Positions 1 to 64,000 of a DNA stretch of 64,000 bases are shown piece after piece. A program made the position numbers and the translations under genes. Numbering within the stretch: position 1 is the first letter of the stretch; the number at the start of each line of letters is the position of its first letter. A model generated the notes under the pieces. That model was not told the DNA's origin. It worked only from the letters and a program-made list of their open reading frames with translations, and searched no databases. This stretch comes from an uncultured bacterium (GTDB lineage Bacteria; Omnitrophota; Omnitrophia; Omnitrophales; Abzuiibacteriaceae). The stretch is taken from the NCBI GenBank assembly GCA_964387845.1, contig CAYLXA010000009.1, positions 32,001 to 96,000 of the forward strand, read 5' to 3'.

Positions 1-3000
1 TTGGACCGTACCGCAGCTCTTTTAAAAGGTTGCCCTTGTACAATTTGAGCCGTACAAATTCACCAAAAGTTAAATCTTGAACAAACTCTTTCATCTTGAT
101 ACGGATATCAGGATCGTCACTGAAAAAATAAATTCCTTCCAAAACCGCAAGCGGCTCCGGATAGAAAACGCTTTCACGCTTGTACATTTCAAACATCCTG
201 TCTCTTGCTTGGCCATATTGCTGCGCGCTCAGCAATGGCTCAATAAATCCGCGCCAGTCATCGATAAAGGCCGGCGCTTGTTTTTTGATGTTTTCAGAAA
301 CTGACCCACGCAAGCGCGAATCTATGGTGTTGTAGAACGCATCCTTGTTCGAAAACGAATAACCGGCGCCGATTGTATTCAAAAATAATGCGAGATAAGT
401 CAATACGAAGGAAGTGGCGGATGTAAACCGGCCGGAGCGCGGGGTTTTTCGGAATGTTTTGATTAAATAGAAGCCGGATGAAGCGACGCCGACCGCAATG
501 GCCGTCACAACGGCTTTAAGCCCGAGCGGATAAATGATTAAATAAAATGGGTACGCAAAAAAGAAAGCACCTGAAACCAACGCTGCGCCTGTAATCAGCT
601 TTCGGACCGGAGAACTCGCAAGTTGAGGCGTCCACCACAAATACAGAAGCGGGATTGAAAATACAAAAGGCAGTGTCCATTCCATACCGACTCCGGTAAA
701 CCGGTTGAAGAAATAAAAATCACCGGGCGGCTTCAGGTAATTTTGCGTGTTATGGACCATGCGCCGCCAATTCGTTACGGCCGTCCAGGCAATCACCATT
801 TCCCATAACCGGATCCGGAACCGATACTGGGCCATATTAACTTTGTGGAGGACTTTAGCAGTTAGAATCAGTGATAACATCATCGCGGTATCTGCGATAT
901 GGCCGCCGATGTAATGAAGTGTATAAAAAAACTGCGAAGGCACCATGCCGGGAATTGGGTCTGCGTGAACATGGTCTGAATAACTCCGGAGCCCCATAAA
1001 ACTTGTCCAGGAAGGGTTATTCCAAAATTCCATAATCCGGTCCCAGTAAGGAAGTTCGATCCTGAGATTTTTATAGGTATCAGAAAGGAGAAGCTTGCCG
1101 AAAGCCCAATGACCGACGCCGTGAAAATACATGTCGAGCGGCCGGATCATGGTAATCCAAATCGTAAATGCCAGCGGTGCTTGAACCAAAGTATGCCACC
1201 TGAAATATCTTTTAAATGCAAAGGTTAACTGCTCCAAAAATTTTTCTAATCCTTCCGGAATTTCAACTTCTTTAGCATCCATGCTTGGGACTTCCGGTTC
1301 AGTAGGAATCAGCGGTTCAAGATTGACTGCTTCTGATTTCGGTAAGGGTTTGGCCGGCTTCACGACCTGCCGAAGTTCGCTCCGGGCTTCCGACCGAGAC
1401 TGAATAAAATCTGGAAAAATTTCACTCAGGGTTGATTGCGTAAAATCTTGCGGATTGGCGTATTTTTCTTGATAAGACCATCGCTCAAATTCAGATCCAA
1501 AAATACTTTCAAGAAATTGACTGTCACGTTCTGCAACCTTCTCCGGCAGAACAGCAATTAAGAATGACGGGTCCGCCAATAACCGTTCGGACATTCGTTT
1601 GTAAATTAATTCATTAATAGCGAATATTTCAAGCTCGCCTTCATCAGTTCCGCGCCAAGGCGACCGAAGGCCCTTTTGATTCCATTCAGAACCATCAATT
1701 GCAAATAACTCACGCAATAATTCTATAATCTCCTCACGCGATATCTTTTGGCCTGTTTCCTTGCCTGTGCTATCGACGGCTTTCAAATTAACAAACATCC
1801 GCGCCATGTAGTAAGGTATCGATTCCTTGCCTTCGCCCGGAAAAATATTTTTTGATATCGTAATATCCGTTGGCCGAAATAAAATTTCAGAATCATGAAG
1901 GCGTGCATCCAGCATGGCAGCCAAACCCCATAACATAAAATCTCTTTCGGTCGCCTGAATTAATTGTCCGGCATAGCGCGGGGTTGATTCTAAAGCTTTC
2001 CACCCCTGAGTTTTAGATTGAGCTACGATGAGCGGGATAAAATGCCTGACAGATTTCACCAGCAACTCATTATCAAGCGCTTGATAATCTGACTTAAATT
2101 TTTCAAAATGCATCCCGAAAAGCCGCAAATGTATCACGAGAGCAAGCCCCCTCACCCACCAAGTCAATAATTGATCGCTCAAAGATCCTCCGGCAAGCTC
2201 GGTAATCTCGTCTTCACTTGCAAACCAGGCAACCGGCTCTGTGATATCTTCATTCAAGAAAACCAGGTGCTGGTTGATACGGCCGTGGACCTGATCCCAA
2301 TTTCGCTTTCTCCAATAGGCCCTTAGTTCGTTCCCAATATTTTTTAAATCATCTTGCCCAAAACTTGGTTCAACCGCCTCGCTCCGCCGCGCTTCTATTT
2401 GAAGCAGTTCGCGTAATTTTTCCCGAAGAAATTCCCAAGATTGCCTTGCATTATCCAATTCATTTCGCCCTGAAAACTGATCTAACCGCTCTAGGACCGC
2501 ATCAAGCCAAATATTTGCGTCAAATCGATCAACAACACCGGGAGCTCTCAGAAGCTCAACGCCTGAATGAATCTGCCGGAGTTCGCTTCGGTAATAATTG
2601 GCAACAGCAGGAGGCAACAACCTCAGATTAATTCGGCCGAAAGACGGCGGTGTCACGGTTGAAGTCGGCTGAAGCGACATGACTTTGGCATAAGTATCAT
2701 CACGGTCAAGTTCGTGAATCCTGGGAATAACCGAAATATAGGAAAGATTGTTTTTGGTGATCAGTTCCTTAAGGCCTTCTTCGTGAAATCCGCCGGTCAC
2801 AAGCACGACCTTTTTATGCTTGTGCCGTTTCATGGTTTCTTTCAGATTTTTGAAAATAATTTTTTCCCGCAGCCGTGCGGTTTTATAGAAACGGAGGGAT
2901 TGCTTGATCAGGGCATCTGGTATCTGGTATCTGGTATCTGGTCTTCGATCAACTAGATACGAGATACTAGATACTAGATACGATGTTTGAATTTTTACGA

Positions 3001-4211
3001 GTTCATCCCGCGTCAATTCCAAATGAAACAGCTTGTTCAGGAGATGAAGGTCTTGAAACGCCCGGAGAATTTCTTTTTCTGCCTCCGTTTTGGCAAGCCG
3101 GCCGAGAAGCCGATCCGTAAGCTGCTCGATTTCGCCAAACAGAGCAGCTGCGTTCAGTTCCTGCGTGAGAATAATCCGGCCAAGCTCTTTCGATACTGCC
3201 GGAAAATCTTTAAAAGAAAATCCTTTGGCATGTGCTTTTGCATAAAAGGACTCCAGAAAGGCCCGTATCTGGTATCTAGTATCTGGTATCTCGCGGGCAG
3301 AGAGAAACTGATCAAATGATGCAATGAATGATTCAAAGTGATTCGCCTTGAGCCATTCAAAAAGCTTTGCTTTTTCACTAGATACTAGATACGAGATACT
3401 AGATACATCTTTTTCGAGTTCTTTGAGCTTAAAAAAGCGAACCAACTGCGGAAAATCGATTTGATGAATAGGGTCTGTAAGGTCAAGATCAAGATGCTGC
3501 TTTGAAAATTCCGAAAGCACGTTCAGGTGCGATAGCAACTCGCGCTTATCATCCTGAAAAAGAAAATAATCCTTCGTAAATTTGTAAAGCGCAGGATTGA
3601 AAACAAGGGATGCCTTTTTGGATAATTCTAATTTTTCTGTGCTGACCCACTCCTCGGCTTCATCCAGATGCCGGTACACTTTCCGGAACTGCGCCAGGTT
3701 GCGTTTGTAAACGCCGAGACTCTCGCTTCCGAATCCGGAGTAATCGTTTGACAATAGAAGAAGCTCCGGACCGCCGATCAAACCTTTCTCCAAGAGCTTT
3801 CGATTGATTTTGTTGTTCTGTTCTTCGTTCTCTGTGAAACGTAAAAGATTGTTTGGAATGTTGCCGGCAAGGCCGCCCTCCAAATACAACGTGTCGACTT
3901 TGTATTCCTTCTTGAGATGTTGAAGAATTTTTTGAATATTCTCTTGAGCGCCCAATTCACTGTGAGCGTCTTGGATGTGGATGACCAGCGGTAAGTCGTA
4001 AGTGGTAAGTGGTAAGTTTTGACCACCTGAAATAATCTCTTTTACTTCACCGAATTCTTCGGGAATGTGGAAAGAAACGGGCGGATTGAGTTCGACGCCT
4101 TGCGCGTAAGCAAGCGTGGAATTTAGCGTGAAAGCGATCAGCACAAACACACTAATCGCCTTGAGTATTAACAGATTCGGTTTTTTTATCGATATATTCG
4201 GTTGGTTCAAG
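1..4211 (-). CDS. Giant multidomain gene whose 3' end lies beyond the window start. It has a signal-peptide-like leader, a TraB/GumN/Tiki-like domain (GxxH motifs IQDAHSE and VTGGFHEEG) that is paralogous to the 524-aa gene at 49773..51347, two RSELR-delimited modules, and a C-terminal polytopic membrane domain containing HGVGHWAF. The start is tentatively TTG at 4209..4211.
   Basis: I translated the minus strand by hand: one frame is stop-free from 4211 to position 1. It is missing from the ORF track because no stop occurs inside the window. N-terminus: NQPNISIKKPNLLILKAISVFVLIAFTLNSTLAYAQG. RSELR is encoded at 2576..2590 and 1371..1385. Confidence 0.7.
2915..2985. repeat. In-frame palindromic heptamer element (GGTATCT/AGATACT type) inside the truncated giant gene.
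   Basis: catctggtatctggtatctggtatctggtcttcgatcaactagatacgagatactagatactagatacgatg. Translates as TSYLVSSISYLVDRRPDTRYQIPDA. Confidence 0.7.
3264..3407. repeat. Split copy of the GGTATCT/AGATACT palindrome. The arms at 3264..3292 and 3377..3407 are separated by 84 nt of coding sequence.
   Basis: gtatctggtatctagtatctggtatctcg ... cactagatactagatacgagatactagatac. Confidence 0.65.
3990..4017. repeat. Single arm of a GTAAGTG-family element embedded in frame near the 5' end of the truncated giant gene.
   Basis: ggtaagtcgtaagtggtaagtggtaagt. Translates as NLPLTTYDLPL inside the TraB-like domain. Confidence 0.65.
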
Positions 4212-4213
4212 AC

Positions 4214-4246
4214 ATAAAAAATAAGCCCTTCCCTCAAGGGCTTATC
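4214..4246 (-). terminator. GC-rich hairpin aagccct-tccctc-aagggctt followed by a U-tract on the minus-strand RNA. It could be an intrinsic terminator after gpsA or a leader structure before the next gene.
   Basis: Perfect 8-bp inverted repeat at 4224..4244, flanked by an A-run at 4216..4222 on the plus strand (U-run on the minus-strand RNA). Confidence 0.5.
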
Positions 4247-4255
4247 GATGTGAAA

Positions 4256-4284
4256 GTATACCTTATTATTAGGTGTAATTCAAG
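4256..4284 (-). promoter_or_regulatory. Candidate sigma70-type promoter, TTGAAT-17 nt-TATACT read on the minus strand, for the downstream giant gene.
   Basis: The plus strand reads agtata at 4256..4261 and attcaa at 4279..4284, with a 17-nt spacer between them. Confidence 0.35.
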
Positions 4285-4331
4285 GCGGGATGAGATATTT
4301 TTACGGATGTAAATCGTTTATTAACATAGAT

Positions 4332-4393
4332 TTAAGTCGTAAGTGGTAAGCTAATCGAGCAACTTAAAACTTACAACTTATCACTTAAAACTT
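4332..4393. repeat. Heptamer-based palindromic intergenic element of the GTAAGTG/CACTTAC family.
   Basis: Left arm taagtcgtaagtggtaag, right arm cttaaaacttacaacttatcacttaaaacttg. Sits between the gpsA stop and the downstream hairpin. Confidence 0.75.
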
Positions 4394-4397
4394 GCCC

Positions 4398-5429
4398 CTA
4401 ACGCTTACCGAGGGAATAGGGCCTTAATTCTTCTTTCGGCTCCCGGTCGAGGAGATCCTGAACGGCTCGAGCAGCGCTCTTGCCTTCAAAGAGGACGTTG
4501 TAAACTTCTTGAATGATCGGCACTTCAACGCGGTAGCGTTTGGCAAGCTCCATCGTCGAGCGCGCGGTTTCGACACCTTCCGCCACCATGTCCATGCCGC
4601 GTAAAATGTCTTCGATTTTTTCGCCTTTACCAAGCTGCTGCCCAACGCGCAAATTACGCCCAAATTCGGAAATACAGGTCGTCACCAAATCGCCGAAGCC
4701 GGCCAAACCGAAAAACGTGTTGGGATTGGCGCCCATTTGAACACCCAAATGCATCATTTCCAAAAGCCCGCGTGCTAGCAGCGCCGATTTGGTGTTGGAC
4801 CCAAATCCCATGCCGTCGCAAATACCGGCTGCAATGGCAATGACGTTCTTCACGGCAGCTGCGAGCTCAACACCGACCACATCGCTCTGAACATAAATCC
4901 GGAAATGATGGTCGCGAAATGTCTGCTGAACTTTCTCGGCCACTTGCTTATCGGGCGACGCCGCCACAACCAGAGTCGGAATGTTGCGGACCACTTCTTC
5001 CGTATGCGACGGGCCCGACAAAACGGCGAGCTTCACATCGCCGAGCACCGACTGGATAATTTGCGAAGGCCGCATGAGTGTTTTTTTCTCAACGCCTTTT
5101 GTCGCGCTGACTAAGATCTTTTTTGATAAATCACAATCGCGCATTTTAAAAAGTACGTTGCGCAAAAACTGCGAAGGAATCACGAGAACAATGTAATCGC
5201 CGAATTCAATGGCCTGATGAATATCGCTGGTGAACTGCAGACGCTCGGGAAGTTTGATTCCGGGCAGGTACTTTGGGTTTTCCCGCTTGGTGCGGAGAAT
5301 TTCGACATATTCTGAAAAAGCGCTCCAAAGCATCACGTCGTGGCCGATGCGTTCGCTGACCATGGCAAGTCCGGTTCCCCAGCCGCCGTCTCCGAGCACT
5401 GTGACTCTTGTTTTACGCTGAATACTCAT
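4398..5429 (-). CDS. gpsA: NAD(P)H-dependent glycerol-3-phosphate dehydrogenase.
   Basis: VTVLGDGGWGTGLA Rossmann motif, NPKYLPG, SGPSHTEEV, GLAGFGDLVTTC and further family motifs along the full length. Confidence 0.9.
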   Translation of the reverse strand: MSIQRKTRVTVLGDGGWGTGLAMVSERIGHDVMLWSAFSEYVEILRTKRENPKYLPGIKLPERLQFTSDIHQAIEFGDYIVLVIPSQFLRNVLFKMRDCDLSKKILVSATKGVEKKTLMRPSQIIQSVLGDVKLAVLSGPSHTEEVVRNIPTLVVAASPDKQVAEKVQQTFRDHHFRIYVQSDVVGVELAAAVKNVIAIAAGICDGMGFGSNTKSALLARGLLEMMHLGVQMGANPNTFFGLAGFGDLVTTCISEFGRNLRVGQQLGKGEKIEDILRGMDMVAEGVETARSTMELAKRYRVEVPIIQEVYNVLFEGKSAARAVQDLLDREPKEELRPYSLGKR

Positions 5430-5474
5430 AGGTTTTGTAGTTTATCAGGCACTTCTCACAGAAGCAATGACGGA

Positions 5475-5750
5475 TTATTGCGAACCTTGGCACTCGGTTT
5501 TACATTTTGGCGCACCGCAGGATTCCTGCTTCGGTGCGCTTTTTTCCGAGTCTGCCTTCTTTTTATAGTCGCTAGAGCGGTAATCCGTTTGATAAAAACC
5601 GCTGCCTTTAAAAATAACGCCGGCGCCGGAACCAATCAAACGCCTTGTTTTTGATTTACATTCCGGGCAGGCCTTGATCGGTTCATCCTTCATCGATTGA
5701 AATTTTTCGAATCGATGGCCCTTTGTACATTCATATTCGTAAGTCGGCAT
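5475..5750 (-). CDS. FmdB-family zinc-ribbon protein.
   Basis: MPTYEYECTKGHRFEKF...CPECKS, the typical FmdB CxxC...CxxC N-terminus. Confidence 0.8.
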   Translation of the reverse strand: MPTYEYECTKGHRFEKFQSMKDEPIKACPECKSKTRRLIGSGAGVIFKGSGFYQTDYRSSDYKKKADSEKSAPKQESCGAPKCKTECQGSQ

Positions 5751-5774
5751 TTTTAAATTAGCGTTAAGGCAAAG

Positions 5775-5840
5775 TTTTAAGTGATAAGTGGTAAGTGCTA
5801 AGTTGTTCGATTAACTTATCACTTACCATTTAAACCTTAC
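5775..5840. repeat. Heptamer-based palindromic intergenic element of the GTAAGTG family.
   Basis: ttttaagtgataagtggtaagtgctaagttg / aacttatcacttaccatttaaaccttac. Confidence 0.75.
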
Positions 5841-5845
5841 GCCTT

Positions 5846-6967
5846 TTATTGGAAACGCTCTCTCCATTTGGTAAAAATACTCTTCCGCGTTGATTCCCCT
5901 CGAACTTTGGCAAATTCTTCGAGCAATTTCTGTTCCTGACCAGACAAACGCTCGGGAACTTCCACCACGATTTTAACCAATTCATCGCCGCGCACGCCGC
6001 CGCGGACATCGGGAAAACCCTTTCCTTTGATCCGCAAAATTTTTCCGGGCTGAGTGCCGGCAGGGATTTTAAGTTTCACTTTGCCGTCCAAAGTCGGTGC
6101 TTCGATTTCGGTTCCAAGCGCGGCCTGCGCCATTGTAATTTTTGCCTCGCAAAGCACGTCGTTGGCGTCGCGCTCAAAAATCTCATGCGGCCTCACTTCG
6201 ATCATAATATAAAGATTGCCGCGCTCGCCGCCCCTTTGCCCGGCTTCGCCTTCGCCGGAAAGTTTGAGTCGAGACCCTGTATCAATCCCGGCTGGAATTT
6301 TCAAATTGAGTTTTCGCGTATGCTGAACGCGGCCGGAGCCTCTGCAATCACGGCATGCTTTTTCGATTCGCTCGCCTTCCCCGCGGCATCTTGGGCAGGT
6401 TTGCCGGATCGAGAAAAAACCCTGCGCAATCCGGACTTCGCCCATTCCTTTGCAATCCGGGCATGTTTTTTTGCTCGAACCGGGTTCTGCGCCGGATCCC
6501 GAGCAATGCGCGCAGGTTTCCATCCGCGGAATTTCAACGGCCATTTCTTTGCCGAACGCAGCCTCTTCAAATGAAATAGAAACTCGATACTCTAAATCAG
6601 AACCACGCCGGCCGCGCCGCGATCCGCCTCGGCTGCGCGATGATCCGCCTCCGAAGAAATCTTCAAAAAGGTCTCCGAAAATATCGCCGAATCCTTCAAA
6701 GTTACTTTCAAAACCGTGAAACCCCTGAAAACCTTGCCCGCCCAGCGAATGGCCGAACTGGTCATACTGCGCGCGTTTTTGTTTATCGCTCAAAACAGCG
6801 TAGGCTTCGGCGGCTTCTTTAAACTTTTCTTCCGCCGTCTTGTCGCCGGGATTCCGGTCCGGATGATATTTAAGCGCCAGCTTCCGGTAGGCTTTCTTAA
6901 TATCATCATCCGAAGCGGTTTTCGATACGCCGATTACTTCGTAGTAGTCTCTTTTGGTTGTAGCCAT
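5846..6967 (-). CDS. dnaJ: Molecular chaperone DnaJ.
   Basis: J domain (DYYEVIGV...[16 protein letters not shown]), G/F-rich region, four CxxCxGxG zinc-finger repeats, C-terminal domains. Confidence 0.95.
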
Positions 6968-6977
6968 ATTTTCCAGT

Positions 6978-7057
6978 CATAAGTGGTAAGTGATAAGTTG
7001 TAAGTAGGAAAAATAACTTACCGTTTCTCACTTAGCACTTACAACTTACCACTTAAA
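6978..7057. repeat. Heptamer-based palindromic intergenic element of the GTAAGTG family.
   Basis: cataagtggtaagtgataagttgtaagtagg / aacttaccgtttctcacttagcacttacaacttaccacttaaaac. Confidence 0.75.
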
Positions 7058-7063
7058 ACTAAA

Positions 7064-7645
7064 TTAAGTTATTTCTTCGATTTTCTCGTCTTCCTGAGCG
7101 GATTTTTGCTTCACGAATACTTTTACCTTTGCAGGCCTCAATAATTTCCCGCTCAACATATAACCCGCGATGACTTCTTCGGCAACCGTGTGGTCGGTTT
7201 CTTTTTCGGAAACAATTTCCTCGATTGCTTCATGCACATTCGGGTCAAACGGTTTTTTCAAAACGTCCATTCGTATCAAGCCTTGCGCTTTCAATACTTC
7301 GGCAAGCTGTTTGCGGATCAATTCAATTCCGCTCCAGACCGCTTTTTGCGCCGGATCATCATTTTGATGCAAAAGCGCGCGTTCGAAATTATCCAACACC
7401 GGCAAAAGCTCGTAAAAGAAACCTTCGAGCGCATATTTGAAATAATCCTCACGCTCTTTTCCAATGCGCTTTTTGGCATTCTCAAAATCCGCTGCCGAAC
7501 GCAACATCTGTTCCTTCAGGTTTTCTAATTCCTGAATTTTTTTGAGCAGATTTTCGTACTCAGCTTTCTGCAGGCGCACTTCGTCGGTTGGTTTTGATTG
7601 ATTCGTTTCCATTTCTTTATTCTCTTTTTCTTTATCTTTATTCAT
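7064..7645 (-). CDS. grpE: Nucleotide exchange factor GrpE. The start is moved to the ATG at 7643..7645; the ORF-track 5' extension from 7696 translates the repeat element.
   Basis: GrpE coiled-coil and C-terminal motifs (DFENAKKRIGKERED...GLIRMDVLKKPFDPNVHEAI). The MVRDKFFLTTYNLPLNT extension is the palindromic element in frame. Confidence 0.9.
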   Translation of the reverse strand: MNKDKEKENKEMETNQSKPTDEVRLQKAEYENLLKKIQELENLKEQMLRSAADFENAKKRIGKEREDYFKYALEGFFYELLPVLDNFERALLHQNDDPAQKAVWSGIELIRKQLAEVLKAQGLIRMDVLKKPFDPNVHEAIEEIVSEKETDHTVAEEVIAGYMLSGKLLRPAKVKVFVKQKSAQEDEKIEEIT

Positions 7646-7650
7646 AGTGT

Positions 7651-7712
7651 TAAGCGGTAAGTTGTAAGTGGTAAGAAAAAACTTATCCCTTACCACCTAT
7701 CACTTAGCACTT
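7651..7712. repeat. Heptamer-based palindromic intergenic element of the GTAAGTG family.
   Basis: taagcggtaagttgtaagtggtaag / cttatcccttaccacctatcacttagcactt. Confidence 0.75.
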
Positions 7713-7714
7713 CT

Positions 7715-8743
7715 TTAAATTAATCTCTCAATCGAATCCGTCAAACGACGCGCCACATGATCCACAAGCGAAATAACTTTCGCATACGGCATGCGCGTCG
7801 GCCCTAAAATTCCCACGGTTCCCAGCAATTGGTTTTGGCAATGGTACGGCGCAAACACGAGTGTACAATCGCGGATTTCCTGAGGCAAATTTTCCTTGCC
7901 GATTCTCACTCGGATTTCACCGGCACGCAGCGGCTCGTTAATCGCCGATCTCAAAGTTTCCTTGGTTTCCAGGACTCTTGAGAGCAAGCGCGCTTTTTCG
8001 GATGCCTGGAATTCCGGCTGGCGCAAAATAAACCTGGATCCGTCGAGCGCTAATTTCCGCTCCTCTTCAATCACAAGCGCACGCTCTGCGATTTGAAGCG
8101 CGATGCGGTACAAAATCGCGGCGGAATCACGAACTTTGAGCAATCGCTCGCTTAAAAACTCCGGAATTTCGCTGAATTTTTTTCCCGAAAGCTCGGAATT
8201 CAGAAAATGATTAAGCCGCGCGACTTCCTCCATCGGAATTTCTTCTTCCATGTCGACCATTTTGTTCTGCACAAATCCGGACGTGGAAGCCCACATCACG
8301 AGCAAATGCGAACGGCCGTACGGAATTAATTCGATCTGTTTGAGAACAAGTTCGTTGAAATCCGGAAACAAAACCCAGCCGGCTTGCTCGGTCATCGATG
8401 ACAACACGCGCGCCGTGCGCTCAACCAGCTCTTCGATGCTTTTCGCCTTTTGGCGATATTCCCACGCAATCAGCGACGTTTCAGCAGCCTGGACGGATTT
8501 TTCTTTGATGAGAGCGTCGACATAAAAACGATACCCCGAATCGGTCGGAACGCGGCCGGCTGAAGTATGCGGATGATTGATGAAGCCAAGTGACTCAAGC
8601 TCCGACATTTCGTTGCGGATGGTCGCAGAGGAAATATCCGTGCTGAAATGTTCCGACACCACTTTTGAGCCCACAGGTTCTGTGGTTTTGGTGTAGAAAT
8701 CTACAATAATGGCTAAAATCTCTTTTTGACGCTCTGATAGCAT
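7715..8743 (-). CDS. hrcA: Heat-inducible transcription repressor HrcA.
   Basis: N-terminal winged helix (MLSERQKEILAIIVDFYTKTTEPVGSKVVSE), full-length HrcA similarity, CIRCE immediately upstream, classic hrcA-grpE-dnaJ order. Confidence 0.9.
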   Translation of the reverse strand: MLSERQKEILAIIVDFYTKTTEPVGSKVVSEHFSTDISSATIRNEMSELESLGFINHPHTSAGRVPTDSGYRFYVDALIKEKSVQAAETSLIAWEYRQKAKSIEELVERTARVLSSMTEQAGWVLFPDFNELVLKQIELIPYGRSHLLVMWASTSGFVQNKMVDMEEEIPMEEVARLNHFLNSELSGKKFSEIPEFLSERLLKVRDSAAILYRIALQIAERALVIEEERKLALDGSRFILRQPEFQASEKARLLSRVLETKETLRSAINEPLRAGEIRVRIGKENLPQEIRDCTLVFAPYHCQNQLLGTVGILGPTRMPYAKVISLVDHVARRLTDSIERLI

Positions 8744-8783
8744 TTATCGTAACTCTTTAATTTTAAACAACTTATAGATAAAT

Positions 8784-8811
8784 TTAGCACTCTATGTAGT
8801 ACGAATGCTAA
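8784..8811. promoter_or_regulatory. CIRCE-like HrcA operator: TTAGCACTC-N10-GAATGCTAA, one mismatch to the consensus half-site and a 10-nt spacer.
   Basis: Inverted repeat read directly from the sequence; it overlaps the promoter upstream of hrcA. Confidence 0.75.
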
Positions 8812-8816
8812 TGGGG

Positions 8817-8844
8817 ATTATAGCAAGGATTAGGAGAATTTCAA
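8817..8844 (-). promoter_or_regulatory. Sigma70-type promoter of the hrcA operon: TTGAAA-16 nt-TATAAT read on the minus strand.
   Basis: The plus strand reads attata at 8817..8822 and tttcaa at 8839..8844. CIRCE follows directly. Confidence 0.6.
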
Positions 8845-8850
8845 GCTTGG

Positions 8851-8926
8851 TTAAGTTGTAAGTGGTAAGTGATAAGTGCTAAGCAATTTGATTAACTTAC
8901 GACTTATCACTTATCACTTACAACTG
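8851..8926. repeat. Heptamer-based palindromic intergenic element of the GTAAGTG family.
   Basis: ttaagttgtaagtggtaagtgataagtgctaag / aacttacgacttatcacttatcacttacaactgaattaa. Confidence 0.75.
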
Positions 8927-8928
8927 AA

Positions 8929-11900
8929 TTAAGCGGCCATCGACGTGCGGAGTTCGGAGCGGTACTGATTCATGATGTCGGCGGTTAAGCCGGCAAGCCC
9001 TGTCAGCAAGTCAAATTGACGGCTCGTGGGAGTAATCAAATCATCCGGACTTTGAAGAATGCCGCGCGCAAAAAGCATTTCCGCAGTACCTTTATCGCGG
9101 CGTGAGGTGCCTAATGCATAACGCAGTTCAGACCTTGTTTCGCGGAGAATTTCCATTAATCGACGGTCGTTTTCTGCAACCGGGACCGGCTTAAATCCGG
9201 CCGCAATAAGTTCTGCATTAATCTCTTCAATCACACGAAGTTCGGAACGGGTGCTTGGCCTTGCAATTAGAACATGGCTTGGTGAAAGATTTTGCTGAAG
9301 TACGGCAATCAGCGGCCCATATTCAAACAATCCGCTCAAGGCAATCAAAGCGGTCTGCGCTTCTGCGCCATTCACCGATGACGCTTTCAACCCTAAAACT
9401 TCTGAAACTGCTGCACGCAATTCGGAGCGAGGCGCTGCGATACGGCTTAAGCTTTTTTGAACAACCGCACTTAAACGTTTTAAAGACTTTTCCTGATCCG
9501 CCACCGGATTAAGCCGCGCGAAATCATCAACGCCTCTTAATTCCGATCTGAGCTCTTCAGATTCATCGTCAGCAGCAGATTGACTGACCGCATCGTCTAA
9601 ACTCTTTTGGTTACCCTCGTTAATAGCTTCTCGAGCTTCTTGCGGATTAATATCAAACATTTCCGAAATCTCTTGGACGTCTGCAGGATCCTCGGCATCA
9701 TATGCTTTGGACCGGACTCGAACGTGCTCCGCTGCTAATTCAACCGAGGTCAATCCATGCGAATCGCCGTCTTCTAAATCCATCCGCAACTCGGACCGCG
9801 CTTCGGCAGCTTTTTGCGGCTGATCAGCCAATAGAAGTGCTTTTAAATCATTGTAAATAGAGGCGGATTGCCGAAAATCGAAGAAGTCTTTGCCATTACT
9901 ATCCTTGCTCTTTGAAAACTTATATCGAATGGCATGATGAATCTCAAGAATAATCCCGAAGACGGTTTGAAAGAGGTCAAATGCTTCGCCCTGGATTCCC
10001 GATTGCCGAAAATCAGTTGCAAACGCCGACGCTATACTATATGTGTCAACTCCCAACTTCTTTATTTTGTCCATTTCTATATCCTGCCGGAAAGCTGCGT
10101 TCAGATAATCGCGTGCAAGCTTAAAATATTCGTTCTTAAAGCCCTGAAACCGCTCAAGCCAATCTGTTTGCTCAGGATCTATTTTTGAAAGCGCAAGTTC
10201 GGTGGTTCTTTCCGCGTGATCAACAAGCTGAGTAATCAACGCTCGCATATCTTCAAGACTATAGGCCGTTGCGGTCTTTGAAGCTTTACTGTGTCCGGCA
10301 TTAGTATCTTGCGTTCCGGATTTGATTCGCCTAATTATCACAGCCGCCGCCAATCCAAGAACTCCGATAACACCGACGGCTACCTGCCCAAAACTAATCT
10401 CCGAAAAATAACCCTCAAAAGTTTCTTTCAAGCCGACGGACCGGACAATTGGCCCAAAAGCAAAAACCAGGACGCCGGCGGCAACAAACGCGCTTATCGC
10501 GAGCCACTTCGTCCGGCCGGTTAAGCTTTCAAGCGAATCCGTCCTTAATTCCGAGCGGCTACCGTAGTCGGGCCGGCTGTAAAATTGGCTCCCTTTTTGA
10601 TGGACCGTAAATCCAATCGAATGAATGAGTTGAACCGCTTCGCGCCGGTTAATGGCATATCCGAGATTGCTTGCTAATAAAATCACCTTATCAACAGTGA
10701 CTCGGCGAATATTTTTCAATTCATCTAAAACCTTTATGAAAAGATCATTCGAATTTTTCTGAGCACGTAATTCGGAGCGCGATAATTGCTCAACCGTTTC
10801 CCGAACAAATTGCGGAACTTCGCCGGTTGCACGCAACAGTTCTTTTCCAACTAACGTCCGGCGATGAAAATCAGATATCGGACGGTCACTGATGGCATCA
10901 GTAAGAGCTTTAAAAAGGTTCGGATCATTTTGTTTAAGAACCTCTAAAGATTGCGCATCAACTTGCTGACGCAATTCCGAACGGTTCAGAACGGCATTGA
11001 GGACATCACGTAAATCGGAAACGGCTTGGTCGAGATTTTCGAAGTCAATTTCTTGATCAGACCCGGCGATTTTCAATTTGGAGCCGTTCACTTCACCCTT
11101 CAGTCCGATATGCCTCAAGTTGGCTTCGACCGTCCGAGCCGTCACTTCGGGATTAAAACTCGCCACTGGCGCCAAAAATTCTTTGTCACCCGCTCTCACC
11201 TGAATTTTCCACTCCGAACCGAAGCCGGAAATCAATTCTACTTGCAATTCCGAACGTACGGATTCATTGGCCGCTTTGACAATACCCGTAAATTCATCGG
11301 CTTTGAGACTGGCGCCGCCGATTAAGCCACCGTCAATGTTCTTCTTTGCGACCAGCGAAGCCGCATTCTTTGGATTCATACTGCCGCCGTATTGAATACG
11401 CAATTTGGAAGCAACATCTTCGCCGTAAATGGAGAGAACTAGAGCGCGAATATAACGCTGGACCTCATCAGCCTGTTCGGGTGTTGCGGTTTTCCCAGTT
11501 CCGATGGCCCACACCGGCTCATAGGCAATTACGACATTCGCCATTTGTTCGGCCGTTACATCTTTCAAACCTTCGAGGATTTGTTTTTCAATCACGCCAA
11601 ATGTTTTGAACGCTTCACGCTCTTCCAGTAATTCACCAATCGCCAAAATCGGCTTTAAACCATTTTTGAGCGCGATTTTGACTTTGTCGTTGACGACCGG
11701 ATCAGACTCAGTCAGCCGATGATCAGCCGCTTTCTTTAAATTTCCGTGACGCCTTTCTGAGTGGCCGATAATGACATATTGAACACCCAAATCTTTTAAC
11801 TGAGCATAGGATATCTGGCTCGTTTGAGCGCCCGGTTCTTCAGCAGACAGATCTTGAGCACCCAACGTAAGCTGCTTGCTACCCGGATAGATTGTGGTTT

Positions 11901-14900
11901 CTCTTAATCTTTTTATTTCTCTGACAACTTCATCAATATGAACAAAAGAAGGTGCGATAATAATTTCCGGGTCATTTTCCAATTGAGTATTTCCGAGGCT
12001 TACGACAATTTGCTCTGTCAAAACTTGAGCACTTATTTTATCGTTCACTGCCATCTTCCAATTGCCGCCGATGATTGGGGTGCGCTTCGCATTTTCCGCC
12101 CGCGCAAGCGCTTCGGAATCGATTTTAAGTTTTTCAATTGCTCTCTGCGCCTGAAATGAATTCCAATCATTCATGATTTCATCAAACTTTTGACGAAGCT
12201 TGGGATGCAGCCGCTCATACCGAGTCTTACCGTGAACAACCCCCTTCTCTTCAAACAGCCATTGCCGCCAACGGATTGCTTCTTTGGTAAACCACTCTAA
12301 ATCCTGCTCGCTGACATCAAGCAACTTAGCTAGCGCCTCGTCCGTCATGTCAAGGCCTTCTCTACGAAACCCGTCAACTGTCGGCGTAAAACCAATTAGC
12401 ATGGGCCATTTCTTAGCGTTTTTGGTTCCTCTCGGATCTTTTACGCGCTCTGATGACCATATATCACGCCGCACATTTTCCCTGAAACCGGGAAATTCCG
12501 GTTTTCCATCCGGGCCTTCTTTGAAAACGTTGTGAGTGATAAAAATAACCTCTTTCGGCTGATTCTCGAAAAATTCAAACATGTTGTTTGTGTGCGCAAT
12601 TTCGTCTCCCGCTTCAAAATCACCGTTCGCAAATGGACTGGGGGTCAATGCGCCCACCGTTCCGGCTGCCGCAGCCGTCGCGGCGCTGATCATCATCAAA
12701 CCATACAGAATACCAGTGGCAGTATCCGGTGCCTGTCTTAAGAAAAATCCGCCTTTCGGAAGTTTAACGCCCCATTCAACCACTTGGAAAGAAACCGGCT
12801 TGCCCCAATTTTCCGGCAAGAAATCTTTTGCATTATCCGGAATGGATACCGTAAAACGGCTGTTCGGATGTGCCCATTGAAGCGCAGCCGCATAAATTTT
12901 CATCAGTGATTCAGCAACGTCTTCATTGATATGCGGAGAAAGTTTAATCAACCGCGATTTAGCTTCTTTTTTGTTGATTTTTTCGAGATCAAACTCCTCC
13001 AAAATCGCACGAATCGTATCGGATTTGTCCGAAAGCCAGAATTTTTCCAAATCCTTCACAGGAACAGCCTTGAGCGCAATGTCAATCCGTTTCGGGTCGG
13101 TCGATGACATTCCGTTCCAAACATACCAGTTTGGCTGGCCGATCGGTTTTGGCTTTCCGTCCTCTTCCAATCCTTCCCACCATTGTTCGACAACCGTGTC
13201 TGTTTCGGGGTCTAATCGGTAAGCACCGTTCGTAAAAATCGTTTTGCTGCCGGGCCCAATCATTTTCATGATGCGCGGATTGCTCTTATTGTTGGTCCCG
13301 ACCAAAACGCCAAATGAACCCAGTTCGGGACTTTCTGCTTTTGGCCATCCATCTTCCGAAATCAACTCAGCCATATTAAGATCTCTAATAGGCGTAATAT
13401 AAGTTGGGTCTATGGGCTGCCCGCCTTCATCAAACAATTTGATGCCTGCCTGACCTTGAATCCAAGCAATGTCATCTCCATGAAATTCCACTTCCCAGTC
13501 TTCTTTCAAAGCATCGGGCACTTCAACAAACGCAGAATTGGTTTTTCCGACCGCGCTCGGGTAAGCGCCGAGAATACCGATCCGCTCGCCGGTCTTTTTG
13601 TTTATTAACACTTTGATCAGCATGTGTTCGGCAAGAAAATTCTTTTTCCGGAGCGCATCGTAGTTGGCTTGGCGAAGCGCTTCAAACTTCTTGCCGAAAA
13701 GCGCATTGCCGCCATATTCGGAGCCATAAGACAAAATTAACGCTTCATGCGCAACAAGAGCAAAGTAGCGGTTATCAATGGGATTTTCCTTTCGTTCGCG
13801 CTCAGCAGCTAACTTGTCCAGATCACCCGTCACATGAATGCCGCGCTCAAAAACGTATCCTTCTTTGATGGCATCCAGTGCTAATTTTCCGATTGCGATT
13901 TTTCCTACTCGAGCCATTTTAATCATGTTGAGAGCAACGTAACGGCTATCGGTCAGCTGAATGCCGACCCGCCTTACTCCAGAATCAGGATCCGACATCA
14001 AGTATGCAATTTTGTACATCTTCTTGCCCTTGTAGCCATCAGCCTTCATTAAATCTAAAATGGTTTGTTTCTTGCCCTCAGGGCCATCCGCCATCGCCCA
14101 ATTATTGGAAGGGCCTTTGTCGTTGGAATCGTTGGTAAGCACCATCGTGCGGTTCGCTGTTCTCGCAACATCCTTCGGATGGGAGTGAGCGACATATCTT
14201 CCGTCATTTGTTTTAAAATAGCGTCGGGATGTTTTCCCCCACTCAACTTGTTCTTCCTGGAGGCGATCTTCATCGGAAACGTCAACCCATTCCGATTCTC
14301 CCGCCCCGACAAGCTCGTGGGCATAATCAACAAATTCATGAACCGACTGAGGAACTCCTTTGAAATCATCCTCGCTTAAGTTAATCCGCAGTTCGCTGCG
14401 AGAAAGTGAAGGAATTTCACGGTCGCGGTACAAATCCAAAACATCAGACGGTTCCAATCCAAATCTTGTTATAAGAGCTGAGGCAAGCGTTCCGGGATTC
14501 GCTTGGAGATGTTCTCTCGCTTCATTAAGCGCTCTTTCGCGCATTTCAGCTTCATATGCAGCAGTATCGCTTCCGCGGCCTCTTTGCGCATGACGAACGG
14601 CTCTGAGTTCGCTGCGAGTCGTTAGAAGCTGATCGATAACTTCAATGGCGCTTGCAACCGTTTGAATTTTTTCAGCTTCTTCATCTGGAATTCTAATATC
14701 AAAGTCACCCTCTAGTGACACAACGAATTCGACAGTTTTCAACGAATCCCAATTCTCTATTAAATCTTCAAATCGAACATCATCATCAATGGGAATATCT
14801 GATTCCAAACCGCTGATCTCTCTAAGTCGCCAAATAACTTGCCGCTGAATGTCACCGATGCTGAATATGCTTGCGCCGGCTGTGTCACCAGTGCGAAGTT

Positions 14901-17900
14901 CGCTCTGTTTAGCAGCGAGAGCATTGCTCGGCTCTGTGCTTTTTGCCCGCCGAAGAGAGAGACCATGCCTGTCAAGCGCGGCTGTGATTTCTTGAATATT
15001 CTCGACTGAAAAACGGGCTTGCCTGAGATCAGTCGCACTCATTTGGGTTAAGACGTTGACAGTCGTAACACCCTTAGTTCTTAACAGGCCAGCGAGTTTG
15101 ACGGGCAAGTTTAATTGTGAAAAACGGATGCTTTGCGCAGCATTACCCCGAAGCTCCGAACGCGCAGCGGCTTTGATTGCTTCTTCCAAGAGCGCAATGT
15201 GCTCATTGATAACGATAAACTCTGTGACTTGGAAATCCTGATCCTCCGGACTGAGCGTGGCTAAATTTTCATGCAGATAACTGACCAATTCGGCAAACTT
15301 TGATCTCATAACTTGAAGCATTTCCTTCAGCTCTTCGGCGGAAAACCGGCTCAAATACTCTTTGTAAACGGCTTTCCGGTCAGAGGATTCAACCTGCGAT
15401 TGCAACTGCGCAATCCGCATCTCTACGTTCCGGGCCAGATCTGCTGCAAAAGATTCCGGAGAAATCGGCTTATTTTCAAAAAGCACGGCTTCCATAAGCC
15501 CGCTCGGGCCTTCTTTTGTTTCCACCGTTCTTGCGTCGGCTACGACCTGATTAGAGTCCGCATGCTCAAAACCTCTCAACTGGATACCGTTCCGGAGACT
15601 GACGCCGATCCATCCTCCACGGCCGCCGAAACGCTCGCCCATTCCATGATCCGTAAAAATAATGCGGGAATCAATTTGAAAACCACCGATCACGCCACGT
15701 TTCTCGGCGTTTAGTTTGGTCGCAAATTCATGAAACGGCAGATGCCCGGTAAACAAACGGTTAAACCCGTTGACTTCGGCGAGTCTTCGCGCACCAAACT
15801 TATTAATAGCAGCCGCCACATTCGGCACCTTGATCTCGGTCGTGTTGTCGGCATACCAGCTGTTTACCAAATTGAGCGCTTCATAAATTTCAGAAAGCGA
15901 CGGGTTTGAGCGTATGTCGTGCGCAACAATGTCCAAGCCTTGCCAAACCGATGGATGTTCTTTGCTGCCTTTTCCTCGATATTCAATTTTCTTAGACGGA
16001 TCATCCTTGCTTCTGTAGGTGAAATAAAATTCACCTGTGCTCATATCCACCGGCAAAAACGCGTGCATATAAATATTTTGATAAGCATCGCGCTGATACA
16101 AATGAAACTGCGCTTTGAAGAAATCAGCTATCCGGTCAAGCGTGTGATTTTCCAGATAATTGGCCGAAGTCACTTTTGCATCGGCCGGCAAGTTTTCGTT
16201 CAACTCCTTGATAACCGCTGTTCCCCAATCCTTATGAAAGACCCAGTCTTTCGCCCACCACTCAGGTGACGTATAATTCTGCCGGTTAACGGCTTCGAAA
16301 ACTTTTGCCCAGTCTTTGCCTTGATCCACAAACGATTGGAGGTCTTTCTTGAGTTCGGGAAGAATATCTTCGGACATCATCCGGATCGCTTCACGCCACG
16401 CCTGATTGGACGGCAGTTCGGCATCAAAACCCTGTGCGGCTTCAATCGATGCATAAGCCTTTCTAAATCCCTCCAGCAAATCTTCCCACCAAGGAATCGA
16501 AACGGTGCCGACCGCGCGGACTCCGGTGTAAATATCCACCAAATACCAGCCTCGGAACTGATTCCACAACCGGATCTGCTCGGCATCACCGTTCAAACTG
16601 GCAGAAACTTGCTTGTAAAGACCGCTGCCTTCAACGCGTTTCTTGCGTTTTTCATCAGTCCATGCGCCGTTTACTTTAATTTCAAGCGTATCCCAAAATT
16701 CTTTTTGCCGCTTTTCATGGAATGCGGTAAATTCGGCGAGATGTTCCGCCCACCAAGTTTTGGCTTTGGCTTCGGGAATTTCTTTCCGGTAGCGATCCGC
16801 GATTGCTTCTGCTTCCCGGTCACCGTAAAAATTATAGCCTTCGTAAAACGGCAAATGAAAACCCTGCAAATTCATAAACATCCACAAATCATGATTGCCC
16901 GGTATAAAATCAGACAGTCCCGCATCAATTAATTCTGCGGAACGATGAAATACTTTCACGCCGTAAGGCCCGCGATCCATCAAGTCGCCTAAATTATGAA
17001 GGTAAATCTTGCGCCGCAAATCATCAAACGTAACGCCATGAACGGCCAGCTGGTCTTGAAGTGCTTTACTCGGATTCAATTTAAAATCTGCCGGCAGTTG
17101 ACCGGGCAAAACTTGGTTGATTGCATCAACGATCAGTGCGTCAAAACGATCGATCGTTCCGTGCTGGTCCGAAATAACGGCTGCAATGGGAAAATCTCTA
17201 GACTCAGAGGGTTTTTCAAGCTGCGAAAGCAAATCAAATAGCAATTTCAGCTCTTCCTTTGACGGCATATAGGTAGTCGAAATGCTCTTTTCTCTCAGTT
17301 CAGAGCGGTTCTTACGATTGCTATTGTGATTGAGCTCAAAAATACGGTTAATCTGACCTGCAACAGTTGCAAGGTCACCCCGCACAGGCCATTCAACTGT
17401 GACTAAGGTATCCCGCTCAACAATCGGTATCACGGAACTTCTGTGATCGCCTTTGGCTAATTGCACGCCACGAGTTTGAAGAAGAGTTGCTAAAGCGTGA
17501 GCGCTGCCTGCAAACTGAGGTTCCGCATGACCTGGAAAATAAACATCCAATCCTTTCTTCTTTAAATTTGGGATCACATGAACAGGCGCTTGATTAGAAT
17601 TGACAAGGCCTGAAACTGGTAATTGGGCCGGTTGGCCAAGAGGATCGCTTGAATCGGCAACAGGAAAAGGACTATTCTTTGTCTTGGTTCTCTTTCTAAG
17701 AGCTTTTTTGCGGGTACTTGCTTCAGTTACCGAACCGCTGGCATGAGCAATCACTTCTCCGTCTTTATTATCGCGCTTCACTTCATAAAAAAGTACATTT
17801 GTGCCGCCTTTCCGCTCAACTTTAAAAATTTGTAAGCGTATTTTCTTTCCGCGAGGGCCCACAAAGAAAACTGAATTGCGGGCGCGATTTAAGGCATAAT

Positions 17901-18741
17901 CTGAAATTGCTGCTTTAATTTCATCTATATACTGCTTCATATCGGCGGTTTCGGTGATGAAACTCGAAAATTCAAATTTCTGGATCTGCTGAGCCCGGAG
18001 TTCAGAGCGCAGCAGTTCGAGTGCGGTTTCGCGGGCTTCGGAATCTTGAGGGAACGCAAAGATGGTGTCCACCAAAACCAATTTTCCGTTTCGGATATAT
18101 TCCATAAAAGAATCGATTTCAGGCCCCGGGAAAACTCCTTTGTGTTCACCCAGCATGTGAGAAATGTGATGATTTTGCGAAACGCTCTTTAAACCATTGC
18201 CGACATGGAAATGCAGGTGAGGCACTGTGATTTCCGTTCCACCGTTTACTCTCACTTTCAATTCTTTGCCCTGCCTAAAAAAGACCGTTAATTTTTTACT
18301 GTCATCTGAACTTTCTATCGATGACACGCCGCCATACAAGAGAGCATCTTTTAATTGGGCAGACAAATTATCCGGCCATGCAATGGTTTGGAAATCAAGG
18401 GATCCCTCGCCCAAAAGGCCTCTGTGTTCTGTGGTTTGCGCTACAATTAATAGAAGCTTGTCCGCCAATTGATCCGCAAGCTGTTGGCTGAGCGGTTTAT
18501 TCGGATCCAAAAACAACACTTGCCTGAGTTCGGAACGGAAAGAAGGATATTGCGCTGCAAATTGACGGAGTTCGGAAGCGGCTTTGCTCCAGACAGCGGC
18601 TAAATTGCGGACCGTAGTGGTGCCGGGCTTCGGCGCGAAAATAGTTTGCGGAATGTCCGAATATGCCATCGAACTCGAGAATGTAAACGCAAACAATGTT
18701 GCGCTTGCCGTCATTTTGATCAGTTTATGTTTTAGATTCAT
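8929..18741 (-). CDS. Giant polyprotein-like gene of about 3270 aa. It has a signal-peptide-like leader, a metallophosphoesterase module, a complete GTP-type PEP carboxykinase, a complete triosephosphate isomerase, a transmembrane segment and further modules. Twelve exact RSELR motifs. The start is moved to the ATG at 18739..18741.
   Basis: Stop-free frame of 9.8 kb. True N-terminus MNLKHKLIKMTASATLFAFTFSSSMAYSDIP. The track's 5' extension (MVSFKLLTTYHLSLITK) is a translation of the repeat element. Confidence 0.8.
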   Translation of the reverse strand: MNLKHKLIKMTASATLFAFTFSSSMAYSDIPQTIFAPKPGTTTVRNLAAVWSKAASELRQFAAQYPSFRSELRQVLFLDPNKPLSQQLADQLADKLLLIVAQTTEHRGLLGEGSLDFQTIAWPDNLSAQLKDALLYGGVSSIESSDDSKKLTVFFRQGKELKVRVNGGTEITVPHLHFHVGNGLKSVSQNHHISHMLGEHKGVFPGPEIDSFMEYIRNGKLVLVDTIFAFPQDSEARETALELLRSELRAQQIQKFEFSSFITETADMKQYIDEIKAAISDYALNRARNSVFFVGPRGKKIRLQIFKVERKGGTNVLFYEVKRDNKDGEVIAHASGSVTEASTRKKALRKRTKTKNSPFPVADSSDPLGQPAQLPVSGLVNSNQAPVHVIPNLKKKGLDVYFPGHAEPQFAGSAHALATLLQTRGVQLAKGDHRSSVIPIVERDTLVTVEWPVRGDLATVAGQINRIFELNHNSNRKNRSELREKSISTTYMPSKEELKLLFDLLSQLEKPSESRDFPIAAVISDQHGTIDRFDALIVDAINQVLPGQLPADFKLNPSKALQDQLAVHGVTFDDLRRKIYLHNLGDLMDRGPYGVKVFHRSAELIDAGLSDFIPGNHDLWMFMNLQGFHLPFYEGYNFYGDREAEAIADRYRKEIPEAKAKTWWAEHLAEFTAFHEKRQKEFWDTLEIKVNGAWTDEKRKKRVEGSGLYKQVSASLNGDAEQIRLWNQFRGWYLVDIYTGVRAVGTVSIPWWEDLLEGFRKAYASIEAAQGFDAELPSNQAWREAIRMMSEDILPELKKDLQSFVDQGKDWAKVFEAVNRQNYTSPEWWAKDWVFHKDWGTAVIKELNENLPADAKVTSANYLENHTLDRIADFFKAQFHLYQRDAYQNIYMHAFLPVDMSTGEFYFTYRSKDDPSKKIEYRGKGSKEHPSVWQGLDIVAHDIRSNPSLSEIYEALNLVNSWYADNTTEIKVPNVAAAINKFGARRLAEVNGFNRLFTGHLPFHEFATKLNAEKRGVIGGFQIDSRIIFTDHGMGERFGGRGGWIGVSLRNGIQLRGFEHADSNQVVADARTVETKEGPSGLMEAVLFENKPISPESFAADLARNVEMRIAQLQSQVESSDRKAVYKEYLSRFSAEELKEMLQVMRSKFAELVSYLHENLATLSPEDQDFQVTEFIVINEHIALLEEAIKAAARSELRGNAAQSIRFSQLNLPVKLAGLLRTKGVTTVNVLTQMSATDLRQARFSVENIQEITAALDRHGLSLRRAKSTEPSNALAAKQSELRTGDTAGASIFSIGDIQRQVIWRLREISGLESDIPIDDDVRFEDLIENWDSLKTVEFVVSLEGDFDIRIPDEEAEKIQTVASAIEVIDQLLTTRSELRAVRHAQRGRGSDTAAYEAEMRERALNEAREHLQANPGTLASALITRFGLEPSDVLDLYRDREIPSLSRSELRINLSEDDFKGVPQSVHEFVDYAHELVGAGESEWVDVSDEDRLQEEQVEWGKTSRRYFKTNDGRYVAHSHPKDVARTANRTMVLTNDSNDKGPSNNWAMADGPEGKKQTILDLMKADGYKGKKMYKIAYLMSDPDSGVRRVGIQLTDSRYVALNMIKMARVGKIAIGKLALDAIKEGYVFERGIHVTGDLDKLAAERERKENPIDNRYFALVAHEALILSYGSEYGGNALFGKKFEALRQANYDALRKKNFLAEHMLIKVLINKKTGERIGILGAYPSAVGKTNSAFVEVPDALKEDWEVEFHGDDIAWIQGQAGIKLFDEGGQPIDPTYITPIRDLNMAELISEDGWPKAESPELGSFGVLVGTNNKSNPRIMKMIGPGSKTIFTNGAYRLDPETDTVVEQWWEGLEEDGKPKPIGQPNWYVWNGMSSTDPKRIDIALKAVPVKDLEKFWLSDKSDTIRAILEEFDLEKINKKEAKSRLIKLSPHINEDVAESLMKIYAAALQWAHPNSRFTVSIPDNAKDFLPENWGKPVSFQVVEWGVKLPKGGFFLRQAPDTATGILYGLMMISAATAAAAGTVGALTPSPFANGDFEAGDEIAHTNNMFEFFENQPKEVIFITHNVFKEGPDGKPEFPGFRENVRRDIWSSERVKDPRGTKNAKKWPMLIGFTPTVDGFRREGLDMTDEALAKLLDVSEQDLEWFTKEAIRWRQWLFEEKGVVHGKTRYERLHPKLRQKFDEIMNDWNSFQAQRAIEKLKIDSEALARAENAKRTPIIGGNWKMAVNDKISAQVLTEQIVVSLGNTQLENDPEIIIAPSFVHIDEVVREIKRLRETTIYPGSKQLTLGAQDLSAEEPGAQTSQISYAQLKDLGVQYVIIGHSERRHGNLKKAADHRLTESDPVVNDKVKIALKNGLKPILAIGELLEEREAFKTFGVIEKQILEGLKDVTAEQMANVVIAYEPVWAIGTGKTATPEQADEVQRYIRALVLSIYGEDVASKLRIQYGGSMNPKNAASLVAKKNIDGGLIGGASLKADEFTGIVKAANESVRSELQVELISGFGSEWKIQVRAGDKEFLAPVASFNPEVTARTVEANLRHIGLKGEVNGSKLKIAGSDQEIDFENLDQAVSDLRDVLNAVLNRSELRQQVDAQSLEVLKQNDPNLFKALTDAISDRPISDFHRRTLVGKELLRATGEVPQFVRETVEQLSRSELRAQKNSNDLFIKVLDELKNIRRVTVDKVILLASNLGYAINRREAVQLIHSIGFTVHQKGSQFYSRPDYGSRSELRTDSLESLTGRTKWLAISAFVAAGVLVFAFGPIVRSVGLKETFEGYFSEISFGQVAVGVIGVLGLAAAVIIRRIKSGTQDTNAGHSKASKTATAYSLEDMRALITQLVDHAERTTELALSKIDPEQTDWLERFQGFKNEYFKLARDYLNAAFRQDIEMDKIKKLGVDTYSIASAFATDFRQSGIQGEAFDLFQTVFGIILEIHHAIRYKFSKSKDSNGKDFFDFRQSASIYNDLKALLLADQPQKAAEARSELRMDLEDGDSHGLTSVELAAEHVRVRSKAYDAEDPADVQEISEMFDINPQEAREAINEGNQKSLDDAVSQSAADDESEELRSELRGVDDFARLNPVADQEKSLKRLSAVVQKSLSRIAAPRSELRAAVSEVLGLKASSVNGAEAQTALIALSGLFEYGPLIAVLQQNLSPSHVLIARPSTRSELRVIEEINAELIAAGFKPVPVAENDRRLMEILRETRSELRYALGTSRRDKGTAEMLFARGILQSPDDLITPTSRQFDLLTGLAGLTADIMNQYRSELRTSMAA
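11290..12090 (-). other. Complete triosephosphate isomerase module.
   Basis: IIGGNWKM, IIGHSERR, AYEPVWAIGTGKTATP and YGGSMNP. It follows the PEPCK module directly. Confidence 0.8.
12190..14370 (-). other. Complete GTP-dependent phosphoenolpyruvate carboxykinase module.
   Basis: NNWAMADG, GKKMYKIAYLMSDPDSGVRRVGIQLTDSRYV, SYGSEYGGNALFGKKFEALR, YPSAVGKTN and HGDDIAW. Preceded by RSELR at about 14380..14400. Coordinates are approximate. Confidence 0.75.
15750..17200 (-). other. Calcineurin-like metallophosphoesterase module inside the 3270-aa gene.
   Basis: ISDQHG, GDLMDRG and GNHD motifs. Coordinates are approximate. Confidence 0.55.
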
Positions 18742-18747
18742 GTTTTT

Positions 18748-18810
18748 AGTGATAAGTGATAAGTGGTAAGTGGTAAGCAACTTAAAACTTACCACTTACA
18801 ACTTACGACT
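18748..18810. repeat. Heptamer-based palindromic intergenic element of the GTAAGTG family, between the 5718-aa and 3270-aa genes.
   Basis: tagtgataagtgataagtggtaagtggtaag / acttaccacttacaacttacgact. Confidence 0.75.
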
Positions 18811-18816
18811 GAAAAA

Positions 18817-21800
18817 TTATGCGGCGCGTCCCAATTCGATAACGTTACGCAGTTCCGATCTTAAAGATTCCGCAATTTGAGTAATACCAAACGCATTAAA
18901 CAGCGCCTTGACTTCGCTCCGGCCGACAAACACAACCTGGCTTGCATAACGCTTCAGCATTTCGGCTGACGTTGCGTCACTTTCTTTTGAAGCAATAATC
19001 CTGAAATTCTTGGCACCCAATTTCCGAAGTTCTGAGCGCGCCTGGACAAAATCGCGCACAATCACAAAACGGTCTGAGTTTACATCCGCAACCGCGGCCC
19101 GGATGGCAGTTTCGCTGGCCGGATCAAGCGCAATGAGCGCCGTCGGATCGGCCGAATTTTCTAAAATAATCGGAAGTGCCCATAAGACATCCTCGTTAAT
19201 CAAAAGGCCTTCTGTCAGAATATTACCGACTGCCGTTTCTACCCCGGCGCCATCCTGCGCTTGCATAAATTGACGAATAGCCGCTTGAGGTTCTTCGCTT
19301 CTGGCACGGGTAAACTGCCTCCGGCCTGCTTCGACTTTCGACCTGATTCGTGTAGTAACGGCCGCAGGAATCATGGAAGACGTATCCAACGAGCCAAACG
19401 CAGAGCTCGGAACCGCAGTCAATCGCAATTCGGAACGGGTTTCTAGTTTCTGGTTTTTAGTTTCTGGTTTAAACTTGAAACTAGAGACTAGAGACTCGAA
19501 ACTTTCCTTACGAAGTTCGGAACGCTCCCACTTACCCGTCTTTTCAAGCGTGTGCTGCGCAATTGCGTGTTTAGTTTTAATCAAAGACCCCAGATCAAGT
19601 TCAAATTCCGAGGATGTTAAAGTATATGTACCCGAAAATCTGGATTCCAATTGCTGGATGCGTTCCACACCTTCCAGAACCAAAACTTTTGTCATGTTCA
19701 ACTCATGATCAGACTCAAGCCCGAGATCGATACGATGTTGGGTCCTGTTCACAACCGAAACGAGCGCAAAAAGTTCCGAGACCATTTTCCCGAATGCCAT
19801 AAAATAGCTTTGAACTTCTTTCTTATCTTTGATGGCTTTTGCCCCGCCAAACCGTTCTATAAGTTCTTCGCCGGCTTTTTCAACCAAAGCTGATACGTTC
19901 CAAACAATTTCCCAATCACGCTGAAGCGGGCTTTGGTCTGGAATATCCCAGCCTTGCAGCAATTGACGGTCATTCTTCCACACTTCGGATTCCAAATATT
20001 TGAGTACTGCCGATGCAATAACTTGCGAATAAAGGATTTCGTTGGCGCCTTCAAAAATCGTCATGACACGGGCATCCGCGTTAGTACGGGCGACTTGTTC
20101 TTCAACCATAAACCCCGCACCGCCGCGTTTTTGAACCGCTTCACTTGTCAAACGGTTCAGAACTTCAGAGCCCCACGCCTTCGCGGCCGCAGCTTCAAGC
20201 CCTGGTTCCGAAACACCGCCGTCAAAAAGCCCGGCAAGTGAATAGCTAATAGACTCAAGCGCATAGGTGTAAGCTTCCATGTCTGCAAGCGTTTCCTGAA
20301 CAGCGCCCCAATTGGCGAGCTGCGTACCGAACTGTATGCGATCGAGCGACCAATTTAAAGTTCTTTCAAATGAACGGAGCGCACCGCCCCAGCTTCCGGC
20401 TGCGACCGCCGTACGGCCGTGATTGAGAATCGACATGCCGATTTTATTGCCGTCGCCCAATTGGCCGAGCAGATTTTCCTTCGGAACCCGCGCATTCTCA
20501 AAATACACATCGACAGTCGAAGAACCATGAAGGCCTGTTTTGTGGTAGTCGTTGCTGATGGAAATGCCTGCCGCTTTGCGTGCTTCCGCATCCTTCGGGA
20601 ATTCAACGATAAAAACACTCTTCTCGTTTTCACCCGTCATCGCAAATACGGTCATAACATCCATGAAACGGCCGTTTGTGATAAACGCTTTTTCGCCGGT
20701 AATTTCATAATATTCTTCACCGGTCGTTTCATCTTTTTTGAGCACCGCTTTGGTTTTTAAAACCGATTCGCGGTTTAAGCTGTCTGAACCATGCGCGGTT
20801 TCAGTCAACGCGTAAGCGCCGATCCATTCGCCGGTCGCGAGTTTCGGCAGGTATTTCCGCTTTTGCTCTTCCGTTCCGAATTTCACAATCGGAAGCGTTC
20901 CGACACCGCCATGAACACGAACGAGAGAACCCACCGACGGATTGGCATACCACGCCCACATATCTGCCAGTGTTTTCATAATCTTTTTAAAGTTACCCAA
21001 CCCGTATTCTTCGGGAACTGACATCCCCAGCAAGCCCATCTCTCCTGCCTGCTGCAAAATGCCGCCCTCATCCTCAACTTTGACAGCGCCGCTATCAATC
21101 TTTTCGCTTTCCGGAACTACCGCGCTCTTGAAGAAATTGGCGATGGCTTCATTCATTGCATTGATTTCTTCATGACCGGCTAAATCTTCCGGAAATTGGA
21201 GCGTGCCTTCGGCCACATTGGCGCGGCCATATAATAGGAAGTCGCCGGATTTGGGCGTACTTTCGGCGAACGGTACCAGTGCTTTGTCATTCTGAGGCGC
21301 AGCCGAAGAATCTACGGTCGCAGATCCTTCGCTTCGCTCAGGATGACCGGCTTTTGCCTTATCCAGCACTTCTTTTTCCATCGCGTCCATCATTTTCAGA
21401 GTATTGGCGCGAATCAAAAGAGCGTTCTTTCCATTTCTTGCTTCATAGGTAACGGGAACGATCGGCAGTTTTTCACGCGTGACTTTGATTTTGTCAGCCG
21501 CGGGAGCAATAGCGCGGATGTCAATCACATCGCCCGGACGGATGTCATGATTAAAAGTAGCCAGATCGGTCACATTCAGTAATAAATGACCGGGAACGGC
21601 TTCCGCAGACATCCTGGCCGCTACTTTAATGGCTGCAAGAATATTGACAAGTCTCGGATCATTTGATTCGGCAATCACGCGTACACCGTTTAAATAATCT
21701 TCCGTAACCGTTACGGGCAGAAGGCCGCTTGGATTTTCATTTGGCGATGACGTATCTTGAATGCGCGGGCTTGCAGAATCCGTAAAATCAAATATCTGCT

Positions 21801-24800
21801 TCGGAACCGAGTGCGTAACACCTTCGGACCATGCTTTCGCCTGATCGATTTGCGATTGGGTGGGTTTTGAAGTATCAAACGGCTCATCGGCCGGCCTTGG
21901 TTTCATATTGGCAACGATTTCTGCCACCACTTTCCCGGCTTGATTAACAACCTGAATCTTAAGCTTCGCGACACCATTTTCAGAAATACTCATGACTTCA
22001 ATGACCGGTGTCACCACGTCGTCAAACTTCACGGGCGCTGAAAATTTCGCGCTTTCTACCGCACTACCCTCATCTCCGATGCCGATAAATTCATACCCGG
22101 GAAGCTCTTCCTGGGTACGGGCCAGCATTTTAGAAACCGTCAGAAGGCCATGTGCAACCAGAGCGCCAAATTTGGACGCTTCCGCGTATTCTTTGAGTAA
22201 GTGGAAACGGTTGCGGTCGCCTTCCATCGCGAAGAGCTTGACCATCCACTCGCGCATGATGAGCGCGTTTCCGAGAATCTTTTGGCCGGCGAATACGGAA
22301 AGTGCGTTGTCTTCCGTGCGCCCGCCCGGACGAAGCGCTAAGAGAAGTCTTGCGCGCGCCTTTGTATAACGTTCTTTTTCGGCATCGCTCAAAATACCAG
22401 GGATTTTCATGGCGCGTTCCATTTGGATAAACGGAATGCGCGCGGATGCAGCATCTACGATTTCAAGCGCGCCGGTCACAGGATCTTTGAATCCGACAGC
22501 GCCAAGGCCGCGGTCTTGATCGGCAACGGCGTAATCTTCGATAATCGCAAGGTCGCGCTCAGTTGAATTTTTCCATGCTTTTGCGTACGCTTTGCCTGCA
22601 TCACTCTTGAGCCATTCTTTCTTGGCCGCTTTGCCTTCATCCGTTTTCAAATCAAATACGGGCATCGCACCGACCGTGTCAGCGCGTTGCGGACTTAACA
22701 AGCGGTTAATTTCATCAACTTGATTGGCTTTTGCAAGTTTTCCCGCGAAACCCCAATTGGCGACACGTTCCGCTTCATGCGTTACATTTTCATCACTGGA
22801 ATAACCATCGATCGCGTCAATTTTTGAATATGCCGTGAGAGCAATAAAAAGTGAGTGATAATAATTGTAACCTTTCGTTGTCGGATCATCTTCGGCCTCA
22901 TGAACCATATTGCCGTCAACATCGAAAATCGCGGCCGTTACGCGGCGGCTTGCACGCATGATCGACTGCGTTTCCGATTCCTCAAACGCTTTTGCTTCTT
23001 GTTCGATTGCTTTAGGGTCAGAAATGCTGGGTACAATTTCAAACCCTCCCGTGAGATATCTATAATCATGTTCAAACTCGGATAGAAAACCGTCTAGCTC
23101 TCTGATTTCTTTTGCGCTTTGTGTGTTTTGATACACAATACCCGTAACAGAGGATGCGAGTAATGGGAAAATATCCTTAAGTCTTTCGATTGGATTTGAC
23201 TTTGCAGTTTCAATCCAAATAATCTTTTCATGCTCGCCCGGGAGCATCAATCCTTTAAGTTTTTGTATAGAATCCTTGAAAGAACCGTCTTGCCACCACG
23301 AAGCCGGTGCGGAATCTAAATTGATTTTAATGATATCCACCTCTGAATTCATTGCTATATTCAGAGCTTCATAGTCATTTACGTCAACACTTACGATTGA
23401 TCGTGCCAATGACACATCGCGCGGAACGAAAACTTCGGGCGGAAGAATAGGTTTGCTGTCGGCTGCCATTTTGTCGAGATCGGCCAGTTTTATTTCGGGT
23501 AATTTTTTGTAATCGTAATCCGGATGTTTGCGGATGACAGGCGGAAATTGGCCGAGGAATGGCTCCATTCCCTTCAAGTGGTTCGGATGAACGCTCCACT
23601 TGCGGTTCATGCCGATCTTGATAAATTTTTCTGTGTCGGCTGTGGTCGGCTCAACTTCAAGTTTCACGGTAATGCCGGTACCCGCCACTTTTCCGGTTTT
23701 CTTTCCGGCTTCAACGATATCGAGAAGCGCTGAGCGCATATACGGAAATTGCTCATGCTGCACTTCATTTTTCCCGCCGGTTGCGGCTGTGTAATCGACA
23801 ACGCCAAGCTGTGCTTCTTCTACTTCCGGAGCAATTGATAAAATCCGTTCAGCGTTCAAAGTTCCACCGGGAAGTTCTGTGAGCACAAATACTTTATGAG
23901 AACCGACGGGGCGATTGACCCATTTTTGTTCGGCTTGAATCGCACGCAGATTGGCAACACCGATGCGGACATCCTGCGGGCCGAATACTTTCGGCATATA
24001 AATACCGTCTATCAAATGGCCGATGGCGCGAAAGACGATGGAATAATCGCCCGCGGACCACTTGGTGCGCAGATTGTTCGGACGGAACAGAATCATCTGG
24101 TCTTTATGGAAACGCGCTTCTTCTTTTAATTGGAAGCGTCTATTGCGCGAATGAATCTCATCCCACTCGTCTTCTGACAACATCCGGTAATCCGAATAAT
24201 CGGTGTCATCCGGCAATTCAATAAGATATTTGTCGATCGGATCTTTTTCGTCGTTGGCCTGCAAAGCATTCTTTTTCAAGAAATCAACTTGCTCTTGTGT
24301 GAGGATTTCGCCCTTGAACAACCGGATCAATTGAATAATGACTTCGCGCGCAAGTTCCTTGCGGATGGTCGCTACGGCATCTTCCAAATCTAATAGAAGA
24401 ATCGGAGCCTTCATGCCCGCGCGTGCGGCAAGCAGCATGAATTTCCAGTTATCACCGGGAAACACATTTTGGACTTCGCGCGGCATGTACTCCCACGCAA
24501 GCCGTGCGGCAACTTCATCAGCCGTCACATCGGGCTTCACGACTTTCCAATTTTCGTAGCGGTAATTGAGGTCTTTCACGGCATGAGCTTCATCATTGCC
24601 AAACGCGGTCAGCAATGCCTGCTTCACTTCCGCATTCGTCACTTGATCGAGCGAAATTTCCCGTAATTCGGAACGGACAAACTCGGGGCTCTTCAATCTG
24701 TTGCGGTCAATTTTTTGAAGGTCGCCGGTGCGCGGAAGTGAGGAAACAATCACAACCCGCTTGGGTGCTTTGTAATGGGCAAGTGACTCTTTTGCGGATT

Positions 24801-27800
24801 CAATAATCTCTTCTTCCCTGCCTTTTAATGCTCCGAACCAGGCTTCGGTGACAAAAGCAACCACCACTTCATCAAAATGGCCGACCAATTCGGCAAAGTC
24901 ATCATCGGAAATAACGCCGGCCTCGCCGTGAACAACCTGATCAAAATAAGCAGGATCGTTGATTCCGACGACTGCAACTTCATTGACACCCTGAAAATTA
25001 GAAATTACCTTTTCCACTTCGCCCGGATTTACATTTTGGCTGCCGGTGATAATGACGTTTTTCGTACGGCCGGTGATGGTCACGTAACCTTCGGAATCTA
25101 TTGTCGCCAAATCACCCGTACGGACCCACGTCAGGCCGATTTTTTGAGTTAAAGCCTCTTTAGTCGCTTTCGGATCATTCCAATATTCCCTCATCACTTG
25201 CGGAGCCGAAACAATAAGCTCGCCTTCCTGACTGCCTGCAATGATGTCCCAAGTTCCCGGCTTCACAACACGCGCCACAACATCACGGTTTGGCTTTCCA
25301 ACCGTTCCGGGTTTTTCGGCGTTAATCGGGTTCGTGATGGTGCTGGTGGCTTCGGTTAATCCGTAACCTTCGATCAAGCGCGCGCCGGTTGCTTCTTCAA
25401 ACGCACCTTTTACTTTTCCGAGAGCGGAACCGCGGCTTAGACCGATCAAGCCCGGAAATTTCCGGCCTGATTGCGCCAGCGAATGGAAAATTGCGGGAAC
25501 CGCAAACAACAACTTCGCGTTTGATTCGGCCAGCGTTTGCGCCAAGCCGTCTACAAATGATGCGGAAGTTTGATTATAAGGAAGGCGGGGCGCGAGAATA
25601 ATCGGCCGGCCTTGAAGCATGCTCGCAAACACCACATGCGTTCCGTAAGTTTTCGGCTGTAAAGGAATCACGGCCGGTCCCGGCTCAACATCCTTCAGCC
25701 AATCCTGATATTGTCCGAGCGTCGCTGCAATATTCGCATGCGTCTGTGCCACAATTTTCGGAGTCCCCGAAGTTCCGGTCGATGGTGAAAGCTGCGCAAT
25801 ATTTTTTTCATAAACCGGCCTTCTGGAAGGAGCGCCGTTCGTGGGCGTATTAAAAATGTCATCGAGCACTTTCGCGGTTCCGTGGCGTAGTCTATGTTCG
25901 CCCAAATCAGAAACATAAATCCTTAAATTCGGGAATTCCTGAACAATATTTCTCAAATCATCTTTGCGGTAATAGTCAGTCAAAATCACCAACGCTTTTG
26001 CGCCGGTTTCTTTGAGATGGCGGACGATATCACTGCGGTTCCACAAAGTTTCAAACGGAACACGGACGGCGCCTGCCCGCCAAATCCCGAGGTCGACGGC
26101 AAGATCATAGGCCGAATTCGGCATCATGACGGCCACGCGGTCGCCTTTTTCAATTCCCGACCGAATGAGCTCTGCGCTGAACCGGCCGGCCCATTGGCCG
26201 AGCTGTTCGTATGTTATAGATTGATTTTCCATCGGAACCACGGCAGAAGCGCTTCTGGCCAGCCGGATGGTTTGCTTCGGATATTTTTCTATCGCATCGT
26301 CAATCATTCGCACAATGTGGTAATTGCGTGCTTCAATTTCCGATGTCACCTGCGCTCGCATTGATATAGTTGCGTGATCAGGTACCATTGGCGATGGATT
26401 TAAATCGAGGTCTTCCATATTAACCGGCTGCGGCGCATCCGAGACCCACTCTAAGAGCGAGCGCGGAATTGTGACGGAGTAGCGATCCGCAACTTCTTGA
26501 ACCAGCGACAGGACACCTGCGGCGCCGATCTCGGTCATTTGCTTAAAAATGCCTTTTTCCCATTTGAACGCGAGCCGGACGGCAACGTCGATGCCCTCTT
26601 TGGCTTCTTCGGGGCTTTCAACATCCAGAATGGCATTTTCATCGATCAACTGCCATGCCACCAAAAATACGCCGCCCAAAATAAAATCACGGACCGCGCC
26701 CACAACATTATTCGGAAGCGTTTCGCCCGCGGAAAACTCAACTCTTCGGGCTTCATTAAATTGAGATTCAAAATCAAGCAAAGACGGAGAGGGCGCATAA
26801 AATTGATCCGGATACGCGCTGTGCAGAATTCTTTGAGAGTTTGCCACAATGTCAGGCGCAATGTACTTCGCGACAAGCTCTGCCGCTCCTTGTGCGGCGC
26901 CGAGCGCCATTTTGAATGCTTCGTCAATGGTCGCGAAATTCACGTTTTCCATATTAACGCCGATGCCGCCCAAAATGGTTGCCGGAGCGCCTTCATCCGC
27001 GATCCGAAGCGCGTGATTGAGCACGGGAATAATCAAACGGCTTGTCACAAACCCCGGCTGGCTTTTTACGACAATGGCGGTTTTTCCGACCGTACGCACG
27101 AACATTTTTGCGCGCTCGACGGTTTCCGGCGAAGTTTCTCTTCCAACCACAATTTCGACCAATTCATTCACGTGCGCAGGAAGCTGAAAATGAATGCCGA
27201 TCACATATTGTTTCCGCTCGGCACTGACCGCTTCGGCAAGCTCTTCAATCGGAATCGTCGTGGTGTTGGTGGCTAAAATCGCACCTTCTTTCGCCAGCTT
27301 ATCCAATTGCCTAAAGAGCGCCTGTTTCACGGCTTTGTCTTCAACCGCAGCTTCTATAATGATACCTTTTGAAGCCACTGCTTCCGGCAAGCTGGTGCCA
27401 TAATCCAACAAGTTATCGAGCTGGCCGAGCTGGGCTTCCGATAATTTTCCATTTTCATGGGCTTTTCTAAAGCTATCTTGCAAGGTTTTCTGTGCCTTTT
27501 GAATCATTTCCGGTGAAATATCATAAAGCGACGTCCATAATTCGCCGTTCTGTGCGGCGACTTGCGCAATCCGCGATCCCATCTTCCCCGCGCCCAATAC
27601 TGCCACATAATTATCTTCATGACGCGAGCGCAACTCGGAGCGCGGCATTTGGACGAGCTCGGTGAGGACTTTCTTGCCGCCCTGAATGGAAACAAGCGTG
27701 AAGAAAACGGTCGTGCCGTTTGCTCCGGGGCGCGGCGCTTGGTCGACTAATATGATTCCGGAAGTTTTGCTTTTGGCGGCTTCAACGATGTCTGCCGCGG

Positions 27801-30800
27801 CAGCTTCGATATTGGGCGTCCAGATTTCAACCTGCTGGATACCTTCGCCGAATTTGGCAATATGTTTTGTAATCGTATTCCGCGGGCTATCAGGCGTATC
27901 CGTTAAAATATCAAGGATTCTGGGCGATCCATCAGCCCCGCCGACGGTGATTTCGAACTCATTAACGCCGACACCTGTCGGAACATCGGAAAGCGGATGA
28001 TCTTGCTCGCCCCACAACACACGGATTTTGGCAAAATTTTCGGCCGATACGGCAAGCCCCGCCGAAGCAGCGCTGGAGTGGCCGATTGCGGGCAAGAGGT
28101 CTCTTTCCACGGGAACGGAATGATTGTAAATAACCGGATTTTGGCGGACAACATCAATCAATTGGTCGCCCGCAATCGCAAAAATCCGCGCTGCATACTC
28201 TCTGATCTTGGGATCATCTGACACCAAGTCTGCGGTTGTGACGACTCGTGTTTTTGAAAACGGTTCGCGGGCATCGCGAACGAGCGGCTCGGGCTGCGGA
28301 TTTGGTCCCTCACGAAACGCTGTGACCCCCACAAGCGGCGTAAGGCCGGCAACAATTTTTGCGGTTTTCATGTCTGCTGCGCGTGTAATATCAGAAGCTG
28401 AAACGGGCACATCCTGCAGCAAGAACTTCCTGGTTGCATCAATCAATTGGCTGGTTAACTCTTCAATCACGAAGGAACCGCCCAAGGGGTCACGAACGCC
28501 CTCAAGGCCGGCTTCATATTCCAGTACGGCGACCGTGTCTTTGGCAAGCTGTTCCGCCCACGCACTCCAGCGGGTACGAATACCGAACGGAAGGTCAAAC
28601 GGACGAACTTCGATTTTCTGGGCCCCGCCCAATTTCGCGGCGAATGCCTGAAGGGCACCGCGGGCGATGTTATTCCATGATTTTTCGGTTACAAGAGATG
28701 AAGCATCCGTGCGGGCAATGATGCGAAGCTGTTGGGCTTCGGTGTCTTCGATGCCCTTCTCTTTCAGTAACGTTGCCCACAATTCCCGAGCTACACGGAA
28801 TTTTGCCACATTTTCAAGAAATTGGTTTCCTGCATTTAATCGAAAAACAACTGACCGTGCGCGCTCGGTTTGTATTTTTGAGTCATCGGCTGCGAAAACA
28901 AATTCAAGCGCTTTGTGCAGTGACCACGCCAATTCTTGCGCTGCCGTTACTCCGGTCTCACCGAGTTCAAAACCATTGACCACATAACTATTAGCCGCAT
29001 CCTCGATTTCACGATTAATTCCGCCGGTGTAAGGAAATTGTGCCGACTCCGGCTGATTAAATGACGGTTCCGGAACAGAAGCCAATTGCGCTGATTGTTC
29101 GGTCAAGTAATTCCGAAGTTTTTCATTGAAAAGCGGTACAAACTCGCCTTCCCACGGCGTTTCACGGTCCGCAACGCCGAAAACATTTTTCAAACGTTCC
29201 GTAATTTCACCGATAGTCGCATAAGCTTCGACCGCTTCGATGATGGACGGCATCAGGTTGGTTGATTCGGACTTAGCGGCGGCTTCAACCGCGTCTAACT
29301 TTTCCGCAACCAGCGTGTTATCTCTTTCTGATTTTAATTCTTCAAGCGCTTCGATTTGCTTGGTACGGAATGTATCGCCTTTCGAATCAACGCTGAAAAT
29401 TTTAACCGGCGGCGCCAACTTGTCGCCTTCGGTTTCTATATTCACACCGACTACCTTTTTTGTTCCGCTGTCAATGGCCTTGGTTTCCTCATAGGCATGT
29501 TGAAGCACGCGCTCATTTAAGTCGCTTAATACTTTGGTTAAATCGCTTTGCTTTACATATTCACCGAGCATGGACCAAACCTGGCGCTCGATACGGTCCG
29601 TCAATGTTTCCACATAACTGTTCTTGGCGCCGCCCAAAGGATCAATAAATTCGGTGATTCCGGTTTCATTCAAAACAATATTGCCGGTATCAAGAGAAAT
29701 GGCCTGGCTTTCCGCCGTCGGGATAGCAATCGCCTCATCAAACGAAGTGGTATTAAATCCCTGAGCGCCGGTAAATACCGCTGTGACGGTCCGAATCGCA
29801 TCACGGACAATATTGACATGCGGCTTATGAGCGCGTAAGTCGGTTCCGCCCGTGTAAGCCTGGACGCGCCAATGCATCGCGCGCGGATCTTGAACGCCGA
29901 AACCCTCCTTCATGATCTGCGCCCAAATGCGGCGCCCGGCACGGTATTTCGCGACTTCCTCAAGCGAATTCATTTTCACGTTCATGAAGAAGGAGACCTG
30001 CTTGGCAACCTCTTCAACATTTTGGCCGGCTTCCTGCGCCACGGTTAAATATTCGATTCCGGAAACGAACGCGGAAACCAGTTCTTCAACAGCCGTCGCG
30101 CCGGCTTCACGCGCGTGATAACCGGTCACGCTAATAGTATTGAAATAAGGGACAGCGTCTTTAGCAAAAGCAAAAATATCGCGAATCAGCCGCAAAGAAG
30201 GCTTAAGCGGGAAAATAAATGTGTCGCGGCGGCCCACAGCCATTTCTTTAATAATATCGTTCTGAACTGTTCCGCGGAGTTCTTTTACATCCACGCCGGC
30301 TTTTTTCGCGGCCGCGATGAACATGGCAAGCAAAATAGAGGCAGGTGCGTTGATTGTTTTAGAAACACCGATTCGTTTCGCGGTCAAGAGCTTCATCACT
30401 TCAGGCGTAAACAACGCTTCATAATCTTTTAATGAAGCAACCGAAATTCCGGCTTTGCCCACTTCCCCGAGTGTTAATTCGTTTGTCGGATCCAATCCTA
30501 GCTGTGTCGGGAGGTCAAACGCGGTGCTCAAGCCTGTAGCCCCTGCTTCAATTTGCTTCAAGAAAAGTTCTCGAGTTTCATCAGCAGTGCCAAAACCGGA
30601 ATACTTTCGATTAACCGGAAGCCTGCCGCCAAAACGTCCGACATACATCGACGGATGAATGCCGCGCGTAAACGGATATTGTCCGGCTTGGCCAAGCACG
30701 CCCAGCGCGATATGCAGCTCGCTCCTGTTCGCCGGCCGTCCGCTCATTTCAATGACTTGCGCAACCCACTCCGCAGGCGCGCCTACCGGTCCGCTAACCG

Positions 30801-33800
30801 CCGCTTTGGCAGCAACCGCACCGACTCGTTCTTCAGGGGTCGGCTCTTGTGTCCCGGCGTCAAAATCGTATCCCTCTAACCACGCATCCGCATCAAATCC
30901 CGAAGAAGCAGCGCGAAGCTCGCTGCGGATTCCGCGTACTTCTCTAAATTTCTGTTCGCTTTCTGCCGTAATCTCATCAACCGACCGAAGCAAACGTTTA
31001 TTAAATTCTTCCGCTGTCATTTCTTGAATCTCTTTCAGTGCGATCGCAATATCTTGATCCTGCTGCTTCTTTTGCAAACGTTCGGTTAGCCGTTTGATCA
31101 GAAACGCGCGAAATTCACGATGCTTCATGTTTGTCACATCTTCATCACCGATCGTGAGTAAAATTTGTCTGTATCGGATTCCCATGGACGGATCCAACGC
31201 GAGCGCGGTGAAATGATTAAGCATTTCCTGGGATACATCGCCCATTTCACGGAGGACGGCTTCTTTGTTAGCATCGCCAACCGTAATCGGACCCGTTGTG
31301 CCGATCAGCCCGGCCGCGTCGCTGCCAGATGTGCCTTCAAGTAATTCTTCTGCCGTATAAGGCGCCTTGGCTTCTTCAACCGGGAAAACCCATTCGCCTG
31401 CGGCGCGCTCTGCTTGAAGGCGCTGCATTTCCGCGGTAAGGTGCGATTCAAAACTTGCAACCGAAACATCTAGAAGCTTCTCATAAGCGGCATTAATTTT
31501 CTCGCCTTCTGCTTCGTTTTCTTTCGCGACTCTCTGGTAACGCTCCTGCATTTGTGTTTTGATTTCATCCAAAATTTCAGCCGGAGATTTATTTTCGATA
31601 TTAATTTCGGGAACAGTTTTTAGAATTTCGATGTAAACATCGCCGCGTGCCGGATCAGCCGCACGCGCAATCGCATAAGCTTCCGCCACCGCAAAAATAT
31701 CCGGAAGCCTATTTTCTATTCGCTCAAATAATTCATCTGTGTCCGGCTCAAGGCCCAAAGCTTCCTGCACGGCGGCAGAATCTGAATGAGCAATGGCCTG
31801 CCACGCTTCAAAAACAGCGGACGACAATTTATCTTCCGCCGGGGTTCTGGGCTCGTAGGCCGCGTAAGGATCGTAAACGATCCCCTGCTCTTTGGCGGTT
31901 TCAATCACTCGAAGCGCAAGTTTTATATTCCGGACCTGGTCACGGTGAACCTGTTTTTCATAAGCTTCGGCGATGGTTTTAATACCGCCTTCTTGAACAC
32001 CGGCCAAAATATTATTCTTGCCCGTTCCTTGTGATTCAACGGCCTTGGGCAAATCTGGCCACGAGAAAAGTTTTGCCGGAGGCGGAATAATTTCGCCGCG
32101 CATGATCCAGTCAACCACGGCAGATGCCTCAGAGCCTGACGCGTAATGCGAGCCCAGCATGACTTTGCGGCTTAGTAAAATGGAAACTTGCGTCATCCAG
32201 GTATTCGCCGCGTGATAACGAAGCGATAGCTTGGAAGTATCGTTCGGATAAATAATTTGAGAGAAGAAACCAACAAATGTGAGCGGGTTTAGAATTTGTT
32301 CACCGTCTTCACCATCCCACAGTACCACCGACACATCCGGGCCGAATGGGGTTCCGTCTTTTCGCTTTCCAAAAACTTCGCCCAGAGCCTCGCCAAAAGG
32401 CAGAACAACGGAAGTCTGATAAGCACTGAACGCTTTCTGCCGTTTTTCGAATTCACTATTTTCATCAGCGGTTGACGTGTCAGAAAGCACCTGCGGAGGG
32501 TCGGGCATCCGCTGAAAATACCGCCCGGCGCTTTCGGCAGACGCGTTTAGCTGCGCCTGAACTTTACTTAGAATTTCACGCACAACTTCTTCGGATTGGC
32601 CGAGTTCTGAAATGAATTTTTTATTTTCTAGAATGTTGCCAAAATTTCCTGATTTCACCTCATCAAAAATTGATTTACCGAATGAAAGCGGAATAATGCT
32701 CTTCATTTTTTTGTCTTTGATTCCGCGTTCTTTTAAAACAACTTCGAATGCTTGGCGCAAACCGACCACATTTTGAACATGATCAAGGCGTAAAATTCCG
32801 TCCGGCACTTTACGGCCAAATTTTGTACGTTCGTCTAATAAACCCCAGTTCCGAATGACGGCTTCTTCAGCTTGATCGCGGGCAACTACAACAACTGTCG
32901 CGCGGTTTTTCTTTGCCTCAATCACAGATTCTTTTGCACGTTCATCGGACCCTGCGACCATGACTCGGCGCATTCTGGGAACGCGGTAACGATTACTGCG
33001 TAAATTTTTAGCACGGGCAAACATCACCGAAATTGGCGCATCATCACGCGTTCCGAAATGCTCGTGAGCAAAACCTGTGGCTCCGGCTCCGAAAAATGCG
33101 GCTTGGCCGCCCATGTCATTCGGATCTTTTGGATCGCCTTCGCGAAGTGCTGCAAAATGTAATCCCGCCATCTTTTGGCCGGAAGAAAACAGCGCCTTAT
33201 TCGGGCGTGCTCCGGGACGCCCAAGACGTTCCATTGCCTTGTCTACTGCAGCCACATAACTAGCTTCATCGGAAATGGATGTACGATAAATAACTTCGTC
33301 CGCGCCATAAACTTTTCTTGCCACTTCTTCATTTTGTGCACTTGAAACGGTTGTAATGACTTGAGCGCCTCGAAATTTTGCAAGCTGAGTTGCCGGTCCA
33401 CCCGTACCGCCCGCGCCGCCCTCATTGAGAAGGACTTGATCCTTTTTAACACCAAGCACGTTTAGCGCGTGTTCAACCGTTGGATAAACAAGACCAACAG
33501 GCCCTAACTGTTCAAAATCGTAGGCGCCGTCTTCTACCCGGACAACTTCGATGGCGCTCAAAACGGTTTCCTGTCCAAAACTGCCTTCAAAAGCATTTTT
33601 AGCTTCATACGCCAAAATGCGGAAACTTCGGTGCGCTTGCGCGCTTCCGCCGAATGCGTCCAGAACCAAAAGATCATGGGTTCCGCTGAGCATAATCACC
33701 ATATCGCCGACTTTGAGCGCATTCTGCTGGGACGCCAACGACCCGACTTCGGTAACGATCATGAGGCCGGCACTGCCGAGCACGGTTCCTAATTCTTTAT

Positions 33801-35973
33801 GAAAACGCGCGATATCAATCGGAAAATCGCGAGTTGCCCATACGCCATTGGCGTTGATGTCGGCAAGGATGGTCCGCAAACGGACTTGATGCGGCTCAAC
33901 TGGTTGAACGGAAATAATACCTTCTTCAAATACTTGGGTCGCAGGGCCCTTCCGGCCGCGCGGTTTTACCCACACCCTTTGATAAGCTTGTTTTTCAAAA
34001 GAACCGTCAGGAAGTTTTTCGGGCAATCTGCCGATGCGAAGCTGTTTCAGTAAATTAGACGGCGCATACTCGTCGCCTTCTAATCTTGATAATAGGTCAA
34101 GCTGATCAACGATATCCTCAATACCATGCCGAAGCGCCCAGCCAAACGGCCCGGAGGTGACAACGCCCATTTTTTCGCCGATTTTCCGGTAATTGGCATC
34201 TTCGCGGGTAATCGCAAAAATACCGTCGTCAAACCGGATACCTTCTCCGATTTTTGTCGGAAAGTAAGTGCCCCACCGCATCGCTGTTTCAACATCGGCA
34301 AGCGTCGCGGTTCCGTCATCCACGGCCCTGGCGGCTTCGTTGACCATGACATAAAGCAGCCGGTTGGGATCAAAACTGCTGACATCTTCGTCGTATTTAA
34401 TTTTCCAGCCTTTTTCTTGATTCCAAGTGTTGAAAAGCGAAATGGCTTCCGCATCATCCTCGGGCTTTCCTTTCGGATATTGATAAAAACCCTTGGCTGA
34501 TTTGCGTCCGAGGCGTCCCTCCTCCGAAAGCGCTTGCACGATCGGATCCGGGCTGAAATATGAATTCAAGCCGTGATGCAGACTTTCCATGATGGAATCG
34601 TTGGTATCGTGGCCGATCGTGTCCATCAAATCAAACGGATCCATCGGCATACCGAATTCTTTCGCAGCAGCTACAATTTGCTTAAAAGATGCCTGGCCCG
34701 TGCGCAGCAAACGAAGCGCTTCATTAAAATAGGCATAAAGGACGCGATTGACGATGTAGCCGTTGTTGTCTTTGACAACAACCGCGACTTTGTTCATTTG
34801 CTTGGCGTAGGTTTTGGCAAGCTTGACAACATTTGAATCTGTGTGAGCAGTCGGCGCAATTTCAACCAACTTCATGAGCGGTACAGGATTAAACGGATGA
34901 AAGCCGATAACCCGCTTCTTCCATGCGTCCGGCAAATCGGTAATCAAATCGCTCACCCGCAAAGATGAAGTAGTGGTGCCGATCATGCGGAGCGAAACCG
35001 GCTTGCCCGCTGCCGCGCGCCTTTCAGCCTCCTCAACAACGGCCTTGAAAAGTGCTTTTTTGAAACTGGGGTCTTCGCTGATGGATTCAATCAAGATTTC
35101 GGGGTCATCTGCGAGGAGCTCTGCTACGTGCTCTTGAATGGTTTCGCCCGTAAAAGTATGCAGGTTTGCTTTCCACGCATCGACTTGGGCGGTCTTTTCA
35201 TGTGTTTTTTCGCTGATTTGTGCGTCAATTGCGGCCGCATCGGCTCCCTGCTCGGTTTTTTTCTTCTTCAGCGCTTTAATACCGGTCGATATTTCGGCGG
35301 CAGAATCCAGGGCGGCAACAATACTGTCTTTCCGGTTGGGATCAATCGCTTCATGCATTCGGTCGCGGTGGCGCGTGGCAATACCGACTTGAATACCGGA
35401 TGTTAACGAATTAACCGCAACTCCCTTTCCTATAATACCGGCGCCGAAGACCGCTACACGCGATACCGAATGCGGAACATCATTGCGGAGTTCAGACCGT
35501 ACGATCGCGGTGTATGCGAATGCAACTTGCATCGGTGCGGGAATCACAAGCAATGAGTTGTTAATTGACTGGCGAATCGCCGATACGGCTCGCGCCGCAA
35601 AATTAGAAATGGAAGAGACAAGATCAAAAGAAGCGCCTGATGAGCGTACGCTTTCAGTCGCTGCAGAAACTTGATTGCCTGATGCCGGCGTTGTGTCGAG
35701 ACCAGTTACAATGCTCGCATTAGGATTCAATTCCTCGTCAACGCGGGCTCTGCTGGTTTTTGCCGCCAGGCCAAGCAAGTCGCGGACTTCAGCTGAAACA
35801 CTTCCTGCGTTTTCGGCTGCTCTAGGCGGAATCGTGTCGTTTTGCTGGCTGACAGACGGAAAAATGTAAGAAACTTCGGAATAAGCGATCGTATTGGTAA
35901 ATGAAAATGTGAGGACAAGGACTGCTGAAATAATTTTTTGAACTGATTTTGCCGGCGAATTTTTCATTTTCAT
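18817..35973 (-). CDS. Giant polyprotein-like gene of 5718 aa. It has a signal-peptide-like leader and a string of CoA-ester metabolism modules: 3-hydroxyacyl-CoA dehydrogenase, an MDR-type enoyl reductase-like module, methylmalonyl-CoA mutase, a second 3-hydroxyacyl-CoA dehydrogenase, an AMP-forming acyl-CoA synthetase, an HpcH/HpaI-like lyase, an acyl-CoA dehydrogenase, and the conserved C-terminal domain. Eight exact RSELR motifs plus one variant.
   Basis: Stop-free frame of 17.2 kb with an ATG start at 35971..35973. Leader: MKMKNSPAKSVQKIISAVLVLTFSFTNTIAYSE. Confidence 0.8.
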   Translation of the reverse strand: MKMKNSPAKSVQKIISAVLVLTFSFTNTIAYSEVSYIFPSVSQQNDTIPPRAAENAGSVSAEVRDLLGLAAKTSRARVDEELNPNASIVTGLDTTPASGNQVSAATESVRSSGASFDLVSSISNFAARAVSAIRQSINNSLLVIPAPMQVAFAYTAIVRSELRNDVPHSVSRVAVFGAGIIGKGVAVNSLTSGIQVGIATRHRDRMHEAIDPNRKDSIVAALDSAAEISTGIKALKKKKTEQGADAAAIDAQISEKTHEKTAQVDAWKANLHTFTGETIQEHVAELLADDPEILIESISEDPSFKKALFKAVVEEAERRAAAGKPVSLRMIGTTTSSLRVSDLITDLPDAWKKRVIGFHPFNPVPLMKLVEIAPTAHTDSNVVKLAKTYAKQMNKVAVVVKDNNGYIVNRVLYAYFNEALRLLRTGQASFKQIVAAAKEFGMPMDPFDLMDTIGHDTNDSIMESLHHGLNSYFSPDPIVQALSEEGRLGRKSAKGFYQYPKGKPEDDAEAISLFNTWNQEKGWKIKYDEDVSSFDPNRLLYVMVNEAARAVDDGTATLADVETAMRWGTYFPTKIGEGIRFDDGIFAITREDANYRKIGEKMGVVTSGPFGWALRHGIEDIVDQLDLLSRLEGDEYAPSNLLKQLRIGRLPEKLPDGSFEKQAYQRVWVKPRGRKGPATQVFEEGIISVQPVEPHQVRLRTILADINANGVWATRDFPIDIARFHKELGTVLGSAGLMIVTEVGSLASQQNALKVGDMVIMLSGTHDLLVLDAFGGSAQAHRSFRILAYEAKNAFEGSFGQETVLSAIEVVRVEDGAYDFEQLGPVGLVYPTVEHALNVLGVKKDQVLLNEGGAGGTGGPATQLAKFRGAQVITTVSSAQNEEVARKVYGADEVIYRTSISDEASYVAAVDKAMERLGRPGARPNKALFSSGQKMAGLHFAALREGDPKDPNDMGGQAAFFGAGATGFAHEHFGTRDDAPISVMFARAKNLRSNRYRVPRMRRVMVAGSDERAKESVIEAKKNRATVVVVARDQAEEAVIRNWGLLDERTKFGRKVPDGILRLDHVQNVVGLRQAFEVVLKERGIKDKKMKSIIPLSFGKSIFDEVKSGNFGNILENKKFISELGQSEEVVREILSKVQAQLNASAESAGRYFQRMPDPPQVLSDTSTADENSEFEKRQKAFSAYQTSVVLPFGEALGEVFGKRKDGTPFGPDVSVVLWDGEDGEQILNPLTFVGFFSQIIYPNDTSKLSLRYHAANTWMTQVSILLSRKVMLGSHYASGSEASAVVDWIMRGEIIPPPAKLFSWPDLPKAVESQGTGKNNILAGVQEGGIKTIAEAYEKQVHRDQVRNIKLALRVIETAKEQGIVYDPYAAYEPRTPAEDKLSSAVFEAWQAIAHSDSAAVQEALGLEPDTDELFERIENRLPDIFAVAEAYAIARAADPARGDVYIEILKTVPEINIENKSPAEILDEIKTQMQERYQRVAKENEAEGEKINAAYEKLLDVSVASFESHLTAEMQRLQAERAAGEWVFPVEEAKAPYTAEELLEGTSGSDAAGLIGTTGPITVGDANKEAVLREMGDVSQEMLNHFTALALDPSMGIRYRQILLTIGDEDVTNMKHREFRAFLIKRLTERLQKKQQDQDIAIALKEIQEMTAEEFNKRLLRSVDEITAESEQKFREVRGIRSELRAASSGFDADAWLEGYDFDAGTQEPTPEERVGAVAAKAAVSGPVGAPAEWVAQVIEMSGRPANRSELHIALGVLGQAGQYPFTRGIHPSMYVGRFGGRLPVNRKYSGFGTADETRELFLKQIEAGATGLSTAFDLPTQLGLDPTNELTLGEVGKAGISVASLKDYEALFTPEVMKLLTAKRIGVSKTINAPASILLAMFIAAAKKAGVDVKELRGTVQNDIIKEMAVGRRDTFIFPLKPSLRLIRDIFAFAKDAVPYFNTISVTGYHAREAGATAVEELVSAFVSGIEYLTVAQEAGQNVEEVAKQVSFFMNVKMNSLEEVAKYRAGRRIWAQIMKEGFGVQDPRAMHWRVQAYTGGTDLRAHKPHVNIVRDAIRTVTAVFTGAQGFNTTSFDEAIAIPTAESQAISLDTGNIVLNETGITEFIDPLGGAKNSYVETLTDRIERQVWSMLGEYVKQSDLTKVLSDLNERVLQHAYEETKAIDSGTKKVVGVNIETEGDKLAPPVKIFSVDSKGDTFRTKQIEALEELKSERDNTLVAEKLDAVEAAAKSESTNLMPSIIEAVEAYATIGEITERLKNVFGVADRETPWEGEFVPLFNEKLRNYLTEQSAQLASVPEPSFNQPESAQFPYTGGINREIEDAANSYVVNGFELGETGVTAAQELAWSLHKALEFVFAADDSKIQTERARSVVFRLNAGNQFLENVAKFRVARELWATLLKEKGIEDTEAQQLRIIARTDASSLVTEKSWNNIARGALQAFAAKLGGAQKIEVRPFDLPFGIRTRWSAWAEQLAKDTVAVLEYEAGLEGVRDPLGGSFVIEELTSQLIDATRKFLLQDVPVSASDITRAADMKTAKIVAGLTPLVGVTAFREGPNPQPEPLVRDAREPFSKTRVVTTADLVSDDPKIREYAARIFAIAGDQLIDVVRQNPVIYNHSVPVERDLLPAIGHSSAASAGLAVSAENFAKIRVLWGEQDHPLSDVPTGVGVNEFEITVGGADGSPRILDILTDTPDSPRNTITKHIAKFGEGIQQVEIWTPNIEAAAADIVEAAKSKTSGIILVDQAPRPGANGTTVFFTLVSIQGGKKVLTELVQMPRSELRSRHEDNYVAVLGAGKMGSRIAQVAAQNGELWTSLYDISPEMIQKAQKTLQDSFRKAHENGKLSEAQLGQLDNLLDYGTSLPEAVASKGIIIEAAVEDKAVKQALFRQLDKLAKEGAILATNTTTIPIEELAEAVSAERKQYVIGIHFQLPAHVNELVEIVVGRETSPETVERAKMFVRTVGKTAIVVKSQPGFVTSRLIIPVLNHALRIADEGAPATILGGIGVNMENVNFATIDEAFKMALGAAQGAAELVAKYIAPDIVANSQRILHSAYPDQFYAPSPSLLDFESQFNEARRVEFSAGETLPNNVVGAVRDFILGGVFLVAWQLIDENAILDVESPEEAKEGIDVAVRLAFKWEKGIFKQMTEIGAAGVLSLVQEVADRYSVTIPRSLLEWVSDAPQPVNMEDLDLNPSPMVPDHATISMRAQVTSEIEARNYHIVRMIDDAIEKYPKQTIRLARSASAVVPMENQSITYEQLGQWAGRFSAELIRSGIEKGDRVAVMMPNSAYDLAVDLGIWRAGAVRVPFETLWNRSDIVRHLKETGAKALVILTDYYRKDDLRNIVQEFPNLRIYVSDLGEHRLRHGTAKVLDDIFNTPTNGAPSRRPVYEKNIAQLSPSTGTSGTPKIVAQTHANIAATLGQYQDWLKDVEPGPAVIPLQPKTYGTHVVFASMLQGRPIILAPRLPYNQTSASFVDGLAQTLAESNAKLLFAVPAIFHSLAQSGRKFPGLIGLSRGSALGKVKGAFEEATGARLIEGYGLTEATSTITNPINAEKPGTVGKPNRDVVARVVKPGTWDIIAGSQEGELIVSAPQVMREYWNDPKATKEALTQKIGLTWVRTGDLATIDSEGYVTITGRTKNVIITGSQNVNPGEVEKVISNFQGVNEVAVVGINDPAYFDQVVHGEAGVISDDDFAELVGHFDEVVVAFVTEAWFGALKGREEEIIESAKESLAHYKAPKRVVIVSSLPRTGDLQKIDRNRLKSPEFVRSELREISLDQVTNAEVKQALLTAFGNDEAHAVKDLNYRYENWKVVKPDVTADEVAARLAWEYMPREVQNVFPGDNWKFMLLAARAGMKAPILLLDLEDAVATIRKELAREVIIQLIRLFKGEILTQEQVDFLKKNALQANDEKDPIDKYLIELPDDTDYSDYRMLSEDEWDEIHSRNRRFQLKEEARFHKDQMILFRPNNLRTKWSAGDYSIVFRAIGHLIDGIYMPKVFGPQDVRIGVANLRAIQAEQKWVNRPVGSHKVFVLTELPGGTLNAERILSIAPEVEEAQLGVVDYTAATGGKNEVQHEQFPYMRSALLDIVEAGKKTGKVAGTGITVKLEVEPTTADTEKFIKIGMNRKWSVHPNHLKGMEPFLGQFPPVIRKHPDYDYKKLPEIKLADLDKMAADSKPILPPEVFVPRDVSLARSIVSVDVNDYEALNIAMNSEVDIIKINLDSAPASWWQDGSFKDSIQKLKGLMLPGEHEKIIWIETAKSNPIERLKDIFPLLASSVTGIVYQNTQSAKEIRELDGFLSEFEHDYRYLTGGFEIVPSISDPKAIEQEAKAFEESETQSIMRASRRVTAAIFDVDGNMVHEAEDDPTTKGYNYYHSLFIALTAYSKIDAIDGYSSDENVTHEAERVANWGFAGKLAKANQVDEINRLLSPQRADTVGAMPVFDLKTDEGKAAKKEWLKSDAGKAYAKAWKNSTERDLAIIEDYAVADQDRGLGAVGFKDPVTGALEIVDAASARIPFIQMERAMKIPGILSDAEKERYTKARARLLLALRPGGRTEDNALSVFAGQKILGNALIMREWMVKLFAMEGDRNRFHLLKEYAEASKFGALVAHGLLTVSKMLARTQEELPGYEFIGIGDEGSAVESAKFSAPVKFDDVVTPVIEVMSISENGVAKLKIQVVNQAGKVVAEIVANMKPRPADEPFDTSKPTQSQIDQAKAWSEGVTHSVPKQIFDFTDSASPRIQDTSSPNENPSGLLPVTVTEDYLNGVRVIAESNDPRLVNILAAIKVAARMSAEAVPGHLLLNVTDLATFNHDIRPGDVIDIRAIAPAADKIKVTREKLPIVPVTYEARNGKNALLIRANTLKMMDAMEKEVLDKAKAGHPERSEGSATVDSSAAPQNDKALVPFAESTPKSGDFLLYGRANVAEGTLQFPEDLAGHEEINAMNEAIANFFKSAVVPESEKIDSGAVKVEDEGGILQQAGEMGLLGMSVPEEYGLGNFKKIMKTLADMWAWYANPSVGSLVRVHGGVGTLPIVKFGTEEQKRKYLPKLATGEWIGAYALTETAHGSDSLNRESVLKTKAVLKKDETTGEEYYEITGEKAFITNGRFMDVMTVFAMTGENEKSVFIVEFPKDAEARKAAGISISNDYHKTGLHGSSTVDVYFENARVPKENLLGQLGDGNKIGMSILNHGRTAVAAGSWGGALRSFERTLNWSLDRIQFGTQLANWGAVQETLADMEAYTYALESISYSLAGLFDGGVSEPGLEAAAAKAWGSEVLNRLTSEAVQKRGGAGFMVEEQVARTNADARVMTIFEGANEILYSQVIASAVLKYLESEVWKNDRQLLQGWDIPDQSPLQRDWEIVWNVSALVEKAGEELIERFGGAKAIKDKKEVQSYFMAFGKMVSELFALVSVVNRTQHRIDLGLESDHELNMTKVLVLEGVERIQQLESRFSGTYTLTSSEFELDLGSLIKTKHAIAQHTLEKTGKWERSELRKESFESLVSSFKFKPETKNQKLETRSELRLTAVPSSAFGSLDTSSMIPAAVTTRIRSKVEAGRRQFTRARSEEPQAAIRQFMQAQDGAGVETAVGNILTEGLLINEDVLWALPIILENSADPTALIALDPASETAIRAAVADVNSDRFVIVRDFVQARSELRKLGAKNFRIIASKESDATSAEMLKRYASQVVFVGRSEVKALFNAFGITQIAESLRSELRNVIELGRAA
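19437..19507. repeat. In-frame palindromic heptamer element (TTTCTAG/CTAGAGA type) inside the 5718-aa gene. It is flanked on both sides by RSELR codons and by a 9-bp direct repeat, TTCGGAACG.
   Basis: Element tttctagtttctggtttttagtttctggtttaaacttgaaactagagactagagactcgaaact. The direct repeat is at 19429..19437 and 19516..19524. The element translates as KESFESLVSSFKFKPETKNQKLET between two RSELR motifs. Confidence 0.7.
19800..21250 (-). other. Acyl-CoA dehydrogenase module.
   Basis: AYALTETAHGSDS and GGAGFMVEEQVARTNADARVMTIFEGANEI. Confidence 0.7.
23560..24650 (-). other. HpcH/HpaI aldolase / citrate-lyase-beta / malyl-CoA-lyase-like module.
   Basis: LLLDLEDAVA motif and overall architecture. 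Assignment is tentative. Confidence 0.45.
24700..26350 (-). other. AMP-forming acyl-CoA synthetase/ligase module.
   Basis: SPSTGTSGTPK, GYGLTEATS, and HYKAPKRVVIVSSLPRTGDLQKIDR. Followed by RSELR. Confidence 0.7.
26750..27615 (-). other. 3-hydroxyacyl-CoA dehydrogenase module 2.
   Basis: VAVLGAGKMGSRIAQ Rossmann motif directly after PRSELRSRHEDNY; HFQLPAHVNELVEIV. Confidence 0.65.
28300..30740 (-). other. Methylmalonyl-CoA mutase-like catalytic module.
   Basis: QYPFTRGIHPSMYVGRF, YSGFGTADETRELF, TGLSTAFDLPTQLG and DPLGGSFVIEELT. Preceded by the RSELH variant. Confidence 0.7.
34470..35460 (-). other. 3-hydroxyacyl-CoA dehydrogenase module 1.
   Basis: VAVFGAGIIGKG, GFHPFNPVPLMKLVEI, GYIVNRVL and GRKSAKGFYQY. 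RSELR immediately precedes the Rossmann fold. Confidence 0.7.
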
Positions 35974-36145
35974 AGTTTTTCTTTTCCGTTATCTGACTTT
36001 TTTAAAGTTTTGACTTAAAGAGCCAAAGCTCCCCCGAGTAATAAGACTGGGATTTATTGTCGGGTGGATTTATTTGTAGAACCGCAACTGAAAGTCATGG
36101 GTATTACGGAAGTTCTTCCTTTCAATCAGATTTTTACGACAAGCA

Positions 36146-36174
36146 CAAGGTAACATACAGCTTAAACCAAGTCA
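36146..36174 (-). promoter_or_regulatory. Weak candidate promoter (TTGACT-17 nt-TACCTT) in the 270-bp AT-rich gap upstream of the 5718-aa gene.
   Basis: Found by eye only; the -10 is poor. The region 35974..36244 is the only sizeable noncoding gap near this gene. Confidence 0.2.
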
Positions 36175-36244
36175 AATTTTTTTTAAGATATTAGGTAGTT
36201 TTTTACATCTATAAGGGCTTATTTACCGAATATATAGTATAAAA

Positions 36245-39200
36245 CTACGCTGCCCGAGTCATGCTATTGTACAACTGCTTAGTCCTACTCATCTTATCTG
36301 CAAGCGCAACAGTGCTAAATTTCACCTTCAAATCTTCTAATGCCTGCTGTGTCAAAATGACAATCCGAATCTGCTTAAGAAACGGGCTTACATCCTCCCG
36401 CACAACTTCGATTTCCCGGGACGAACCTTCCAAAGTTAGGTAGCCGACATCAAAGATTTTTCTTAATGTAAAGCGGCGGGCGGCATCCTTTGCGGAGCCG
36501 ACGATCATGATTTTTCCGGAAGCCGGCAGCAGTTGGTTTAAACGATAAAGTAAATCTTTATCCTTCTCATCCCGAGTAATAACCGAAAAAGTCACCTGGT
36601 CACCAAACGCTTTTAAAAATGGGACCGCAAACGCCGAAAGCCCTTCATCAAAGAAGAGGCTGGGCGGAATAATAATACCTTGTGCGGCAGTGCTCTTTGG
36701 CGCCGAGCTCACCGCAGAGTCATTTCCCGTAAAGACTTTCCAAGACGCGGAAACTGCCTCTTCGTTTTTGGTCAACTCATCCGGCGAAACTTGATCGGCA
36801 ATGGTTACAAATTCATCCGAATCATTTTCCAAAGCTTCCGGGCGAGTCTCTAAACTCTCAAAGAAATCTGAGCGAAGCTCCGATCTTTCTGCCGGTTTGG
36901 ACGGCTTTGGCTTAAAAGCTTCAACCTCCTGATTGTTTTGGATAATCAAATCACGGCCCGCATCCGGATTGAGGCCTGCCACAAATTCGTTAAAGAGCAT
37001 CTGGCTTGTTTGATGCGTCAAATCGCTTGATTCACGGCGGATGATCCGGTCGCGGCGAACTTTGTCATCGGTTTCAACTAAAACTTGAATATCCGGAACG
37101 ACGGACAACTCGGGCTTCGCCCTTGATAGAAGTAAATCCCCGAAAACACCAGCTACTAACACGATCTTCTTTCCGGATAATGCCTGCTTTAAATCCTTCT
37201 TAAAACGATTCACGTAAACATAATCGATCCATGTTTTATCCGCATCAGGCACAAACAGAAATCCGTCTTCATCCACGATACGCTGATCTTCCGGCACGGT
37301 CGGAGGAAGATAGTCATCACTTTCGATATACTGAATATCCTCTGGAAGAACGCCGGCAGTCCCTTGCTTTGTGATGATTTGTGAAAAAGTACTTTGGCCG
37401 CTGCCTGACAGGCCCGCAATCCGGACCACAACCGGATCTCCTGGTTTTTCCGAAAGTTTGGCCCGTATGAGACCTTGTAGTTGAATAAGCCCTTTTTGAA
37501 GGCCGCTTGTGAGCAACTGTTCGGTAAGGGTATCTTCAAACTTCCTAAGTTCCGAACGCTTAGCCCGAGATGGCTCGATGGTTGATTCGAAAATTTCCCC
37601 ATTTTCTCTATAGTAGCCAAGATTTCGAAAGCGCCAGTAACGCTGGTTGCGGATTTCGTCCGGGGATAATTTGGACAGAGCTTCTAAATTAACGCGGATT
37701 CTTTCAACCATCTTTTGAACCGCGGCATTGTGGTCTAGGTGAGCGCCGCCTGCCGGCTCTTCAACAATTTCATCCACGATTTTAAGCTCTTTCAAACGTT
37801 CCGGTGTCAACGCCAATGAATCGGCAAGTAAAGCCACGTGTTCTGGATCATAATCCCGGAAAATAATTTTGGAAGCCGATTCGGGAGCAATCACGGAATA
37901 ATAGGCGTTCTCTTGAATCAAGACCCGGTTGCCGAGCGCAAGCGCCATCGCGCCGCCTGAGCCGCCTTCGCCCGTAATCACAATAATCACGGGCACCGTC
38001 AGATTGGCAAATGTAAGCAGGTTGAGCGCCACTTCTTTGGCAATTCCGTTATTTTCACCTTCCGGCCCCGAAAAACCGCCCGGTAAATCTAAAAAGGTAA
38101 TCACGGGGAGGCCGTTTGCTTCCGCGTGCTTCAGCAGCTGGCGTGAAAATTGGTAACCGCCATGGAGCGGCATTGCAGAATGCAGCCGTCCCTGTTCCCA
38201 CTGGTAAAGGTACGAACCTGTCTCGTTCTCCGGGTATTTTTTCCTTTCGACTTTACCAGCTTGGCCTTTTTGTGTACCGATCACTACCACTTCTTTTCCA
38301 TGATCCATGCGAACCACGCCGCCCACCACTGCCGGGTCTTTTTGATTGGGCCATACCGTAAACCGGCCTAACGCATTCATATATTCCATGACACGCGGCC
38401 TAAATTGGTCTTTTCCATTAATACGGGCTAACTTGACTACTTCAATCGCTGCGCGGCCGTTTTGTTTGGGTGTAAAATCATTGGGAATTTTTGGCAATGC
38501 TACTGCCGGAACGGCTCGATACTTTCCGCGCAATTCTTGATCGCGGCCCGTTTGATAAAACCTTTCGATCAGGACAGATAAACGGGCTTTTTGGTCTTTC
38601 CGATGCAGAATTCCGTCAATTAAAAGCCCCTCGAACCAAATTTTTGAGTTCTGAAAATCGGCTCCCAGTAAATGAGCGGTTTTTTCGGTAATTCTTAAAA
38701 ATTCCCGGGTCACCCGCTCGCCGGCAAATCCGATCCGGGCTTCGGGTTCTGCAAACAGCAAATCGCCCTGGTTAGAGAAACTGACGGCAGGGCCGGCAAG
38801 CGTGGGATCTGCCATCAATGAAATATAAAGGCCGCCTTCCCGTTTGTATTTGGCAATCGCAACGCTGACTTTGCCCAGCTGCATCATTGAAGTATTGCCT
38901 TCTAAAATGCGTGCGCCGCCTGACTGCGACACAATCACGAGCGGCAGACCTTCTTCATTGGCGCGTTCAACTAATCTCGCGATTTTCTCGCCCATGACGG
39001 AACCAAAAGTTCCGGCAATAAAATAATATTCTAAAACGGCAATCGCTACTTTGCGGCCATTGATATAGCCAACGCCGGTCACGATGGCGTCCTTTTCTTT
39101 CATGCGCTCCTGATTTTCGGCGATGTCTTCCGCATAAGTTTTCTTGCCTTTAAAATTCAGAAAATCCACGGGTTCGAGGCCAGCATTCATTTCTTCAAAC

Positions 39201-42200
39201 GGCTGATCTTTGTCTAAAAGCATGGCGAGCCTTTTTCGGGCCGGCAAATAATGATGCTTGTGGCAAAGCGGGCAAACGCCGTGGTTGGCGTGAAGCGCTT
39301 CCTCGTAAATCGAATCAGGATCATCAAAGGCATCTCTGCTTTTTGGAAACTTTGGATCATGTTTGGATTTCAAAATAGCGGATTCGAGTTTTGCTAAATA
39401 ATTGGTATCAAATTCACCGTTGATAAAACTCGGCATGACAGCCAGCTGCTTATATAGAAGGAGGGTTGTTTTGATGGGCGTTCCGTTTAACTGACCCTTG
39501 ATCTCAAATTGATCCAGCGCTTCCTTTAACCGCTCAATAGCTTCGGTTCGGGTTTTTGCCCGGATGGTGAGCGTGGCAAGGCTCGAACTTCTGCTGATAT
39601 GAATCTTATCTCCCTCCTTGATATGAAGTTGGATGTCCACGCCATTCCCGGCAGGAGGCAAGGCTATCTTTTCAATAACCGCTTCCGGATATTTTGAAAA
39701 ATCATGGGCGAAATCCTCGGCAAAAACCGACAGTTTGATCGTGTGATCCTGTGATTTGATATCCGGCTGCAATTTTATATCCGGAAGAGATTGTCCGCCC
39801 GCAATTGCGATCTGAAGCTGAATCAAATCAACGGGTTTTCCATCCTGATTGACAAATTCTCGGTTATCGATATTTCGGTTGATATCCAGAAAATAAATTT
39901 CGCCGGATTGGGTCATCAGAAATTCCATTGTGCCAACGGTCTGATACATCAAGCCGTCTTTGCGCAAACCGGCCAGGATTGTCCGGACAGCGGACCTGAT
40001 TTCCTCATCTTTATCCTGCGACATCAAGGCAGGCGGGGTTTCCTCGATTAATTTTTGATAACGGCGCTGAATAGTACCGTCCTGAAACGGCCAAATCGAG
40101 ACATTGCCGAACTGGTCGGCTGCAAACTGAACTTCAATGTGCCGCACCTCCGGAACCAGCTTTTCTATGAAAAGGCCGTCATGCCTGAAATGATAAACAG
40201 CGTTGCGTGCCAATTCGTTAAATATGCGCCGCATTTCATCTTGGTTTTGTACAAGGCCCAAAAGCCGGTCAACACCGCCAACCGCGGATTTCACCAAAAC
40301 CGGATACCCCAGCTCGCCTGCCGCCCGGATTGCCTCCAAAGGCCCATCGACGGTAAATTCCGAGGACGGCGGCACTTTGATTCCATATCGCTGAATACGC
40401 TCTTTAATGGTTTCCGGATTCTTGCCTTCGGACTTAAGAGGATGAATCCGTACCGCGCTGACGGTTTGATGATCGGGGCCGATAACTCTGATATTTGCTT
40501 CTTTTGCGGCACTGATCAATTCCGGTGTTTCCGACAAAACACCAAATCCCGGATGAATGACATCCGCCTTGGCCTGCTTGGCGGCATCTAAAATTCCGCG
40601 GATATTGAATGCCTTGTTCTGGATCCTGGTAATTTGTATTTTTTCATCCGCCAGGCTTAAAACTTTCTTCTGTGCGTCCAAATCGGTATACAAAATAACG
40701 GTTTTAATGCCCATGGCTTTTGCTGCTTTAATCACGCGTTCTGCTAAGCGATCCACGAATGCGATGACCATTGTCCGAATTTCTAAAGATTTAACGCTTT
40801 TTGCGGCTCTTAACTCGCTCCGGGATCCTGTTTTTCCGGGTTTTGCTTTCAAAAACAGCCAATCCATTAAGAAATGATCTTTTTCATGTCCCTTGAGCAC
40901 GCCTTTAAAAGCGCGTGTAATGATTTCTTTTCGGATTGTTTGAATTTCAGCTTCTGATCCGATCACTTCCGGCAAAATCGCCTCCGCCAAGGGAGCTGCT
41001 GTGAAAAACTGGATAAGATCTTGGCGGGTTGTTTGAACGGGGTCAAATTTTAGGGTTTCGACCGAAAGTCCGGCTGATTCTAAAGCCTTCGTATAAAATT
41101 CAAGCGGGCGGTGAGCGGGAAAAACCTTTTGAAATTGGCCCGCATGGCCGTTCGTGGTCAAGTTCCGGTGATTGCTGTATTGGCCATCTGAACTCAGAAT
41201 CTCAAGCGCCCTCGCGCGGACCTGGATCAATAGGTTTTCAAAACCTTCTACGCCAATTTCGCGGTCATTTCTTAAAATGCCGGGTGTTGATAACACAAGT
41301 TTACCATCCGGATGAAGTGTTTTGGCAATTCCCTCAAAGACATGCGCAATCTGGTTGACAGCAACCGTATGAATCAGATTAGGCGCATACACGAGATCTA
41401 TCAAACCTCTGGAAGCAGGGCCGAGTGCCTCGAAAATATTTTGATGCCCATTTCCCTCGGTTAATTTCTCAAGGAGATAGACGCGTAAATTGGGATATAA
41501 GTCCTTCGGAAGAAGTTTGATTAGGTGACGCAAAAATGATTTTGATATATCCGCTGCAATCACTTGCGCATTGATACCGGCAAGTTTCAATAGACGCGCG
41601 GTCCCATTCCCGGTTCCTGCGCCGAGATGAACAATTTTTTGAATCCCGGGCATGCCCTCTTGGCGTTTAAGGCCCGCGATCCTTTCTGTTTTATCCAGCG
41701 ACAATTGATACATGTCGGTTTCGGTCGATCGGAAAAATTCCCTCGCTGCTTGTGATGGTTCCTTTCCATCTCCTTGCCACGGCGGATTGAATAAATTGCG
41801 CAGTTCAGATTTAACGCTCTGAATCAAGCCCTGCCGGCCGTCTTTTGAATCAGCTAGTATTTGAATATATTCCAGTGCTTGATGCAGTTCTCCGGTGTGA
41901 TGACTAGGATCGAAAATCTGATCAACGCCCAAATATTTTAGATAAGGGCCTTCATCTTCAGTGATGCCGCCTACAATTACTTTGATCCGATCTTTGGCGC
42001 CGTATTGATCCAATTCATTCATTAAATCGCGTACAAAATGAAGCCGCGCACCCGAAAGGCTTGAAATTCCAATGATGTCGGCGTTTTCATCAACTGCGGC
42101 ACGTGCAATCATGGCAGGTGTTTGACGAAGCCCCGCATAAATGACTTCGAGCCCGGCATTTTTAAACGCGGCGGAAACCAAATTGATGCCGCGGTCATGG

Positions 42201-45200
42201 CCGTCTAAGCCCGGTTTTGCCATTAAAATGCGGACGGGCACTTTGCTTTCGATTTTCCGGATCGGCGCTTGCCGGCTCGTTTTAGACGGAAATACGCTCT
42301 TTTTAAAATCACCAAATACGCCGCGCACGGCATCCATCATTTCACCGACGGTTGCTTCCGCGAGCGCGGCTTTAATAAAGTAAGGCATCACATTTTCATT
42401 CTCTTCAGCTGCTTTTGTAATCTCGGCCAAGGCTTTCCGTACTTTTTCATTGTCGCGTGTTTGTTTCAGTTTTTCTAAATTACCCAAAACTTCGGCGCGG
42501 CGTTCCTCGTAAGATCCCATCCGCTCACGCAGCATTTCTTCGGTAATGTCAACTTTTTCCGCTTTTTCTTCCCTTACCCCTTGCCCCTTGCCCTTTAATC
42601 CTTGTTTGGTGAGTCTTTCTTCCCGCAGCATTCCTTTTTTGGTCACTTCATCCTGAATGGCGTCGCGCATGTACTGCTCGACCGCTTCCTGGCCTTCGGT
42701 TTCATTTAATTGAATCAAAAATTGAATCAGCGCCGCGGCTTGATTGATAATTTCATCCGTGTATTTTTCAAGCAAATAACTGCCGCCGTTCGGATCCACT
42801 TGCTTGTCTGCGATTTGCTTTAAAATTTCATGGCTTCTCAGCGCGACTTTTGCGGCATGTTCGGATGGCAGGCGCCTGTTCTCATCGTAACTATCCAAAT
42901 GAAGCGTTTGCGTGCCGCCGTCAACCGCAACCAGGCCTTCCGCCAAAATGCGGGCGATATTGGCCGGCTCATCCACCCCTTCCGGATCTCCTTTTAAAGG
43001 AACGCCTGAAGTCTGTGTGTGTACCCGGAACATCAGCGCTTTATTTTTATTTTCATCGCGTGCTTTCAAAATATGGCGGGCAATAATAGCCCACAGTTCG
43101 CGCGCAGCGCGGAACTTGGCGGTTTCGTAGGTTTTGGTTTCGCCGGTTTCGTCCATCAAAAGCGAATCAAAGAAAAATGAAAATTGCTCGAGCACCTGAT
43201 TCACGGTCACTTGGCTTCCCGGGCGCTGATTTTTGAAGAAATTCTGCGCATACAAAATCGCGTTCATCAGCGTAAACGCAACTTCCTGAACGGCCGATGA
43301 GCCGGCTTCGCGCATGTGATAACCGCTGATTGAAATCGTGTTGAACCTCGAACCTGCGAAATACTCGAACATATCGTTTGCGAGACGCATGGAGCCCTTC
43401 GCTGAAATACCGTAATTGTTGCGCGTGGTTCTTTCTTTGTTGTTGTCGTTTTGGACAGTGCCGCGGAGTGTTTTCTTGGCGAGTTCGATTGCTTCGGCTT
43501 CTGACAAACTGCTGTCTTTCTGCATGAGCCGTTTCGTGCCGAGTGCGATATACATCGCCAAAATCGGCCCTGCGGATGCGTTGATCGTCATCGAAGTGGA
43601 AACTTCGCCGTCTGTGATGTCGATTCCGTCAAAAATGGTTTCCATGTCGCGGATCGAATCGACCGGTGCGCCCTCGGTTCCGATGTTGTAAATCGCGCGC
43701 GGGTCATCGGAATCAATGCCGACTTGCGTCGCGTTCTGAAACGCCAGACTGAATGCTTTGAATCCTCTTTCTAAAAACAGGCGGAATCTTTCGTTGGTTT
43801 CACGTGCCGTGCTGTAACCCGCATACTGCCGCGGCGTGACAGATTTGTAAGTCGCAAATGCGCCCCGGCGGAACGGATATTGGCCCGGCACCTGAACGGC
43901 CGGTACATCGCCGAAATCAAAAATGCGCGGCACCGGCTGCGCTTCGTTGGGGTCTAAAAGCCCGATGCTGTAGATCGATTCGCCGCGCTCACGGAGGAAC
44001 TTGGACATTTCATGATCGGGATCCTCGGGTTCAATGAATTCAATAACACCTAGGTTTTCCGGCAGTTCCAAGACCGCTATTTTTAGTTTTGCATCTTTAT
44101 CTTCATATATAGGAAGGCCGAATGACGCCGCGCTGGAAACAGGAATCATGATGCTGACGCGTTCTTTGGCAATACTTTTTAACCTGTCGTCCTGAAGCCA
44201 GCTCTCCCTGGCTTTCTGAATCATGGGCTCCGCAATTTTTGAAATTTCTCCGGCAATCACCTTTTGATGGTGTGTCTCCCGGAGGATTTGCACCAAATAC
44301 GGAACCGATTGCTGAACGGTGATAAGCTCTTTCTCGGCAAGTTTTCTTTTAGTGGTCGGTTTTGTTTTTTGATTCAAATGAGCCAAATGCGCCGATATCC
44401 GGAGTAAAAGTTCTGAAAATCCTTTTTGTTTTTCGCCGGTTGAAACGGTTTGAACCGCAAGCGGCTGCCATCCGTCTTCACGCGCAGGCTGTGTTGAAAG
44501 ACCGGCTTCGAGGTCGTGAATGGCGACAAACGCGCGTTCCGTGTCCGCCTGGTTTAATACCGCAATATCGGGCGTTTCCATGGAACCTGCTTTCATGGTC
44601 TGAATTTCACCCAGATAAGCGGGACTTAAAGTCAAAAGAAGCGTGTCGGAAACTTTCCTGATTTCATCCTGAGTTTGGCCGGCGCCTTCGGTTTCGATCA
44701 AAACAACATCCACGCCCATGTGGTCCATTAATTTGGCAACTTCATCCGTCGTTTTGGCAATGCCGCCTTGGCCGTCGCGCAAACTGACGCTTCGGATCAT
44801 GACGCCCGTGTCATCCGCCAAATTACCCATGCGGTACCGGTCTACGAGAAATGCCCCGCCCGAAGAGTCTGATGACGGGTCTACGCTGACGATTCCAACC
44901 CGAAGACCCGTTCGCCTGATTTCGCCGGCAAGGTTTGCGATAAATGAACTTTTACCGACTCCGGGCGGCCCCGTGATTCCGATCCGGTAAGAATTGCGCG
45001 GCAGTTTTTGAATTTCAGAAACAACAACCGGCCGGATTTCTTCACCGGTACTTTCCATAAAAGTCATGAGCCGCGCAGCGGCGCGATGATCGCCTTGCTT
45101 GACCAAATTTAACAACTGACGGGTTTCCCACCAGATCAGCGGCATTGTGATACCGGATTTTCCGGAAGCGGCAATAACCCTTCTTTTAGCCGAAAACTTT

Positions 45201-48200
45201 TCGAGATAATCCGCTAAATTTTTCTCATCCAAAATCCTGCCGGCAGGTTTATTTTCAAAAACCTGATAAATTACATCACCGTCAGATTGGCCGCCATAAA
45301 CAACAACTGCGCGGTCTTTCAAACTCGAAACTTCATGCGCAAGGAGGCCCTTCAGCTGCATGTCTTCTTCTGATTGGGGATCCAAATACACGATATCCGC
45401 ATCTTCATCAATCGCGGCGCGCGCGATATGACGCGCTGCTTCCGGATTTTCCGATGTTTCCCGGACATAAATCACTTCGAAACCCTTTGAGCGGAAAAAC
45501 TCCGCGGCAGCTAATGAACGATTTTTATCTCCAAGTTCCACGACCAGCGCGCGCCCTTTCGCCAATTTAAATTCCGAAGCAGGGCCCGCTGCCGGCTTGG
45601 AATGTACTTTTAAAAATTCTCCGTGCCGGCTGACGGCATCAATGAGTTCCGAAATTCCTTTGCCTTCGCCCTCAATCGCGACCGTTTCAATCACAGGCGG
45701 CATCCATTCGTCTTTCGCTTGAGGTTTTTGGAAAACGCGCTTTGCAATTTCCGCCGTTTCGCGGGCACCTTTTCGGTCGGCTTTATTGACAACCAGCACA
45801 TCCGCAACGGTCAAGTAGCTGTCCTTGCTGAGCGTTAAAATATCGCCTGACTCGGGCGGAATCGCAGCCACCATGGTATCCGTAATTTTCCGGATTTCTT
45901 TTTGGGATTGGCCGACACCTTCGGTTTCGATGAAAACAAAATCCTTTGGAGTTCCGGAATCAACTCCGTAAATATCAAACACTTTTGCGACTTGTTCGGT
46001 TGTTTTTGCAATGCCGCCAACGCCGCCGCGCGTCGCCATGCTCCTGTAAAATACATTTTCATCCGTCAGCAGTTCGCGGGAAAGCCGCATTCTGTCCGCC
46101 AAAATTGCGCCGCCCGTAACGGGGCTTGTGGGATCAATCGCGATCGCCGCAATGCGTTTTCCCTGCCGCCTGTATTGTACGATCATGTCTTCGACCAGCG
46201 TGCTTTTGCCCACACCGACCGCGCCTGTGACGCCGATTCGGCGCGGTTTTTGCTCGATATGAATGGCGTCCAATTTTTGATGAATCAATTCCGCAACTTC
46301 ACCGCCGTTTTCAATGAATGAAATCAACTCACCGGCTGCATGGTCATCGCCCGCGCGGACTTTTGAAATGAGCGTATCCACTTCGGCGTTTCGAAGTTCG
46401 GAACGCGAAGTCAAGGTTTGTGCCGCCAACCGGGCAAGCTTTTGGCTGTCCTCGCGGCGGCCACGTGACCCGACCCAAACCGCGATTCCGACCGGAATCA
46501 TAACAAAAAACATTGAAGTTCCAAGCGCATAAAACAGGCCGATTACTTTTTTCTGGAACAAAAAGTCTTCGTATGCATCCCCTAAGATTAGCTGCTGAAG
46601 ATTTTCACCGTTTGCAAATAGAAATTCGGGCCTTTCGCTCAACACGGTATCGCGAAGGCGCATGACGTCCATGCTCGCATCATTGCGGACGATTAAATAA
46701 GCGAAGTCGCGCCCGTCTGTTCCTGCTTGGATATCAATGCGGATAATTTTGTCGTTGATGTCCGGTAAAGATTTAATGCTCGAAAAGGAAAGGGCTTCTT
46801 TTATCCTGTCCTGCAAATACGCATTGTTGCCGAATTTTCCGCCCAATTGATCGTTGATCACAATCGGCAAGTCGGTACCTTTCGCTTCTTTAAGCGCACG
46901 CTCGGCGGCGCGGACCGGATCCATATACCAAAAATAGGCCGCACTTGAGATCGGAAGCACAACAACCATCGCGATGAGGAACGACAGCAGTTTGTGCTTC
47001 GAAATCCAGCGCGGATATTGGCGGTACCAAACTCTCTGCTTTTTATCGATTCTATGAACCTTGCGCAGATAATCGAGAACCTTCGCCTCAAATAAAGAAT
47101 ATTTCTTCGGTAAATTTAGGTCAGTTGGCTGAGTTTGATCAGTCACCTTGCTTGTAACGTAACCGCTTGGTTTCAGAAAACCTTTTTCCCTAAGGTGGTT
47201 ATAAATTTTCTCGGATTCCGTTTCGTTAAGCCAGGTTAAAGTGGGGCCATCGGACAAATAGGTAATTGCCGATCGGCTGGCGGCATCATCGTTATCCGGC
47301 GTTAGGTTGGCAAAATCACCGGCATGAACTCTTGCCCGCAGCTCTGAGCGCGAAGAATCTGCTTCTTTGTTCCTCGGTTTTGGTTTTAAAGAACTGACGA
47401 TACTTAGAGTTTCCAGTTCCTTCATGACATTGACGGTAAAAATAACGGAAACAGCGACTGTGATCATGGCGCCCGCAGTTAAAAGAGTAGGCACAGCAAT
47501 CCACCAAGGCAATATTTGACCATCTAAAAGCGGATTCTTGGACTTGTCTCCCGTTCTCAACTCCGACCTGGCTTCCCTTTGAAGGAAAGTCGTTAAGCTC
47601 ATCATAGCGGGCAGGCCCGATTCAGGCTTCGGAAATGGTTTAGCATCCCTCGTACGCACACCGGAAAGAGCCGCAATTAAGCGATACTCGGTATAAGGCA
47701 TGATGGTTTGTGAAATCCAATGGGTGCCCCAATAAGCGGAGGCCGGCACTTGAGCGGCTTTGTTAACTGCCGTCACCGGATCATCTGAAGACAAGAAAAC
47801 ATCAGGGTCGGCGGTATGAAGTTCAAGCAAAATTAAGCCGTGATTAATATATTTTTCCCAGCGCTGGAAAAATTTGATAAGGTCGGCCGCCGCTACAACC
47901 GCGGGCACTAATTTTCCTTTATCAGAATAGGAAGTCCTGAATCGTGTAGCGATTAACTCGCTCAAGTCATCAAGATTTTCAGGCAAGGGCTGTATGTTAA
48001 GAATGCTCTGAAGAAGCGCTCTGTCTGTTTTCAAGACAGCTTCTTTAAGAATCTCTCTTGCTTCGTCTATACTTTTAATTTTCAGCTTTCTTTCGTGAGG
48101 CAAAACCATCTGCATATGCAGAAGATCCCGGGCGCCGACCGGGCGGTTCATCCGCAATTCGCGGTCATAAATAACCATACGCCTGTCCGCCATGCTCTTC

Positions 48201-49771
48201 TTAATTGCTTCGTCATACTCTTCCGGGTTTGTAACATCGCCGAACAACACATCCGTGACGATACCTTCGGTATTTTCAAATGCTTTTAACGTGTTTGCTT
48301 CTCTTAGGCGGGATTTTTCGTTGTAGTCAGCAGCAATTACAACCAACGGATGTTCCTTGAGATGTTTGCCGCGCAAAGTGTTCTGAATAATGTGATCGAC
48401 TGTTAATTTTAAAAGATGCCCGTCGCCTGCGCCCATATCCGCAATTCCGGCAGGCTGGGCTTCAATAGGCGCGTTAAAAATCCGGTCAACCCGCGCAATA
48501 ATATCTTGGATATAAGCTTTATGCGCAAAGCTGCTGCCCCAGATATCCATCACGCGGTCAATGTGGCCGTCCCGGTCAATACCAAGCGGATCCGGATTTC
48601 CAAAAAGCATTTGGTCTAAAACTTTGTAGGATTTTAAATAGGATGTCGTAACGCCATAGCTGCCCACTTTCTTCATAAACGACAGCCCTTTGGGTGTGAG
48701 GCGGACTAGATGACGCTGATGCGGCTGCCGCTCGGCCAGACTATGTATTGCCAACAGGTCGAATGCTGCGTCTATAAAACCGCGCTGAAAGCTTTCGGAA
48801 ATGAGCCCAATATCAAAACTATTGTTTTGAGCTTCTAATTGATTAAAGATTGATTCTCCGACTTGGACAATTTCGCCGTCAACATCGCGATAAACAGGCA
48901 TACCGAGCGCCACCATCGTTGCGCTCATGATGATACCGTCGATTTGAGTCCGTACTTCCTCAATTACCCTGCCCACTACCCTTGAATCATGGTGCCTGAA
49001 TATAGGACTGGATGAGCTTGGCAAACTCCATCCACGCGCACTTTGTTCAACCAATGCCTTATACTGCTTAAGTTCCACGTAGCGCCCGTCTTGGCTTGGT
49101 TGATGAAAATATTCATGAAGCCTTACAACGTCCGCGATTCCTTTAACCGGTGTTTCTAAATAGCCGGCATTTGCAAGCAATGCCGCAATCTGCCCTTTTT
49201 CCGTTAGTGAAAAAACGGTCTGCTGGTCAATGCCCCACATCCTAACCCACCCCTGCAGGGCAAGCGTCCGCATCGCTCCGTAAATGTTGCCTGCATTAAA
49301 TTTTTCTCCATACGATGCAAACCTTGACTCTAAACTGGCTAAACTTAAGGATTCAGGCTGTGTCCAAGACCCGAATTGATAGAAAACACCCGCTTTAGAT
49401 AAATAATGAAGTATGGGAATTGTCATAAGGCCGTTAATGTGCTGGAAGATCAGCGACCGAACTTCGCTTTCGGATACAGGGCCGATATTGGATCTTAATT
49501 CCGACCTGGGATTAAAAAGCGTTTTGACAAACTGGACGGTGATATCCGCGAGCGAATGCTGCTCTAAGATTTTTTCTTCCGGAAGATCAAGTTCTTTTCT
49601 GAGTTCGGAACGGAATGCGGGCACCATATCCGCCGATTCCGGACGCAGCGTAGAATTATATTTCAGCGCCGAGGTCAGGTAAGGAATGTCGGAATAAGCG
49701 ATAGAACTTGTAAATGAAAACGAAACTACAAGCAGTGCAGAAATTAACTTAAGAAAATAATTTTGTTTCAT
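36245..49771 (-). CDS. Giant polyprotein-like gene of about 4508 aa. Modules in order: leader, O-methyltransferase-like module, transmembrane segments, two MeaB/ArgK-type GTPases, methylmalonyl-CoA mutase catalytic and B12-binding domains, a SAM methyltransferase, biotin carboxylase, carboxyltransferase beta then alpha, a P-loop kinase, and the conserved C-terminal domain. Eight exact RSELR motifs plus the KSELR variant. The start is moved to the ATG at 49769..49771.
   Basis: Stop-free frame of 13.5 kb. Leader: [30 protein letters not shown]. The track's GTG start at 49786 would overlap the upstream stop and translates a repeat remnant. Confidence 0.8.
   Translation of the reverse strand: [4508 protein letters not shown]
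36880..37560 (-). other. P-loop kinase module, uridine-kinase/PRK-like.
   Basis: [17 protein letters not shown]. Flanked by RSELR on both sides. Confidence 0.45.
37620..39330 (-). other. Acyl-CoA carboxylase carboxyltransferase beta module, then the alpha module.
   Basis: Beta: [16 protein letters not shown] zinc finger and GGARILEG. Alpha: [25 protein letters not shown] and [13 protein letters not shown]. Confidence 0.7.
39500..40790 (-). other. Biotin carboxylase (ATP-grasp) module.
   Basis: [32 protein letters not shown]. Starts directly after [13 protein letters not shown]. Confidence 0.7.
40830..41830 (-). other. SAM-dependent methyltransferase module.
   Basis: [15 protein letters not shown] motif I. 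Preceded by the KSELR variant. Confidence 0.5.
41850..43950 (-). other. Methylmalonyl-CoA mutase catalytic barrel followed by its B12-binding domain.
   Basis: [18 protein letters not shown] and [14 protein letters not shown]. B12 domain: [32 protein letters not shown]. Confidence 0.7.
44100..45150 (-). other. MeaB/ArgK-type GTPase module 2.
   Basis: [16 protein letters not shown] and [21 protein letters not shown]. Confidence 0.65.
45500..46400 (-). other. MeaB/ArgK-type GTPase module 1 (methylmalonyl-CoA mutase chaperone family).
   Basis: [16 protein letters not shown] P-loop and [20 protein letters not shown]. Confidence 0.65.
47950..49450 (-). other. Class I SAM-dependent O-methyltransferase-like module.
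   Basis: [11 protein letters not shown] SAM-binding motif with an upstream dimerisation-like region. Coordinates are approximate. Confidence 0.5.
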
Positions 49772-49772
49772 C

Positions 49773-51347
49773 TTATCCCTTACCACTGCTTTCGTCAGAT
49801 TCCCCTTTAATGTACCAGCGGCCGTTTTCCCATTTTTCCGTGAGCATGCGGCGGTAAAGTTCGGGGCCTTGGCTGAGGCCGACAGTCGGCGCGATTACGA
49901 CAACGTTAAAGCCAATCCGGTTCAGTTTTCGGATAAGGCGTTCTTTATGGAAACCGCCCGCGATTAAAACGGATTCGGGTTCCCGGTCAGCTTTGATTTT
50001 CTCCGTGAGATTTTCCACGAGCGCCTGGTCGCGCATGTTGGCGATGCGGTAAAAAGATTGAAATTCATCGAGTGTTTCATCCAGTTTCGCCAAATTAGAC
50101 GGTAACGAAATATTTTTTCCCTGCCCGCCGGCCTGCGCATTGAGAAAATTTTTCCATCCTGCGATTTTGAAGCGGTCGCGCTCGTCCATGAAAACCTGAT
50201 ACTGCTCAGGGACGAGCTCCAATTTGACAAGCGATTCCAGAATCACGAGATCGTTTGACATCCGGTAAACCCGCTTCCCTTCCGGTGTTTCCAAAAATGC
50301 GTCTGCAATACGGTCTGTGAGCTTTGCTTTTTCATCGAAAAACGCGAGCGAATCAATCTGATCCTGCTTCCTCAAATACGGAATAGCGCCTTTGACGGAC
50401 GGATACTTATTGGTATCGATCGAATTTTTTTCGGCAAGTTCGATTAATTTTTCGTAAAAATCGGCGCGCTTATTGGCGTCTTTCTCAACGCCGTGTTCCG
50501 TATCCAAAACCGCGCGCAGTTCTTTGGCATCGACGCGGCGCTGCATCTCACGGACCAATTGTGTGCGCTCGTAATCGACTTTTTCGAAATCGGCGGTAGA
50601 TTCCAATTTAATCAAACTGGAAAGCACTTCGACGTTCGGATAATCCGAAATCGAGATATTTTTCTTAGCGGCGAACTGAAAAAGAAGTTTGGCTTCCTGG
50701 TGCAGGTTGTGTTTGGCTGTAAAATCCTCAAGCTGGGTTTCAAATTCTAAAAATTCCTTCGGATAGAGACCGGGCTTGACGGCATTCACCGCAATCCTGA
50801 CCTGTTTGAGCTGGTCTAGCATGTTCTGCATGAGCGGCTCAACTTTGGTAAATGCAATCAGGTTTTCGTCATACAAAACCTGGCTTTCGATTCCCCACAA
50901 GAGCAACGGATAGTCTTCCGTGAAGTTTAAATATTCTTCTCCCGAAATTTTGCCTTCGCGCATCAGTTTGGTGCCGATTTCAACGCGTTTCTCCTTAGGG
51001 CCCACGCGGTATTCCGACAAACTCACATCGCCGATTCCGCCTTCGACCAAAACAAGCCGGATGTCGCGCGCTTTGTGGAGCGACTCGATGATTTTTGCCA
51101 TCGCTTTTTGAGCTTCAAAATTAACGTGTGCGTCTAGGATATAAAAGATATTGAAAGGCTTTGAGCCCGGATGGTATTCCGAAATGCGGCCGGTTTCTTC
51201 GGGAATCTTAATCTGCGCGATATCGGCAGGAAGCGACACTTTGGAGCTTGCTGAGTAAAGTTCAGGGGCGCCTAAAAAACTCAGGGAAGCTATCAGAGCT
51301 AGGCAAATTGCGGTTGTGCGAAAACGTGGAGTGAAAACCATATGCAA
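49773..51347 (-). CDS. TraB/GumN/Tiki-like putative hydrolase or protease with an N-terminal signal peptide. It is paralogous to the N-terminal domain of the truncated giant gene at 1..4211.
   Basis: ILDAHVNFEAQKAM...LVLVEGG and VLIAGGFHKERLIRKL correspond to IQDAHSELGAQENIQ...LYLEGG and VLVTGGFHEEGLKEL in the other gene. It has no RSELR motif. Confidence 0.6.
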   Translation of the reverse strand: MHMVFTPRFRTTAICLALIASLSFLGAPELYSASSKVSLPADIAQIKIPEETGRISEYHPGSKPFNIFYILDAHVNFEAQKAMAKIIESLHKARDIRLVLVEGGIGDVSLSEYRVGPKEKRVEIGTKLMREGKISGEEYLNFTEDYPLLLWGIESQVLYDENLIAFTKVEPLMQNMLDQLKQVRIAVNAVKPGLYPKEFLEFETQLEDFTAKHNLHQEAKLLFQFAAKKNISISDYPNVEVLSSLIKLESTADFEKVDYERTQLVREMQRRVDAKELRAVLDTEHGVEKDANKRADFYEKLIELAEKNSIDTNKYPSVKGAIPYLRKQDQIDSLAFFDEKAKLTDRIADAFLETPEGKRVYRMSNDLVILESLVKLELVPEQYQVFMDERDRFKIAGWKNFLNAQAGGQGKNISLPSNLAKLDETLDEFQSFYRIANMRDQALVENLTEKIKADREPESVLIAGGFHKERLIRKLNRIGFNVVVIAPTVGLSQGPELYRRMLTEKWENGRWYIKGESDESSGKG

Positions 51348-51385
51348 TCAGCCCTACCTCCCTATTTAATTCTGATTCGTACGAT

Positions 51386-54300
51386 TTACGCCGAACGGAG
51401 CGTCCGCAATTCGCTGCGAAGCTGAATACTCAATTGCTCAACAATATCCCGGATGCCGAGCGCCCGATAAAGCGCGCTGACATCTTCGCGCGACACATAC
51501 TCGACAAGACTTTTGTAACGTTCGCCGAGACGCTCAAAAAATGCTTTTTCGCGCTTAGAAGCAAGAATGCGTGTTTTATTAGCACCTTTTTCGATTAATT
51601 GCCGGCGCGCATCCGGATAACTTCTTGAAAATACCACATGATCGATTGAAATACCCTGAAGCACGTCCCGGATAGCGGCTTCACCGGTGCTGTCAACCAC
51701 AAATGCAATCCGGTCGACCTTCGGAACGATAAAACGAAGCGCCCACAAAAGCTCCTGGCCCTTTTCCGTTCTTTCGCTTTCGGCCAGCACAAGATCTTGA
51801 GTCAAAATCGTGCCAAGAACTTGATCGGATTGAGAAGGCGCAAAATAATCAAAGAAACGGATGGTGCTCGTGGGGTCATCATAATTGGGAAACCGCAGGT
51901 TTTCAACCGCTGCGTAGACAAACCCGCCAAGCTCTGTGCGCGCATTCCGATCAACCATATCGCCGAGCGTCGCAAAATCATCAACAACAGCACTTGATGC
52001 CCTCAATTCAGATCGAATGCCGGATTTTTCACTGGTTGCGGCCAATTGAGATTCCGCGGATGGCCCTACGTTCCTCCGAACCACAATCTTTGAAATTAAA
52101 TCCCTAATTCCGGAATCTGTTCTTTGATACGTACTCAAATTCGGTAATTTCAAACCTAAAGCCCCGGACAAACTTTTGAGCGTCGGGTGCTTAATTTTAC
52201 CTTGAACCATTGATTGGAGCGCGACGCGAAGTCTGTCCCTTGTGGGGGCTGGTTTAGTTTCCATTTGGTCTTTCGAATTTCTGAGCGAACCTTCAGTGAC
52301 AGCCCATTGTATGACTGCTTCAATAGCGGGATCGGACTTCCGATAGTTAACTAAAGTATCATAGGCGACATCCGCCTCAGCCGCTAACTCAGTTAAAGTT
52401 GTTTGCAGCCTACCTTCTTGGCCTAAGCGTTTCACCGTATCCAATATTCTGTCGCGGACAGACATCTTCGGAGTTTCTGTTTCTTCGCGCAACTCGGAAC
52501 GGCCGGATTGTCGCGATCGGAAAGCCCGGATTCCTTCCATGAGCTGAGTGCCGGTGACAGCTATCGCTTCACTTGCACCGGAGCCACCCTGAATTTCTCG
52601 CTCAACATCTTTTATCTCCAGTGTATCAATGAACGCTGGGACCGTCTGATTATCAATATTCGATCCCGATGATTTCACATAATCGGCAAACAAACGGTCG
52701 ATAGCAGAATTCACTTGGTCAGGAGTTGCCTCTGTCGCCCTTAATTCACTGCGCGGCTCCTGAATCCCGTCTGTATCAGAATCAGCCTGGCCGCTTTGCT
52801 CGGCTGTTTGAGCAACCGTAACGAAGTAGAAGGTCCCGCGTTTTGAAACACGGGCGCTTGGCACTGCGCCGGCTTCGGCTTGTTTCGGCATTGTTAGATT
52901 GATTCGGTTTATCAGCCACTCCAAAGTAAGAAGATTGGAAACACGCTGATCTCCGTCACGATAGAGTTCGGCAATCAAGTAAGTTTGCCCCTCCACTTTC
53001 TCGGAAATTGCAATTTTGTAAGAATAAGGCTCGATCAGAAAAACACGCTGCTTTCTGCCCACATACTTGATTGCAATATGAAATGGGCCGCTTAATTCAA
53101 CTGCTTTCCGGCCAAGTTTAAAATCAGATCTTTGCTTCGACAATTTAATAGGAACAACCCACAGCGCCGCCCAAAGGCCGGCTCCCAGCGCTGCGAAGCC
53201 GTACTGAGAAACAATATAAAAAAAGTCACTCGCGATGCTGACCGAACCTCCCAAATTATTTCTGAGCTCTGAACGCGAGGCAACTACCTCTGCATCTTCG
53301 GGGCCTAGATAAATTGTGTTTAAAATATCCTCGGGAATCAAAGCAACAATTTGTTTTGCAATAACGGCCGGAGCCCGAATGGCTGCCGATAAAGTAAAAT
53401 TCGATATTTCAATGATCAGCGTTTCGTTGGCAATATCAAATTTAAAATTGACTATATCTTCATCTGGATCGGGATGTAATTTGATCTCAATGCGCGGAAG
53501 TATATCGAGATTACGGTGTGCACGGCCAAAAGCTGATATTAAATGTGAACGCAAATACTCTTGCGGAGTCACTTTCGCCTCTTTTGAAGCTGCTGAAGAG
53601 AAAGGTGTATTTGTCCGGTTTGCGAATGCCGAAAATCCTCGCTTGATTACTAAAGTGACTAACGAAATGACACCAGCGAATAAACCGCCGGCAATATATT
53701 GAGAACCGGCATACACCAAATCAGAATATTCGGATGCACGAAGTTCGGATTTCTCGGCGCTGCCGGCTTGCGTTTCCAATTCGGCAAGTAACTTTTCGGC
53801 TTCCCTATCAGCTTCGGCGCTCTTTTTAAAAAGCGACAGGAAGAGATATATGAGAAAAGTAGAAATAAAACTGACACCGATTGCTACCTGCATCGGCTTT
53901 GAAGGGTCATGCGAAAGCCATTTGGTTAGCTGGTAAACAACAAACCCCGAAATAGCAGACGCGCCGGCAGAAATCGCCAACCTTACCAGTGAATTACGTA
54001 GTTCGGAACGGTGAGCATCATCCGAACTGGATTTTGGAGTTGAATTTTGATCTTTAATTTCACGAACAAAAAGTCGGAAGAAAATGCTCAACAGTACATT
54101 ACCAATCCACAATCTGAATTTACGGGTTGAACTTTGGTCTGTGACTGAACTGCCTGCTACCGCGGCACTCATAAGGTCAAATTCATCGTCATTGTCATTG
54201 GCAACCTGAGATCCGCTCGTTTGATTTGTCGCTTGTGGTTTTAAACGCCAATACGCAAGAAGCGTCAAGCCAATAATCGTTCCCACCACAATTAACCCAA

Positions 54301-57300
54301 CCCAACCTGCAGCGGCTCCTGTCAGAATTTTTAACGGCAGGTTCAATTCCGACCACGCGCTGCGTAGTTCGGAACGATGAGTAGTAACGGGGACGGTAGA
54401 CCCCACAACGCCAAGAAGATCGAAACGTGCGCTGCTGTCCACGCGCTGGTCTGCTTTTGTGATTAAATCAAAAAGAGACTGCAAAGCTTGTTTCTGATTT
54501 TCGTCGCGGACTTGCGCAAAAGCAAGCTGCAAAGCAGCTTCGGCATGGCTAAGCTGGCCTTTATTGAAAATCACGGCGGCCTGACGGACTAAAGATTCTA
54601 AATCGACAATTTCCGTAGGAAGCGGGGCAAATGGAAGCGATTCAAAAAATTTCCGGCTCTCACGGTCAGCAAAAGCTTGAGGCGTAATGCCTTCCGCTTT
54701 GGCGCTTTGCAAAATAACTCTCGTGCGGTGTTGGATTAAAGCCGCGATAGAACTATCGGAAGAATCATGCCCCAAATGGCCGTCAACTCCGGTGACGCCA
54801 CCGGCATTGGAAATATAATCCGGAACCGGTGTAATGCCCGCTGCTTTCAGCTCTTCCGCATCTTTCACCTTATCATAAAGCACATTATTCGTAGACCCGA
54901 CAACGCCCTTTACTCCGGCAAACATTAACTCTTTTGCAGCATCCGCATTAATCACAGGCCCTCGGGCTGCCGGCACAAAAATATCGACATGATCAACGCC
55001 CAGCCGGTTAAAATCATCTTTGAAATGCTTTGCCGGATTAAAAATCTTGGTTGTATAACCGCCGCCGGTTTTCGGTTCTTCCAAAAAGTGAAAGAAACGG
55101 TTTTGGTCAGCGTAAGTTTTAAGCGCCGGATGATCTTCGAAAAGTTTATCGATCCTTCCCTGGCTTACATCCGAAGCGATGACAACGCCGCCTTCATCCA
55201 AAATGGGCTGAATGACTTCGCTGCCGACACCACCCACGCCTTGAACTGTGAAAACTTTTCCCGCGATTTCGGGATTATCGGGAAAAATTTCTGATAATAA
55301 ACCTTTTAATGAAGCAATGATCCCAACGCCGGTCGGATGAGTCGGGACTTTGCTGTTTCCGGTTTCATCCGAATAAGGCACGATTGAAGTCGGCGCAAAT
55401 TTAAACAGCAGTTCGGCGTCCCGGACCGAAATATTCATGTCTTGTCCCGTTAAAACACCGCCGCCGATTAAATTTCCTATTTTCTCAACTGCTTTAGCGT
55501 AACTTTCAAGAATCGCATCGCGTTCGGGAGACTGAACCGCCGGATTAACCTTGTGGCTTCGGATAGCCGATTTGGAGCCGCCGATTTTTAAACCATTAAT
55601 ACCGGCACCTGCATTTTTAAAACTCATTTCCTGAGAAAGTTCAAGAGCATCAATCAACGCATCGACATCGCTTTGATAGCTCAAAATTCGCGTGCCGCCG
55701 GTAGCGCGCCACTGCCCGTTTAGGACACGGCCTTTGCTCTGAATTTGGGTAAGCCGGTGAATGGCAACATAAGCGGTATAACCCAAGATCGGGTTGTCAA
55801 TTTGAAATACGGCGTAATGCCGGTCCCAATGCTCACGGATCTGATCGACTGCTTCCGGAAAAGCCGCCATGAAATCACTCAAATTGCGCAATGCGTGGAT
55901 TTCGGTGCCATCCGGCATCACCATTCCGTCAAGGCGCTTTGGGTCCAACCGGTTGGCTTCGATATCGTATAAACGCAAATCGGCCACAACAGCTTTGGCC
56001 TGCCCCACAACCGATTCGCCCTGCGAATGATAAAGCCCGATTTCAATCCGCTCAAAAATGCCGATTAACTGTTCAAAGGATTCCGCGAGAGATAAAAGTG
56101 TTTGCGCAGTGGGCGTACCGACAATATTAAATTTTTTTCTGGTTGAAAAATCTCTTAATACGGCAGCGAAACTCTGAAACTGGAAATTTAAGATTTGGAC
56201 AGTCTTAAGATTGATTAATCCTGCATCAAGTACAACTTGAATATCGGTTTTGATTTTATTAAAAATCGGAGCGCGCACAACATCGCCCGCTACATCTCTT
56301 TCACTTTGTGTTGCCGCCGTTTCTTCCAGTTTCTGCGAACTGCTCTGAATTAACTGGACGCTTTCCAAAATAAGCCCCAGAACTTCACGAACATCCTTCT
56401 GCCGCAGCTCGGACTTTGCCAAATGGCTTGGCAAAGCCGAAGCAGTCCCGCGCAGTTCAGCGCGGGGCAGCTCGGCCGTTGATTTCGCCTCGGAGCGGGA
56501 AAGTTCTTCGAGAATAGAATCGGGTTGATTTGGATCGAGTATTTCCTTTAATTTTGCCAAAGCGATACTTCTATCTGAAAAATCTTTAACAGCCTGTATC
56601 AATTCTGACAGCGCCTTGCCTGTAGGACTCGTCGGCGCTTCAGCACGAGTCCGATGTTTGTCATAGCGTAGCGAATCTACTAAAAGAAACGCTTCGTGGG
56701 CTTTGCCGTGAAGCTGCTTCCACCGATGGTATGTATTGGGCATATTTCGTTGGAAGCCTGCTAAATCTGACTCCAGTTGCTCAAATATTGATTGGGCTTG
56801 AATAAGGCTGCTGTGAATAAATCTTATATCCTTTTCGGTTTGATGAAATTCCGGAGCGCTTGGGTTGATCATGACCAAGACAGGAGGAAATTTTTGTTTC
56901 ACTTTCTGAACCATAGGAATAAGTTGAGTTAAAATTTCTTCAAGAGTCGCGCGCAGCTCGGAGCGCGAATTCTTGAAAGCGTTGTTTCGGACGCCGGATT
57001 GATACTTGAAAGAGGTGTAAACATAAGTAATCGCAGCACCAATAAGCCCTGCGCCTACGCCGATCAGAATATACAGCGGCGTTGATTCAATGCCGTATCC
57101 AATACCGAGGATCGGAACGCTTACCGCGCCGGCGATGCCACCTGTAAAAAGACCGATAACCACGGAGTGAAGCACGCGCTCCCCTCGTGACATGTCTTTC
57201 AAAATACTGAATGACCTCGCCCGCAGCTCGGACTTTGCCAAATGGCTTGGCAAAACCGAAGCAGCCCCGCGCAGTTCAGCGCGGGGCAGCTCGGCCCTGT

Positions 57301-59173
57301 GAAGACGCTCCGTATCCACAGGTCTCTCGAGTTGTGGTTCCGAAGGAACTTTACGAACCTCGGAACGGCTATGCAATAATGGTAGTTTCGACAAAGGCGT
57401 ACCTGCATTGCTATCGAGAAACTCTTGAACGAGCTTAGAAACTGTTTCCGCTTTTGCGTTTTCTGCTTTAACAGTAATAAGCCATGTTGGATAACTATCC
57501 GCCCAAATAAACTGAAGGTCTTGATATTTCAAAAACCGTCGTGTTCCATAATAAGAATCGATAATTTCAACACCATTTTCATTTTGAGAAACAACCACGC
57601 CTTGAATGTCGTCACTCTCCTTAATTTTTGCGTGCAGAAAATACCAATAACCCTTTACTCCAGGCTTATTATTCCCAAGATGAAAATGCATCCGATCCCA
57701 AAGATTCATCCAATCCTGGATACCTTCCACAACTTCAATAATTTCAATTTTCTTAGCTTTCTGTTTGGACTGCCGCAGCTCGGAGCGGGGCTTTTCGCCG
57801 TCACGCAGACGTGAATGCCGGGCTTGAGTAATGTGCGGCGTATCGTCTTCCACGGGCTCTTGAATATCCTTAGGATCTGCGCCGTGGCGAAGCTTTTGAA
57901 GATACGTCAAGTCAGCGTCTGCCTGCGGCGGCGTTTGGTCATCTTCCGATGCGTGGCGTAATTCTGAACGTTGGTCAGTTTTAGGTTGCGGTGTTAATGT
58001 GGGCCACTCCTCCCAAACCCATTTCTTTCTCATACGTTCTTCCGCCGGATAATCAGTTGTACCAATCATGAAATGTGAGCCATGAGGAGAGAGCCAATAT
58101 TCATCCTCTGCACGGCCTTTACCAGAACTTACGGTCAGGACGAAATCTTGGTGTTCGCTAAGAATGGCGGTTACTTTTTCAACAAAAGCTTGTGTCGTGG
58201 CTTCATTCATTAAACGGTATCTCAAATTTGCTACTTCATCGTCAATGAAATCTTCAGAAGGCAATAAACCGCTTAAATTTAAATTTCTCACCTTCTCTTC
58301 AATGCTGTGAATAATTTGATTTTTTCTGATTTCACGCGCACTTAACACAGGAGCAGATTGATACGCCTTGCGCACCATGCGGTAATAAGTAATCGCAGCG
58401 CTAATAAGCCCTGTACCAACGCCGATCAAAACAGATGAGGCGGTCGATTTAATGTTGTATCCAGTGCCGAGAATCGGGACACTCAAAGAACCGACAATAC
58501 CTCCGACAAAAACACCGATGAGCAAGGTATTGGCAATAAGTTCTCCCCGCGACATACCCTTAAAAGCTCTTGCTCGCAATTCAGAACGGGATTCTGATCG
58601 AGTTTCGATTGAAATTTGAACTTGATCGGTAGAGGCAACTATCACGTTCTCAAGCGCAGGCTTTAAGTCAAAACGGATAACTAACCAATCCGTACTGACC
58701 GGAATGTTGCTTCCGTTGATTGAGATACCGGAAATACGGACATGGGACCAGGGGTCAAATTTGAGATGCAAACCGGTTTTTTGGCTGACGATATTTAAAA
58801 TATCCAAAACGATTGAAGAGAGTTTCTTAGTTCCAATGCGCTGATTGTAAGAATACGGTTCTCCGTTGATGGTAAAATTGATATTCGACAGAGCCCGTTC
58901 GGTTGATTGCTCCGGAAGTCGTAATTCTGATTTTTTACCAAAATCATCCTCCGGAATTTCCAGTTTTGCGGGGATTTCAATGCCTGCTTTACGAAGCTCA
59001 GAACGCACGTTTGAGAACCCAGTGTGCGCTTCCGGATTTGCCCGTATGTGATAAACTTCGGAATTTTTAAGCGCAACAGAAGACGCAAAATCCGTGTAAC
59101 CGACGGTACTAGTAAATGTAAAAGTGATGAGGAGTGTGAGCGAAATAATCTTCAAAAATGGCTTGCCGGACAT
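51386..59173 (-). CDS. Giant membrane-associated polyprotein-like gene of 2595 aa. It has a leader, a two-transmembrane hairpin module present twice, a Glu/Leu/Phe/Val-dehydrogenase-like module, and a TetR-like helix-turn-helix module. It carries the most RSELR motifs of any gene: 12 exact plus six variants (PRAELR, KSELR).
   Basis: Stop-free frame of 7.8 kb with an ATG at 59171..59173. Leader: MSGKPFLKIISLTLLITFTFTSTVGYTD. Confidence 0.8.
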   Translation of the reverse strand: MSGKPFLKIISLTLLITFTFTSTVGYTDFASSVALKNSEVYHIRANPEAHTGFSNVRSELRKAGIEIPAKLEIPEDDFGKKSELRLPEQSTERALSNINFTINGEPYSYNQRIGTKKLSSIVLDILNIVSQKTGLHLKFDPWSHVRISGISINGSNIPVSTDWLVIRFDLKPALENVIVASTDQVQISIETRSESRSELRARAFKGMSRGELIANTLLIGVFVGGIVGSLSVPILGTGYNIKSTASSVLIGVGTGLISAAITYYRMVRKAYQSAPVLSAREIRKNQIIHSIEEKVRNLNLSGLLPSEDFIDDEVANLRYRLMNEATTQAFVEKVTAILSEHQDFVLTVSSGKGRAEDEYWLSPHGSHFMIGTTDYPAEERMRKKWVWEEWPTLTPQPKTDQRSELRHASEDDQTPPQADADLTYLQKLRHGADPKDIQEPVEDDTPHITQARHSRLRDGEKPRSELRQSKQKAKKIEIIEVVEGIQDWMNLWDRMHFHLGNNKPGVKGYWYFLHAKIKESDDIQGVVVSQNENGVEIIDSYYGTRRFLKYQDLQFIWADSYPTWLITVKAENAKAETVSKLVQEFLDSNAGTPLSKLPLLHSRSEVRKVPSEPQLERPVDTERLHRAELPRAELRGAASVLPSHLAKSELRARSFSILKDMSRGERVLHSVVIGLFTGGIAGAVSVPILGIGYGIESTPLYILIGVGAGLIGAAITYVYTSFKYQSGVRNNAFKNSRSELRATLEEILTQLIPMVQKVKQKFPPVLVMINPSAPEFHQTEKDIRFIHSSLIQAQSIFEQLESDLAGFQRNMPNTYHRWKQLHGKAHEAFLLVDSLRYDKHRTRAEAPTSPTGKALSELIQAVKDFSDRSIALAKLKEILDPNQPDSILEELSRSEAKSTAELPRAELRGTASALPSHLAKSELRQKDVREVLGLILESVQLIQSSSQKLEETAATQSERDVAGDVVRAPIFNKIKTDIQVVLDAGLINLKTVQILNFQFQSFAAVLRDFSTRKKFNIVGTPTAQTLLSLAESFEQLIGIFERIEIGLYHSQGESVVGQAKAVVADLRLYDIEANRLDPKRLDGMVMPDGTEIHALRNLSDFMAAFPEAVDQIREHWDRHYAVFQIDNPILGYTAYVAIHRLTQIQSKGRVLNGQWRATGGTRILSYQSDVDALIDALELSQEMSFKNAGAGINGLKIGGSKSAIRSHKVNPAVQSPERDAILESYAKAVEKIGNLIGGGVLTGQDMNISVRDAELLFKFAPTSIVPYSDETGNSKVPTHPTGVGIIASLKGLLSEIFPDNPEIAGKVFTVQGVGGVGSEVIQPILDEGGVVIASDVSQGRIDKLFEDHPALKTYADQNRFFHFLEEPKTGGGYTTKIFNPAKHFKDDFNRLGVDHVDIFVPAARGPVINADAAKELMFAGVKGVVGSTNNVLYDKVKDAEELKAAGITPVPDYISNAGGVTGVDGHLGHDSSDSSIAALIQHRTRVILQSAKAEGITPQAFADRESRKFFESLPFAPLPTEIVDLESLVRQAAVIFNKGQLSHAEAALQLAFAQVRDENQKQALQSLFDLITKADQRVDSSARFDLLGVVGSTVPVTTHRSELRSAWSELNLPLKILTGAAAGWVGLIVVGTIIGLTLLAYWRLKPQATNQTSGSQVANDNDDEFDLMSAAVAGSSVTDQSSTRKFRLWIGNVLLSIFFRLFVREIKDQNSTPKSSSDDAHRSELRNSLVRLAISAGASAISGFVVYQLTKWLSHDPSKPMQVAIGVSFISTFLIYLFLSLFKKSAEADREAEKLLAELETQAGSAEKSELRASEYSDLVYAGSQYIAGGLFAGVISLVTLVIKRGFSAFANRTNTPFSSAASKEAKVTPQEYLRSHLISAFGRAHRNLDILPRIEIKLHPDPDEDIVNFKFDIANETLIIEISNFTLSAAIRAPAVIAKQIVALIPEDILNTIYLGPEDAEVVASRSELRNNLGGSVSIASDFFYIVSQYGFAALGAGLWAALWVVPIKLSKQRSDFKLGRKAVELSGPFHIAIKYVGRKQRVFLIEPYSYKIAISEKVEGQTYLIAELYRDGDQRVSNLLTLEWLINRINLTMPKQAEAGAVPSARVSKRGTFYFVTVAQTAEQSGQADSDTDGIQEPRSELRATEATPDQVNSAIDRLFADYVKSSGSNIDNQTVPAFIDTLEIKDVEREIQGGSGASEAIAVTGTQLMEGIRAFRSRQSGRSELREETETPKMSVRDRILDTVKRLGQEGRLQTTLTELAAEADVAYDTLVNYRKSDPAIEAVIQWAVTEGSLRNSKDQMETKPAPTRDRLRVALQSMVQGKIKHPTLKSLSGALGLKLPNLSTYQRTDSGIRDLISKIVVRRNVGPSAESQLAATSEKSGIRSELRASSAVVDDFATLGDMVDRNARTELGGFVYAAVENLRFPNYDDPTSTIRFFDYFAPSQSDQVLGTILTQDLVLAESERTEKGQELLWALRFIVPKVDRIAFVVDSTGEAAIRDVLQGISIDHVVFSRSYPDARRQLIEKGANKTRILASKREKAFFERLGERYKSLVEYVSREDVSALYRALGIRDIVEQLSIQLRSELRTLRSA
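52300..52480 (-). other. TetR-like helix-turn-helix segment embedded in the giant gene.
   Basis: RDRILDTVKRLGQEGRLQTTLTELAAEADVAYDTLVNYRKS resembles the TetR N-terminal helix-turn-helix. Confidence 0.4.
54750..55950 (-). other. Amino-acid (Glu/Leu/Phe/Val) dehydrogenase-like module.
   Basis: GGTRILSY, GLKIGGSKSAI and VQGVGGVGSEVIQPILDEGGVVIASD (Rossmann). Confidence 0.5.
56398..56480. repeat. About 80-bp in-frame element made of two perfect hairpins (ctttgccaa/ttggcaaag and ccccgcgc/gcgcgggg); copy 1 of 2.
   Basis: Near-identical to the copy at 57218..57296. Encodes PRAELRG(T)ASALPSHLAKSELR. Confidence 0.7.
57218..57296. repeat. About 80-bp in-frame double-hairpin element; copy 2 of 2.
   Basis: Direct repeat of the copy at 56398..56480, about 820 bp away. 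Confidence 0.7.
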
Positions 59174-59347
59174 TATTTGTTGGACATCCCTTTCAAAACT
59201 GAGATTCTCTTGCCAGACTTTTCCAAAGTTTTAAGCTTCAGAGCCAGAAAAATACAATGGCTGCTTTTGATAATGGATTGATCTTTTCTGCGCCTGACTG
59301 TGAGTTGGATCATTTTTTCTGCCGAATTTCCTGCCGAAAATTAAGAA

Positions 59348-59376
59348 AATATTATCATTAGAATACCTTTATTTCA
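59348..59376 (-). promoter_or_regulatory. Candidate sigma70-type promoter (TTGAAA-17 nt-TAATAT) in the 290-bp AT-rich gap upstream of the 2595-aa gene.
   Basis: The plus strand reads atatta at 59348..59353 and tttcaa at 59371..59376, 17 nt apart. Confidence 0.3.
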
Positions 59377-59461
59377 AGTATATAAGGTATTTTTTTTAAT
59401 ATGATAAGATAACTTTGATACCTTTTAGTTCTATTATAGAACAGCTTATCAAAGCTCTTAA

Positions 59462-62400
59462 TTAGGCGCGCGATAGGACTATTTGGTATGAACGGATGAA
59501 TTGATCGATAGCTTCGACGGCTTTCCCAAGGCGGCCTCGGATACTGCTAATCATATCAGCCGTGAATAAAACAACGCTTGTGAAATAATCACTCAGTTCA
59601 CTTCTCACGATTTCTGCCTCATGGCTTGAATCCGTAAAGTAAATGTTAGTCCGGATTCCCTTCGAACGCATGAGTTTGGCTAATTTTTCAGGCGTTGCGG
59701 CATATAAAATTTGTCTATCAATGGGAAGTGATGCATTGAGTTCATCGACAAAGCGAAGTTCGGAACGCGTGGGTGTTACAAATCCGATTCTCACATTCGA
59801 CTGAGCTGCAATTTGAACATAATACGGCGCGAGCCCTTCATCGAACACAATGCTCCGCGCAAATACCCAGCCTTGGCTGGTACTATCGTGAATAAGTTTA
59901 TCAGCAGCCATGGAGCGGTGAAGCTCGGAACGTAATCCGGGGTTTTGTTGAAGCTGGGTTCCAATGGCCTGATGCGCTTTTGTTAGAGATGAAAGCCTTG
60001 TATCAGTAATATTGAGGGCATCTTCTGCATTTAGCCTTTGGAAATCCGCGCTTGCTGTCCTTGAATTCCGAAGCTCGCTGCGGACTTTCCATGGATTGGA
60101 CCTTTCCGGAGGATTTGTATACTTGTTACGTTCTGTTATTACTCGCTCAAGCCCTTCCTTTGCGCTATTGACAGCGGCCGACGCAGAAGCCCATTTGCTC
60201 GGATTAAGTAATTGCGTGCCATCCGGCTCTTCTGCAATTGGTGTTAAATGTTGAAGCTCGGCCCGCCGAAGATCGAGCTCTTTCTCTGCTAATGCGACAC
60301 GCGCATTTAAGATTGCTCCTTTTTGCTTGCTTGCTTCGGCTTCGGTCAATGCCGCCTGCGCTGCATTGAATGCTGCTTCAGCCGCGGCCACTTTGGGATG
60401 AACTGTTTCAGTGCTTGCTCTTAATTCAGAACGCGATTCAAGAAATTGACGGTATGCTGCCAAGCTGGCAGATTCTGTGCGCGTATTGCCGTCTTTAACA
60501 GTATCACCGGAAATATGCGCAAGCTGCTCACGCTCAAGCCAATCAAACACGATGCCGCCGGTTGAGATGTACCGATTCTTTACGCTTTCCGATTCTAACG
60601 TTTCGCCGCCTTCGGTCCTGACGCGGACTTCATAGGAAGCAACAAAGGTCGGGTCGTTGGATGAAGCGCGAATCACGAAGCGCCCCGCCTCTTTCCCGGC
60701 TTCGTCTTTGAAGCGGATATCCGCAAACCGGTAAAGGCCGTCTTCGCCCTTGAAAGTTATGACTTCCCGGACTTTAAAAATACCGGCCGGCGATAAAAAT
60801 TCTTTTTCTTTTGAGAATTCTTGAATTGCTTTTTCAACCGTCAGGTCACGGCCGAGCGCAATAATTTTCGGATTGGGTGTTGCTGTATCGCTATATTGAT
60901 ACCCCGTATCGTTGCGCGGATCTCCTGCCAATTTTTGCAAAAGCGACGCCTGAAACGGCGGTTGAAACCGCGTTGATTGTTTATAGGGTTTTGCATAATG
61001 CTCGAATGCCGCTTCAAACGGAAATGGATTTTGTGTTTTGTGTTCTTGGGCGTATTGAGCAACTTGAATAACCGAAAGCACTGCCACTGCAATCGGATTT
61101 TCGTATTCGCCGGTCACATCGAGCCACGCATGACCGGAGCGCTCGCTCAACATGGGGATACTGTAACCTTTCCCTTTTAATTCTTTGGCTTTTGCCTTCA
61201 AAAACGGGTAGCCGGAATCGGTTATAAATGTTTCAATTCCGTTTTCCCCGGCTGCATCTGCAACACCCAAAGTCGAAAGCACATCACTAATCACCGCCAC
61301 ATGCTCGGAGGAACGTGAATGATAACCGCCTCGATTAACCAAAAATGGGATGAGGATGGCCATTAAATTATCCGGCGGGAGCACAAGGAAACTGCCGTCC
61401 TTTCTCTTAATCACAATTGCTCCGCGATCGCCGTCCAAATCAAACGCGAGGCCGATATCAATATTTTCATCAGACATTTTGGTTCTTAATTCTTCAAGAT
61501 TGGCCATAATAGACGGATCCGCTTTGTGCATTCCCGTAATCGACTGAACATCGCCGTTAATTAAAACGGCTTCGGCGCCCAAATTTTTGAATACAGCTTC
61601 CGCCAAATATCCGCTTGGTGTGTGGGCACCGTCAATCGCAATCCTAAGCCCTTCAAAGGGCTTTTGAAACATAACATACCCTGCGATCCGCTGCTCCCAA
61701 TCTGATAATACTTTTTCCGGGAAATCACTCTTTCTCAATTGATCAGCCAAATTAAAAAGATTCGCCGCGCTACCTCCGATACCGGCAACTCGGCCAACCA
61801 GCGTCGTTATGCGGACAGTATTAACATCTACGTTCAGCGCCCGGATATAACCTGACCTTTCGCCGGCATCGTGCACCATCCATCCGTAATCAGCCATGTA
61901 CTTTTGGACCATCGGAAGCGACACTGCTTTGATTTCTTGTGTCGTCAGACTCGCCAAGCGGCCTTCTTCGTCCTGTATGCTGACTTTTGCGCCGCGAATT
62001 TCATCCGTGCTGGCCACATGGCTCGACGTCAGCAAAACACTGACGAGCGGCTGTATCTCGCGCACCGCCCAAGAATAAGAAGTTGCAGCATTCGGGCCGT
62101 CTTCTGCCGTATATACCACATCCAAACCTGCATATAAAAATCCTGCGGTCAAAGCTTCGACAAGTTCGGGTTCGATTTTGCGTGCATCGCGCGCAATGAC
62201 AACCGTTTCATTTTTAGAACCCGATTTCTTTGCCTTTTCAAACGCCATCCGTGCCCACGTAAGACCCCACAAAAACCAAAGCTTCGGCGACGGCGCATGT
62301 TCTTTGTCTCGTGAACGGTAATCATAATCGCGCGCCATGAGTTTCACGAGCGTTTCATCTGCTTCGGTTGCCTTCATACGAATATATTTGGAGATCAGCT

Positions 62401-63952
62401 TCGTCGCATCCATCTCGGAAAGCCGTCTTAATTCGCTCCGTGCGGCAATTTCATTGCGCAAAGCTGAAAATGCACTGGATATTTTCTCGTTCAATTCCGA
62501 GACTTGCGCTGCGGTTCCGGCCGAAATCATTTCGGCCAGCTTTCCTTCCGCCTGAGAAGCGGCGGAACCTTGAAACTGCGACTGCAGCGACTGCCATTTT
62601 TCCTGAATTTCCCTGGAACGTGCGTGGAGCTGCGTGGAAAGTTCTGAAAGCTCTTTCAAATTTTTTGATTCGATTTTTGTTTTCGCGGCAAGCTTGACAA
62701 TTTCCTGGAGTTTTTCCTCCCAATACCGGAAACCAAACAGCCATAATTTCCCGCTTTGAACTTTCAACGCCGCATCCAAATCACTCATTGCTTCGATCGC
62801 CGCGCTAAACTCCGCATAAAACCGTTCGGCCGGATAAGGCGTAGCAGCAACTTCATGAAATGCGGCAGCGAACGGCTTTGCAACATTGTCCACCAAAGTT
62901 TTCAAGGCGGCTTCTTTTGCTTTTATGTCGGATTTGTCGCTATTGAGAGTTTTGCGTGCCGAAGGAAGCTCTGAAGACCTGACTGTATCGGTAACAAATA
63001 TCTGGACAGCGTCATTTTCAACCAAATCTCCCAAAACCTGCAGTTGCGGCATTGAGTGAGACTGGGCCGTATAAATACCCGTCAAAATATTTAACAATTC
63101 TTTATCTTGGGCATCTTTCCAATCGACTGATAAGTTTGAAACAGAAATAGGCGTTTTGCCAATATGCCTAAATTTGCTGGTGATAAAAATTTTAATTTGG
63201 CTTTCGCTGATTTCAGGAGCTATTTTGTCAAATTCACCCGCACCAAAAGCTTGTTTAACAACAGCGGCCAAAACCTGCTTCAATGTATTCCGGCCACCAA
63301 CCTCCAATTTAAATTGCCGGACATTTCCGCGTATGTTGAGATTGATCACGAAATAAACCTTAGCACTTCCCTCGCCAAGCTTGGGTTGATTGGGCTGGAT
63401 TACCGTTGTGCCGGCGGCAGGCTCTGAAGCATCCGGTTTAAAAGGTGATTCAAGCGTTACCGAATCTGCGCTTGGCGCTTTTACGGAAACTGAAATAACG
63501 AACTTGGTCAAGCTGGCTTTAACAGGTTTGAGAGCCGGGCTGGCAGCAAATTCAACATCAGTCAAGACCGGTTTTGGCGCAGGTTTCTTGACTTCTTCTT
63601 TCTTATTTCCTTTAGCATCGTGATCGGCCTTGCGGGCTTCTTCAACTTCAACTTGCGGGACACTTCTTACCGCCTGAATGAATACAACACCGTGCAAAGA
63701 CTGAAATTCTTCCAATGCCTCAATCATCGCCTCATCCCATTTCTCGGGGCGCACACCTTTCGCTAATTGATTCAGGAAATAAAGCCGGCCTTGATTGACA
63801 GCATGAAGCTCTGAAATCGCATCCCAAATTTCGCCGATTTCTTTGACAACCTCCGGTGTAATCCTGATTTTACTGTCGGTCAACTTCTTTGCGATATCAT
63901 CCCTGAGCGCTTTTTCTTCGCGCAATTCCGAACGTCTTTCTTTTTTTGGCAT
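59462..63952 (-). CDS. Large gene of at least 1497 aa with no leader. It has an RSELR motif at residues 7-11, an alpha-D-phosphohexomutase (PGM/PMM) module, and the conserved C-terminal domain. The 5' end may continue beyond the window end.
   Basis: The first ATG is at 63950..63952, but the frame stays open up to position 64000 (VYAPVWVWDSLPQLSL precedes the Met). Confidence 0.7.
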   Translation of the reverse strand: MPKKERRSELREEKALRDDIAKKLTDSKIRITPEVVKEIGEIWDAISELHAVNQGRLYFLNQLAKGVRPEKWDEAMIEALEEFQSLHGVVFIQAVRSVPQVEVEEARKADHDAKGNKKEEVKKPAPKPVLTDVEFAASPALKPVKASLTKFVISVSVKAPSADSVTLESPFKPDASEPAAGTTVIQPNQPKLGEGSAKVYFVINLNIRGNVRQFKLEVGGRNTLKQVLAAVVKQAFGAGEFDKIAPEISESQIKIFITSKFRHIGKTPISVSNLSVDWKDAQDKELLNILTGIYTAQSHSMPQLQVLGDLVENDAVQIFVTDTVRSSELPSARKTLNSDKSDIKAKEAALKTLVDNVAKPFAAAFHEVAATPYPAERFYAEFSAAIEAMSDLDAALKVQSGKLWLFGFRYWEEKLQEIVKLAAKTKIESKNLKELSELSTQLHARSREIQEKWQSLQSQFQGSAASQAEGKLAEMISAGTAAQVSELNEKISSAFSALRNEIAARSELRRLSEMDATKLISKYIRMKATEADETLVKLMARDYDYRSRDKEHAPSPKLWFLWGLTWARMAFEKAKKSGSKNETVVIARDARKIEPELVEALTAGFLYAGLDVVYTAEDGPNAATSYSWAVREIQPLVSVLLTSSHVASTDEIRGAKVSIQDEEGRLASLTTQEIKAVSLPMVQKYMADYGWMVHDAGERSGYIRALNVDVNTVRITTLVGRVAGIGGSAANLFNLADQLRKSDFPEKVLSDWEQRIAGYVMFQKPFEGLRIAIDGAHTPSGYLAEAVFKNLGAEAVLINGDVQSITGMHKADPSIMANLEELRTKMSDENIDIGLAFDLDGDRGAIVIKRKDGSFLVLPPDNLMAILIPFLVNRGGYHSRSSEHVAVISDVLSTLGVADAAGENGIETFITDSGYPFLKAKAKELKGKGYSIPMLSERSGHAWLDVTGEYENPIAVAVLSVIQVAQYAQEHKTQNPFPFEAAFEHYAKPYKQSTRFQPPFQASLLQKLAGDPRNDTGYQYSDTATPNPKIIALGRDLTVEKAIQEFSKEKEFLSPAGIFKVREVITFKGEDGLYRFADIRFKDEAGKEAGRFVIRASSNDPTFVASYEVRVRTEGGETLESESVKNRYISTGGIVFDWLEREQLAHISGDTVKDGNTRTESASLAAYRQFLESRSELRASTETVHPKVAAAEAAFNAAQAALTEAEASKQKGAILNARVALAEKELDLRRAELQHLTPIAEEPDGTQLLNPSKWASASAAVNSAKEGLERVITERNKYTNPPERSNPWKVRSELRNSRTASADFQRLNAEDALNITDTRLSSLTKAHQAIGTQLQQNPGLRSELHRSMAADKLIHDSTSQGWVFARSIVFDEGLAPYYVQIAAQSNVRIGFVTPTRSELRFVDELNASLPIDRQILYAATPEKLAKLMRSKGIRTNIYFTDSSHEAEIVRSELSDYFTSVVLFTADMISSIRGRLGKAVEAIDQFIRSYQIVLSRA
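60900..62250 (-). other. Phosphoglucomutase/phosphomannomutase-family module.
   Basis: LTSSHVAS (TASHNP-like), AFDLDGDRG and SERSGH (GEESG-like). Confidence 0.6.
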
Positions 63953-64000
63953 CAAACTTAATTGGGGCAGCGAATCCCAAACCCAAACGGGAGCGTAAAC

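Follow-up and report, generated by a model that had tools for sequence, protein, structure and literature searches.

A shared leader and C-terminal cap enclose variable enzyme cargo in the giant genes of an Omnitrophota bacterium

Do giant genes that carry different enzymes share a genuine common scaffold, and what could such a scaffold serve? The question is raised by the window analyzed here, a stretch of 64,000 nucleotides from an Omnitrophota bacterium that holds six giant genes (G0-G5), every one on the minus strand. A preliminary description, made from the sequence alone, had presented them as a paralogous family with a signal-peptide-like leader and a small C-terminal domain around variable enzyme cargo. 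The features of the window are as follows.

1..4210, minus strand: giant G0; the window has the N-terminal part of a gene called as 6161 aa
8929..18741, minus strand: giant G1, 3270 aa; leader, 15 RSELR, Metallophos-like and ACP-like regions, PEPCK and TIM cargo, divergent cap
8932..9429, minus strand: G1 cap region, from RSELR at residue 3105 to the end (...RSELRTSMAA), with four more RSELR inside
18658..18741, minus strand: G1 leader, MNLKHKLIKMTASATLFAFTFSSSMAYS
18817..35973, minus strand: giant G2, 5718 aa; leader, 8 RSELR, cap
18820..19437, minus strand: G2 cap, from RSELR at residue 5513 to ...RSELRNVIELGRAA
35878..35973, minus strand: G2 leader, MKMKNSPAKSVQKIISAVLVLTFSFTNTIAYS
36245..49771, minus strand: giant G3, 4508 aa, identical to P0019; leader, 8 RSELR, cap
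36248..36886, minus strand: G3 cap, from RSELR at residue 4296 to ...NSMTRAA
49691..49771, minus strand: G3 leader, MKQNYFLKLISALLVVSFSFTSSIAYS
49773..51347, minus strand: protein S, about 522 aa; signal peptide and hydrolase-like domain of the TIKI/ChaN/EreA/TraB fold, no RSELR
51386..59173, minus strand: giant G4, 2595 aa, identical to P0020; leader, 12 RSELR, cap
51389..52015, minus strand: G4 cap, from RSELR at residue 2387 to ...RSELRTLRSA
59093..59173, minus strand: G4 leader, MSGKPFLKIISLTLLITFTFTSTVGYT
59462..64000, minus strand: giant G5, of which the window covers the C-terminal 1511 aa; PGM-like cargo, cap
59465..60082, minus strand: G5 cap, from RSELR 206 residues before the end to ...QIVLSRA

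Positions 18600-18741 (minus strand) encode the first 47 residues of G1, MNLKHKLIKMTASATLFAFTFSSSMAYSDIPQT..., and translation begins with the ATG at 18741, whereas the ORF finder had given the GTG at 18795. The leader variant quoted earlier for the truncated gene G0 is present; this leader is canonical if the gene starts at the TTG at 4210 (...KAISVFVLIAFTLNSTLAYA), and it is followed by an S-like domain that stops at the first RSELR (residue 521, numbered from 4150). The full-length G5 protein (P0024, 4770 aa) likewise has a canonical leader, MKFNRFLTKSLALTLVLAFSFTNSVAYS. The cargo of G2 comprises two 3-hydroxyacyl-CoA dehydrogenases, an MCM-like mutase, acyl-CoA synthetase, HpcH lyase, MaoC hydratase, and acyl-CoA dehydrogenase, and that of G3 an AprA-like methyltransferase, MeaB, methylmalonyl-CoA mutase with a B12 domain, a methyltransferase, biotin carboxylase, and carboxyltransferase. 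G4 carries Glu/Leu/Phe/Val-dehydrogenase-like cargo and several TM-like segments about 20 aa downstream of RSELR.

Leader and cap at the ends of the giants

All four N-termini said to align were found (starts at 18741 in G1, 35973 in G2, 49771 in G3, and 59173 in G4), and they align without internal gaps; the pairs G1-G3, G2-G3, and G3-G4 were detected by BLAST (E 1e-5 to 6e-7). The leader is near-invariant, 26-31 residues long, and is followed by a short N-module and then by the first RSELR, which lies at residues 69, 159, 54, and 57 in G1-G4, in keeping with the 60-150 or so described. A profile built from the four N-termini gave 23 matches at E<=1e-3 among 1.84 billion representative proteins, all of them beginning at target residue 1-20 and accompanied by R[SA]ELR; most were giants, 12 of the 23 being full-length proteins of 956-5710 aa, and ordinary signal peptides in this set were not matched at a similar score. 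With conserved positions and a profile specific for the N-terminus and for giants, the similarity is not mere hydrophobic bias.

Across 26 leaders, again aligned without internal gaps, one Tyr is invariant and a Lys or Arg always stands 18 residues ahead of it. The n-region is positively charged, as in Sec signals (net charge +1 to +4, mean +2.5), and the hydrophobic core counts exactly 11 residues from the last basic residue to the c-region in 26/26 (mean Kyte-Doolittle 2.25), which is within the Sec range of about 7-15 residues and short for a stable TM anchor. The c-region is polar (F-T-[NS]-[ST]-[IV]-[AG]-Y-S), with a small residue (A/G/S/T) at position -3 in all 26 leaders, S/T/G at position -1 in 23 (Ser in 21; Pro in the other three), and D/E at position +1 in 21. 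The leader, first called signal-peptide-like, has the full anatomy and is a predicted signal peptide of the Sec/signal peptidase I type. Its codons differ among the window giants and the DNA upstream is unrelated, which rules out recent gene conversion; signal peptides are not conserved among orthologues of protein S, which points to a special constraint on the leader of the giants.

The cap module spans about 130-200 residues and usually ends in ...AA or ...SA. The C-termini of G2 and G4 are 30% identical over 220 aa (E 5e-17) and those of G3 and G5 25% identical over 141 aa; an iterated cap HMM recovers the module in 14 family members, at 8-34 residues from the C-terminus, and also matches two ORFs outside its training set (loci L040 and L043). 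In an AF2 model, the last 141 aa of the G4 cap form five beta-alpha units of a Rossmann-like alpha/beta fold. The cap matched no Pfam family, and the C-terminal region of G1, cap included, gave no cap-specific match in NCBIfam. The shared C-terminal region of the preliminary description is real but larger than the 45 residues or so proposed there; the segment quoted for G3 was out of register by one beta-alpha unit, and the ending expected near RSELRxxx(A)A occurs, as RSELRx(3-9)A, in only three of the five window C-termini. The idea that leader and cap are more conserved than the internal modules fails for the cap, which has 26% identity between orthologues against 43-53% for the cargo.

This low conservation, pairwise scores of 12-31 bits between window caps and those of relatives, the looseness of the first MAFFT alignments of the cap, and an exact 600-nt repeat in the related locus L002 that might mislead assemblers could suggest that the shared ends are unreal, the product of a bias towards hydrophobic or low-complexity sequence, of recent duplication within the locus, or of faulty assembly. 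We find this scarcely credible. It is already contradicted by the exhaustive leader-profile search with its high specificity for position and for giants, and the differing leader codons and unrelated upstream DNA also speak against it. The same architecture was recovered, moreover, from independent JGI, NCBI, ENA, and Logan assemblies, and the L002 arrangement recurs with identical gene coordinates in L003, from a second JGI sample.

In related genomes, leader and cap are found on giants with unrelated cargo. The scaffold of leader and cap around variable cargo is thus confirmed and reaches well past the window, and the architecture belongs to a clade within Omnitrophota. The notion of a paralogous family stands for the shared ends and not for the whole length, homology being limited to the terminal modules and some cargo, for example the two methylmalonyl-CoA mutase modules.

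The RSELR delimiter and module exchange

Within the giants, the pentapeptide RSELR (consensus R-[SA]-E-L-R) marks the borders of modules. It occurs 50 times in the window against 0.04 expected, only in the reading frames of the giants and with every synonymous codon in use. None of 48 copies lies within a Pfam envelope, though envelopes span 36% of residues; several stand 9-21 aa off a domain edge, and around 154 non-redundant sites no flanking position carries more than 0.33 bit. RSELR is thus a short recurring peptide between folded domains with free flanks, as would be expected in a polyprotein. The modules between delimiters are protein-sized and mostly cofactor-dependent enzymes of cytoplasmic type; some open with a membrane helix, and TM-like helices start about 20 aa after RSELR, much as they would near the start of a separate membrane protein.

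Where different giants share homologous blocks, the edges lie 0-16 aa from RSELR, and two L002 genes have in common an identical stretch of exactly 600 nt (200 aa) that opens at the first Arg of RSELR and runs as far as the stop codon. The modules behave as independent proteins elsewhere, another property expected of a polyprotein: G3 is represented by two separate leader-bearing genes in the relative L006, and the UDPGP module, internal in G5, stands at the N-terminus in L002. These comparisons show that leader, cargo, and cap modules have been swapped between genes exactly at the delimiter. In giants of other Omnitrophota lineages that are fused to an S-like domain, other delimiters recur, namely GARL[AS] (GARLA/GARLS) 13 times, GARMA seven times, and ARFTE four times, with unrelated flanks; many loci with S-fused giants have no over-represented motif within the visible 10 kb. 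The S domains are most alike (47% identity) in the two lineages with GAR-type motifs, a covariation of S domain and motif type that shared ancestry would give likewise.

RSELR also occurs within the modeled cap fold, at helix N-termini that follow beta-strands, where cutting would destroy the cap, and some enzymes, such as PEPCK and TIM, are unseparated between two RSELR. These observations count against cleavage and would suit giants that stay whole as multi-enzyme scaffolds, either tethered to the membrane or exposed at the surface (metabolons or a 'coat'). RSELR would then be a motif for linking or docking, perhaps one that starts a helix or binds a common partner (the cap, for instance), and leader and cap would just fix the ends. 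Fused PEPCK-TIM and other enzymes are what channelling would predict, TM-like segments are present, and Omnitrophota giants have been treated as membrane or surface proteins in published work. We nevertheless consider intact scaffolds possible but rather unlikely. If RSELR were purely a linker, there would be no need for an exact pentapeptide at about 150 sites with information-free flanks, nor would it give way to unrelated exact motifs in other lineages; orthologous modules work equally as fused parts or separate genes, and the TM helices past the motif look as if separate proteins began there. Sec export of B12, biotin, or phosphopantetheine enzymes is, in addition, hard to square with established knowledge.

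Protein S and the possible fate of the giant chains

If the giants are cut, protein S is the best candidate, a putative one, for the processing enzyme. Its 3' end adjoins the G3 start codon, and the listed ORFs overlap. The core alpha/beta fold of S agrees with the TIKI/TraB/ChaN/EreA superfamily, which includes the endopeptidase RRSP as well as esterases and a haem-binding protein. S also gives weak Pfam matches (Cofac_haem_bdg at 18.9 bits, below the family cutoff of 27.7, and DUF5694). Invariant in 15 homologues of the S family are H72 (DAH), E100 (VEGG), and H465, the last in a G-G-F-H motif (G462-G463-F464-H465); these residues may correspond to the catalytic His, Glu, and GxxH motifs of the superfamily. 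S differs from the superfamily in a helical insertion of about 300 residues and in having no sequence match in the PDB; a comparison with NCBIfam gave no match either, and the activity of S is putative. Homologues occur at 304 places in species-representative genomes, and the best 80 of these 304 loci are mostly labelled Omnitrophota, with many Planctomycetia or unclassified. S is fused to a giant as its N-terminal module in 29/74 loci and stands directly upstream of a leader-bearing gene in 5/5 loci of the RSELR clade.

Our best reading, to which we give about an even chance (roughly 0.5), is that the giants are polyprotein precursors, 'operons in one ORF', for which we infer cleavage with S as the best candidate for cutting. 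The leader would guide the nascent chain to the membrane and the Sec machinery, RSELR would mark the processing sites, and processing would be performed by the TIKI/ChaN/EreA-fold S, which is encoded amid the giants and is fused to the front of G0 and of many other Omnitrophota giants. The cap may be a common end module, not catalytic cargo, on which biogenesis depends in cis, be it for docking, a completion check, or sorting. A wider and more tentative proposal is that much of the clade's central carbon and acyl-CoA metabolism is written into polyproteins, each with a leader module of its own kind at the start and a cap module at the end. A co-evolving leader protease of TIKI/ChaN fold would cut them at the pentapeptide of the lineage (RSELR here; GARLA, GARMA, or ARFTE elsewhere), and new genes would be born by shuffling at the delimiter. 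If true, this would be a cellular counterpart to the polyprotein expression of viruses; whole metabolic pathways look encoded in single precursors, which may be cut up.

The expected location of enzyme and substrate counts against the polyprotein reading. S has its own signal peptide, so that its domain is expected outside the cytoplasm, whereas enzymes using ATP, GTP, NAD, CoA, B12, biotin, or phosphopantetheine are expected, from what is known of Sec export, to need the cytoplasm; the cofactor-dependent cargo also argues against export of the whole chain. Cofactors of another cell would be used if the giants were exported effector carriers of predatory or parasitic Omnitrophota, comparable to MARTX (multifunctional autoprocessing toxins with inter-module processing sites), with modules freed at RSELR in or on prey. 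The well-formed Sec signal peptide of the leader, the MARTX-like combination of conserved ends, variable cargo, and inter-module sites, and the predatory or host-dependent lifestyles proposed for Omnitrophota would agree with such carriers. They are improbable in our view, because the enzymes carried (TIM, PEPCK, enolase, PGK, PGM, FBA, carboxylases, mutases) belong to housekeeping central metabolism and are not toxins, because Pfam and NCBIfam scans found no cysteine protease domain, RTX repeats, or type I, III, or VI secretion signals, and because the cap fold is a generic, Rossmann-like one.

Comparison with known systems

Read as polyproteins, the giants resemble viral leader-protease polyproteins and Kex2/furin-cut prepro-polyproteins (yeast alpha-factor) in having several proteins in one ORF, parted by a short lineage-specific recognition peptide with free flanks. 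Further parallels are the hydrolase module of G0, first in the chain and stopping at the first site, and the signal peptide and pro-region ahead of the first site. In contrast to both, the giants are bacterial (cellular), serve central metabolism, and would be cut by a candidate, S, outside the classical viral or subtilisin-like protease families, their cleavage being presumed.

With MARTX the giants share conserved terminal scaffolds, shuffled cargo, and repertoires that differ between strains via module exchange, but they have an N-terminal Sec leader and metabolic enzymes in place of toxins. Peptidase_C80 and glycine-rich RTX repeats were absent in Pfam scans of all window giants, in which a type I secretion signal was not found either. 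The term cassette-like fits the exchange exactly at RSELR, while the suggested likeness to polymorphic toxins is purely architectural. A system of the Rhs or CDI type was rejected, the variable part being internal and metabolic and the C-terminus the conserved part; Pfam scans found no toxin or immunity content in the window giants, and neither toxin domains nor small immunity-like ORFs were seen in the window.

The gingipain and HagA polyproteins of Porphyromonas gingivalis are cargo of Type IX secretion, the C-terminal domain of which is an Ig-like beta-sandwich of about 80 aa. Such cargo likewise combines an N-terminal Sec signal and a conserved C-terminal domain with varied contents, and the internal processing of gingipains and HagA at Arg/Lys sites into several products may be likened to the RSELR giants. 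The window cap, modeled as five Rossmann-like beta-alpha units, the cytoplasmic-type cargo, and the phylum are different, and no domain of the TIGR04183 or TIGR04131 type was found in the caps (Pfam) or in the proteins scanned against NCBIfam.

Family-specific signal peptides are represented by YSIRK-G/S, the autotransporter ESPR, and KxYKxGKxW. The giants' leader is comparable in its conserved sequence and spacing and in being confined to one class of large proteins, which implies that generic Sec recognition is supplemented by a dedicated step of targeting or processing. Its sequence, K-x-I-S-x2-L-x3-F-[ST]-F-T-[NS]-[ST]-x-[AG]-Y-S-D, is unrelated to these, the phylum differs, and the giants have no cell-wall sorting signal.

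Among published Omnitrophota giants, bioRxiv 10.64898/2026.06.07.730766 describes a 'multi-enzyme metabolic cluster' class, whose multi-enzyme content it places on the periplasmic or outer side from signal peptides and TM helices, and bioRxiv 10.1101/2023.11.21.568195 describes Archaeovorins/dockerin-type giants. The window giants share with them the phylum, very long ORFs tiled by unrelated enzyme Pfams (PGM, methyltransferases, and others), N-terminal signal peptides, and TM helices, and differ in size (1-6 kaa compared with 10-147 kaa, the 2026 preprint focusing on at least 10 kaa). They fall within class 1 of that preprint by their many Pfams with none dominant, their phylum, and their leader and TM-like segments, while being shorter than its focus set. 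For these giants too, cleavage into smaller products has been suspected, one of the preprints stating that information on cleavage points is missing, and the processing enzymes proposed are C39 or S8 peptidase domains, not TIKI/ChaN-like ones. Text searches of the preprints found no conserved family-specific leader, common C-terminal module, or delimiting motif.

Organization of the locus and its metabolic cargo

The window (G+C content of 48%) derives from a member of the Omnitrophota, as indicated by the source records and by the homologues of protein S, a candidate processing protein encoded among the giant genes. It comprises six very long genes on the minus strand (G0-G5, the outermost two cut by the window edges) and a few ordinary ones:

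1..4150/4210, minus strand: G0, N-terminal part; on the source contig the gene call has 6161 aa
4398-8743: gpsA, dnaJ, grpE and hrcA, ordinary housekeeping genes
8929..18741, minus strand: G1, 3270 aa
18817..35973, minus strand: G2, 5718 aa
36245..49771, minus strand: G3, 4508 aa
49773..51347, minus strand: S, about 522 aa
51386..59173, minus strand: G4, 2595 aa
59462..>64000, minus strand: G5, C-terminal 1511 aa of a 4770-aa protein

By the leader alignment, G1 and G3 start at ATG 18741 and ATG 49771, whereas mechanical ORF or gene calls give GTG 18795 and GTG 49786, further upstream. G0 probably starts at TTG 4210 instead of GTG 4150.

The recognizable cargo of the giants belongs to ordinary cofactor-dependent metabolism. 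G1 carries PEPCK and TIM, G2 two 3-hydroxyacyl-CoA dehydrogenases, a B12 mutase, an acyl-CoA synthetase, an HpcH lyase, a MaoC hydratase and an acyl-CoA dehydrogenase, G3 MeaB, methylmalonyl-CoA mutase with a B12 domain, biotin carboxylase and carboxyltransferase, G4 an ELFV-type dehydrogenase, and G5 phosphoglucomutase. Apparently, one pathway is collected per giant; G2 and G3 (18817-49771) together resemble a near-complete ethylmalonyl-CoA/methylmalonyl-CoA type route, with dehydrogenases, mutases accompanied by MeaB, carboxylase, synthetase, a malyl-CoA-lyase-like HpcH, MaoC hydratase and acyl-CoA dehydrogenase. Leader-bearing proteins of relatives hold enolase, PGK with PGM and, judged by eye, an apparent fructose-bisphosphate aldolase.

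The hrcA-grpE-dnaJ heat-shock cluster, together with gpsA (4398-8743), is wedged between two giants, and each of its spacers is occupied by a heptamer palindrome. These elements of about 70 nt, built of four (G/A)TAAGT(G/T) units, a loop and four ACTTA(C/T)(C/A) units, fill nearly every intergenic gap from G0 to G2 (3986-4035, 4328-4405, 5760-5845, 6974-7060, 7645-7711, 8845-8934, 18743-18815) and look like REP-like or terminator hairpins. They account for 'LLTTYHLSL' and 'FLTTYNLPL', two spurious extensions that the ORF finder added at N-termini, and a half-copy within the G0 coding region is read as ...LPLTTYDLPL.... Palindromes of a second heptamer type (ATCTGGT/ACTAGAT) lie in frame within coding sequence, at 2915-2981, 3264-3291 and 3377-3406 in G0 and at 19434-19502 in G2. 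The G2 copy is located exactly between two copies of the delimiter pentapeptide RSELR (residues 5484 and 5513, 29 residues apart) and gives the impression of a hairpin element that was inserted and has duplicated motif-coding sequence on its flanks.

Leader and cap modules

The giants form a real and specific family, defined by a leader module at the N-terminus and a cap module at the C-terminus. All four leaders quoted in the preliminary description, as well as the G0 variant, were found, with 18600-18741 corresponding to the first 47 residues of G1. The window leaders align without internal gaps, and BLAST detects pairs of them at E values of 1e-5 to 6e-7. The observation holds, its decisive test being an exhaustive profile search in which the four window N-termini were compared with 1.84 billion representative proteins (cut-off E<=1e-3). 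This yielded 23 matches, each at the extreme N-terminus of its protein and three of them the window's own G3, G4 and full-length G5; 12 are full-length proteins (956-5710 aa), the remainder being contig-truncated fragments.

Across a 26-sequence leader alignment, a tyrosine at position 26-31 is invariant and is preceded, exactly 18 residues ahead, by K/R in every case (26/26), a spacing that G0 also shows when started from TTG 4210. The n-region has a charge of +1 to +4, the hydrophobic core comprises 11 residues, and the c-region is polar (F-T-[NS]-[ST]-[IV]-[AG]-Y-S), with A/G/S/T at -3 in 26/26, Ser at -1 in 21/26 and Asp/Glu at +1 in 21/26. To judge from the sequence, this is the complete anatomy of a Sec/signal peptidase I signal peptide; a lipoprotein or Tat signal is ruled out, as there is neither a Cys lipobox nor a twin-arginine. 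Its rigidity is far above that of normal signal peptides, and the signal peptides of S orthologues, unlike the leaders of the giants, can barely be aligned despite 63-86% overall identity. Since leader codons vary among the window paralogues and the DNA upstream is unrelated, conservation acts on the peptide, and recent gene conversion as the source of the likeness is ruled out.

The shared C-terminal region, previously estimated at about 45 residues, is in fact about 130-200 aa long, and one of the three segments quoted for it was out of register by a beta-alpha unit. The C-termini of G2 and G4 share 30% identity over 220 aa (E 5e-17) and those of G3 and G5 25% over 141 aa; the four-sequence alignment is coherent, and the G1 cap is divergent, recognized by eye and at marginal scores only. 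An iterated cap HMM finds the module in 14 family members, at a distance of 8-34 residues from the C-terminus, and also matches two ORFs on which it was not trained, in the loci L040 and L043, and a window-only profile scores 12-31 bits on relatives. Comparison of the caps with Pfam, and of several family proteins and regions with NCBIfam, gave no match for the cap. The last residues of most family members are small (RAA, SAA, GAA, YAA, QSA, MSA, VSA, MNA); the claim that C-termini end near RSELR applies to three of the five window proteins (RSELRx(3-9)A) and fails for the others. Nor is the cap conserved above the cargo, as the preliminary description had thought worth testing: identity between orthologues falls from 43-53% in cargo through about 40% in the leader region to 26% in the cap.

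The specific leader and RSELR occur together only in a small clade comprising the window, L002/L008, L006, L007 and the database matches, and L043 has a variant leader. L040 belongs to another Omnitrophota lineage, and three large genes that lie next to each other there have a different leader in common (K-I-x-A-I-x-I-L-x-x-F-x-x-T-Q-x-G); the cap HMM matches one of them, and the C-termini of the other two are similar by eye. Giants of three further loci, from still other Omnitrophota lineages and with a fused S-like domain at their start, carry exact delimiter peptides of their own with unrelated flanks: GARL[AS] (GARLA/GARLS) thirteen times in L080 (9977-21544), GARMA seven times in L074 (9860-21469), and ARFTE four times in L011 (9701-19426).

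The RSELR delimiter and module exchange

Cargo modules are bounded by an exact peptide under protein-level selection. RSELR occurs 50 times in the window, against 0.04 copies expected from composition, and is confined to the reading frames of the giants. A DNA-level repeat or recombination site is ruled out, as every synonymous codon is used across the copies and the motif appears in no other frame or strand of the window. Pfam envelopes, which cover 36% of residues, contain none of 48 copies, and many copies lie 9-21 aa away from a domain edge. Among 154 non-redundant family sites (R[SA]ELR), the flanks hold at most 0.33 bit per position over eight positions on each side, the exception being the first site past the leader, with a conserved context of the type V-R-[SA]-E-L-R-x-L-[LM]-G-L-P. 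The motif is relaxed to R-x-E-[LF]-R in the leader-family protein P0033. Strongly hydrophobic TM-like segments lie about 20 aa past an RSELR in G1, G3 and G4, much as a separate membrane protein would carry them near its N-terminus. Literature searches on the motif RSELR and on polyproteins in Omnitrophota returned nothing relevant.

Modules are exchanged at RSELR. The counterpart of G3 in L006 consists of two separate leader-bearing genes: the methyltransferase and carboxylase modules of G3 correspond to one of them, and between these sits, as an insertion, the MeaB-mutase module of the gene that follows, with junctions at RSELR 1123 and RSELR 2984 of G3. L002 has UDP-glucose pyrophosphorylase as its first cargo module, whereas G5 has it as an internal one; in both proteins the homologous block begins exactly at RSELR, and it stops 8 aa beyond the next one. 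Acyl-CoA dehydrogenase and methyltransferase blocks end 4-16 aa from the motif. Furthermore, two adjacent L002 genes (UDP-glucose pyrophosphorylase with a dehydrogenase; enolase) share exactly 600 nt, or 200 aa (5372-5971 and 9293-9892); the identity starts at the first Arg codon of an RSELR and ends with the stop codon, and the sequence to either side is unrelated. This is a freshly copied cap cassette. L003, from a second JGI sample, has the same gene coordinates as L002. Because exchange blocks are bounded by RSELR, the leader with its N-terminal module and the cap are themselves delimiter-bounded cassettes, and the common scaffold and cassette-like organization proposed earlier are supported.

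Within the N-terminal half of G4, two DNA repeats (56402-56477 versus 57221-57296 and 57023-57165 versus 58385-58527, with 97% and 73% identity) and two near-identical TM-like segments (residues 217 and 671) suggest a recent duplication.

Protein S and the possible processing of the giants

A hydrolase-fold protein, S, is associated with the giants. It carries a signal peptide and has no significant family match in Pfam or NCBIfam; its profile retrieved one spurious coiled-coil match from PDB sequences and nothing else. In the AlphaFold model (pLDDT 83.6), a helical insert of about 300 residues divides an alpha/beta core, in agreement with sub-threshold Pfam matches to Cofac_haem_bdg and DUF5694, and His72, Glu100 and a G-G-F-His465 motif are shared without change by 15 homologues. 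Species-representative genomes hold homologues at 304 places; the 80 top-scoring loci mostly bear Omnitrophota labels, and many are labelled Planctomycetia or unclassified. Of 74 evaluable loci, 29 have the S domain at the head of a giant ORF, as its first module, and 43 have it stand-alone; in all RSELR-clade loci, S lies directly upstream of a leader-bearing gene. G0 itself has a leader followed by an S-like domain ending at the first RSELR (residue 521). The S domains of the two lineages with GAR-type motifs are most alike (47% identity versus <=34% to others), which may reflect co-evolution and equally fits shared ancestry. In the close relative L006, a 118-aa gene of the bAvd/23S-rRNA-IVP four-helix-bundle type (11613-11969) lies between S and the downstream giant and is absent at the matching place in the window.

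We consider it about an even chance (probability of roughly 0.5) that the giants serve as precursor polyproteins and that RSELR is where they are cut. Protein S or the S-like domain would then be the candidate processing enzyme, and the leader and cap may act in cis in biogenesis. Two caveats apply to cleavage: RSELR also lies inside the predicted cap fold, and some enzymes stay fused between RSELR sites. Beside it stands the alternative, which we regard as rather unlikely, that the giants remain intact scaffolds.

The main difficulty of the polyprotein reading is topology, as a good Sec leader and an S expected outside the cytoplasm are combined with cargo of cytoplasmic needs (ATP, GTP, NAD, CoA, B12, biotin, phosphopantetheine). 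Enzymes with such cofactors acquire them and work in the cytoplasm, and Sec would not be expected to transport them. There are two ways out: an early uncoupling of cargo from leader by the first RSELR, or a truly external location of the giants, whose function would then be very unusual. A 2026 preprint (bioRxiv 10.64898/2026.06.07.730766) concluded from topology predictions that the location is external. That the giants are exported effectors seems to us improbable.

If the polyprotein reading is correct, this would be the first systematic polyprotein expression of housekeeping metabolism in a cellular organism, accounting for functional enzymes from such long ORFs, providing an annotation rule to split giants into real products and adding a new specific pair of protease and site. 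If it is not, cofactor-dependent enzymes that bear a rigid, family-specific signal peptide constitute a topological paradox that bears on the site of metabolism in these ultra-small, possibly host-dependent bacteria.

Giants of the Omnitrophota, among them multi-enzyme proteins with signal peptides, have already been described and their cleavage suspected (bioRxiv 10.64898/2026.06.07.730766; bioRxiv 10.1101/2023.11.21.568195); one of the two reports asks about cleavage and calls the cleavage points unknown, and text searches of both found no mention of a motif or of a leader or C-terminal module common to the giants. The locus makes it testable whether such giants are cut, and where, through a grammar of leader module, delimiter-bounded cargo modules and cap module, with delimiters that differ between lineages, and a candidate processing enzyme. 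The closest architectural analogies are T9SS gingipain-type cargo, MARTX toxins, leader-protease viral polyproteins and Kex2-cut prepro-polyproteins; the defining features of the first two, tested in the window giants, are not found there, and the family is a new, well-defined variant among Omnitrophota giant proteins.

Follow-up and report, generated by a model that had tools for sequence, protein, structure and literature searches.

What does a bacterium make from a reading frame of 17 kb in which one enzyme of acyl-CoA metabolism follows another without a break? The question is whether such a frame is a real gene and, if so, whether its product acts as a single giant enzyme or is divided into parts. 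We analysed this frame, gene E, within the 64,000-nucleotide stretch of DNA from an uncultured bacterium that contains it (the window; GCA_964387845.1 CAYLXA010000009.1:32001-96000).

Gene E is a single open reading frame among giant genes

Gene E belongs to a set of at least seven giant genes, all on the same strand, that have in common a leader, near-zero cysteine, the pentapeptide [RK]SELR and a Rossmannoid C-terminal domain. The genes of the window referred to here are the following.

1..4279 (-), gene Z, running off the window start (6161 aa on a Logan contig); leader, gene-C-like domain and RSELR-separated modules
8929..18741 (-), gene F, ~3270 aa from the likely ATG; 15 [RK]SELR (17 SELR), 0 Cys
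18817..35973 (-), gene E, 5718-codon ORF with an ATG start, stop codon included in the coordinates (ORF listing)
36245..49771 (-), gene D, 4508 aa, same family; nine motifs, 2 Cys
49773..51341 (-), gene C, 522 aa, exported protein of Tiki/EreA/ChaN/TraB/RRSP fold; invariant H72, E100, E152, R437 and H465
51386..59173 (-), gene B, 2595 aa; Glu/Leu/Phe/Val dehydrogenase module, many transmembrane (TM) helices, 16 motifs, 0 Cys
59462..64000 (-), gene A, cut by the window end; C-terminal part of the 4770-aa family member P0059

The original prediction had called one 5718-codon ORF, and an ATG-initiated frame occupies exactly those coordinates. At ~49% GC, the region runs for 17 kb without a stop, for which the chance probability is (61/64)^5718 ~ e^-274, so the ORF is not accidental. 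The same gene was also called, at 5718 aa, on an independent Logan contig (sample SRR15237813). All named homologues of the adjoining gene C come from Candidatus Omnitrophica/Omnitrophota, which assigns the window, indirectly, to Omnitrophota.

An artefact in which separate genes merely look fused, whether through chimeric assembly, decay to a pseudogene or use of the wrong genetic code, is extremely improbable. Gene E is known from one sample only, and in a relative a single in-frame stop codon parts two family ORFs, so that boundaries can shift; these points would fit an artefact. They are set against coding that is unbroken with catalytic motifs intact, the matching call on the independent contig, and related genomes from other samples that hold the same family with the same features. 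Because the 17 kb lack a stop of any kind, the ORF cannot have arisen from stop-codon reassignment, and the DnaJ gene next to the giants uses Cys codons normally; an alternative code or fused-gene artefact was rejected on these grounds. Nor is the R-S-E-L-R motif a DNA repeat: the codons at its sites vary, with 51 distinct 15-mers among 53 sites and all synonymous codons in use, which led us to reject a DNA-level repeat or recombination site as its origin. A split of gene E into separate transcripts was likewise rejected, since internal promoters and terminators were no more numerous than in shuffled sequence. A promoter-like pair upstream of the gene (TTGACT...TATGTT) was dropped because its spacer is just 12 nt. 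On the sequence evidence, gene E is one real gene, from a Candidatus Omnitrophota bacterium.

Four modules of acyl-CoA enzymes

Domains were assigned with Pfam and NCBIfam, with further matches to the PDB. Gene E contains at least 12 distinct Pfam families, none in more than two copies, and its cargo forms four motif-bounded modules. Module 1 comprises a 3-hydroxyacyl-CoA dehydrogenase (Hbd), an enoyl-CoA reductase-like domain and an unannotated region; in module 2 a mutase barrel is followed by a MutA-like domain and an epimerase-like stretch; module 3 joins a second Hbd to an acyl-CoA synthetase; and module 4 runs from a malyl-CoA-lyase-like domain through a MaoC hydratase to an acyl-CoA dehydrogenase (ACAD). 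From the N-terminus, the features are as follows.

35875..35973 (-), leader, aa 1-33 (MKMKNSPAKSVQK-IISAVLVLTFSFTNTIAYS↓E); basic n-region, hydrophobic core and A-Y-S↓E/D signal-peptidase-like site
35782..35796 (-), degenerate first motif SAEVR, aa 60-64, then DLLGL; aligns with the first RSELR of paralogues
35500..35556 (-), borderline hydrophobic segment, aa 140-158, abutting the first RSELR; Kyte-Doolittle mean 1.66
35485..35499 (-), RSELR motif 1, aa 159-163, 7 residues ahead of the first 3HCDH Rossmann strand
34471..35466 (-), 3-hydroxyacyl-CoA dehydrogenase 1 (3HCDH_N + 3HCDH), aa 170-501; GxGxxG intact (VAVFGAGIIGKG)
32833..33978 (-), MDR-type enoyl-CoA reductase/carboxylase-like (Ccr-like) domain, aa 666-1047; TIGR01751 87 bits, below cutoff
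30928..32832 (-), unannotated stretch of ~640 residues, aa 1048-1682, inside module 1
30913..30927 (-), RSELR motif 2, aa 1683-1687
29173..30693 (-), acyl-CoA mutase substrate barrel (MM_CoA_mutase), aa 1761-2267; Pfam 610 bits, TIGR00641 595 against a cutoff of 304
28312..28995 (-), second mutase domain, resembling MutA (small subunit), aa 2327-2554; PDB match 6oxc_B
27649..27882 (-), weak glyoxalase/methylmalonyl-CoA-epimerase-like stretch, aa 2698-2775; TIGR03081 E=1.3e-4
27628..27642 (-), RSELR motif 3, aa 2778-2782, 8 residues ahead of the second 3HCDH
26779..27606 (-), 3-hydroxyacyl-CoA dehydrogenase 2, aa 2790-3065
24724..26247 (-), AMP-forming acyl-CoA synthetase (AMP-binding + AMP-binding_C), aa 3243-3750; STGTSGTPK, YGLTE and TGD intact
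24661..24675 (-), RSELR motif 4, aa 3767-3771, 17 residues past the synthetase end
23584..24144 (-), HpcH/CitE-type lyase (HpcH_HpaI), aa 3944-4130; top PDB matches are malyl-CoA/beta-methylmalyl-CoA lyases
aa 4334-4435, weak second CitE/RipC-like stretch
21904..22263 (-), MaoC-type (R)-hydratase domain, aa 4571-4690
19651..21246 (-), VLCAD/ACAD9-like acyl-CoA dehydrogenase (N/M/C), aa 4910-5441; catalytic Glu kept (IFEGANEI)
19510..19524 (-), RSELR motif 5, aa 5484-5488
18820..19449 (-), C-terminal domain, aa 5509-5718, ending ...GRAA; five-stranded Rossmannoid fold
aa 5513-5517, 5646-5650 and 5705-5709, RSELR motifs 6 (opening the C-terminal domain), 7 and 8

The module list and order given in the original prediction were borne out by this annotation. 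The MaoC and MutA-like domains, the weak epimerase-like and CitE/RipC-like stretches and the ~640 unannotated residues are additions to that list. In the unannotated stretch and the other gaps, permissive Pfam thresholds gave noise-level matches only (weak CitG/FERM), and a homologue search with module 1, which contains the stretch, yielded ordinary Hbd fusions only and no close homologue. Searches with the C-terminal 229 aa returned zero matches, gene E itself included, and scans of genomes and metagenome contigs found ordinary enzymes only as relatives, at 22-33% identity. The borderline hydrophobic segment may be a second membrane segment. The AMP-binding domain scored highest as a fatty-acyl-CoA ligase. 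Inactivating substitutions, which would have spoken against functional modules, were not seen: catalytic signatures were intact wherever checked.

The mutase deserves separate treatment. Two methylmalonyl-CoA mutase copies had been proposed for genes D and E. Gene D does carry a second mutase, and a complete one, with barrel and B12 domain (PF02310 at 2519-2627, GLDGHDRG; DxHxxG at aa 2528). In gene E, however, we found neither a PF02310 match nor DxHxxG downstream of the barrel, so this copy is a barrel resembling a large subunit and does not make up a second complete mutase; a partner with the B12 domain could possibly be supplied in trans. The two barrels are 31% identical and are thus old paralogues, not products of a recent duplication. 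Aligned to 4r3u, 8gju and 1req, the barrel of gene E keeps the Tyr (RKYSGFG), the Arg (RRDTFIFP) and GYHAREAG; we take the roles of the Tyr, Arg and Tyr-His residues to be those of Propionibacterium shermanii MCM. In lacking a B12 domain the barrel resembles the large subunits of HcmAB-type split mutases, and HcmA is its best PDB match, but in our own residue mapping its specificity residues (Tyr, Arg) are of MCM/ECM type, not HCM type, with an Ala presumably at the position of HcmA Asp117.

Gene D also encodes an AprA-like MT, three TM helices, two MeaB domains, a further MT, biotin carboxylase with carboxyltransferase, and AAA; no biotinyl-attachment motif (AMKM) was found in its carboxylase. 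In joining MeaB G-protein chaperones to a B12 mutase it is like IcmF. IcmF has the order B12 domain, G-domain, barrel, whereas gene D has MeaB, MeaB, barrel, B12 domain, within a 4508-aa protein. As originally claimed, a toolkit for acyl-CoA activation, oxidation and rearrangement is spread across genes D and E. The correct superfamilies for the whole ethylmalonyl-CoA pathway (Ccr, Epi, Ecm, Mcd, Mch, Mcl, Pcc, Mcm) are present in the two genes, but the scores fall far short of curated equivalog cutoffs (87 bits for Ccr, where 379 are required; 22 for Mcl, where 500 are; ACAD and MaoC likewise) and are too low to indicate substrate specificity. The predicted enzyme set matches an ethylmalonyl-CoA or methylmalonyl-CoA type pathway at the superfamily level.

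An analogy with propionyl-CoA synthase (PCS) held in part. The best PDB match of the gene E reductase is 6eqo_A (81 bits, against 47 for the stand-alone Ccr 4gi2), a chain of 1850 aa deposited as 'Acetyl-coenzyme A synthetase', which gene E matches through its reductase part and which we take to be the Erythrobacter PCS. Like PCS, gene E is a very large fusion in which a hydratase and an MDR-type enoyl-CoA reductase accompany an AMP-forming CoA ligase. PCS has ligase, crotonase-type dehydratase and reductase in that order in ~1850 aa. In gene E, by contrast, the reductase (666-1047) lies ~2300 residues before the ligase (3243-3750), in a separate module with two motifs between them, and the hydratase (4571-4690) is of MaoC type, with no ECH/crotonase Pfam match in the chain; PCS also lacks a leader, the motif and Cys exclusion. 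Domain order and content therefore exclude a PCS-type fusion. A fusion of FadB/FadJ type fared no better: neither 3HCDH is accompanied by a crotonase (no PF00378 match), and both match only the C-terminal dehydrogenase half of FadB/FadJ (from position ~332 or 380), at 125-160 bits against cutoffs of 869-968. A PKS/NRPS assembly line, guessed from the gene sizes, was rejected, as KS, AT and C domains are lacking and only one ACP-like domain is present (in gene F).

Leader, junction motif, C-terminal domain and scarcity of cysteine

Family members share an architecture of Sec-type leader, short pro-region with one or two R-x-E-L-R, variable enzyme cargo and Rossmannoid C-terminal domain. The leader is of export type and would target the chain to the membrane. 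Its consensus is …FSFT.S.AYS↓D, and a profile (A3; ...F[ST]FT[SN]S.AYS[DE]) built from four sequences, E among them, matched only 26 proteins in an exhaustive search of 1.84 billion representatives, every match at residue 1. The members found are 1-6 kaa long, and they form a rare, apparently undescribed Omnitrophota protein family. Membership was judged by the leader profile, by repeated [RK]-x-E-[LF]-R in linkers together with Cys <0.1%, and by the C-terminal domain; gene E has all of these.

The pentapeptide [RK]SELR occurs 48 times in the giants against 0.03 expected, a ~1,500-fold excess, never within a Pfam domain and at conserved orthologous junctions. Gene E has eight RSELR copies, and the motif density across the family is 3.0 per kaa (168 in 55,616 aa) versus 0 in controls. 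The first motif occupies residues 54-58 in 9 of 18 members, ~25 aa past the leader; E62, R64 and L67 of gene E are invariant columns in the alignment of the leader region. The motif is found where enzyme units naturally begin and end, within short linkers prone to indels, and module rearrangements, gene fusions and gene fissions between relatives break exactly at it. Small residues follow its second Arg.

The family-specific C-terminal domain (~170 aa) is a conserved alpha/beta Rossmannoid that ends in ...[SA]A, and the core of its AF2 model has a pLDDT of 85-95. The C-terminus of gene E is homologous to that of gene B (30% identity, 1e-17) and that of P0053. Each protein has one such domain, and the family alignment shows no invariant catalytic residues in it. 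Cysteine makes up 0.036% of residues in the family versus 1.09% in ordinary homologues, a ~30-fold depletion, and is entirely absent from the 5718 residues of gene E, which suggests that at some point the chain passes through, or is housed in, an oxidising environment outside the cytoplasm. The original prediction, which had aptly described genes D and E as polyprotein-like, did not include the leader, the [RK]SELR junction motif, the scarcity of Cys, the C-terminal domain or the Omnitrophota origin.

Across the giants, the cargo includes PGK, PGM, enolase, TIM, PEPCK, GluDH, B12 mutases, carboxylases and beta-oxidation-type enzymes. Gene F encodes an ACP-like domain, GTP-PEPCK and triose-phosphate isomerase, and the full product of gene A (P0059) two RidA domains, UDPGP and PGM. 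Hydrophobicity points to TM helices inside the products of B, D, F and Z. Many TM helices are basic on both flanks, a pattern from which the positive-inside rule gives no clear topology.

Cleavage, docking or channelling

We consider it an even call that gene E encodes a bacterial polyprotein precursor cut at R-x-E-L-R, with gene C as the candidate peptidase. The precursor would be synthesised as one chain and taken to the membrane by its leader. The [RK]SELR motifs in interdomain linkers would be recognition sites for a site-specific endopeptidase, which would cut the chain into modules, probably after the second Arg, and so provide fixed stoichiometry from one gene. As in polyproteins, a conserved short sequence is present at the junctions of functional units. 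Fold and gene neighbourhood make gene C a candidate for the peptidase: the exported protein has the Tiki/TraB/ChaN/EreA/RRSP superfamily fold with the conserved His/Glu/Arg/His, and giant Z carries a similar domain right behind its own leader.

The same motif could instead be an uncleaved docking or assembly signal on proteins that stay intact as membrane-tethered multi-enzyme scaffolds, a reading we find possible, if doubtful. R-x-E-L-R would be bound by a common partner such as the C-terminal domain, gene C, a chaperone or a translocon component, and one binding domain with many motifs per chain could build a cross-linked, metabolon-like mesh or surface coat. Motif clusters with very short spacings (34 motif-to-motif segments of <50 aa) suit multivalent binding better than enzyme release, and the single, generic C-terminal domain is what a binding or oligomerisation module would look like. 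Some motifs lie in helices, and motifs precede TM helices above chance (14/42 versus 9% expected, P ~1e-5). The coherent drift of the motif in family member P0069 fits a co-evolving receptor as well as a protease, and a cell coat made of giant proteins has been proposed for Omnitrophota (PMC10066038). Docking relies on a hypothetical partner and leaves the fixed first motif past the leader, placed like a pro-peptide boundary, unexplained; motifs at the ends of enzyme units in indel-prone linkers, where fusions and fissions break, are the classic signature of polyprotein cleavage. We regard it as very unlikely that gene E makes a soluble multifunctional enzyme of the cytoplasm, with domains fused for substrate channelling as in PCS or FadB/FadJ and with a hydrophobic N-terminus and pentapeptide that are incidental. 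Every module of gene E is indeed an acyl-CoA enzyme with intact catalytic motifs and a need for cytoplasmic cofactors, and the reductase is most like that of 6eqo_A. Yet the domain order and content are unlike PCS or FadB, the leader is family-specific and kept across genomes, and the enrichment and conserved positions of the motif and the depletion of Cys would go unaccounted for. The paralogues, moreover, hold unrelated enzymes (TIM, PEPCK, PGM, GluDH) and multiple TM helices, so pathway channelling cannot organise the family.

A wider version of polyprotein processing strikes us as unlikely. Sec-exported, Cys-free polyproteins would encode much of the central carbon and acyl-CoA metabolism of one Omnitrophota clade, a Tiki-like peptidase would cut them at R-x-E-L-R, and the enzymes would work outside the cytoplasm, in an enlarged periplasm, in a surface coat or delivered into host or prey. 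If true, this would amount to outsourced or extracytoplasmic metabolism in an ultra-small episymbiont.

Implications

Polyproteins for housekeeping metabolism are, to our knowledge, not known in bacteria. If R-x-E-L-R marks processing sites, this would be the first such family, and a simple sequence rule would divide giant proteins into functional units. Enzymes that depend on ATP, NAD, CoA, B12 and FAD here come with an export-type leader and almost no Cys, which raises the question of where an ultra-small, host-dependent bacterium runs its metabolism. The enzymes in the giants score far under curated cutoffs, so reconstructions of Omnitrophota metabolism could overlook them or score them wrongly. 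Further members can be located and dissected by three sequence handles: the motif, the leader and the C-terminal domain.

Comparison with known systems

MARTX toxins are bacterial proteins of 3.5-5 kaa whose shuffled effector modules are released by site-specific cleavage in linkers; they leave the cell by type I secretion, have RTX repeats at the C-terminus and are cut after Leu by an internal cysteine protease domain, and their modules are toxins. The giants resemble them in placing variable enzyme modules in a giant chain, and the effector RRSP has the fold of gene C. They differ in their cargo of central-metabolism enzymes and in their Sec-type leader; no Pfam match to RTX repeats, a T1SS signal or an internal cysteine protease domain was found in A, B, D, E or F.

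In viral polyproteins (flavivirus, potyvirus), units are split by a short recognition sequence in variable linkers, with TM segments interspersed in flavivirus. The gingipain-related proteins RgpA, Kgp and HagA of Porphyromonas start with a signal peptide and a pro-region, continue with modules and close with a C-terminal sorting domain. The family is similar in layout, with one ORF and a short conserved sequence with basic residues in the linkers. It differs in its metabolic cargo, gene E lacks an embedded protease domain, and cleavage here is putative. The T9SS C-terminal domain is a beta-sandwich, whereas that of the family is an alpha/beta Rossmannoid. In Plasmodium PEXEL (RxLxE/Q/D) and oomycete RxLR proteins, an Arg/Leu motif ~20-30 residues past the signal peptide is processed, and Kex2-processed proteins of fungi repeat their cleavage site many times. 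These are analogies only: R-x-E-L-R differs in sequence and domain of life, and repeats through multi-kaa strings of enzymes.

Literature searches on Omnitrophota polyproteins, cleavage motifs and Cys-free proteins and on Velamenicoccus fusion proteins gave nothing relevant, and one on RSELR as a motif led to nothing but the R package varSelRF. Among the papers found, none describes a pentapeptide recurring at junctions, a leader that is conserved or a C-terminal domain common to several proteins. Giant ORFs of Omnitrophota in general have been reported (West-Roberts et al., bioRxiv 10.1101/2023.11.21.568195; Seymour et al., PMC10066038), as has a class 1 of 'multi-enzyme metabolic cluster' long proteins in a catalogue that covers proteins of at least 10 kaa (Nielsen & Lui, bioRxiv 10.64898/2026.06.07.730766). 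Post-translational cleavage was speculated on in this work, with C39 and S8 peptidase domains named as possible processors; we found neither domain in the giants here. Term searches of the three papers showed no mention of cysteine. Our giants come from the same phylum as class 1, many distinct enzyme Pfams tile the chain with none dominant, signal peptides and/or TM helices are predicted (the leader of E, TM helices in B, D, F and Z), and the same paradox arises of metabolic domains predicted to be extracytoplasmic. They fall below the threshold of 10,000 aa (E has 5718 aa, the family 1-6 kaa), and their cargo is core glycolytic/gluconeogenic and acyl-CoA metabolism. Multi-enzyme giants had thus already been described in the 2026 preprint; the leader, the Cys exclusion, the junction pentapeptide and the C-terminal domain are not among the features it reports.

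Gene E is a real gene in a run of giant genes

The ORF of the original prediction, here gene E, was recovered at its predicted position with an ATG start, and the same 5718-aa gene was called on an independent Logan contig (sample SRR15237813). This is a genuine gene whose enzyme modules are intact; a chance ORF is impossible. E is one of several giant genes in series, all on one strand; beyond giant F the order is hrcA-grpE-dnaJ-gpsA and then giant Z.

Genes of the run, in window coordinates
59462-64000 (-): gene A, truncated at the window end with >1512 codons inside (4770 aa complete, as protein P0059, whose C-terminus it matches in sequence)
between A and C: gene B, 2595 aa
49773-51341 (-): gene C, exported, of ordinary size (522 aa)
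36245-49771 (-): gene D, 4508 aa
18817-35973 (-): gene E, 5718 aa
8929-18741 (-): gene F, about 3270 aa
4398-8743 (-): hrcA-grpE-dnaJ without dnaK, then a gpsA-like gene
1-4279 (-): gene Z, running past the window start; 6161 aa on the Logan contig (L001:12818-21122)

A PKS/NRPS cluster, first expected from the gene sizes, was ruled out by Pfam content. GC in the enzyme-dense part of E (window 20001-34000) was 0.49-0.52, slightly above the neighbouring giants (0.46-0.48). The domains of P0059 are RidA/L-PSP (two copies), UDP-glucose pyrophosphorylase-like and phosphoglucomutase.

Pfam and NCBIfam confirmed the predicted enzymes of E and their order, and added a MutA-like domain, a weak epimerase-like stretch and a MaoC hydratase; about 640 residues had no annotation from either.

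Enzyme modules of gene E, in residues of the protein
170-501: 3-hydroxyacyl-CoA dehydrogenase (3HCDH)
666-1047: MDR/Ccr-like reductase
1761-2267: acyl-CoA mutase barrel
2327-2554: MutA-like second mutase domain
2698-2775: weak epimerase-like stretch
2790-3065: second 3HCDH
3243-3750: AMP-forming acyl-CoA synthetase
3944-4130: HpcH/CitE-type lyase
4571-4690: MaoC hydratase
4910-5441: acyl-CoA dehydrogenase (ACAD)

Most NCBIfam scores lie far under the curated cutoffs (the exception being the mutase barrel, 595 bits versus 304); the modules are divergent homologues. Inactivating catalytic substitutions, which would have counted against the original prediction, were not found among the signatures checked, all of which were intact: the Tyr, Arg and Tyr-His of the mutase (roles that we assume from P. 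shermanii methylmalonyl-CoA mutase), the catalytic Glu of the ACAD (IFEGANEI), the synthetase motifs STGTSGTPK, YGLTE and TGD, and the GxGxxG loop of both 3HCDH copies. Between lyase and MaoC, residues 4315-4435 (window 22669-22974 (-)) weakly matched WD40-repeat proteins in the PDB; a second CitE/RipC-like match there is also weak.

Cysteine exclusion, a conserved leader and a junction motif

None of the 5718 residues of E is a cysteine, and A, B, D, E and F together hold 2 in 17,611 aa. The same five giants contain RSELR 48 times, against 0.03 expected from composition, and the residue at position -1 of SELR is R or K at 49 of 51 sites, with unconserved flanks. The adjacent DnaJ, HrcA and GpsA have normal cysteine content and lack the motif, so that the hrcA-grpE-dnaJ/gpsA-like proteins serve as an internal control. 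At the DNA level the 53 motif sites comprise 51 different 15-mers with all synonymous codons in use, which places selection on the peptide rather than the DNA.

Motif sites avoid Pfam domains: none of the 53 falls within one (P about 4e-9), and several lie 7-20 residues off a domain edge; in RSELR-NDVPHSVSR-VAVFGAGIIGKG the motif runs directly into a Rossmann strand. In E, motifs bound four enzyme modules as well as the C-terminal region. Sites are flanked preferentially by S, P, T, N and A, with aromatic residues depleted, and strong internal transmembrane helices had a motif no more than 30 residues ahead in 14 of 42 cases, compared with 9% expected (P about 1e-5). The leader at the start of all giants is conserved (...F(S/T)FT(S/N)S.AYS|D/E), with a basic n-region and a putative signal-peptidase site. 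In 9 of 18 members the first motif occupies residues 54-58, at a constant spacing of ~25 aa from the leader, and a second often follows about 40 aa beyond.

Gene F has an ACP-like phosphopantetheine-binding domain (residues 1333-1385) whose DSL motif is intact; QSELR precedes it and RSELR follows. Downstream of it come a GTP-dependent PEPCK and a triose-phosphate isomerase, with no motif between these two.

Modules are shuffled as units between motif sites

Gene D corresponds to a relative's 2454-aa gene (AprA-like methyltransferase ... biotin carboxylase-carboxyltransferase) into which the mature part of a separate 1918-aa gene (MeaB-MeaB-mutase-B12) has been inserted, with breakpoints that fall on motif sites. 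Motif positions are kept at orthologous junctions; the surrounding 40 residues are indel-rich and just 20-30% identical, versus 44-50% overall. The modules have been shuffled as units, and at their junctions selection on the motif peptide is strong.

In the closest relative (L009:2247-9863), an 862-aa HMGL-like ORF has the leader and lacks the C-terminal domain, and a 1661-aa PGK+PGM ORF lacks the leader and has that domain. The two share a frame, separated by one stop codon and 14 codons, and were called identically in two independent assemblies (L008 and L009). This split pair could be explained by a recent fission of the gene, by readthrough of the stop codon or by a pseudogene.

Processing, docking and location

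What the motif does was weighed between two readings. The chances seem to us about even that it is a site-specific processing site: a site-specific peptidase, with gene C as the candidate, would act on it, and the giants would be processed as polyproteins. The main rival, which we hold to be less likely, is that the motif stays uncleaved and serves docking in a multivalent assembly, with the C-terminal domain, a Rossmannoid region of ~170 aa, as its possible binding partner. This reading is favoured by the abundance of very short stretches between motifs (34 of 186 are under 50 aa) and by two motif copies sitting in helices of the C-terminal domain itself.

Gene C, the candidate peptidase of the processing reading, belongs to the Tiki/TraB/ChaN/EreA superfamily. 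It matched erythromycin-esterase-like proteins (2rad, 2qgm, EreC), ChaN, HopBA1, a TraB-family protein and the Ras/Rap1-specific endopeptidase RRSP, and a weak Pfam ChaN match agrees with this placement. In Z, a C-homologous domain of about 480 aa stands right behind the leader and is followed by RSELR. These fold matches and the position in Z make C a reasonable candidate for the enzyme acting on the motif. It is a candidate only, because the fold also covers esterases and a haem-binding protein, and because a distant C homologue adjoins a giant protein without the motif. The modules of Z, which include CheR-type and other methyltransferase domains, are separated by RSELR, and the 2768 residues available held no cysteine.

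Leader and cysteine exclusion point to proteins that pass through or reside in the extracytoplasmic space, a location that conflicts with the enzymes because of their cofactor needs; in a simple topology analysis both flanks of many transmembrane helices were basic. The same paradox was met for Omnitrophota giants of 10 kaa or more (bioRxiv 10.64898/2026.06.07.730766).

Mutases, reductase and the metabolic role of D and E

The original prediction of two mutase copies in D and E was confirmed, as both genes carry the barrel; the E copy has no B12-binding domain (no PF02310 match, no DxHxxG). E's mutase is large-subunit-like, with HcmA as its best PDB match, and residue mapping in this analysis assigns its specificity residues to the MCM/ECM type. 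The D mutase is complete: its barrel plus B12 domain can be aligned with residues 67-718 of human MUT. D also has two MeaB copies. At 31% identity the two barrels are old paralogues.

An analogy to propionyl-CoA synthase had also been drawn. It stands for one domain, the reductase, whose best PDB match (6eqo_A, an 1850-aa chain; 81 bits, versus 47 for Ccr 4gi2) we take to be the Erythrobacter propionyl-CoA synthase; the architectures of propionyl-CoA synthase and of FadB are absent from E. D and E between them cover every superfamily that a route of the ethylmalonyl-CoA or methylmalonyl-CoA type needs, with scores too low for orthologue-level assignment.

The carboxylase module of D comprises biotin carboxylase and carboxyltransferase domains; no biotinyl-attachment motif (AMKM) was recognisable in the module. 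D further contains an AprA-like N-terminal domain, two methyltransferases (the first MT2-like) and an AAA/kinase-like domain.

A rare family restricted to Omnitrophota

All named sources of the 35 gene C homologues are Candidatus Omnitrophota. In three other genomes, these homologues again neighbour oversized enzyme-domain proteins: PGK+PGM (1661 aa), HMGL-like (862 aa), enolase (1226 aa), UDPGP+GluDH (1875 aa), PPDK-like (2695 aa) and one with a faint SIS match (3903 aa). In the giants of two closer relatives (C homologues 86% and 63% identical) RSELR is the commonest 5-mer and cysteine about 0; those of the most distant (32%) show neither RSELR excess nor cysteine absence.

Directly after the relative's C homologue (L009:11613-11969) lies a 118-aa gene with bAvd and 23S_rRNA_IVP Pfam matches, resembling the accessory protein of diversity-generating retroelements. 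The window has no bAvd-like gene, and C and D abut.

Exhaustive HMMER searching of 1.84 billion representative proteins with an 80-position leader profile returned 26 leader-bearing proteins. Each of them matched from its residue 1, and most are 1-6 kaa long. The 17 members examined (47,168 aa) contain 17 cysteines (0.036%), with motifs at a density of about 3 per kaa, compared with 1.09% cysteine and zero motifs in control fused Hbd/ACAD/crotonase proteins (19,511 aa). In the lineage of P0069 (5710 aa), RSELR has given way throughout to RPEFR, RPELR, RAEFR and RSEFR, so that the consensus becomes R-x-E-Φ-R. The genome, metagenome and protein collections searched held no close relative of E's module string; the ACAD is the only E module shared with P0069 (40% identity). 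By eye, the P0069 cargo otherwise looks different, with putative histidine-phosphatase-like, HAL/PAL-like, PLP-dependent and transketolase/E1-like regions. The family is rare and Omnitrophota-restricted, defined by leader, junction motif, cysteine exclusion and C-terminal domain.

Comparison with known giant proteins

Giant ORFs are known in Omnitrophota (PMC10066038; bioRxiv 10.1101/2023.11.21.568195), and a 2026 preprint described a 'multi-enzyme metabolic cluster' class among proteins of at least 10 kaa (bioRxiv 10.64898/2026.06.07.730766). Term searches found no mention of cysteine in these three papers, nor the word polyprotein in the two preprints. Our literature search found no paper on a recurring junction motif, conserved leader or shared C-terminal domain; on this basis, the E family is a distinct, sharply defined group within the known long multi-enzyme proteins of Omnitrophota. 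West-Roberts et al. reported that missing cleavage-point information blocked their analysis (bioRxiv 10.1101/2023.11.21.568195); the E family offers a candidate processing code, one that can be tested directly.

Follow-up and report, generated by a model that had tools for sequence, protein, structure and literature searches.

How does a palindromic repeat built of tandem heptamers come to lie in frame inside a gene for a giant multi-enzyme protein, with the boundary motif RSELR on either side, and did its arrival have anything to do with that motif? The window, by which we mean the whole 64,000-nt stretch of DNA analysed, carries the host gene, ORF E, on the minus strand (18817..35973). It is a 5718-aa multi-enzyme ORF with 3HCDH, MM-CoA mutase, AMP-binding, HpcH, MaoC, and ACAD domains and nine RSEL[RH] motifs (eight RSELR and one RSELH), and its product is a singleton in a cluster look-up. 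With many unrelated enzyme domains tiling one polypeptide, ORF E fits the "metabolic cluster" class of multi-enzyme giant proteins known from Omnitrophota (Nielsen and Lui 2026, bioRxiv 10.64898/2026.06.07.730766). It resembles these proteins also in having an N-terminal signal peptide or membrane anchor and an Omnitrophota-like genome, while RSELR punctuation, an [AS]A C-terminus, and in-frame hairpins are not described in that work, whose text never uses the words motif, cleavage, polyprotein, or fusion. The DnaJ encoded in the window is 65-69% identical to that of Omnitrophota MAGs. The nearest relatives by DnaJ, L002 and L003, have ordinary-sized genes, with no RSELR and no ORF F homology upstream of hrcA; a small number of intergenic heptamer arrays do occur in L003.

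The palindrome, of GTTTCTN type, occupies 64 nt of ORF E (19439..19502, minus strand). Its arms (19439-19474 and 19467-19502) are 36 nt each and 81% complementary, and both are period-7 arrays, of 4.6 and 4.7 copies by Tandem Repeats Finder. On the mRNA strand, arm 1 reads GTTTCGA GTCTCTA GTCTCTA GTTTCAA GTTTAAA and arm 2 C CAGAAAC TAAAAAC CAGAAAC TAGAAAC, with GTTTAAAC at the center. It makes up 64 of the 72 nt of a 24-codon spacer, KESFESLVSSFKFKPETKNQKLET (19438..19509, minus strand), and the translation runs without a stop as RSELR-KESFESLVSSFKFKPETKNQKLET-RSELR. The initial annotation had placed an in-frame palindrome between two RSELR-coding 15-mers and given this translation, and that part of it stands; the 15-mers it listed are the RSELR codon bases, one base off the codon register. 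The spacer is open in the ORF E frame only, stops being retained in the other two. A perfect consensus palindrome in this frame would read F*FLVSSF*FKLETRN*KLE, with three TAGs, and at exactly those three would-be TAGs stand GAG, AAG, and CAG.

Folding differs markedly between the two strands. For the plus (antisense) strand of the palindrome, folding gives -35.3 kcal/mol (z = -8.75) and 30 pairs, 7 of them G·U, vs -16.3 kcal/mol (z = -3.2) for the mRNA strand, with 22 pairs and no G·U. All seven mismatches of the DNA palindrome are thus G·U on the plus strand and C·A on the mRNA strand. In the other seven palindromes the two strands differ by at most 9 kcal/mol, and none in the window is as asymmetric.

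The two flanking motifs have distinct surroundings. RSELR copy 1 (CGT TCC GAA CTT CGT; 19510..19524, minus strand) directly follows the end of the acyl-CoA dehydrogenase module, and stand-alone ACADs of ~600 aa align with the query up to about this point. RSELR copy 2 (CGT TCC GAA TTG CGA; 19423..19437, minus strand) is the conserved boundary at which the C-terminal module starts (18820..19422, minus strand, ending in ...RSELRNVIELGRAA); this module is the family-wide tail with its [AS]A end. The alignment with the C-terminal module of homologue P0148 begins at copy 2 (E = 3e-10); before that module, P0148 has only one RSELR. A genome-contig scan returned no orthologue of the ACAD-plus-tail junction. 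When 5.8 billion proteins were searched, ACAD plus tail matched stand-alone ACADs only (32-44% identity), and the 255-aa tail had no match.

RSELR itself is a protein-level boundary motif of the giant-protein family. RSEL[RH] occurs 52 times in the window, always on the minus strand and in both frames used by the giant ORFs, and RSELR also recurs in ~27 giant proteins from other genomes. The 52 sites use six Arg, six Ser, two Glu, and six Leu codons; with all synonymous codons in use, a nucleotide-level element is ruled out, and TCGGAGCTCCGA, a palindromic way of coding for RSELR, is rare in the window. RSELR sites are not generally structured either (median -26.9/-26.7 kcal/mol vs -26.3/-27.2 for controls). 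We infer that RSELR is a putative processing or recognition site. Retroviral Gag offers an analogy in SP1 and SP2, the spacer peptides between cleavage sites of a viral polyprotein. The ORF E spacer is likewise a short peptide with the same boundary motif on both sides, between two functional modules, but unlike SP1 and SP2 it is palindrome-encoded and not conserved, and cleavage at RSELR is putative. A literature search for RSELR returned unrelated machine-learning papers only, and one for bacterial polyproteins synthetic-biology work only. The "IQDAH...GGFH" N-terminal domain of many family members matches PF04187 (Tiki superfamily) below threshold (E = 0.067). Four matches to the RSELR profile (P0126, P0129, P0149, and P0158) were set aside as translated tandem or CRISPR-like repeats rather than family members.

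Other heptamer palindromes show where such elements usually reside. The window has ten such arrays or palindromes, and six of them fill stop-to-start gaps, all six annotated on the minus strand: one of AAGTGNT type fills the gap from the ORF E stop to the ORF F ATG (18743..18815), and the rest lie between ORF F and the hrcA promoter (8845..8934), in the hrcA/grpE (7646..7712), grpE/dnaJ (6975..7060), and dnaJ/gpsA (5771..5846) gaps, and after gpsA (4335..4393), where a classical terminator (4246-4220) follows. Every intergenic copy is a two-armed palindrome. They span 59-90 nt, and a length in multiples of three, proposed initially as a family property, is not general. L086, a related species, lacks the palindrome of 8845..8934 at its orthologous junction. 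Intrinsic termination was rejected as a role for these hairpins, which have A/T-rich stems and no U-tract and sit inside the hrcA-grpE-dnaJ operon; a terminator scan listed 4246-4220 and none of the heptamer hairpins.

Three further in-frame arrays lie in the 6161-aa gene G, on the minus strand. A GTATCTN palindrome (2915..2983), translated as SYLVSSISYLVDRRPDTRYQIPD, lies in the N-terminal domain, in a loop of variable length, with no nearby RSELR and no flanking repeat. Two inverted GTATCTN arrays (3265-3291 and 3377-3406, together 3265..3406) stand 89 nt apart in frame, and a single in-frame arm of four ACTTACC units (3990..4017), a stop-free arm of the intergenic type, is a small insertion relative to homologues. 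All three occupy poorly conserved loops of a conserved domain, away from RSELR and without flanking repeats. The peptides of the in-frame copies, KESFESLVSSFKFKPETKNQKLET and SYLVSSISYLVDRRPDTRYQIPD, are unrelated. In homologue P0145, from another genome and available as protein only, the peptide at this place, ECGMPNADCSIGLIRTPHSEIRT, reads like the translated palindrome of an unrelated heptamer.

These observations bear on the initial suggestion that RSELR-coding DNA is a preferred target of the palindromes. Just one of the four in-frame heptamer arrays touches RSELR. Apart from the ORF E element, RSELR sites with adjacent palindromes are all ORF-terminal, which follows from RSELR standing 5-9 codons before each stop and hairpins filling the intergenic gaps. 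A preference for RSELR-coding DNA is therefore not borne out.

At least three heptamer units (GTTTCTN, GTATCTN, and AAGTGNT) occur within 68 kb of this genome, and the copies cannot be aligned and have no consensus. The same 68 kb, intergenic gaps included, hold no second GTTTCTN palindrome and no near-identical copy of the ORF E element. GTTTCTR arrays are present in at least 120 metagenome contigs and are palindromic in at least nine, typically in the gap that separates a stop from the following start (L090, L125, and L131). Stop-free stretches across GTTTCTR palindromes in the high-GC contigs L152, L185, and L206 were judged spurious because their translations are nonsense-like.

Several known repeat classes invite comparison. 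REP, BIME, and REPIN elements are abundant short extragenic palindromes found after genes and within operons, with proposed roles in mRNA stability and processing; REPs are 20-40 nt long and G+C-rich, have a genome-wide consensus, are mobilised by RAYT transposases, and lack heptamer periodicity. The palindromes of the window are similarly short and similarly placed after genes and inside operons, but unlike REP and REPIN they share no consensus and have heptamer periodicity, and no RAYT-like ORF was found among the scanned ORFs of the window. Cyanobacterial STRR heptamers were reportedly described by Mazel et al. in 1990. The TAACTGA repeats of Beggiatoaceae, cyanobacteria, and Bacteroidetes are intergenic heptamer direct repeats in arrays of 2-6 copies, overwhelmingly intergenic and near start codons, with an inverted organisation reported for one set among 170 (PMC4679880). 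Stops within a TAACTGA-type unit restrict where in genes an array can stand, and the repeats might be tolerated between units of modular proteins (PMC4679880). Our palindromes share with the STRR and TAACTGA repeats the tandem 7-nt unit and a class located mainly in stop-to-start gaps, to which the ORF E element is an in-frame exception. Unlike those direct repeats, they are two-armed, use other units, several per genome, and occur in an Omnitrophota-like bacterium.

The reading that we favor, with a probability of about 0.55, is that the ORF E element is an intergenic-type hairpin repeat tolerated in the module-boundary spacer of a double-RSELR site. One copy of a class that normally fills short stop-to-start gaps, here and in many uncultured bacteria, would have been placed in the linker from the last enzyme module, the acyl-CoA dehydrogenase, to the conserved C-terminal module. 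The likeliest origin would be either heptamer slippage with fold-back copying or the import of a hairpin of intergenic type, into a pre-existing short double-RSELR spacer. The palindrome probably survives in ORF E because it spans a whole number of codons (24) and its in-frame stops have been removed, and it would be translated as a low-complexity spacer peptide. If RSELR is a processing or recognition site, such a junk spacer could be excised or ignored. Decay of the mRNA-strand stem through C·A mismatches may have relieved an obstacle to translation.

A precedent for repeats inside genes is provided by the Rickettsia palindromic elements (RPEs), palindromic repeats of ~150 bp that occupy protein-coding genes without breaking the frame, form families in which sequence and encoded peptide are conserved, and have no tandem heptamers (PMC10969869). 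Like an RPE, the ORF E element is an ORF-internal hairpin repeat that keeps the frame and adds a peptide where the protein tolerates it, and there are several insertions at unrelated positions of one genome (ORF E and three in gene G). Unlike RPEs, it is only 64 nt long with arms of 4-5 tandem heptamers, its unit varies between copies, and the in-frame copies have no ~100-150 bp consensus with a conserved peptide.

Did the insertion also make the second motif? Short double-motif sites without heptamer arrays are common in the family (24 of 310 intervals are ≤32 aa), and duplication at double-RSELR boundaries clearly does occur in relatives. At the double sites of P0143 and P0157, the motif copies are identical over 15-23 nt around inserts of 37-48 nt; the relatives' double sites have a 60-63-nt period with a small hairpin in each, and one spacer hairpin covaries between two genomes (CCAAUC/GAUUGG vs CCAGUC/GACUGG). 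Within the window, ORF B carries two in-frame 76-nt cassettes (copy 1, 57221..57296; copy 2, 56402..56477; both minus strand) that are 97% identical, with two differing positions, the flanks of copy 1 being unrelated to those of copy 2. Copy 2 reads AELP-RAELR-GTASALPSHLA-KSELR and contains two small hairpins. With its hairpin spacer, the ORF B cassette represents another kind of double-motif site. A cassette in gene G has an 11-nt repeat, TCCGAGCTGCG, and KSELR as its second motif.

One could suppose from these cases that module boundaries are hot spots at which RSELR-coding DNA is duplicated around a hairpin insert, making new motifs and spacer peptides, though we regard this as doubtful. 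It is just as doubtful that the ORF E element, the ORF B cassettes, the gene G cassette, and the relatives' double sites are footprints of differing age left by one mechanism, in which case the ORF E footprint would be the 9-nt repeat plus a hairpin of 28-30 bp. Copying by fold-back or template switch, primed on the S-E-L-R codons with their partial self-complementarity, might be such a mechanism, as might some new insertion enzyme. The initial proposal that insertion and duplication expand the motif is partly supported by the double sites of relatives and the ORF B cassettes, while for the ORF E element the evidence of duplication is equivocal and a decayed duplication footprint is conceivable.

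Might the hairpin instead be kept for a function in nucleic acid, as an antisense RNA or ssDNA structure or as an mRNA pause or processing site before the C-terminal module? With 7 C·A on the mRNA against 7 G·U antisense, the strand asymmetry could mean that it is the antisense strand that is functional. The stronger plus-strand fold, unmatched by other palindromes in the window, speaks for such a function, as do the small and in one case covarying hairpins of other double-RSELR spacers. Against this, no promoter-like site was found on the plus strand close to the element, and Rfam gave zero matches over the entire window on both strands. The seven mismatches, moreover, are not independent, since heptamers duplicate; they amount to about four events (p about 0.1). 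The TAG to CAG change, which weakens the mRNA hairpin, was forced by removal of an in-frame stop, and selection against a strong stem in a translated region predicts the same asymmetry. A nucleic-acid function is accordingly unlikely.

The initial annotation had likened the flanks to a target-site duplication, and a mobile palindromic element that inserted in RSELR-coding DNA and duplicated a 9-bp target, CGTTCCGAA, would indeed have created the second RSELR. The 9-mer TTCGGAACG is present at 19429-19437 and 19516-19524 as claimed, so that an exact 9-nt direct repeat flanks the spacer, and the flanking 15-mers are identical at 12 of 15 nt against an ORF E mean of 9.7. The single RSELR of P0148 and the long identical copies around the inserts of P0143 and P0157 also agree with insertion, as does the TCCGAGCTGCG repeat of gene G, where KSELR is expected if the duplication starts at the Ser codon. 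However, TTCGGAACG, read on the opposite strand, is CGT-TCC-GAA, the R-S-E codon set used most often (at 10 of the 52 RSEL[RH] sites), and occurs 13 times in the window. Two sites drawn at random have the R-S-E 9-mer in common with P = 0.048, and 8.7% of non-adjacent motif pairs match exactly over at least 9 nt (P = 0.087 for unrelated pairs). At a p of about 0.09, the repeat is not beyond chance and gives no clear evidence of a target-site duplication: it probably reflects both motifs using the commonest R-S-E codons rather than a footprint of transposition. In the Leu and Arg codons of the two copies, three of six bases differ, and the repeats are placed asymmetrically, one 13 nt and the other 1 nt away from the palindrome.

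Nor do the other palindromes behave as insertions of this kind. A flanking direct repeat of at least 8 nt was found at one of the nine heptamer palindromes checked, that of ORF E, where it equals the R-S-E codons; among the other eight, the best were 6-7 nt A/T-rich matches at two. The in-frame copies of gene G are not at RSELR, the ORF E element has no terminal inverted repeats apart from its heptamer arms, and the 68 kb hold no near-identical copy. To leave a complete upstream RSELR, the element would have had to start in frame with the Leu-Arg codons CTT CGT, and three in-frame stops would have come with a consensus copy. A mobile element with target duplication is thus distinctly unlikely.

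The site might also be a former gene boundary, at which an RSELR, a few residues, and a stop were followed by an intercistronic hairpin and the next cistron until stop loss fused the genes. The same layout of RSELR, 3-9 codons, and hairpin is seen at the end of ORF E (RSELRNVIELGRAA followed by the hairpin) and of ORF F (RSELRTSMAA, the hairpin overlapping the stop), GTTTCTR palindromes elsewhere lie exactly between stop and start, and stepwise stop loss in a 3' tail would offer a neutral path. What makes such a fusion very unlikely is that the part downstream is the family-wide C-terminal module with its [AS]A end, belonging to the same protein in homologues, while the part upstream lacks the expected "...AA" tail and the sequence from the hairpin to the second RSELR showed nothing that could be left over from a start codon or ribosome-binding site. 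There is next to no chance that the palindrome is a fold-back chimera of short-read assembly: heptamer hairpins do disturb assembly, both Logan contigs (L001 and L082) stopping at ~18,800 of the window inside the E/F heptamer hairpin, but the exact 5718-aa product is recorded by both NCBI and Logan, the fetched Logan parts are 100% identical to the window (and so provide no strain variation), and the element is contig-internal, with its frame kept and its in-frame stops specifically removed.

Beyond this locus, RSELR punctuation and the [AS]A C-terminus that accompanies it may mark the processing sites of bacterial polyproteins, and neither these nor the widespread heptamer palindromes filling the stop-to-start gaps of uncultured bacteria are described in the Omnitrophota giant-protein literature examined. 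If duplicative insertion at double-RSELR sites is real, it bears on how giant genes are assembled, and a hot-spot process, if true, would take part in forming and expanding the RSELR punctuation. On the tolerated-repeat reading that we prefer, the ORF E element indicates that reading frames can take in hairpin repeats of the intergenic type, the filters being whole codons, exact removal of in-frame stops, and a weaker mRNA-strand stem. It would extend the idea of selfish DNA in genes from Rickettsia to another phylum and to repeats of another kind, with the linkers of giant multi-enzyme proteins as places where absorbed hairpin repeats are tolerated.

The element is a 64-nt GTTTCTN heptamer palindrome (19439-19502) that lies in frame in ORF E, the 5718-aa host gene (18817-35973, - strand), between two copies of RSELR, the recurrent boundary motif of the giant multi-enzyme proteins. 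Everything that the initial annotation had described was present in the sequence: the ORF, the palindrome, the motifs, and the repeated 9-mer. A repeat finder placed the arms, 36 nt each and 81% complementary, at 19439-19474 and 19467-19502, and both are period-7 arrays, with 4.6 and 4.7 copies by Tandem Repeats Finder. On the coding strand, the first motif (CGT TCC GAA CTT CGT) is followed by AAG GAA A and the heptamers of the 5' half, GTTTCGA GTCTCTA GTCTCTA GTTTCAA GTTTAAA; then come C, the heptamers CAGAAAC TAAAAAC CAGAAAC TAGAAAC, another C, and the second motif, CGT TCC GAA TTG CGA. The region is translated as RSELR-KESFESLVSSFKFKPETKNQKLET-RSELR. Folding yielded -35.3 kcal/mol (z = -8.75) for the element as + strand RNA and -16.3 kcal/mol (z = -3.2) as mRNA, and the palindrome is far beyond chance.

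ORF E stands among very long ORFs of the window, all on the - strand (1497, 2595, 524, 4513, 5718, and 3288 aa), together with gene G (6161 aa), which starts at about 4150 and extends beyond the window's start. After ORF F, a normal hrcA-grpE-dnaJ-gpsA block is found. Domain searches showed that the long ORFs are ordinary metabolic enzymes strung together: 3-hydroxyacyl-CoA dehydrogenase, methylmalonyl-CoA mutase, acyl-CoA synthetase, HpcH-type lyase, MaoC, and acyl-CoA dehydrogenase (ACAD) in ORF E; PEPCK and triosephosphate isomerase in ORF F; and MeaB, mutase, B12-binding, biotin carboxylase, and carboxyltransferase domains in ORF D. Their domain organization fits the "multi-enzyme metabolic cluster" class recently catalogued among Omnitrophota giant proteins (bioRxiv 10.64898/2026.06.07.730766), and DnaJ is 69% and 65% identical to its counterparts in two Omnitrophota MAGs. 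Signal-peptide-like N-termini, MKMKNSPAKSVQKIISAVLVLTFSFTNTIAYSE and VFVLIAFTLNSTLAYAQG (35860-35973 and 4080-4150, - strand), were observed on giant ORFs of cytoplasmic-type metabolic enzymes, and likewise in the relatives P0127, P0144, and P0148.

The window contains 52 copies of RSEL[RH], every one of them on the - strand and in the two reading frames that the giant ORFs use (e.g., 63920-63934, 35485-35499, and 8947-8961). At these sites Arg, Ser, and Leu are each written with six codons and Glu with both of its own, and such varied synonymous codons indicate that RSELR is kept as a protein motif rather than as a stretch of DNA or RNA. Every giant ORF with its end inside the window finishes with RSELR, 5-9 residues, and a stop. 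A profile built from 47 sites and searched against 1.84 billion representative proteins returned 35 matches, ~27 of them giant proteins of other genomes (related proteins P0127-P0159; up to 7070 aa, with 4-14 RSELR each and the variants RAELR, RSEMR, and KSELR). Nearly all of these relatives have an [AS]A C-terminus, and many have an "IQDAH...GGFH" domain at the N-terminus together with a signal peptide. Four of the 35 matches were discarded as translated tandem or CRISPR-like repeats. The N-terminal domain (gene G, 2650-4150, - strand; P0130-P0159) has an invariant H (IQDAH), EG, FYxxxxxR, and GGFH after the signal peptide; Pfam matches to the Tiki/ChaN superfamily (PF04187, E = 0.067) and DUF5694 were weak and sub-threshold, and the domain might be a protease or hydrolase. 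Judged by its position and conservation, RSELR could serve in processing, in docking, or as a linker; the Omnitrophota giant-protein papers that we checked mention neither a motif, nor cleavage, nor polyproteins, and the [AS]A ends are likewise absent from them. RSESRSELR and RSEARSELR, at 58574-58588 and 1370-1384 (- strand), look like protein-level partial doubling of the motif, and the two R-S-E parts at the latter site differ in codons. The 524-aa ORF (49773-51347, - strand), which lies between giant ORFs B and D and shares 14 nt with the start of ORF D, has no RSELR, Pfam match, or [AS]A end.

The AAGTGNT type of heptamer palindrome, again two-armed, is represented six times in the window, each copy filling a stop-to-start gap (E/F, F/hrcA, hrcA/grpE, grpE/dnaJ, dnaJ/gpsA, and gpsA/G). 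They are A/T-rich, lie inside the operon without a U-tract, differ from the classical terminator at 4246-4220, and matched no Rfam family. The F/hrcA palindrome (90 nt, 8845-8934) is absent at the orthologous junction of a related species (L086, 1960-2000; sample SRR18669185), where the ORF F orthologue ends EYRSELRVSMAA* and is followed 12 nt on by the same promoter region (-35/-10) and a CIRCE-like inverted repeat; it follows that a short evolutionary distance suffices for these hairpins to be gained or lost. JGI metagenomes from soil, freshwater, and elsewhere yielded at least 120 contigs (L087-L206) with GTTTCTR/YAGAAAC arrays; at least nine of them have both arms, and some arrays form long palindromes. 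Their typical location is from a stop codon to the next start, as is clear in L090 (876-941), L125 (5800-5880), and L131 (8571-8748). We know of no description of this class of heptamer arrays between stop and start. Heptamer palindromes break short-read assemblies, and, by coordinate arithmetic, both Logan contigs of the region stop inside the E/F hairpin, at about 18794-18816. Whether a length of 3n is general in the family had been raised as a question; intergenic copies, of 59-90 nt, do not come in multiples of three, so that the 3n length of in-frame copies is a survival filter rather than a family trait.

Other in-frame copies are found in gene G: a complete GTATCTN palindrome (2915-2983) translated as SYLVSSISYLVDRRPDTRYQIPD, a pair of inverted GTATCTN arrays (3265-3291 and 3377-3406) separated by 89 nt, and one lone arm of the intergenic type that is free of stops (3990-4017). 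None of the three features is near RSELR, and none has a flanking direct repeat. When the N-terminal domain was aligned with 17 homologues, these features fell in poorly conserved, length-variable loops; at the same loop, P0145 from another genome has the peptide ECGMPNADCSIGLIRTPHSEIRT, which we read as a putative translated palindrome of an unrelated heptamer. Compared with control positions, the neighborhoods of RSELR sites overall show no greater degree of structure.

Each heptamer of the ORF E element was then swapped for the consensus GTTTCTA or TAGAAAC and read in the ORF E frame. The restored element reads F*FLVSSF*FKLETRN*KLE, with three TAG stops; in the real element, exactly those three positions are GAG, AAG, and CAG, and the other two frames keep stops. 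The mRNA strand forms 22 pairs, none of them G·U, and the antisense strand 30 pairs, including seven G·U; in the other seven palindromes, the strands differ by 9 kcal/mol or less. As heptamers duplicate, the seven mismatches probably represent ~4 events, making the strand bias suggestive (p about 0.1) rather than proof. We read the asymmetry as probable relaxation of a strong stem in translated RNA. That the element instead serves as a functional RNA or DNA hairpin is unlikely, and a promoter scan gave antisense-strand function no support from promoter-like sites.

The 9-mer TTCGGAACG, found at 19429-19437 and 19516-19524, had been likened to a target-site duplication. It is the reverse complement of CGT-TCC-GAA (R-S-E), the commonest codon combination at RSELR sites, and occurs at 10 of the 52 sites and 13 times in the window, against 1.45 expected. 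Two random RSELR sites share their R-S-E 9-mer with P = 0.048, and 8.7% of non-adjacent motif pairs in this genome (with 9 nt of flank on each side) have an exact match of at least 9 nt; the repeat alone is no evidence of transposition. The Leu and Arg codons differ between the flanking motifs (CTT CGT vs TTG CGA), and the distances of the 9-mers from the palindrome are 13 nt and 1 nt. A 9-bp duplication would demand an insert that itself starts in frame with Leu-Arg codons, completing the upstream motif. We consider a true duplicative insertion at the RSELR codons improbable.

Double RSELR sites recur in the family, where 24 of 310 motif-to-motif intervals are 32 aa or shorter, many of 15-16 aa, corresponding to a 60-63-nt period. 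Among relatives with DNA, some short double sites have nucleotide-identical motif copies, over 23 nt in P0143 (L208) and 15-20 nt in P0157 (L209), where sharing at least 15 nt has P = 0.007 against the window background; both sites have small hairpins in the spacer. P0157 also contains tandem 60-nt units (RxELREAPTELPAALSLPLA), and both motif copies in P0143 use CGGAGCTCCG and can pair with each other. The perfect palindrome TCGGAGCTCCGA can encode S-E-L-R, giving SELR on both strands; palindromic S-E-L-R coding is rare among the window's 52 sites. ORF B carries two 76-nt in-frame cassettes (56402-56477 and 57221-57296, - strand) with two differing positions and unrelated flanks. They encode AELP-RAELR-G[TA]AS[AV]LPSHLA-KSELR and contain two small hairpins; folding of the 141 nt around them gave z = -3.2 and -4.3. 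More divergent versions are present in gene G, P0153, and P0145 (loci including L001, about 20042-20140, and L207); that of gene G reads RSELR-QSGRIGTASALLASLA-KSELR with an 11-nt repeat, TCCGAGCTGCG, and the first hairpin shows one compensatory change between gene G and P0153 (CCAAUC/GAUUGG vs CCAGUC/GACUGG). Collectively, the identical motif copies and cassettes indicate that, in this family, stretches of DNA encoding the motif do become duplicated on either side of a short insert with a hairpin. An old event of this kind could account for the footprint at the ORF E element (9 nt; 12 of 15 identical), and so could chance.

The two motifs also mark a module boundary. The first comes after the end of the ACAD module, about where stand-alone ACAD homologues (~600 aa) stop, and the C-terminal module has its conserved start at the second: the alignment of this module in P0148, which has a single RSELR before it, begins exactly there (E = 3e-10). 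Contig and protein searches of the searchable collections found no orthologue of the junction. A gene-fusion scar at this position is unlikely. An assembly artefact is very improbable, since the identical product is recorded in two sources (a 106-kb contig at NCBI and in Logan, run SRR15237813), the portions of the Logan contigs that were retrieved are identical to the window, and stop removal is frame-specific.

We therefore favor, with a probability of roughly 0.55, the absorption of an intergenic-type heptamer palindrome into a double RSELR spacer. Such a palindrome would have entered the short spacer at a module boundary and been kept because it was 3n long and purged of in-frame stops. 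It would now be translated as a junk spacer, and its stem on the mRNA strand would be undergoing decay.
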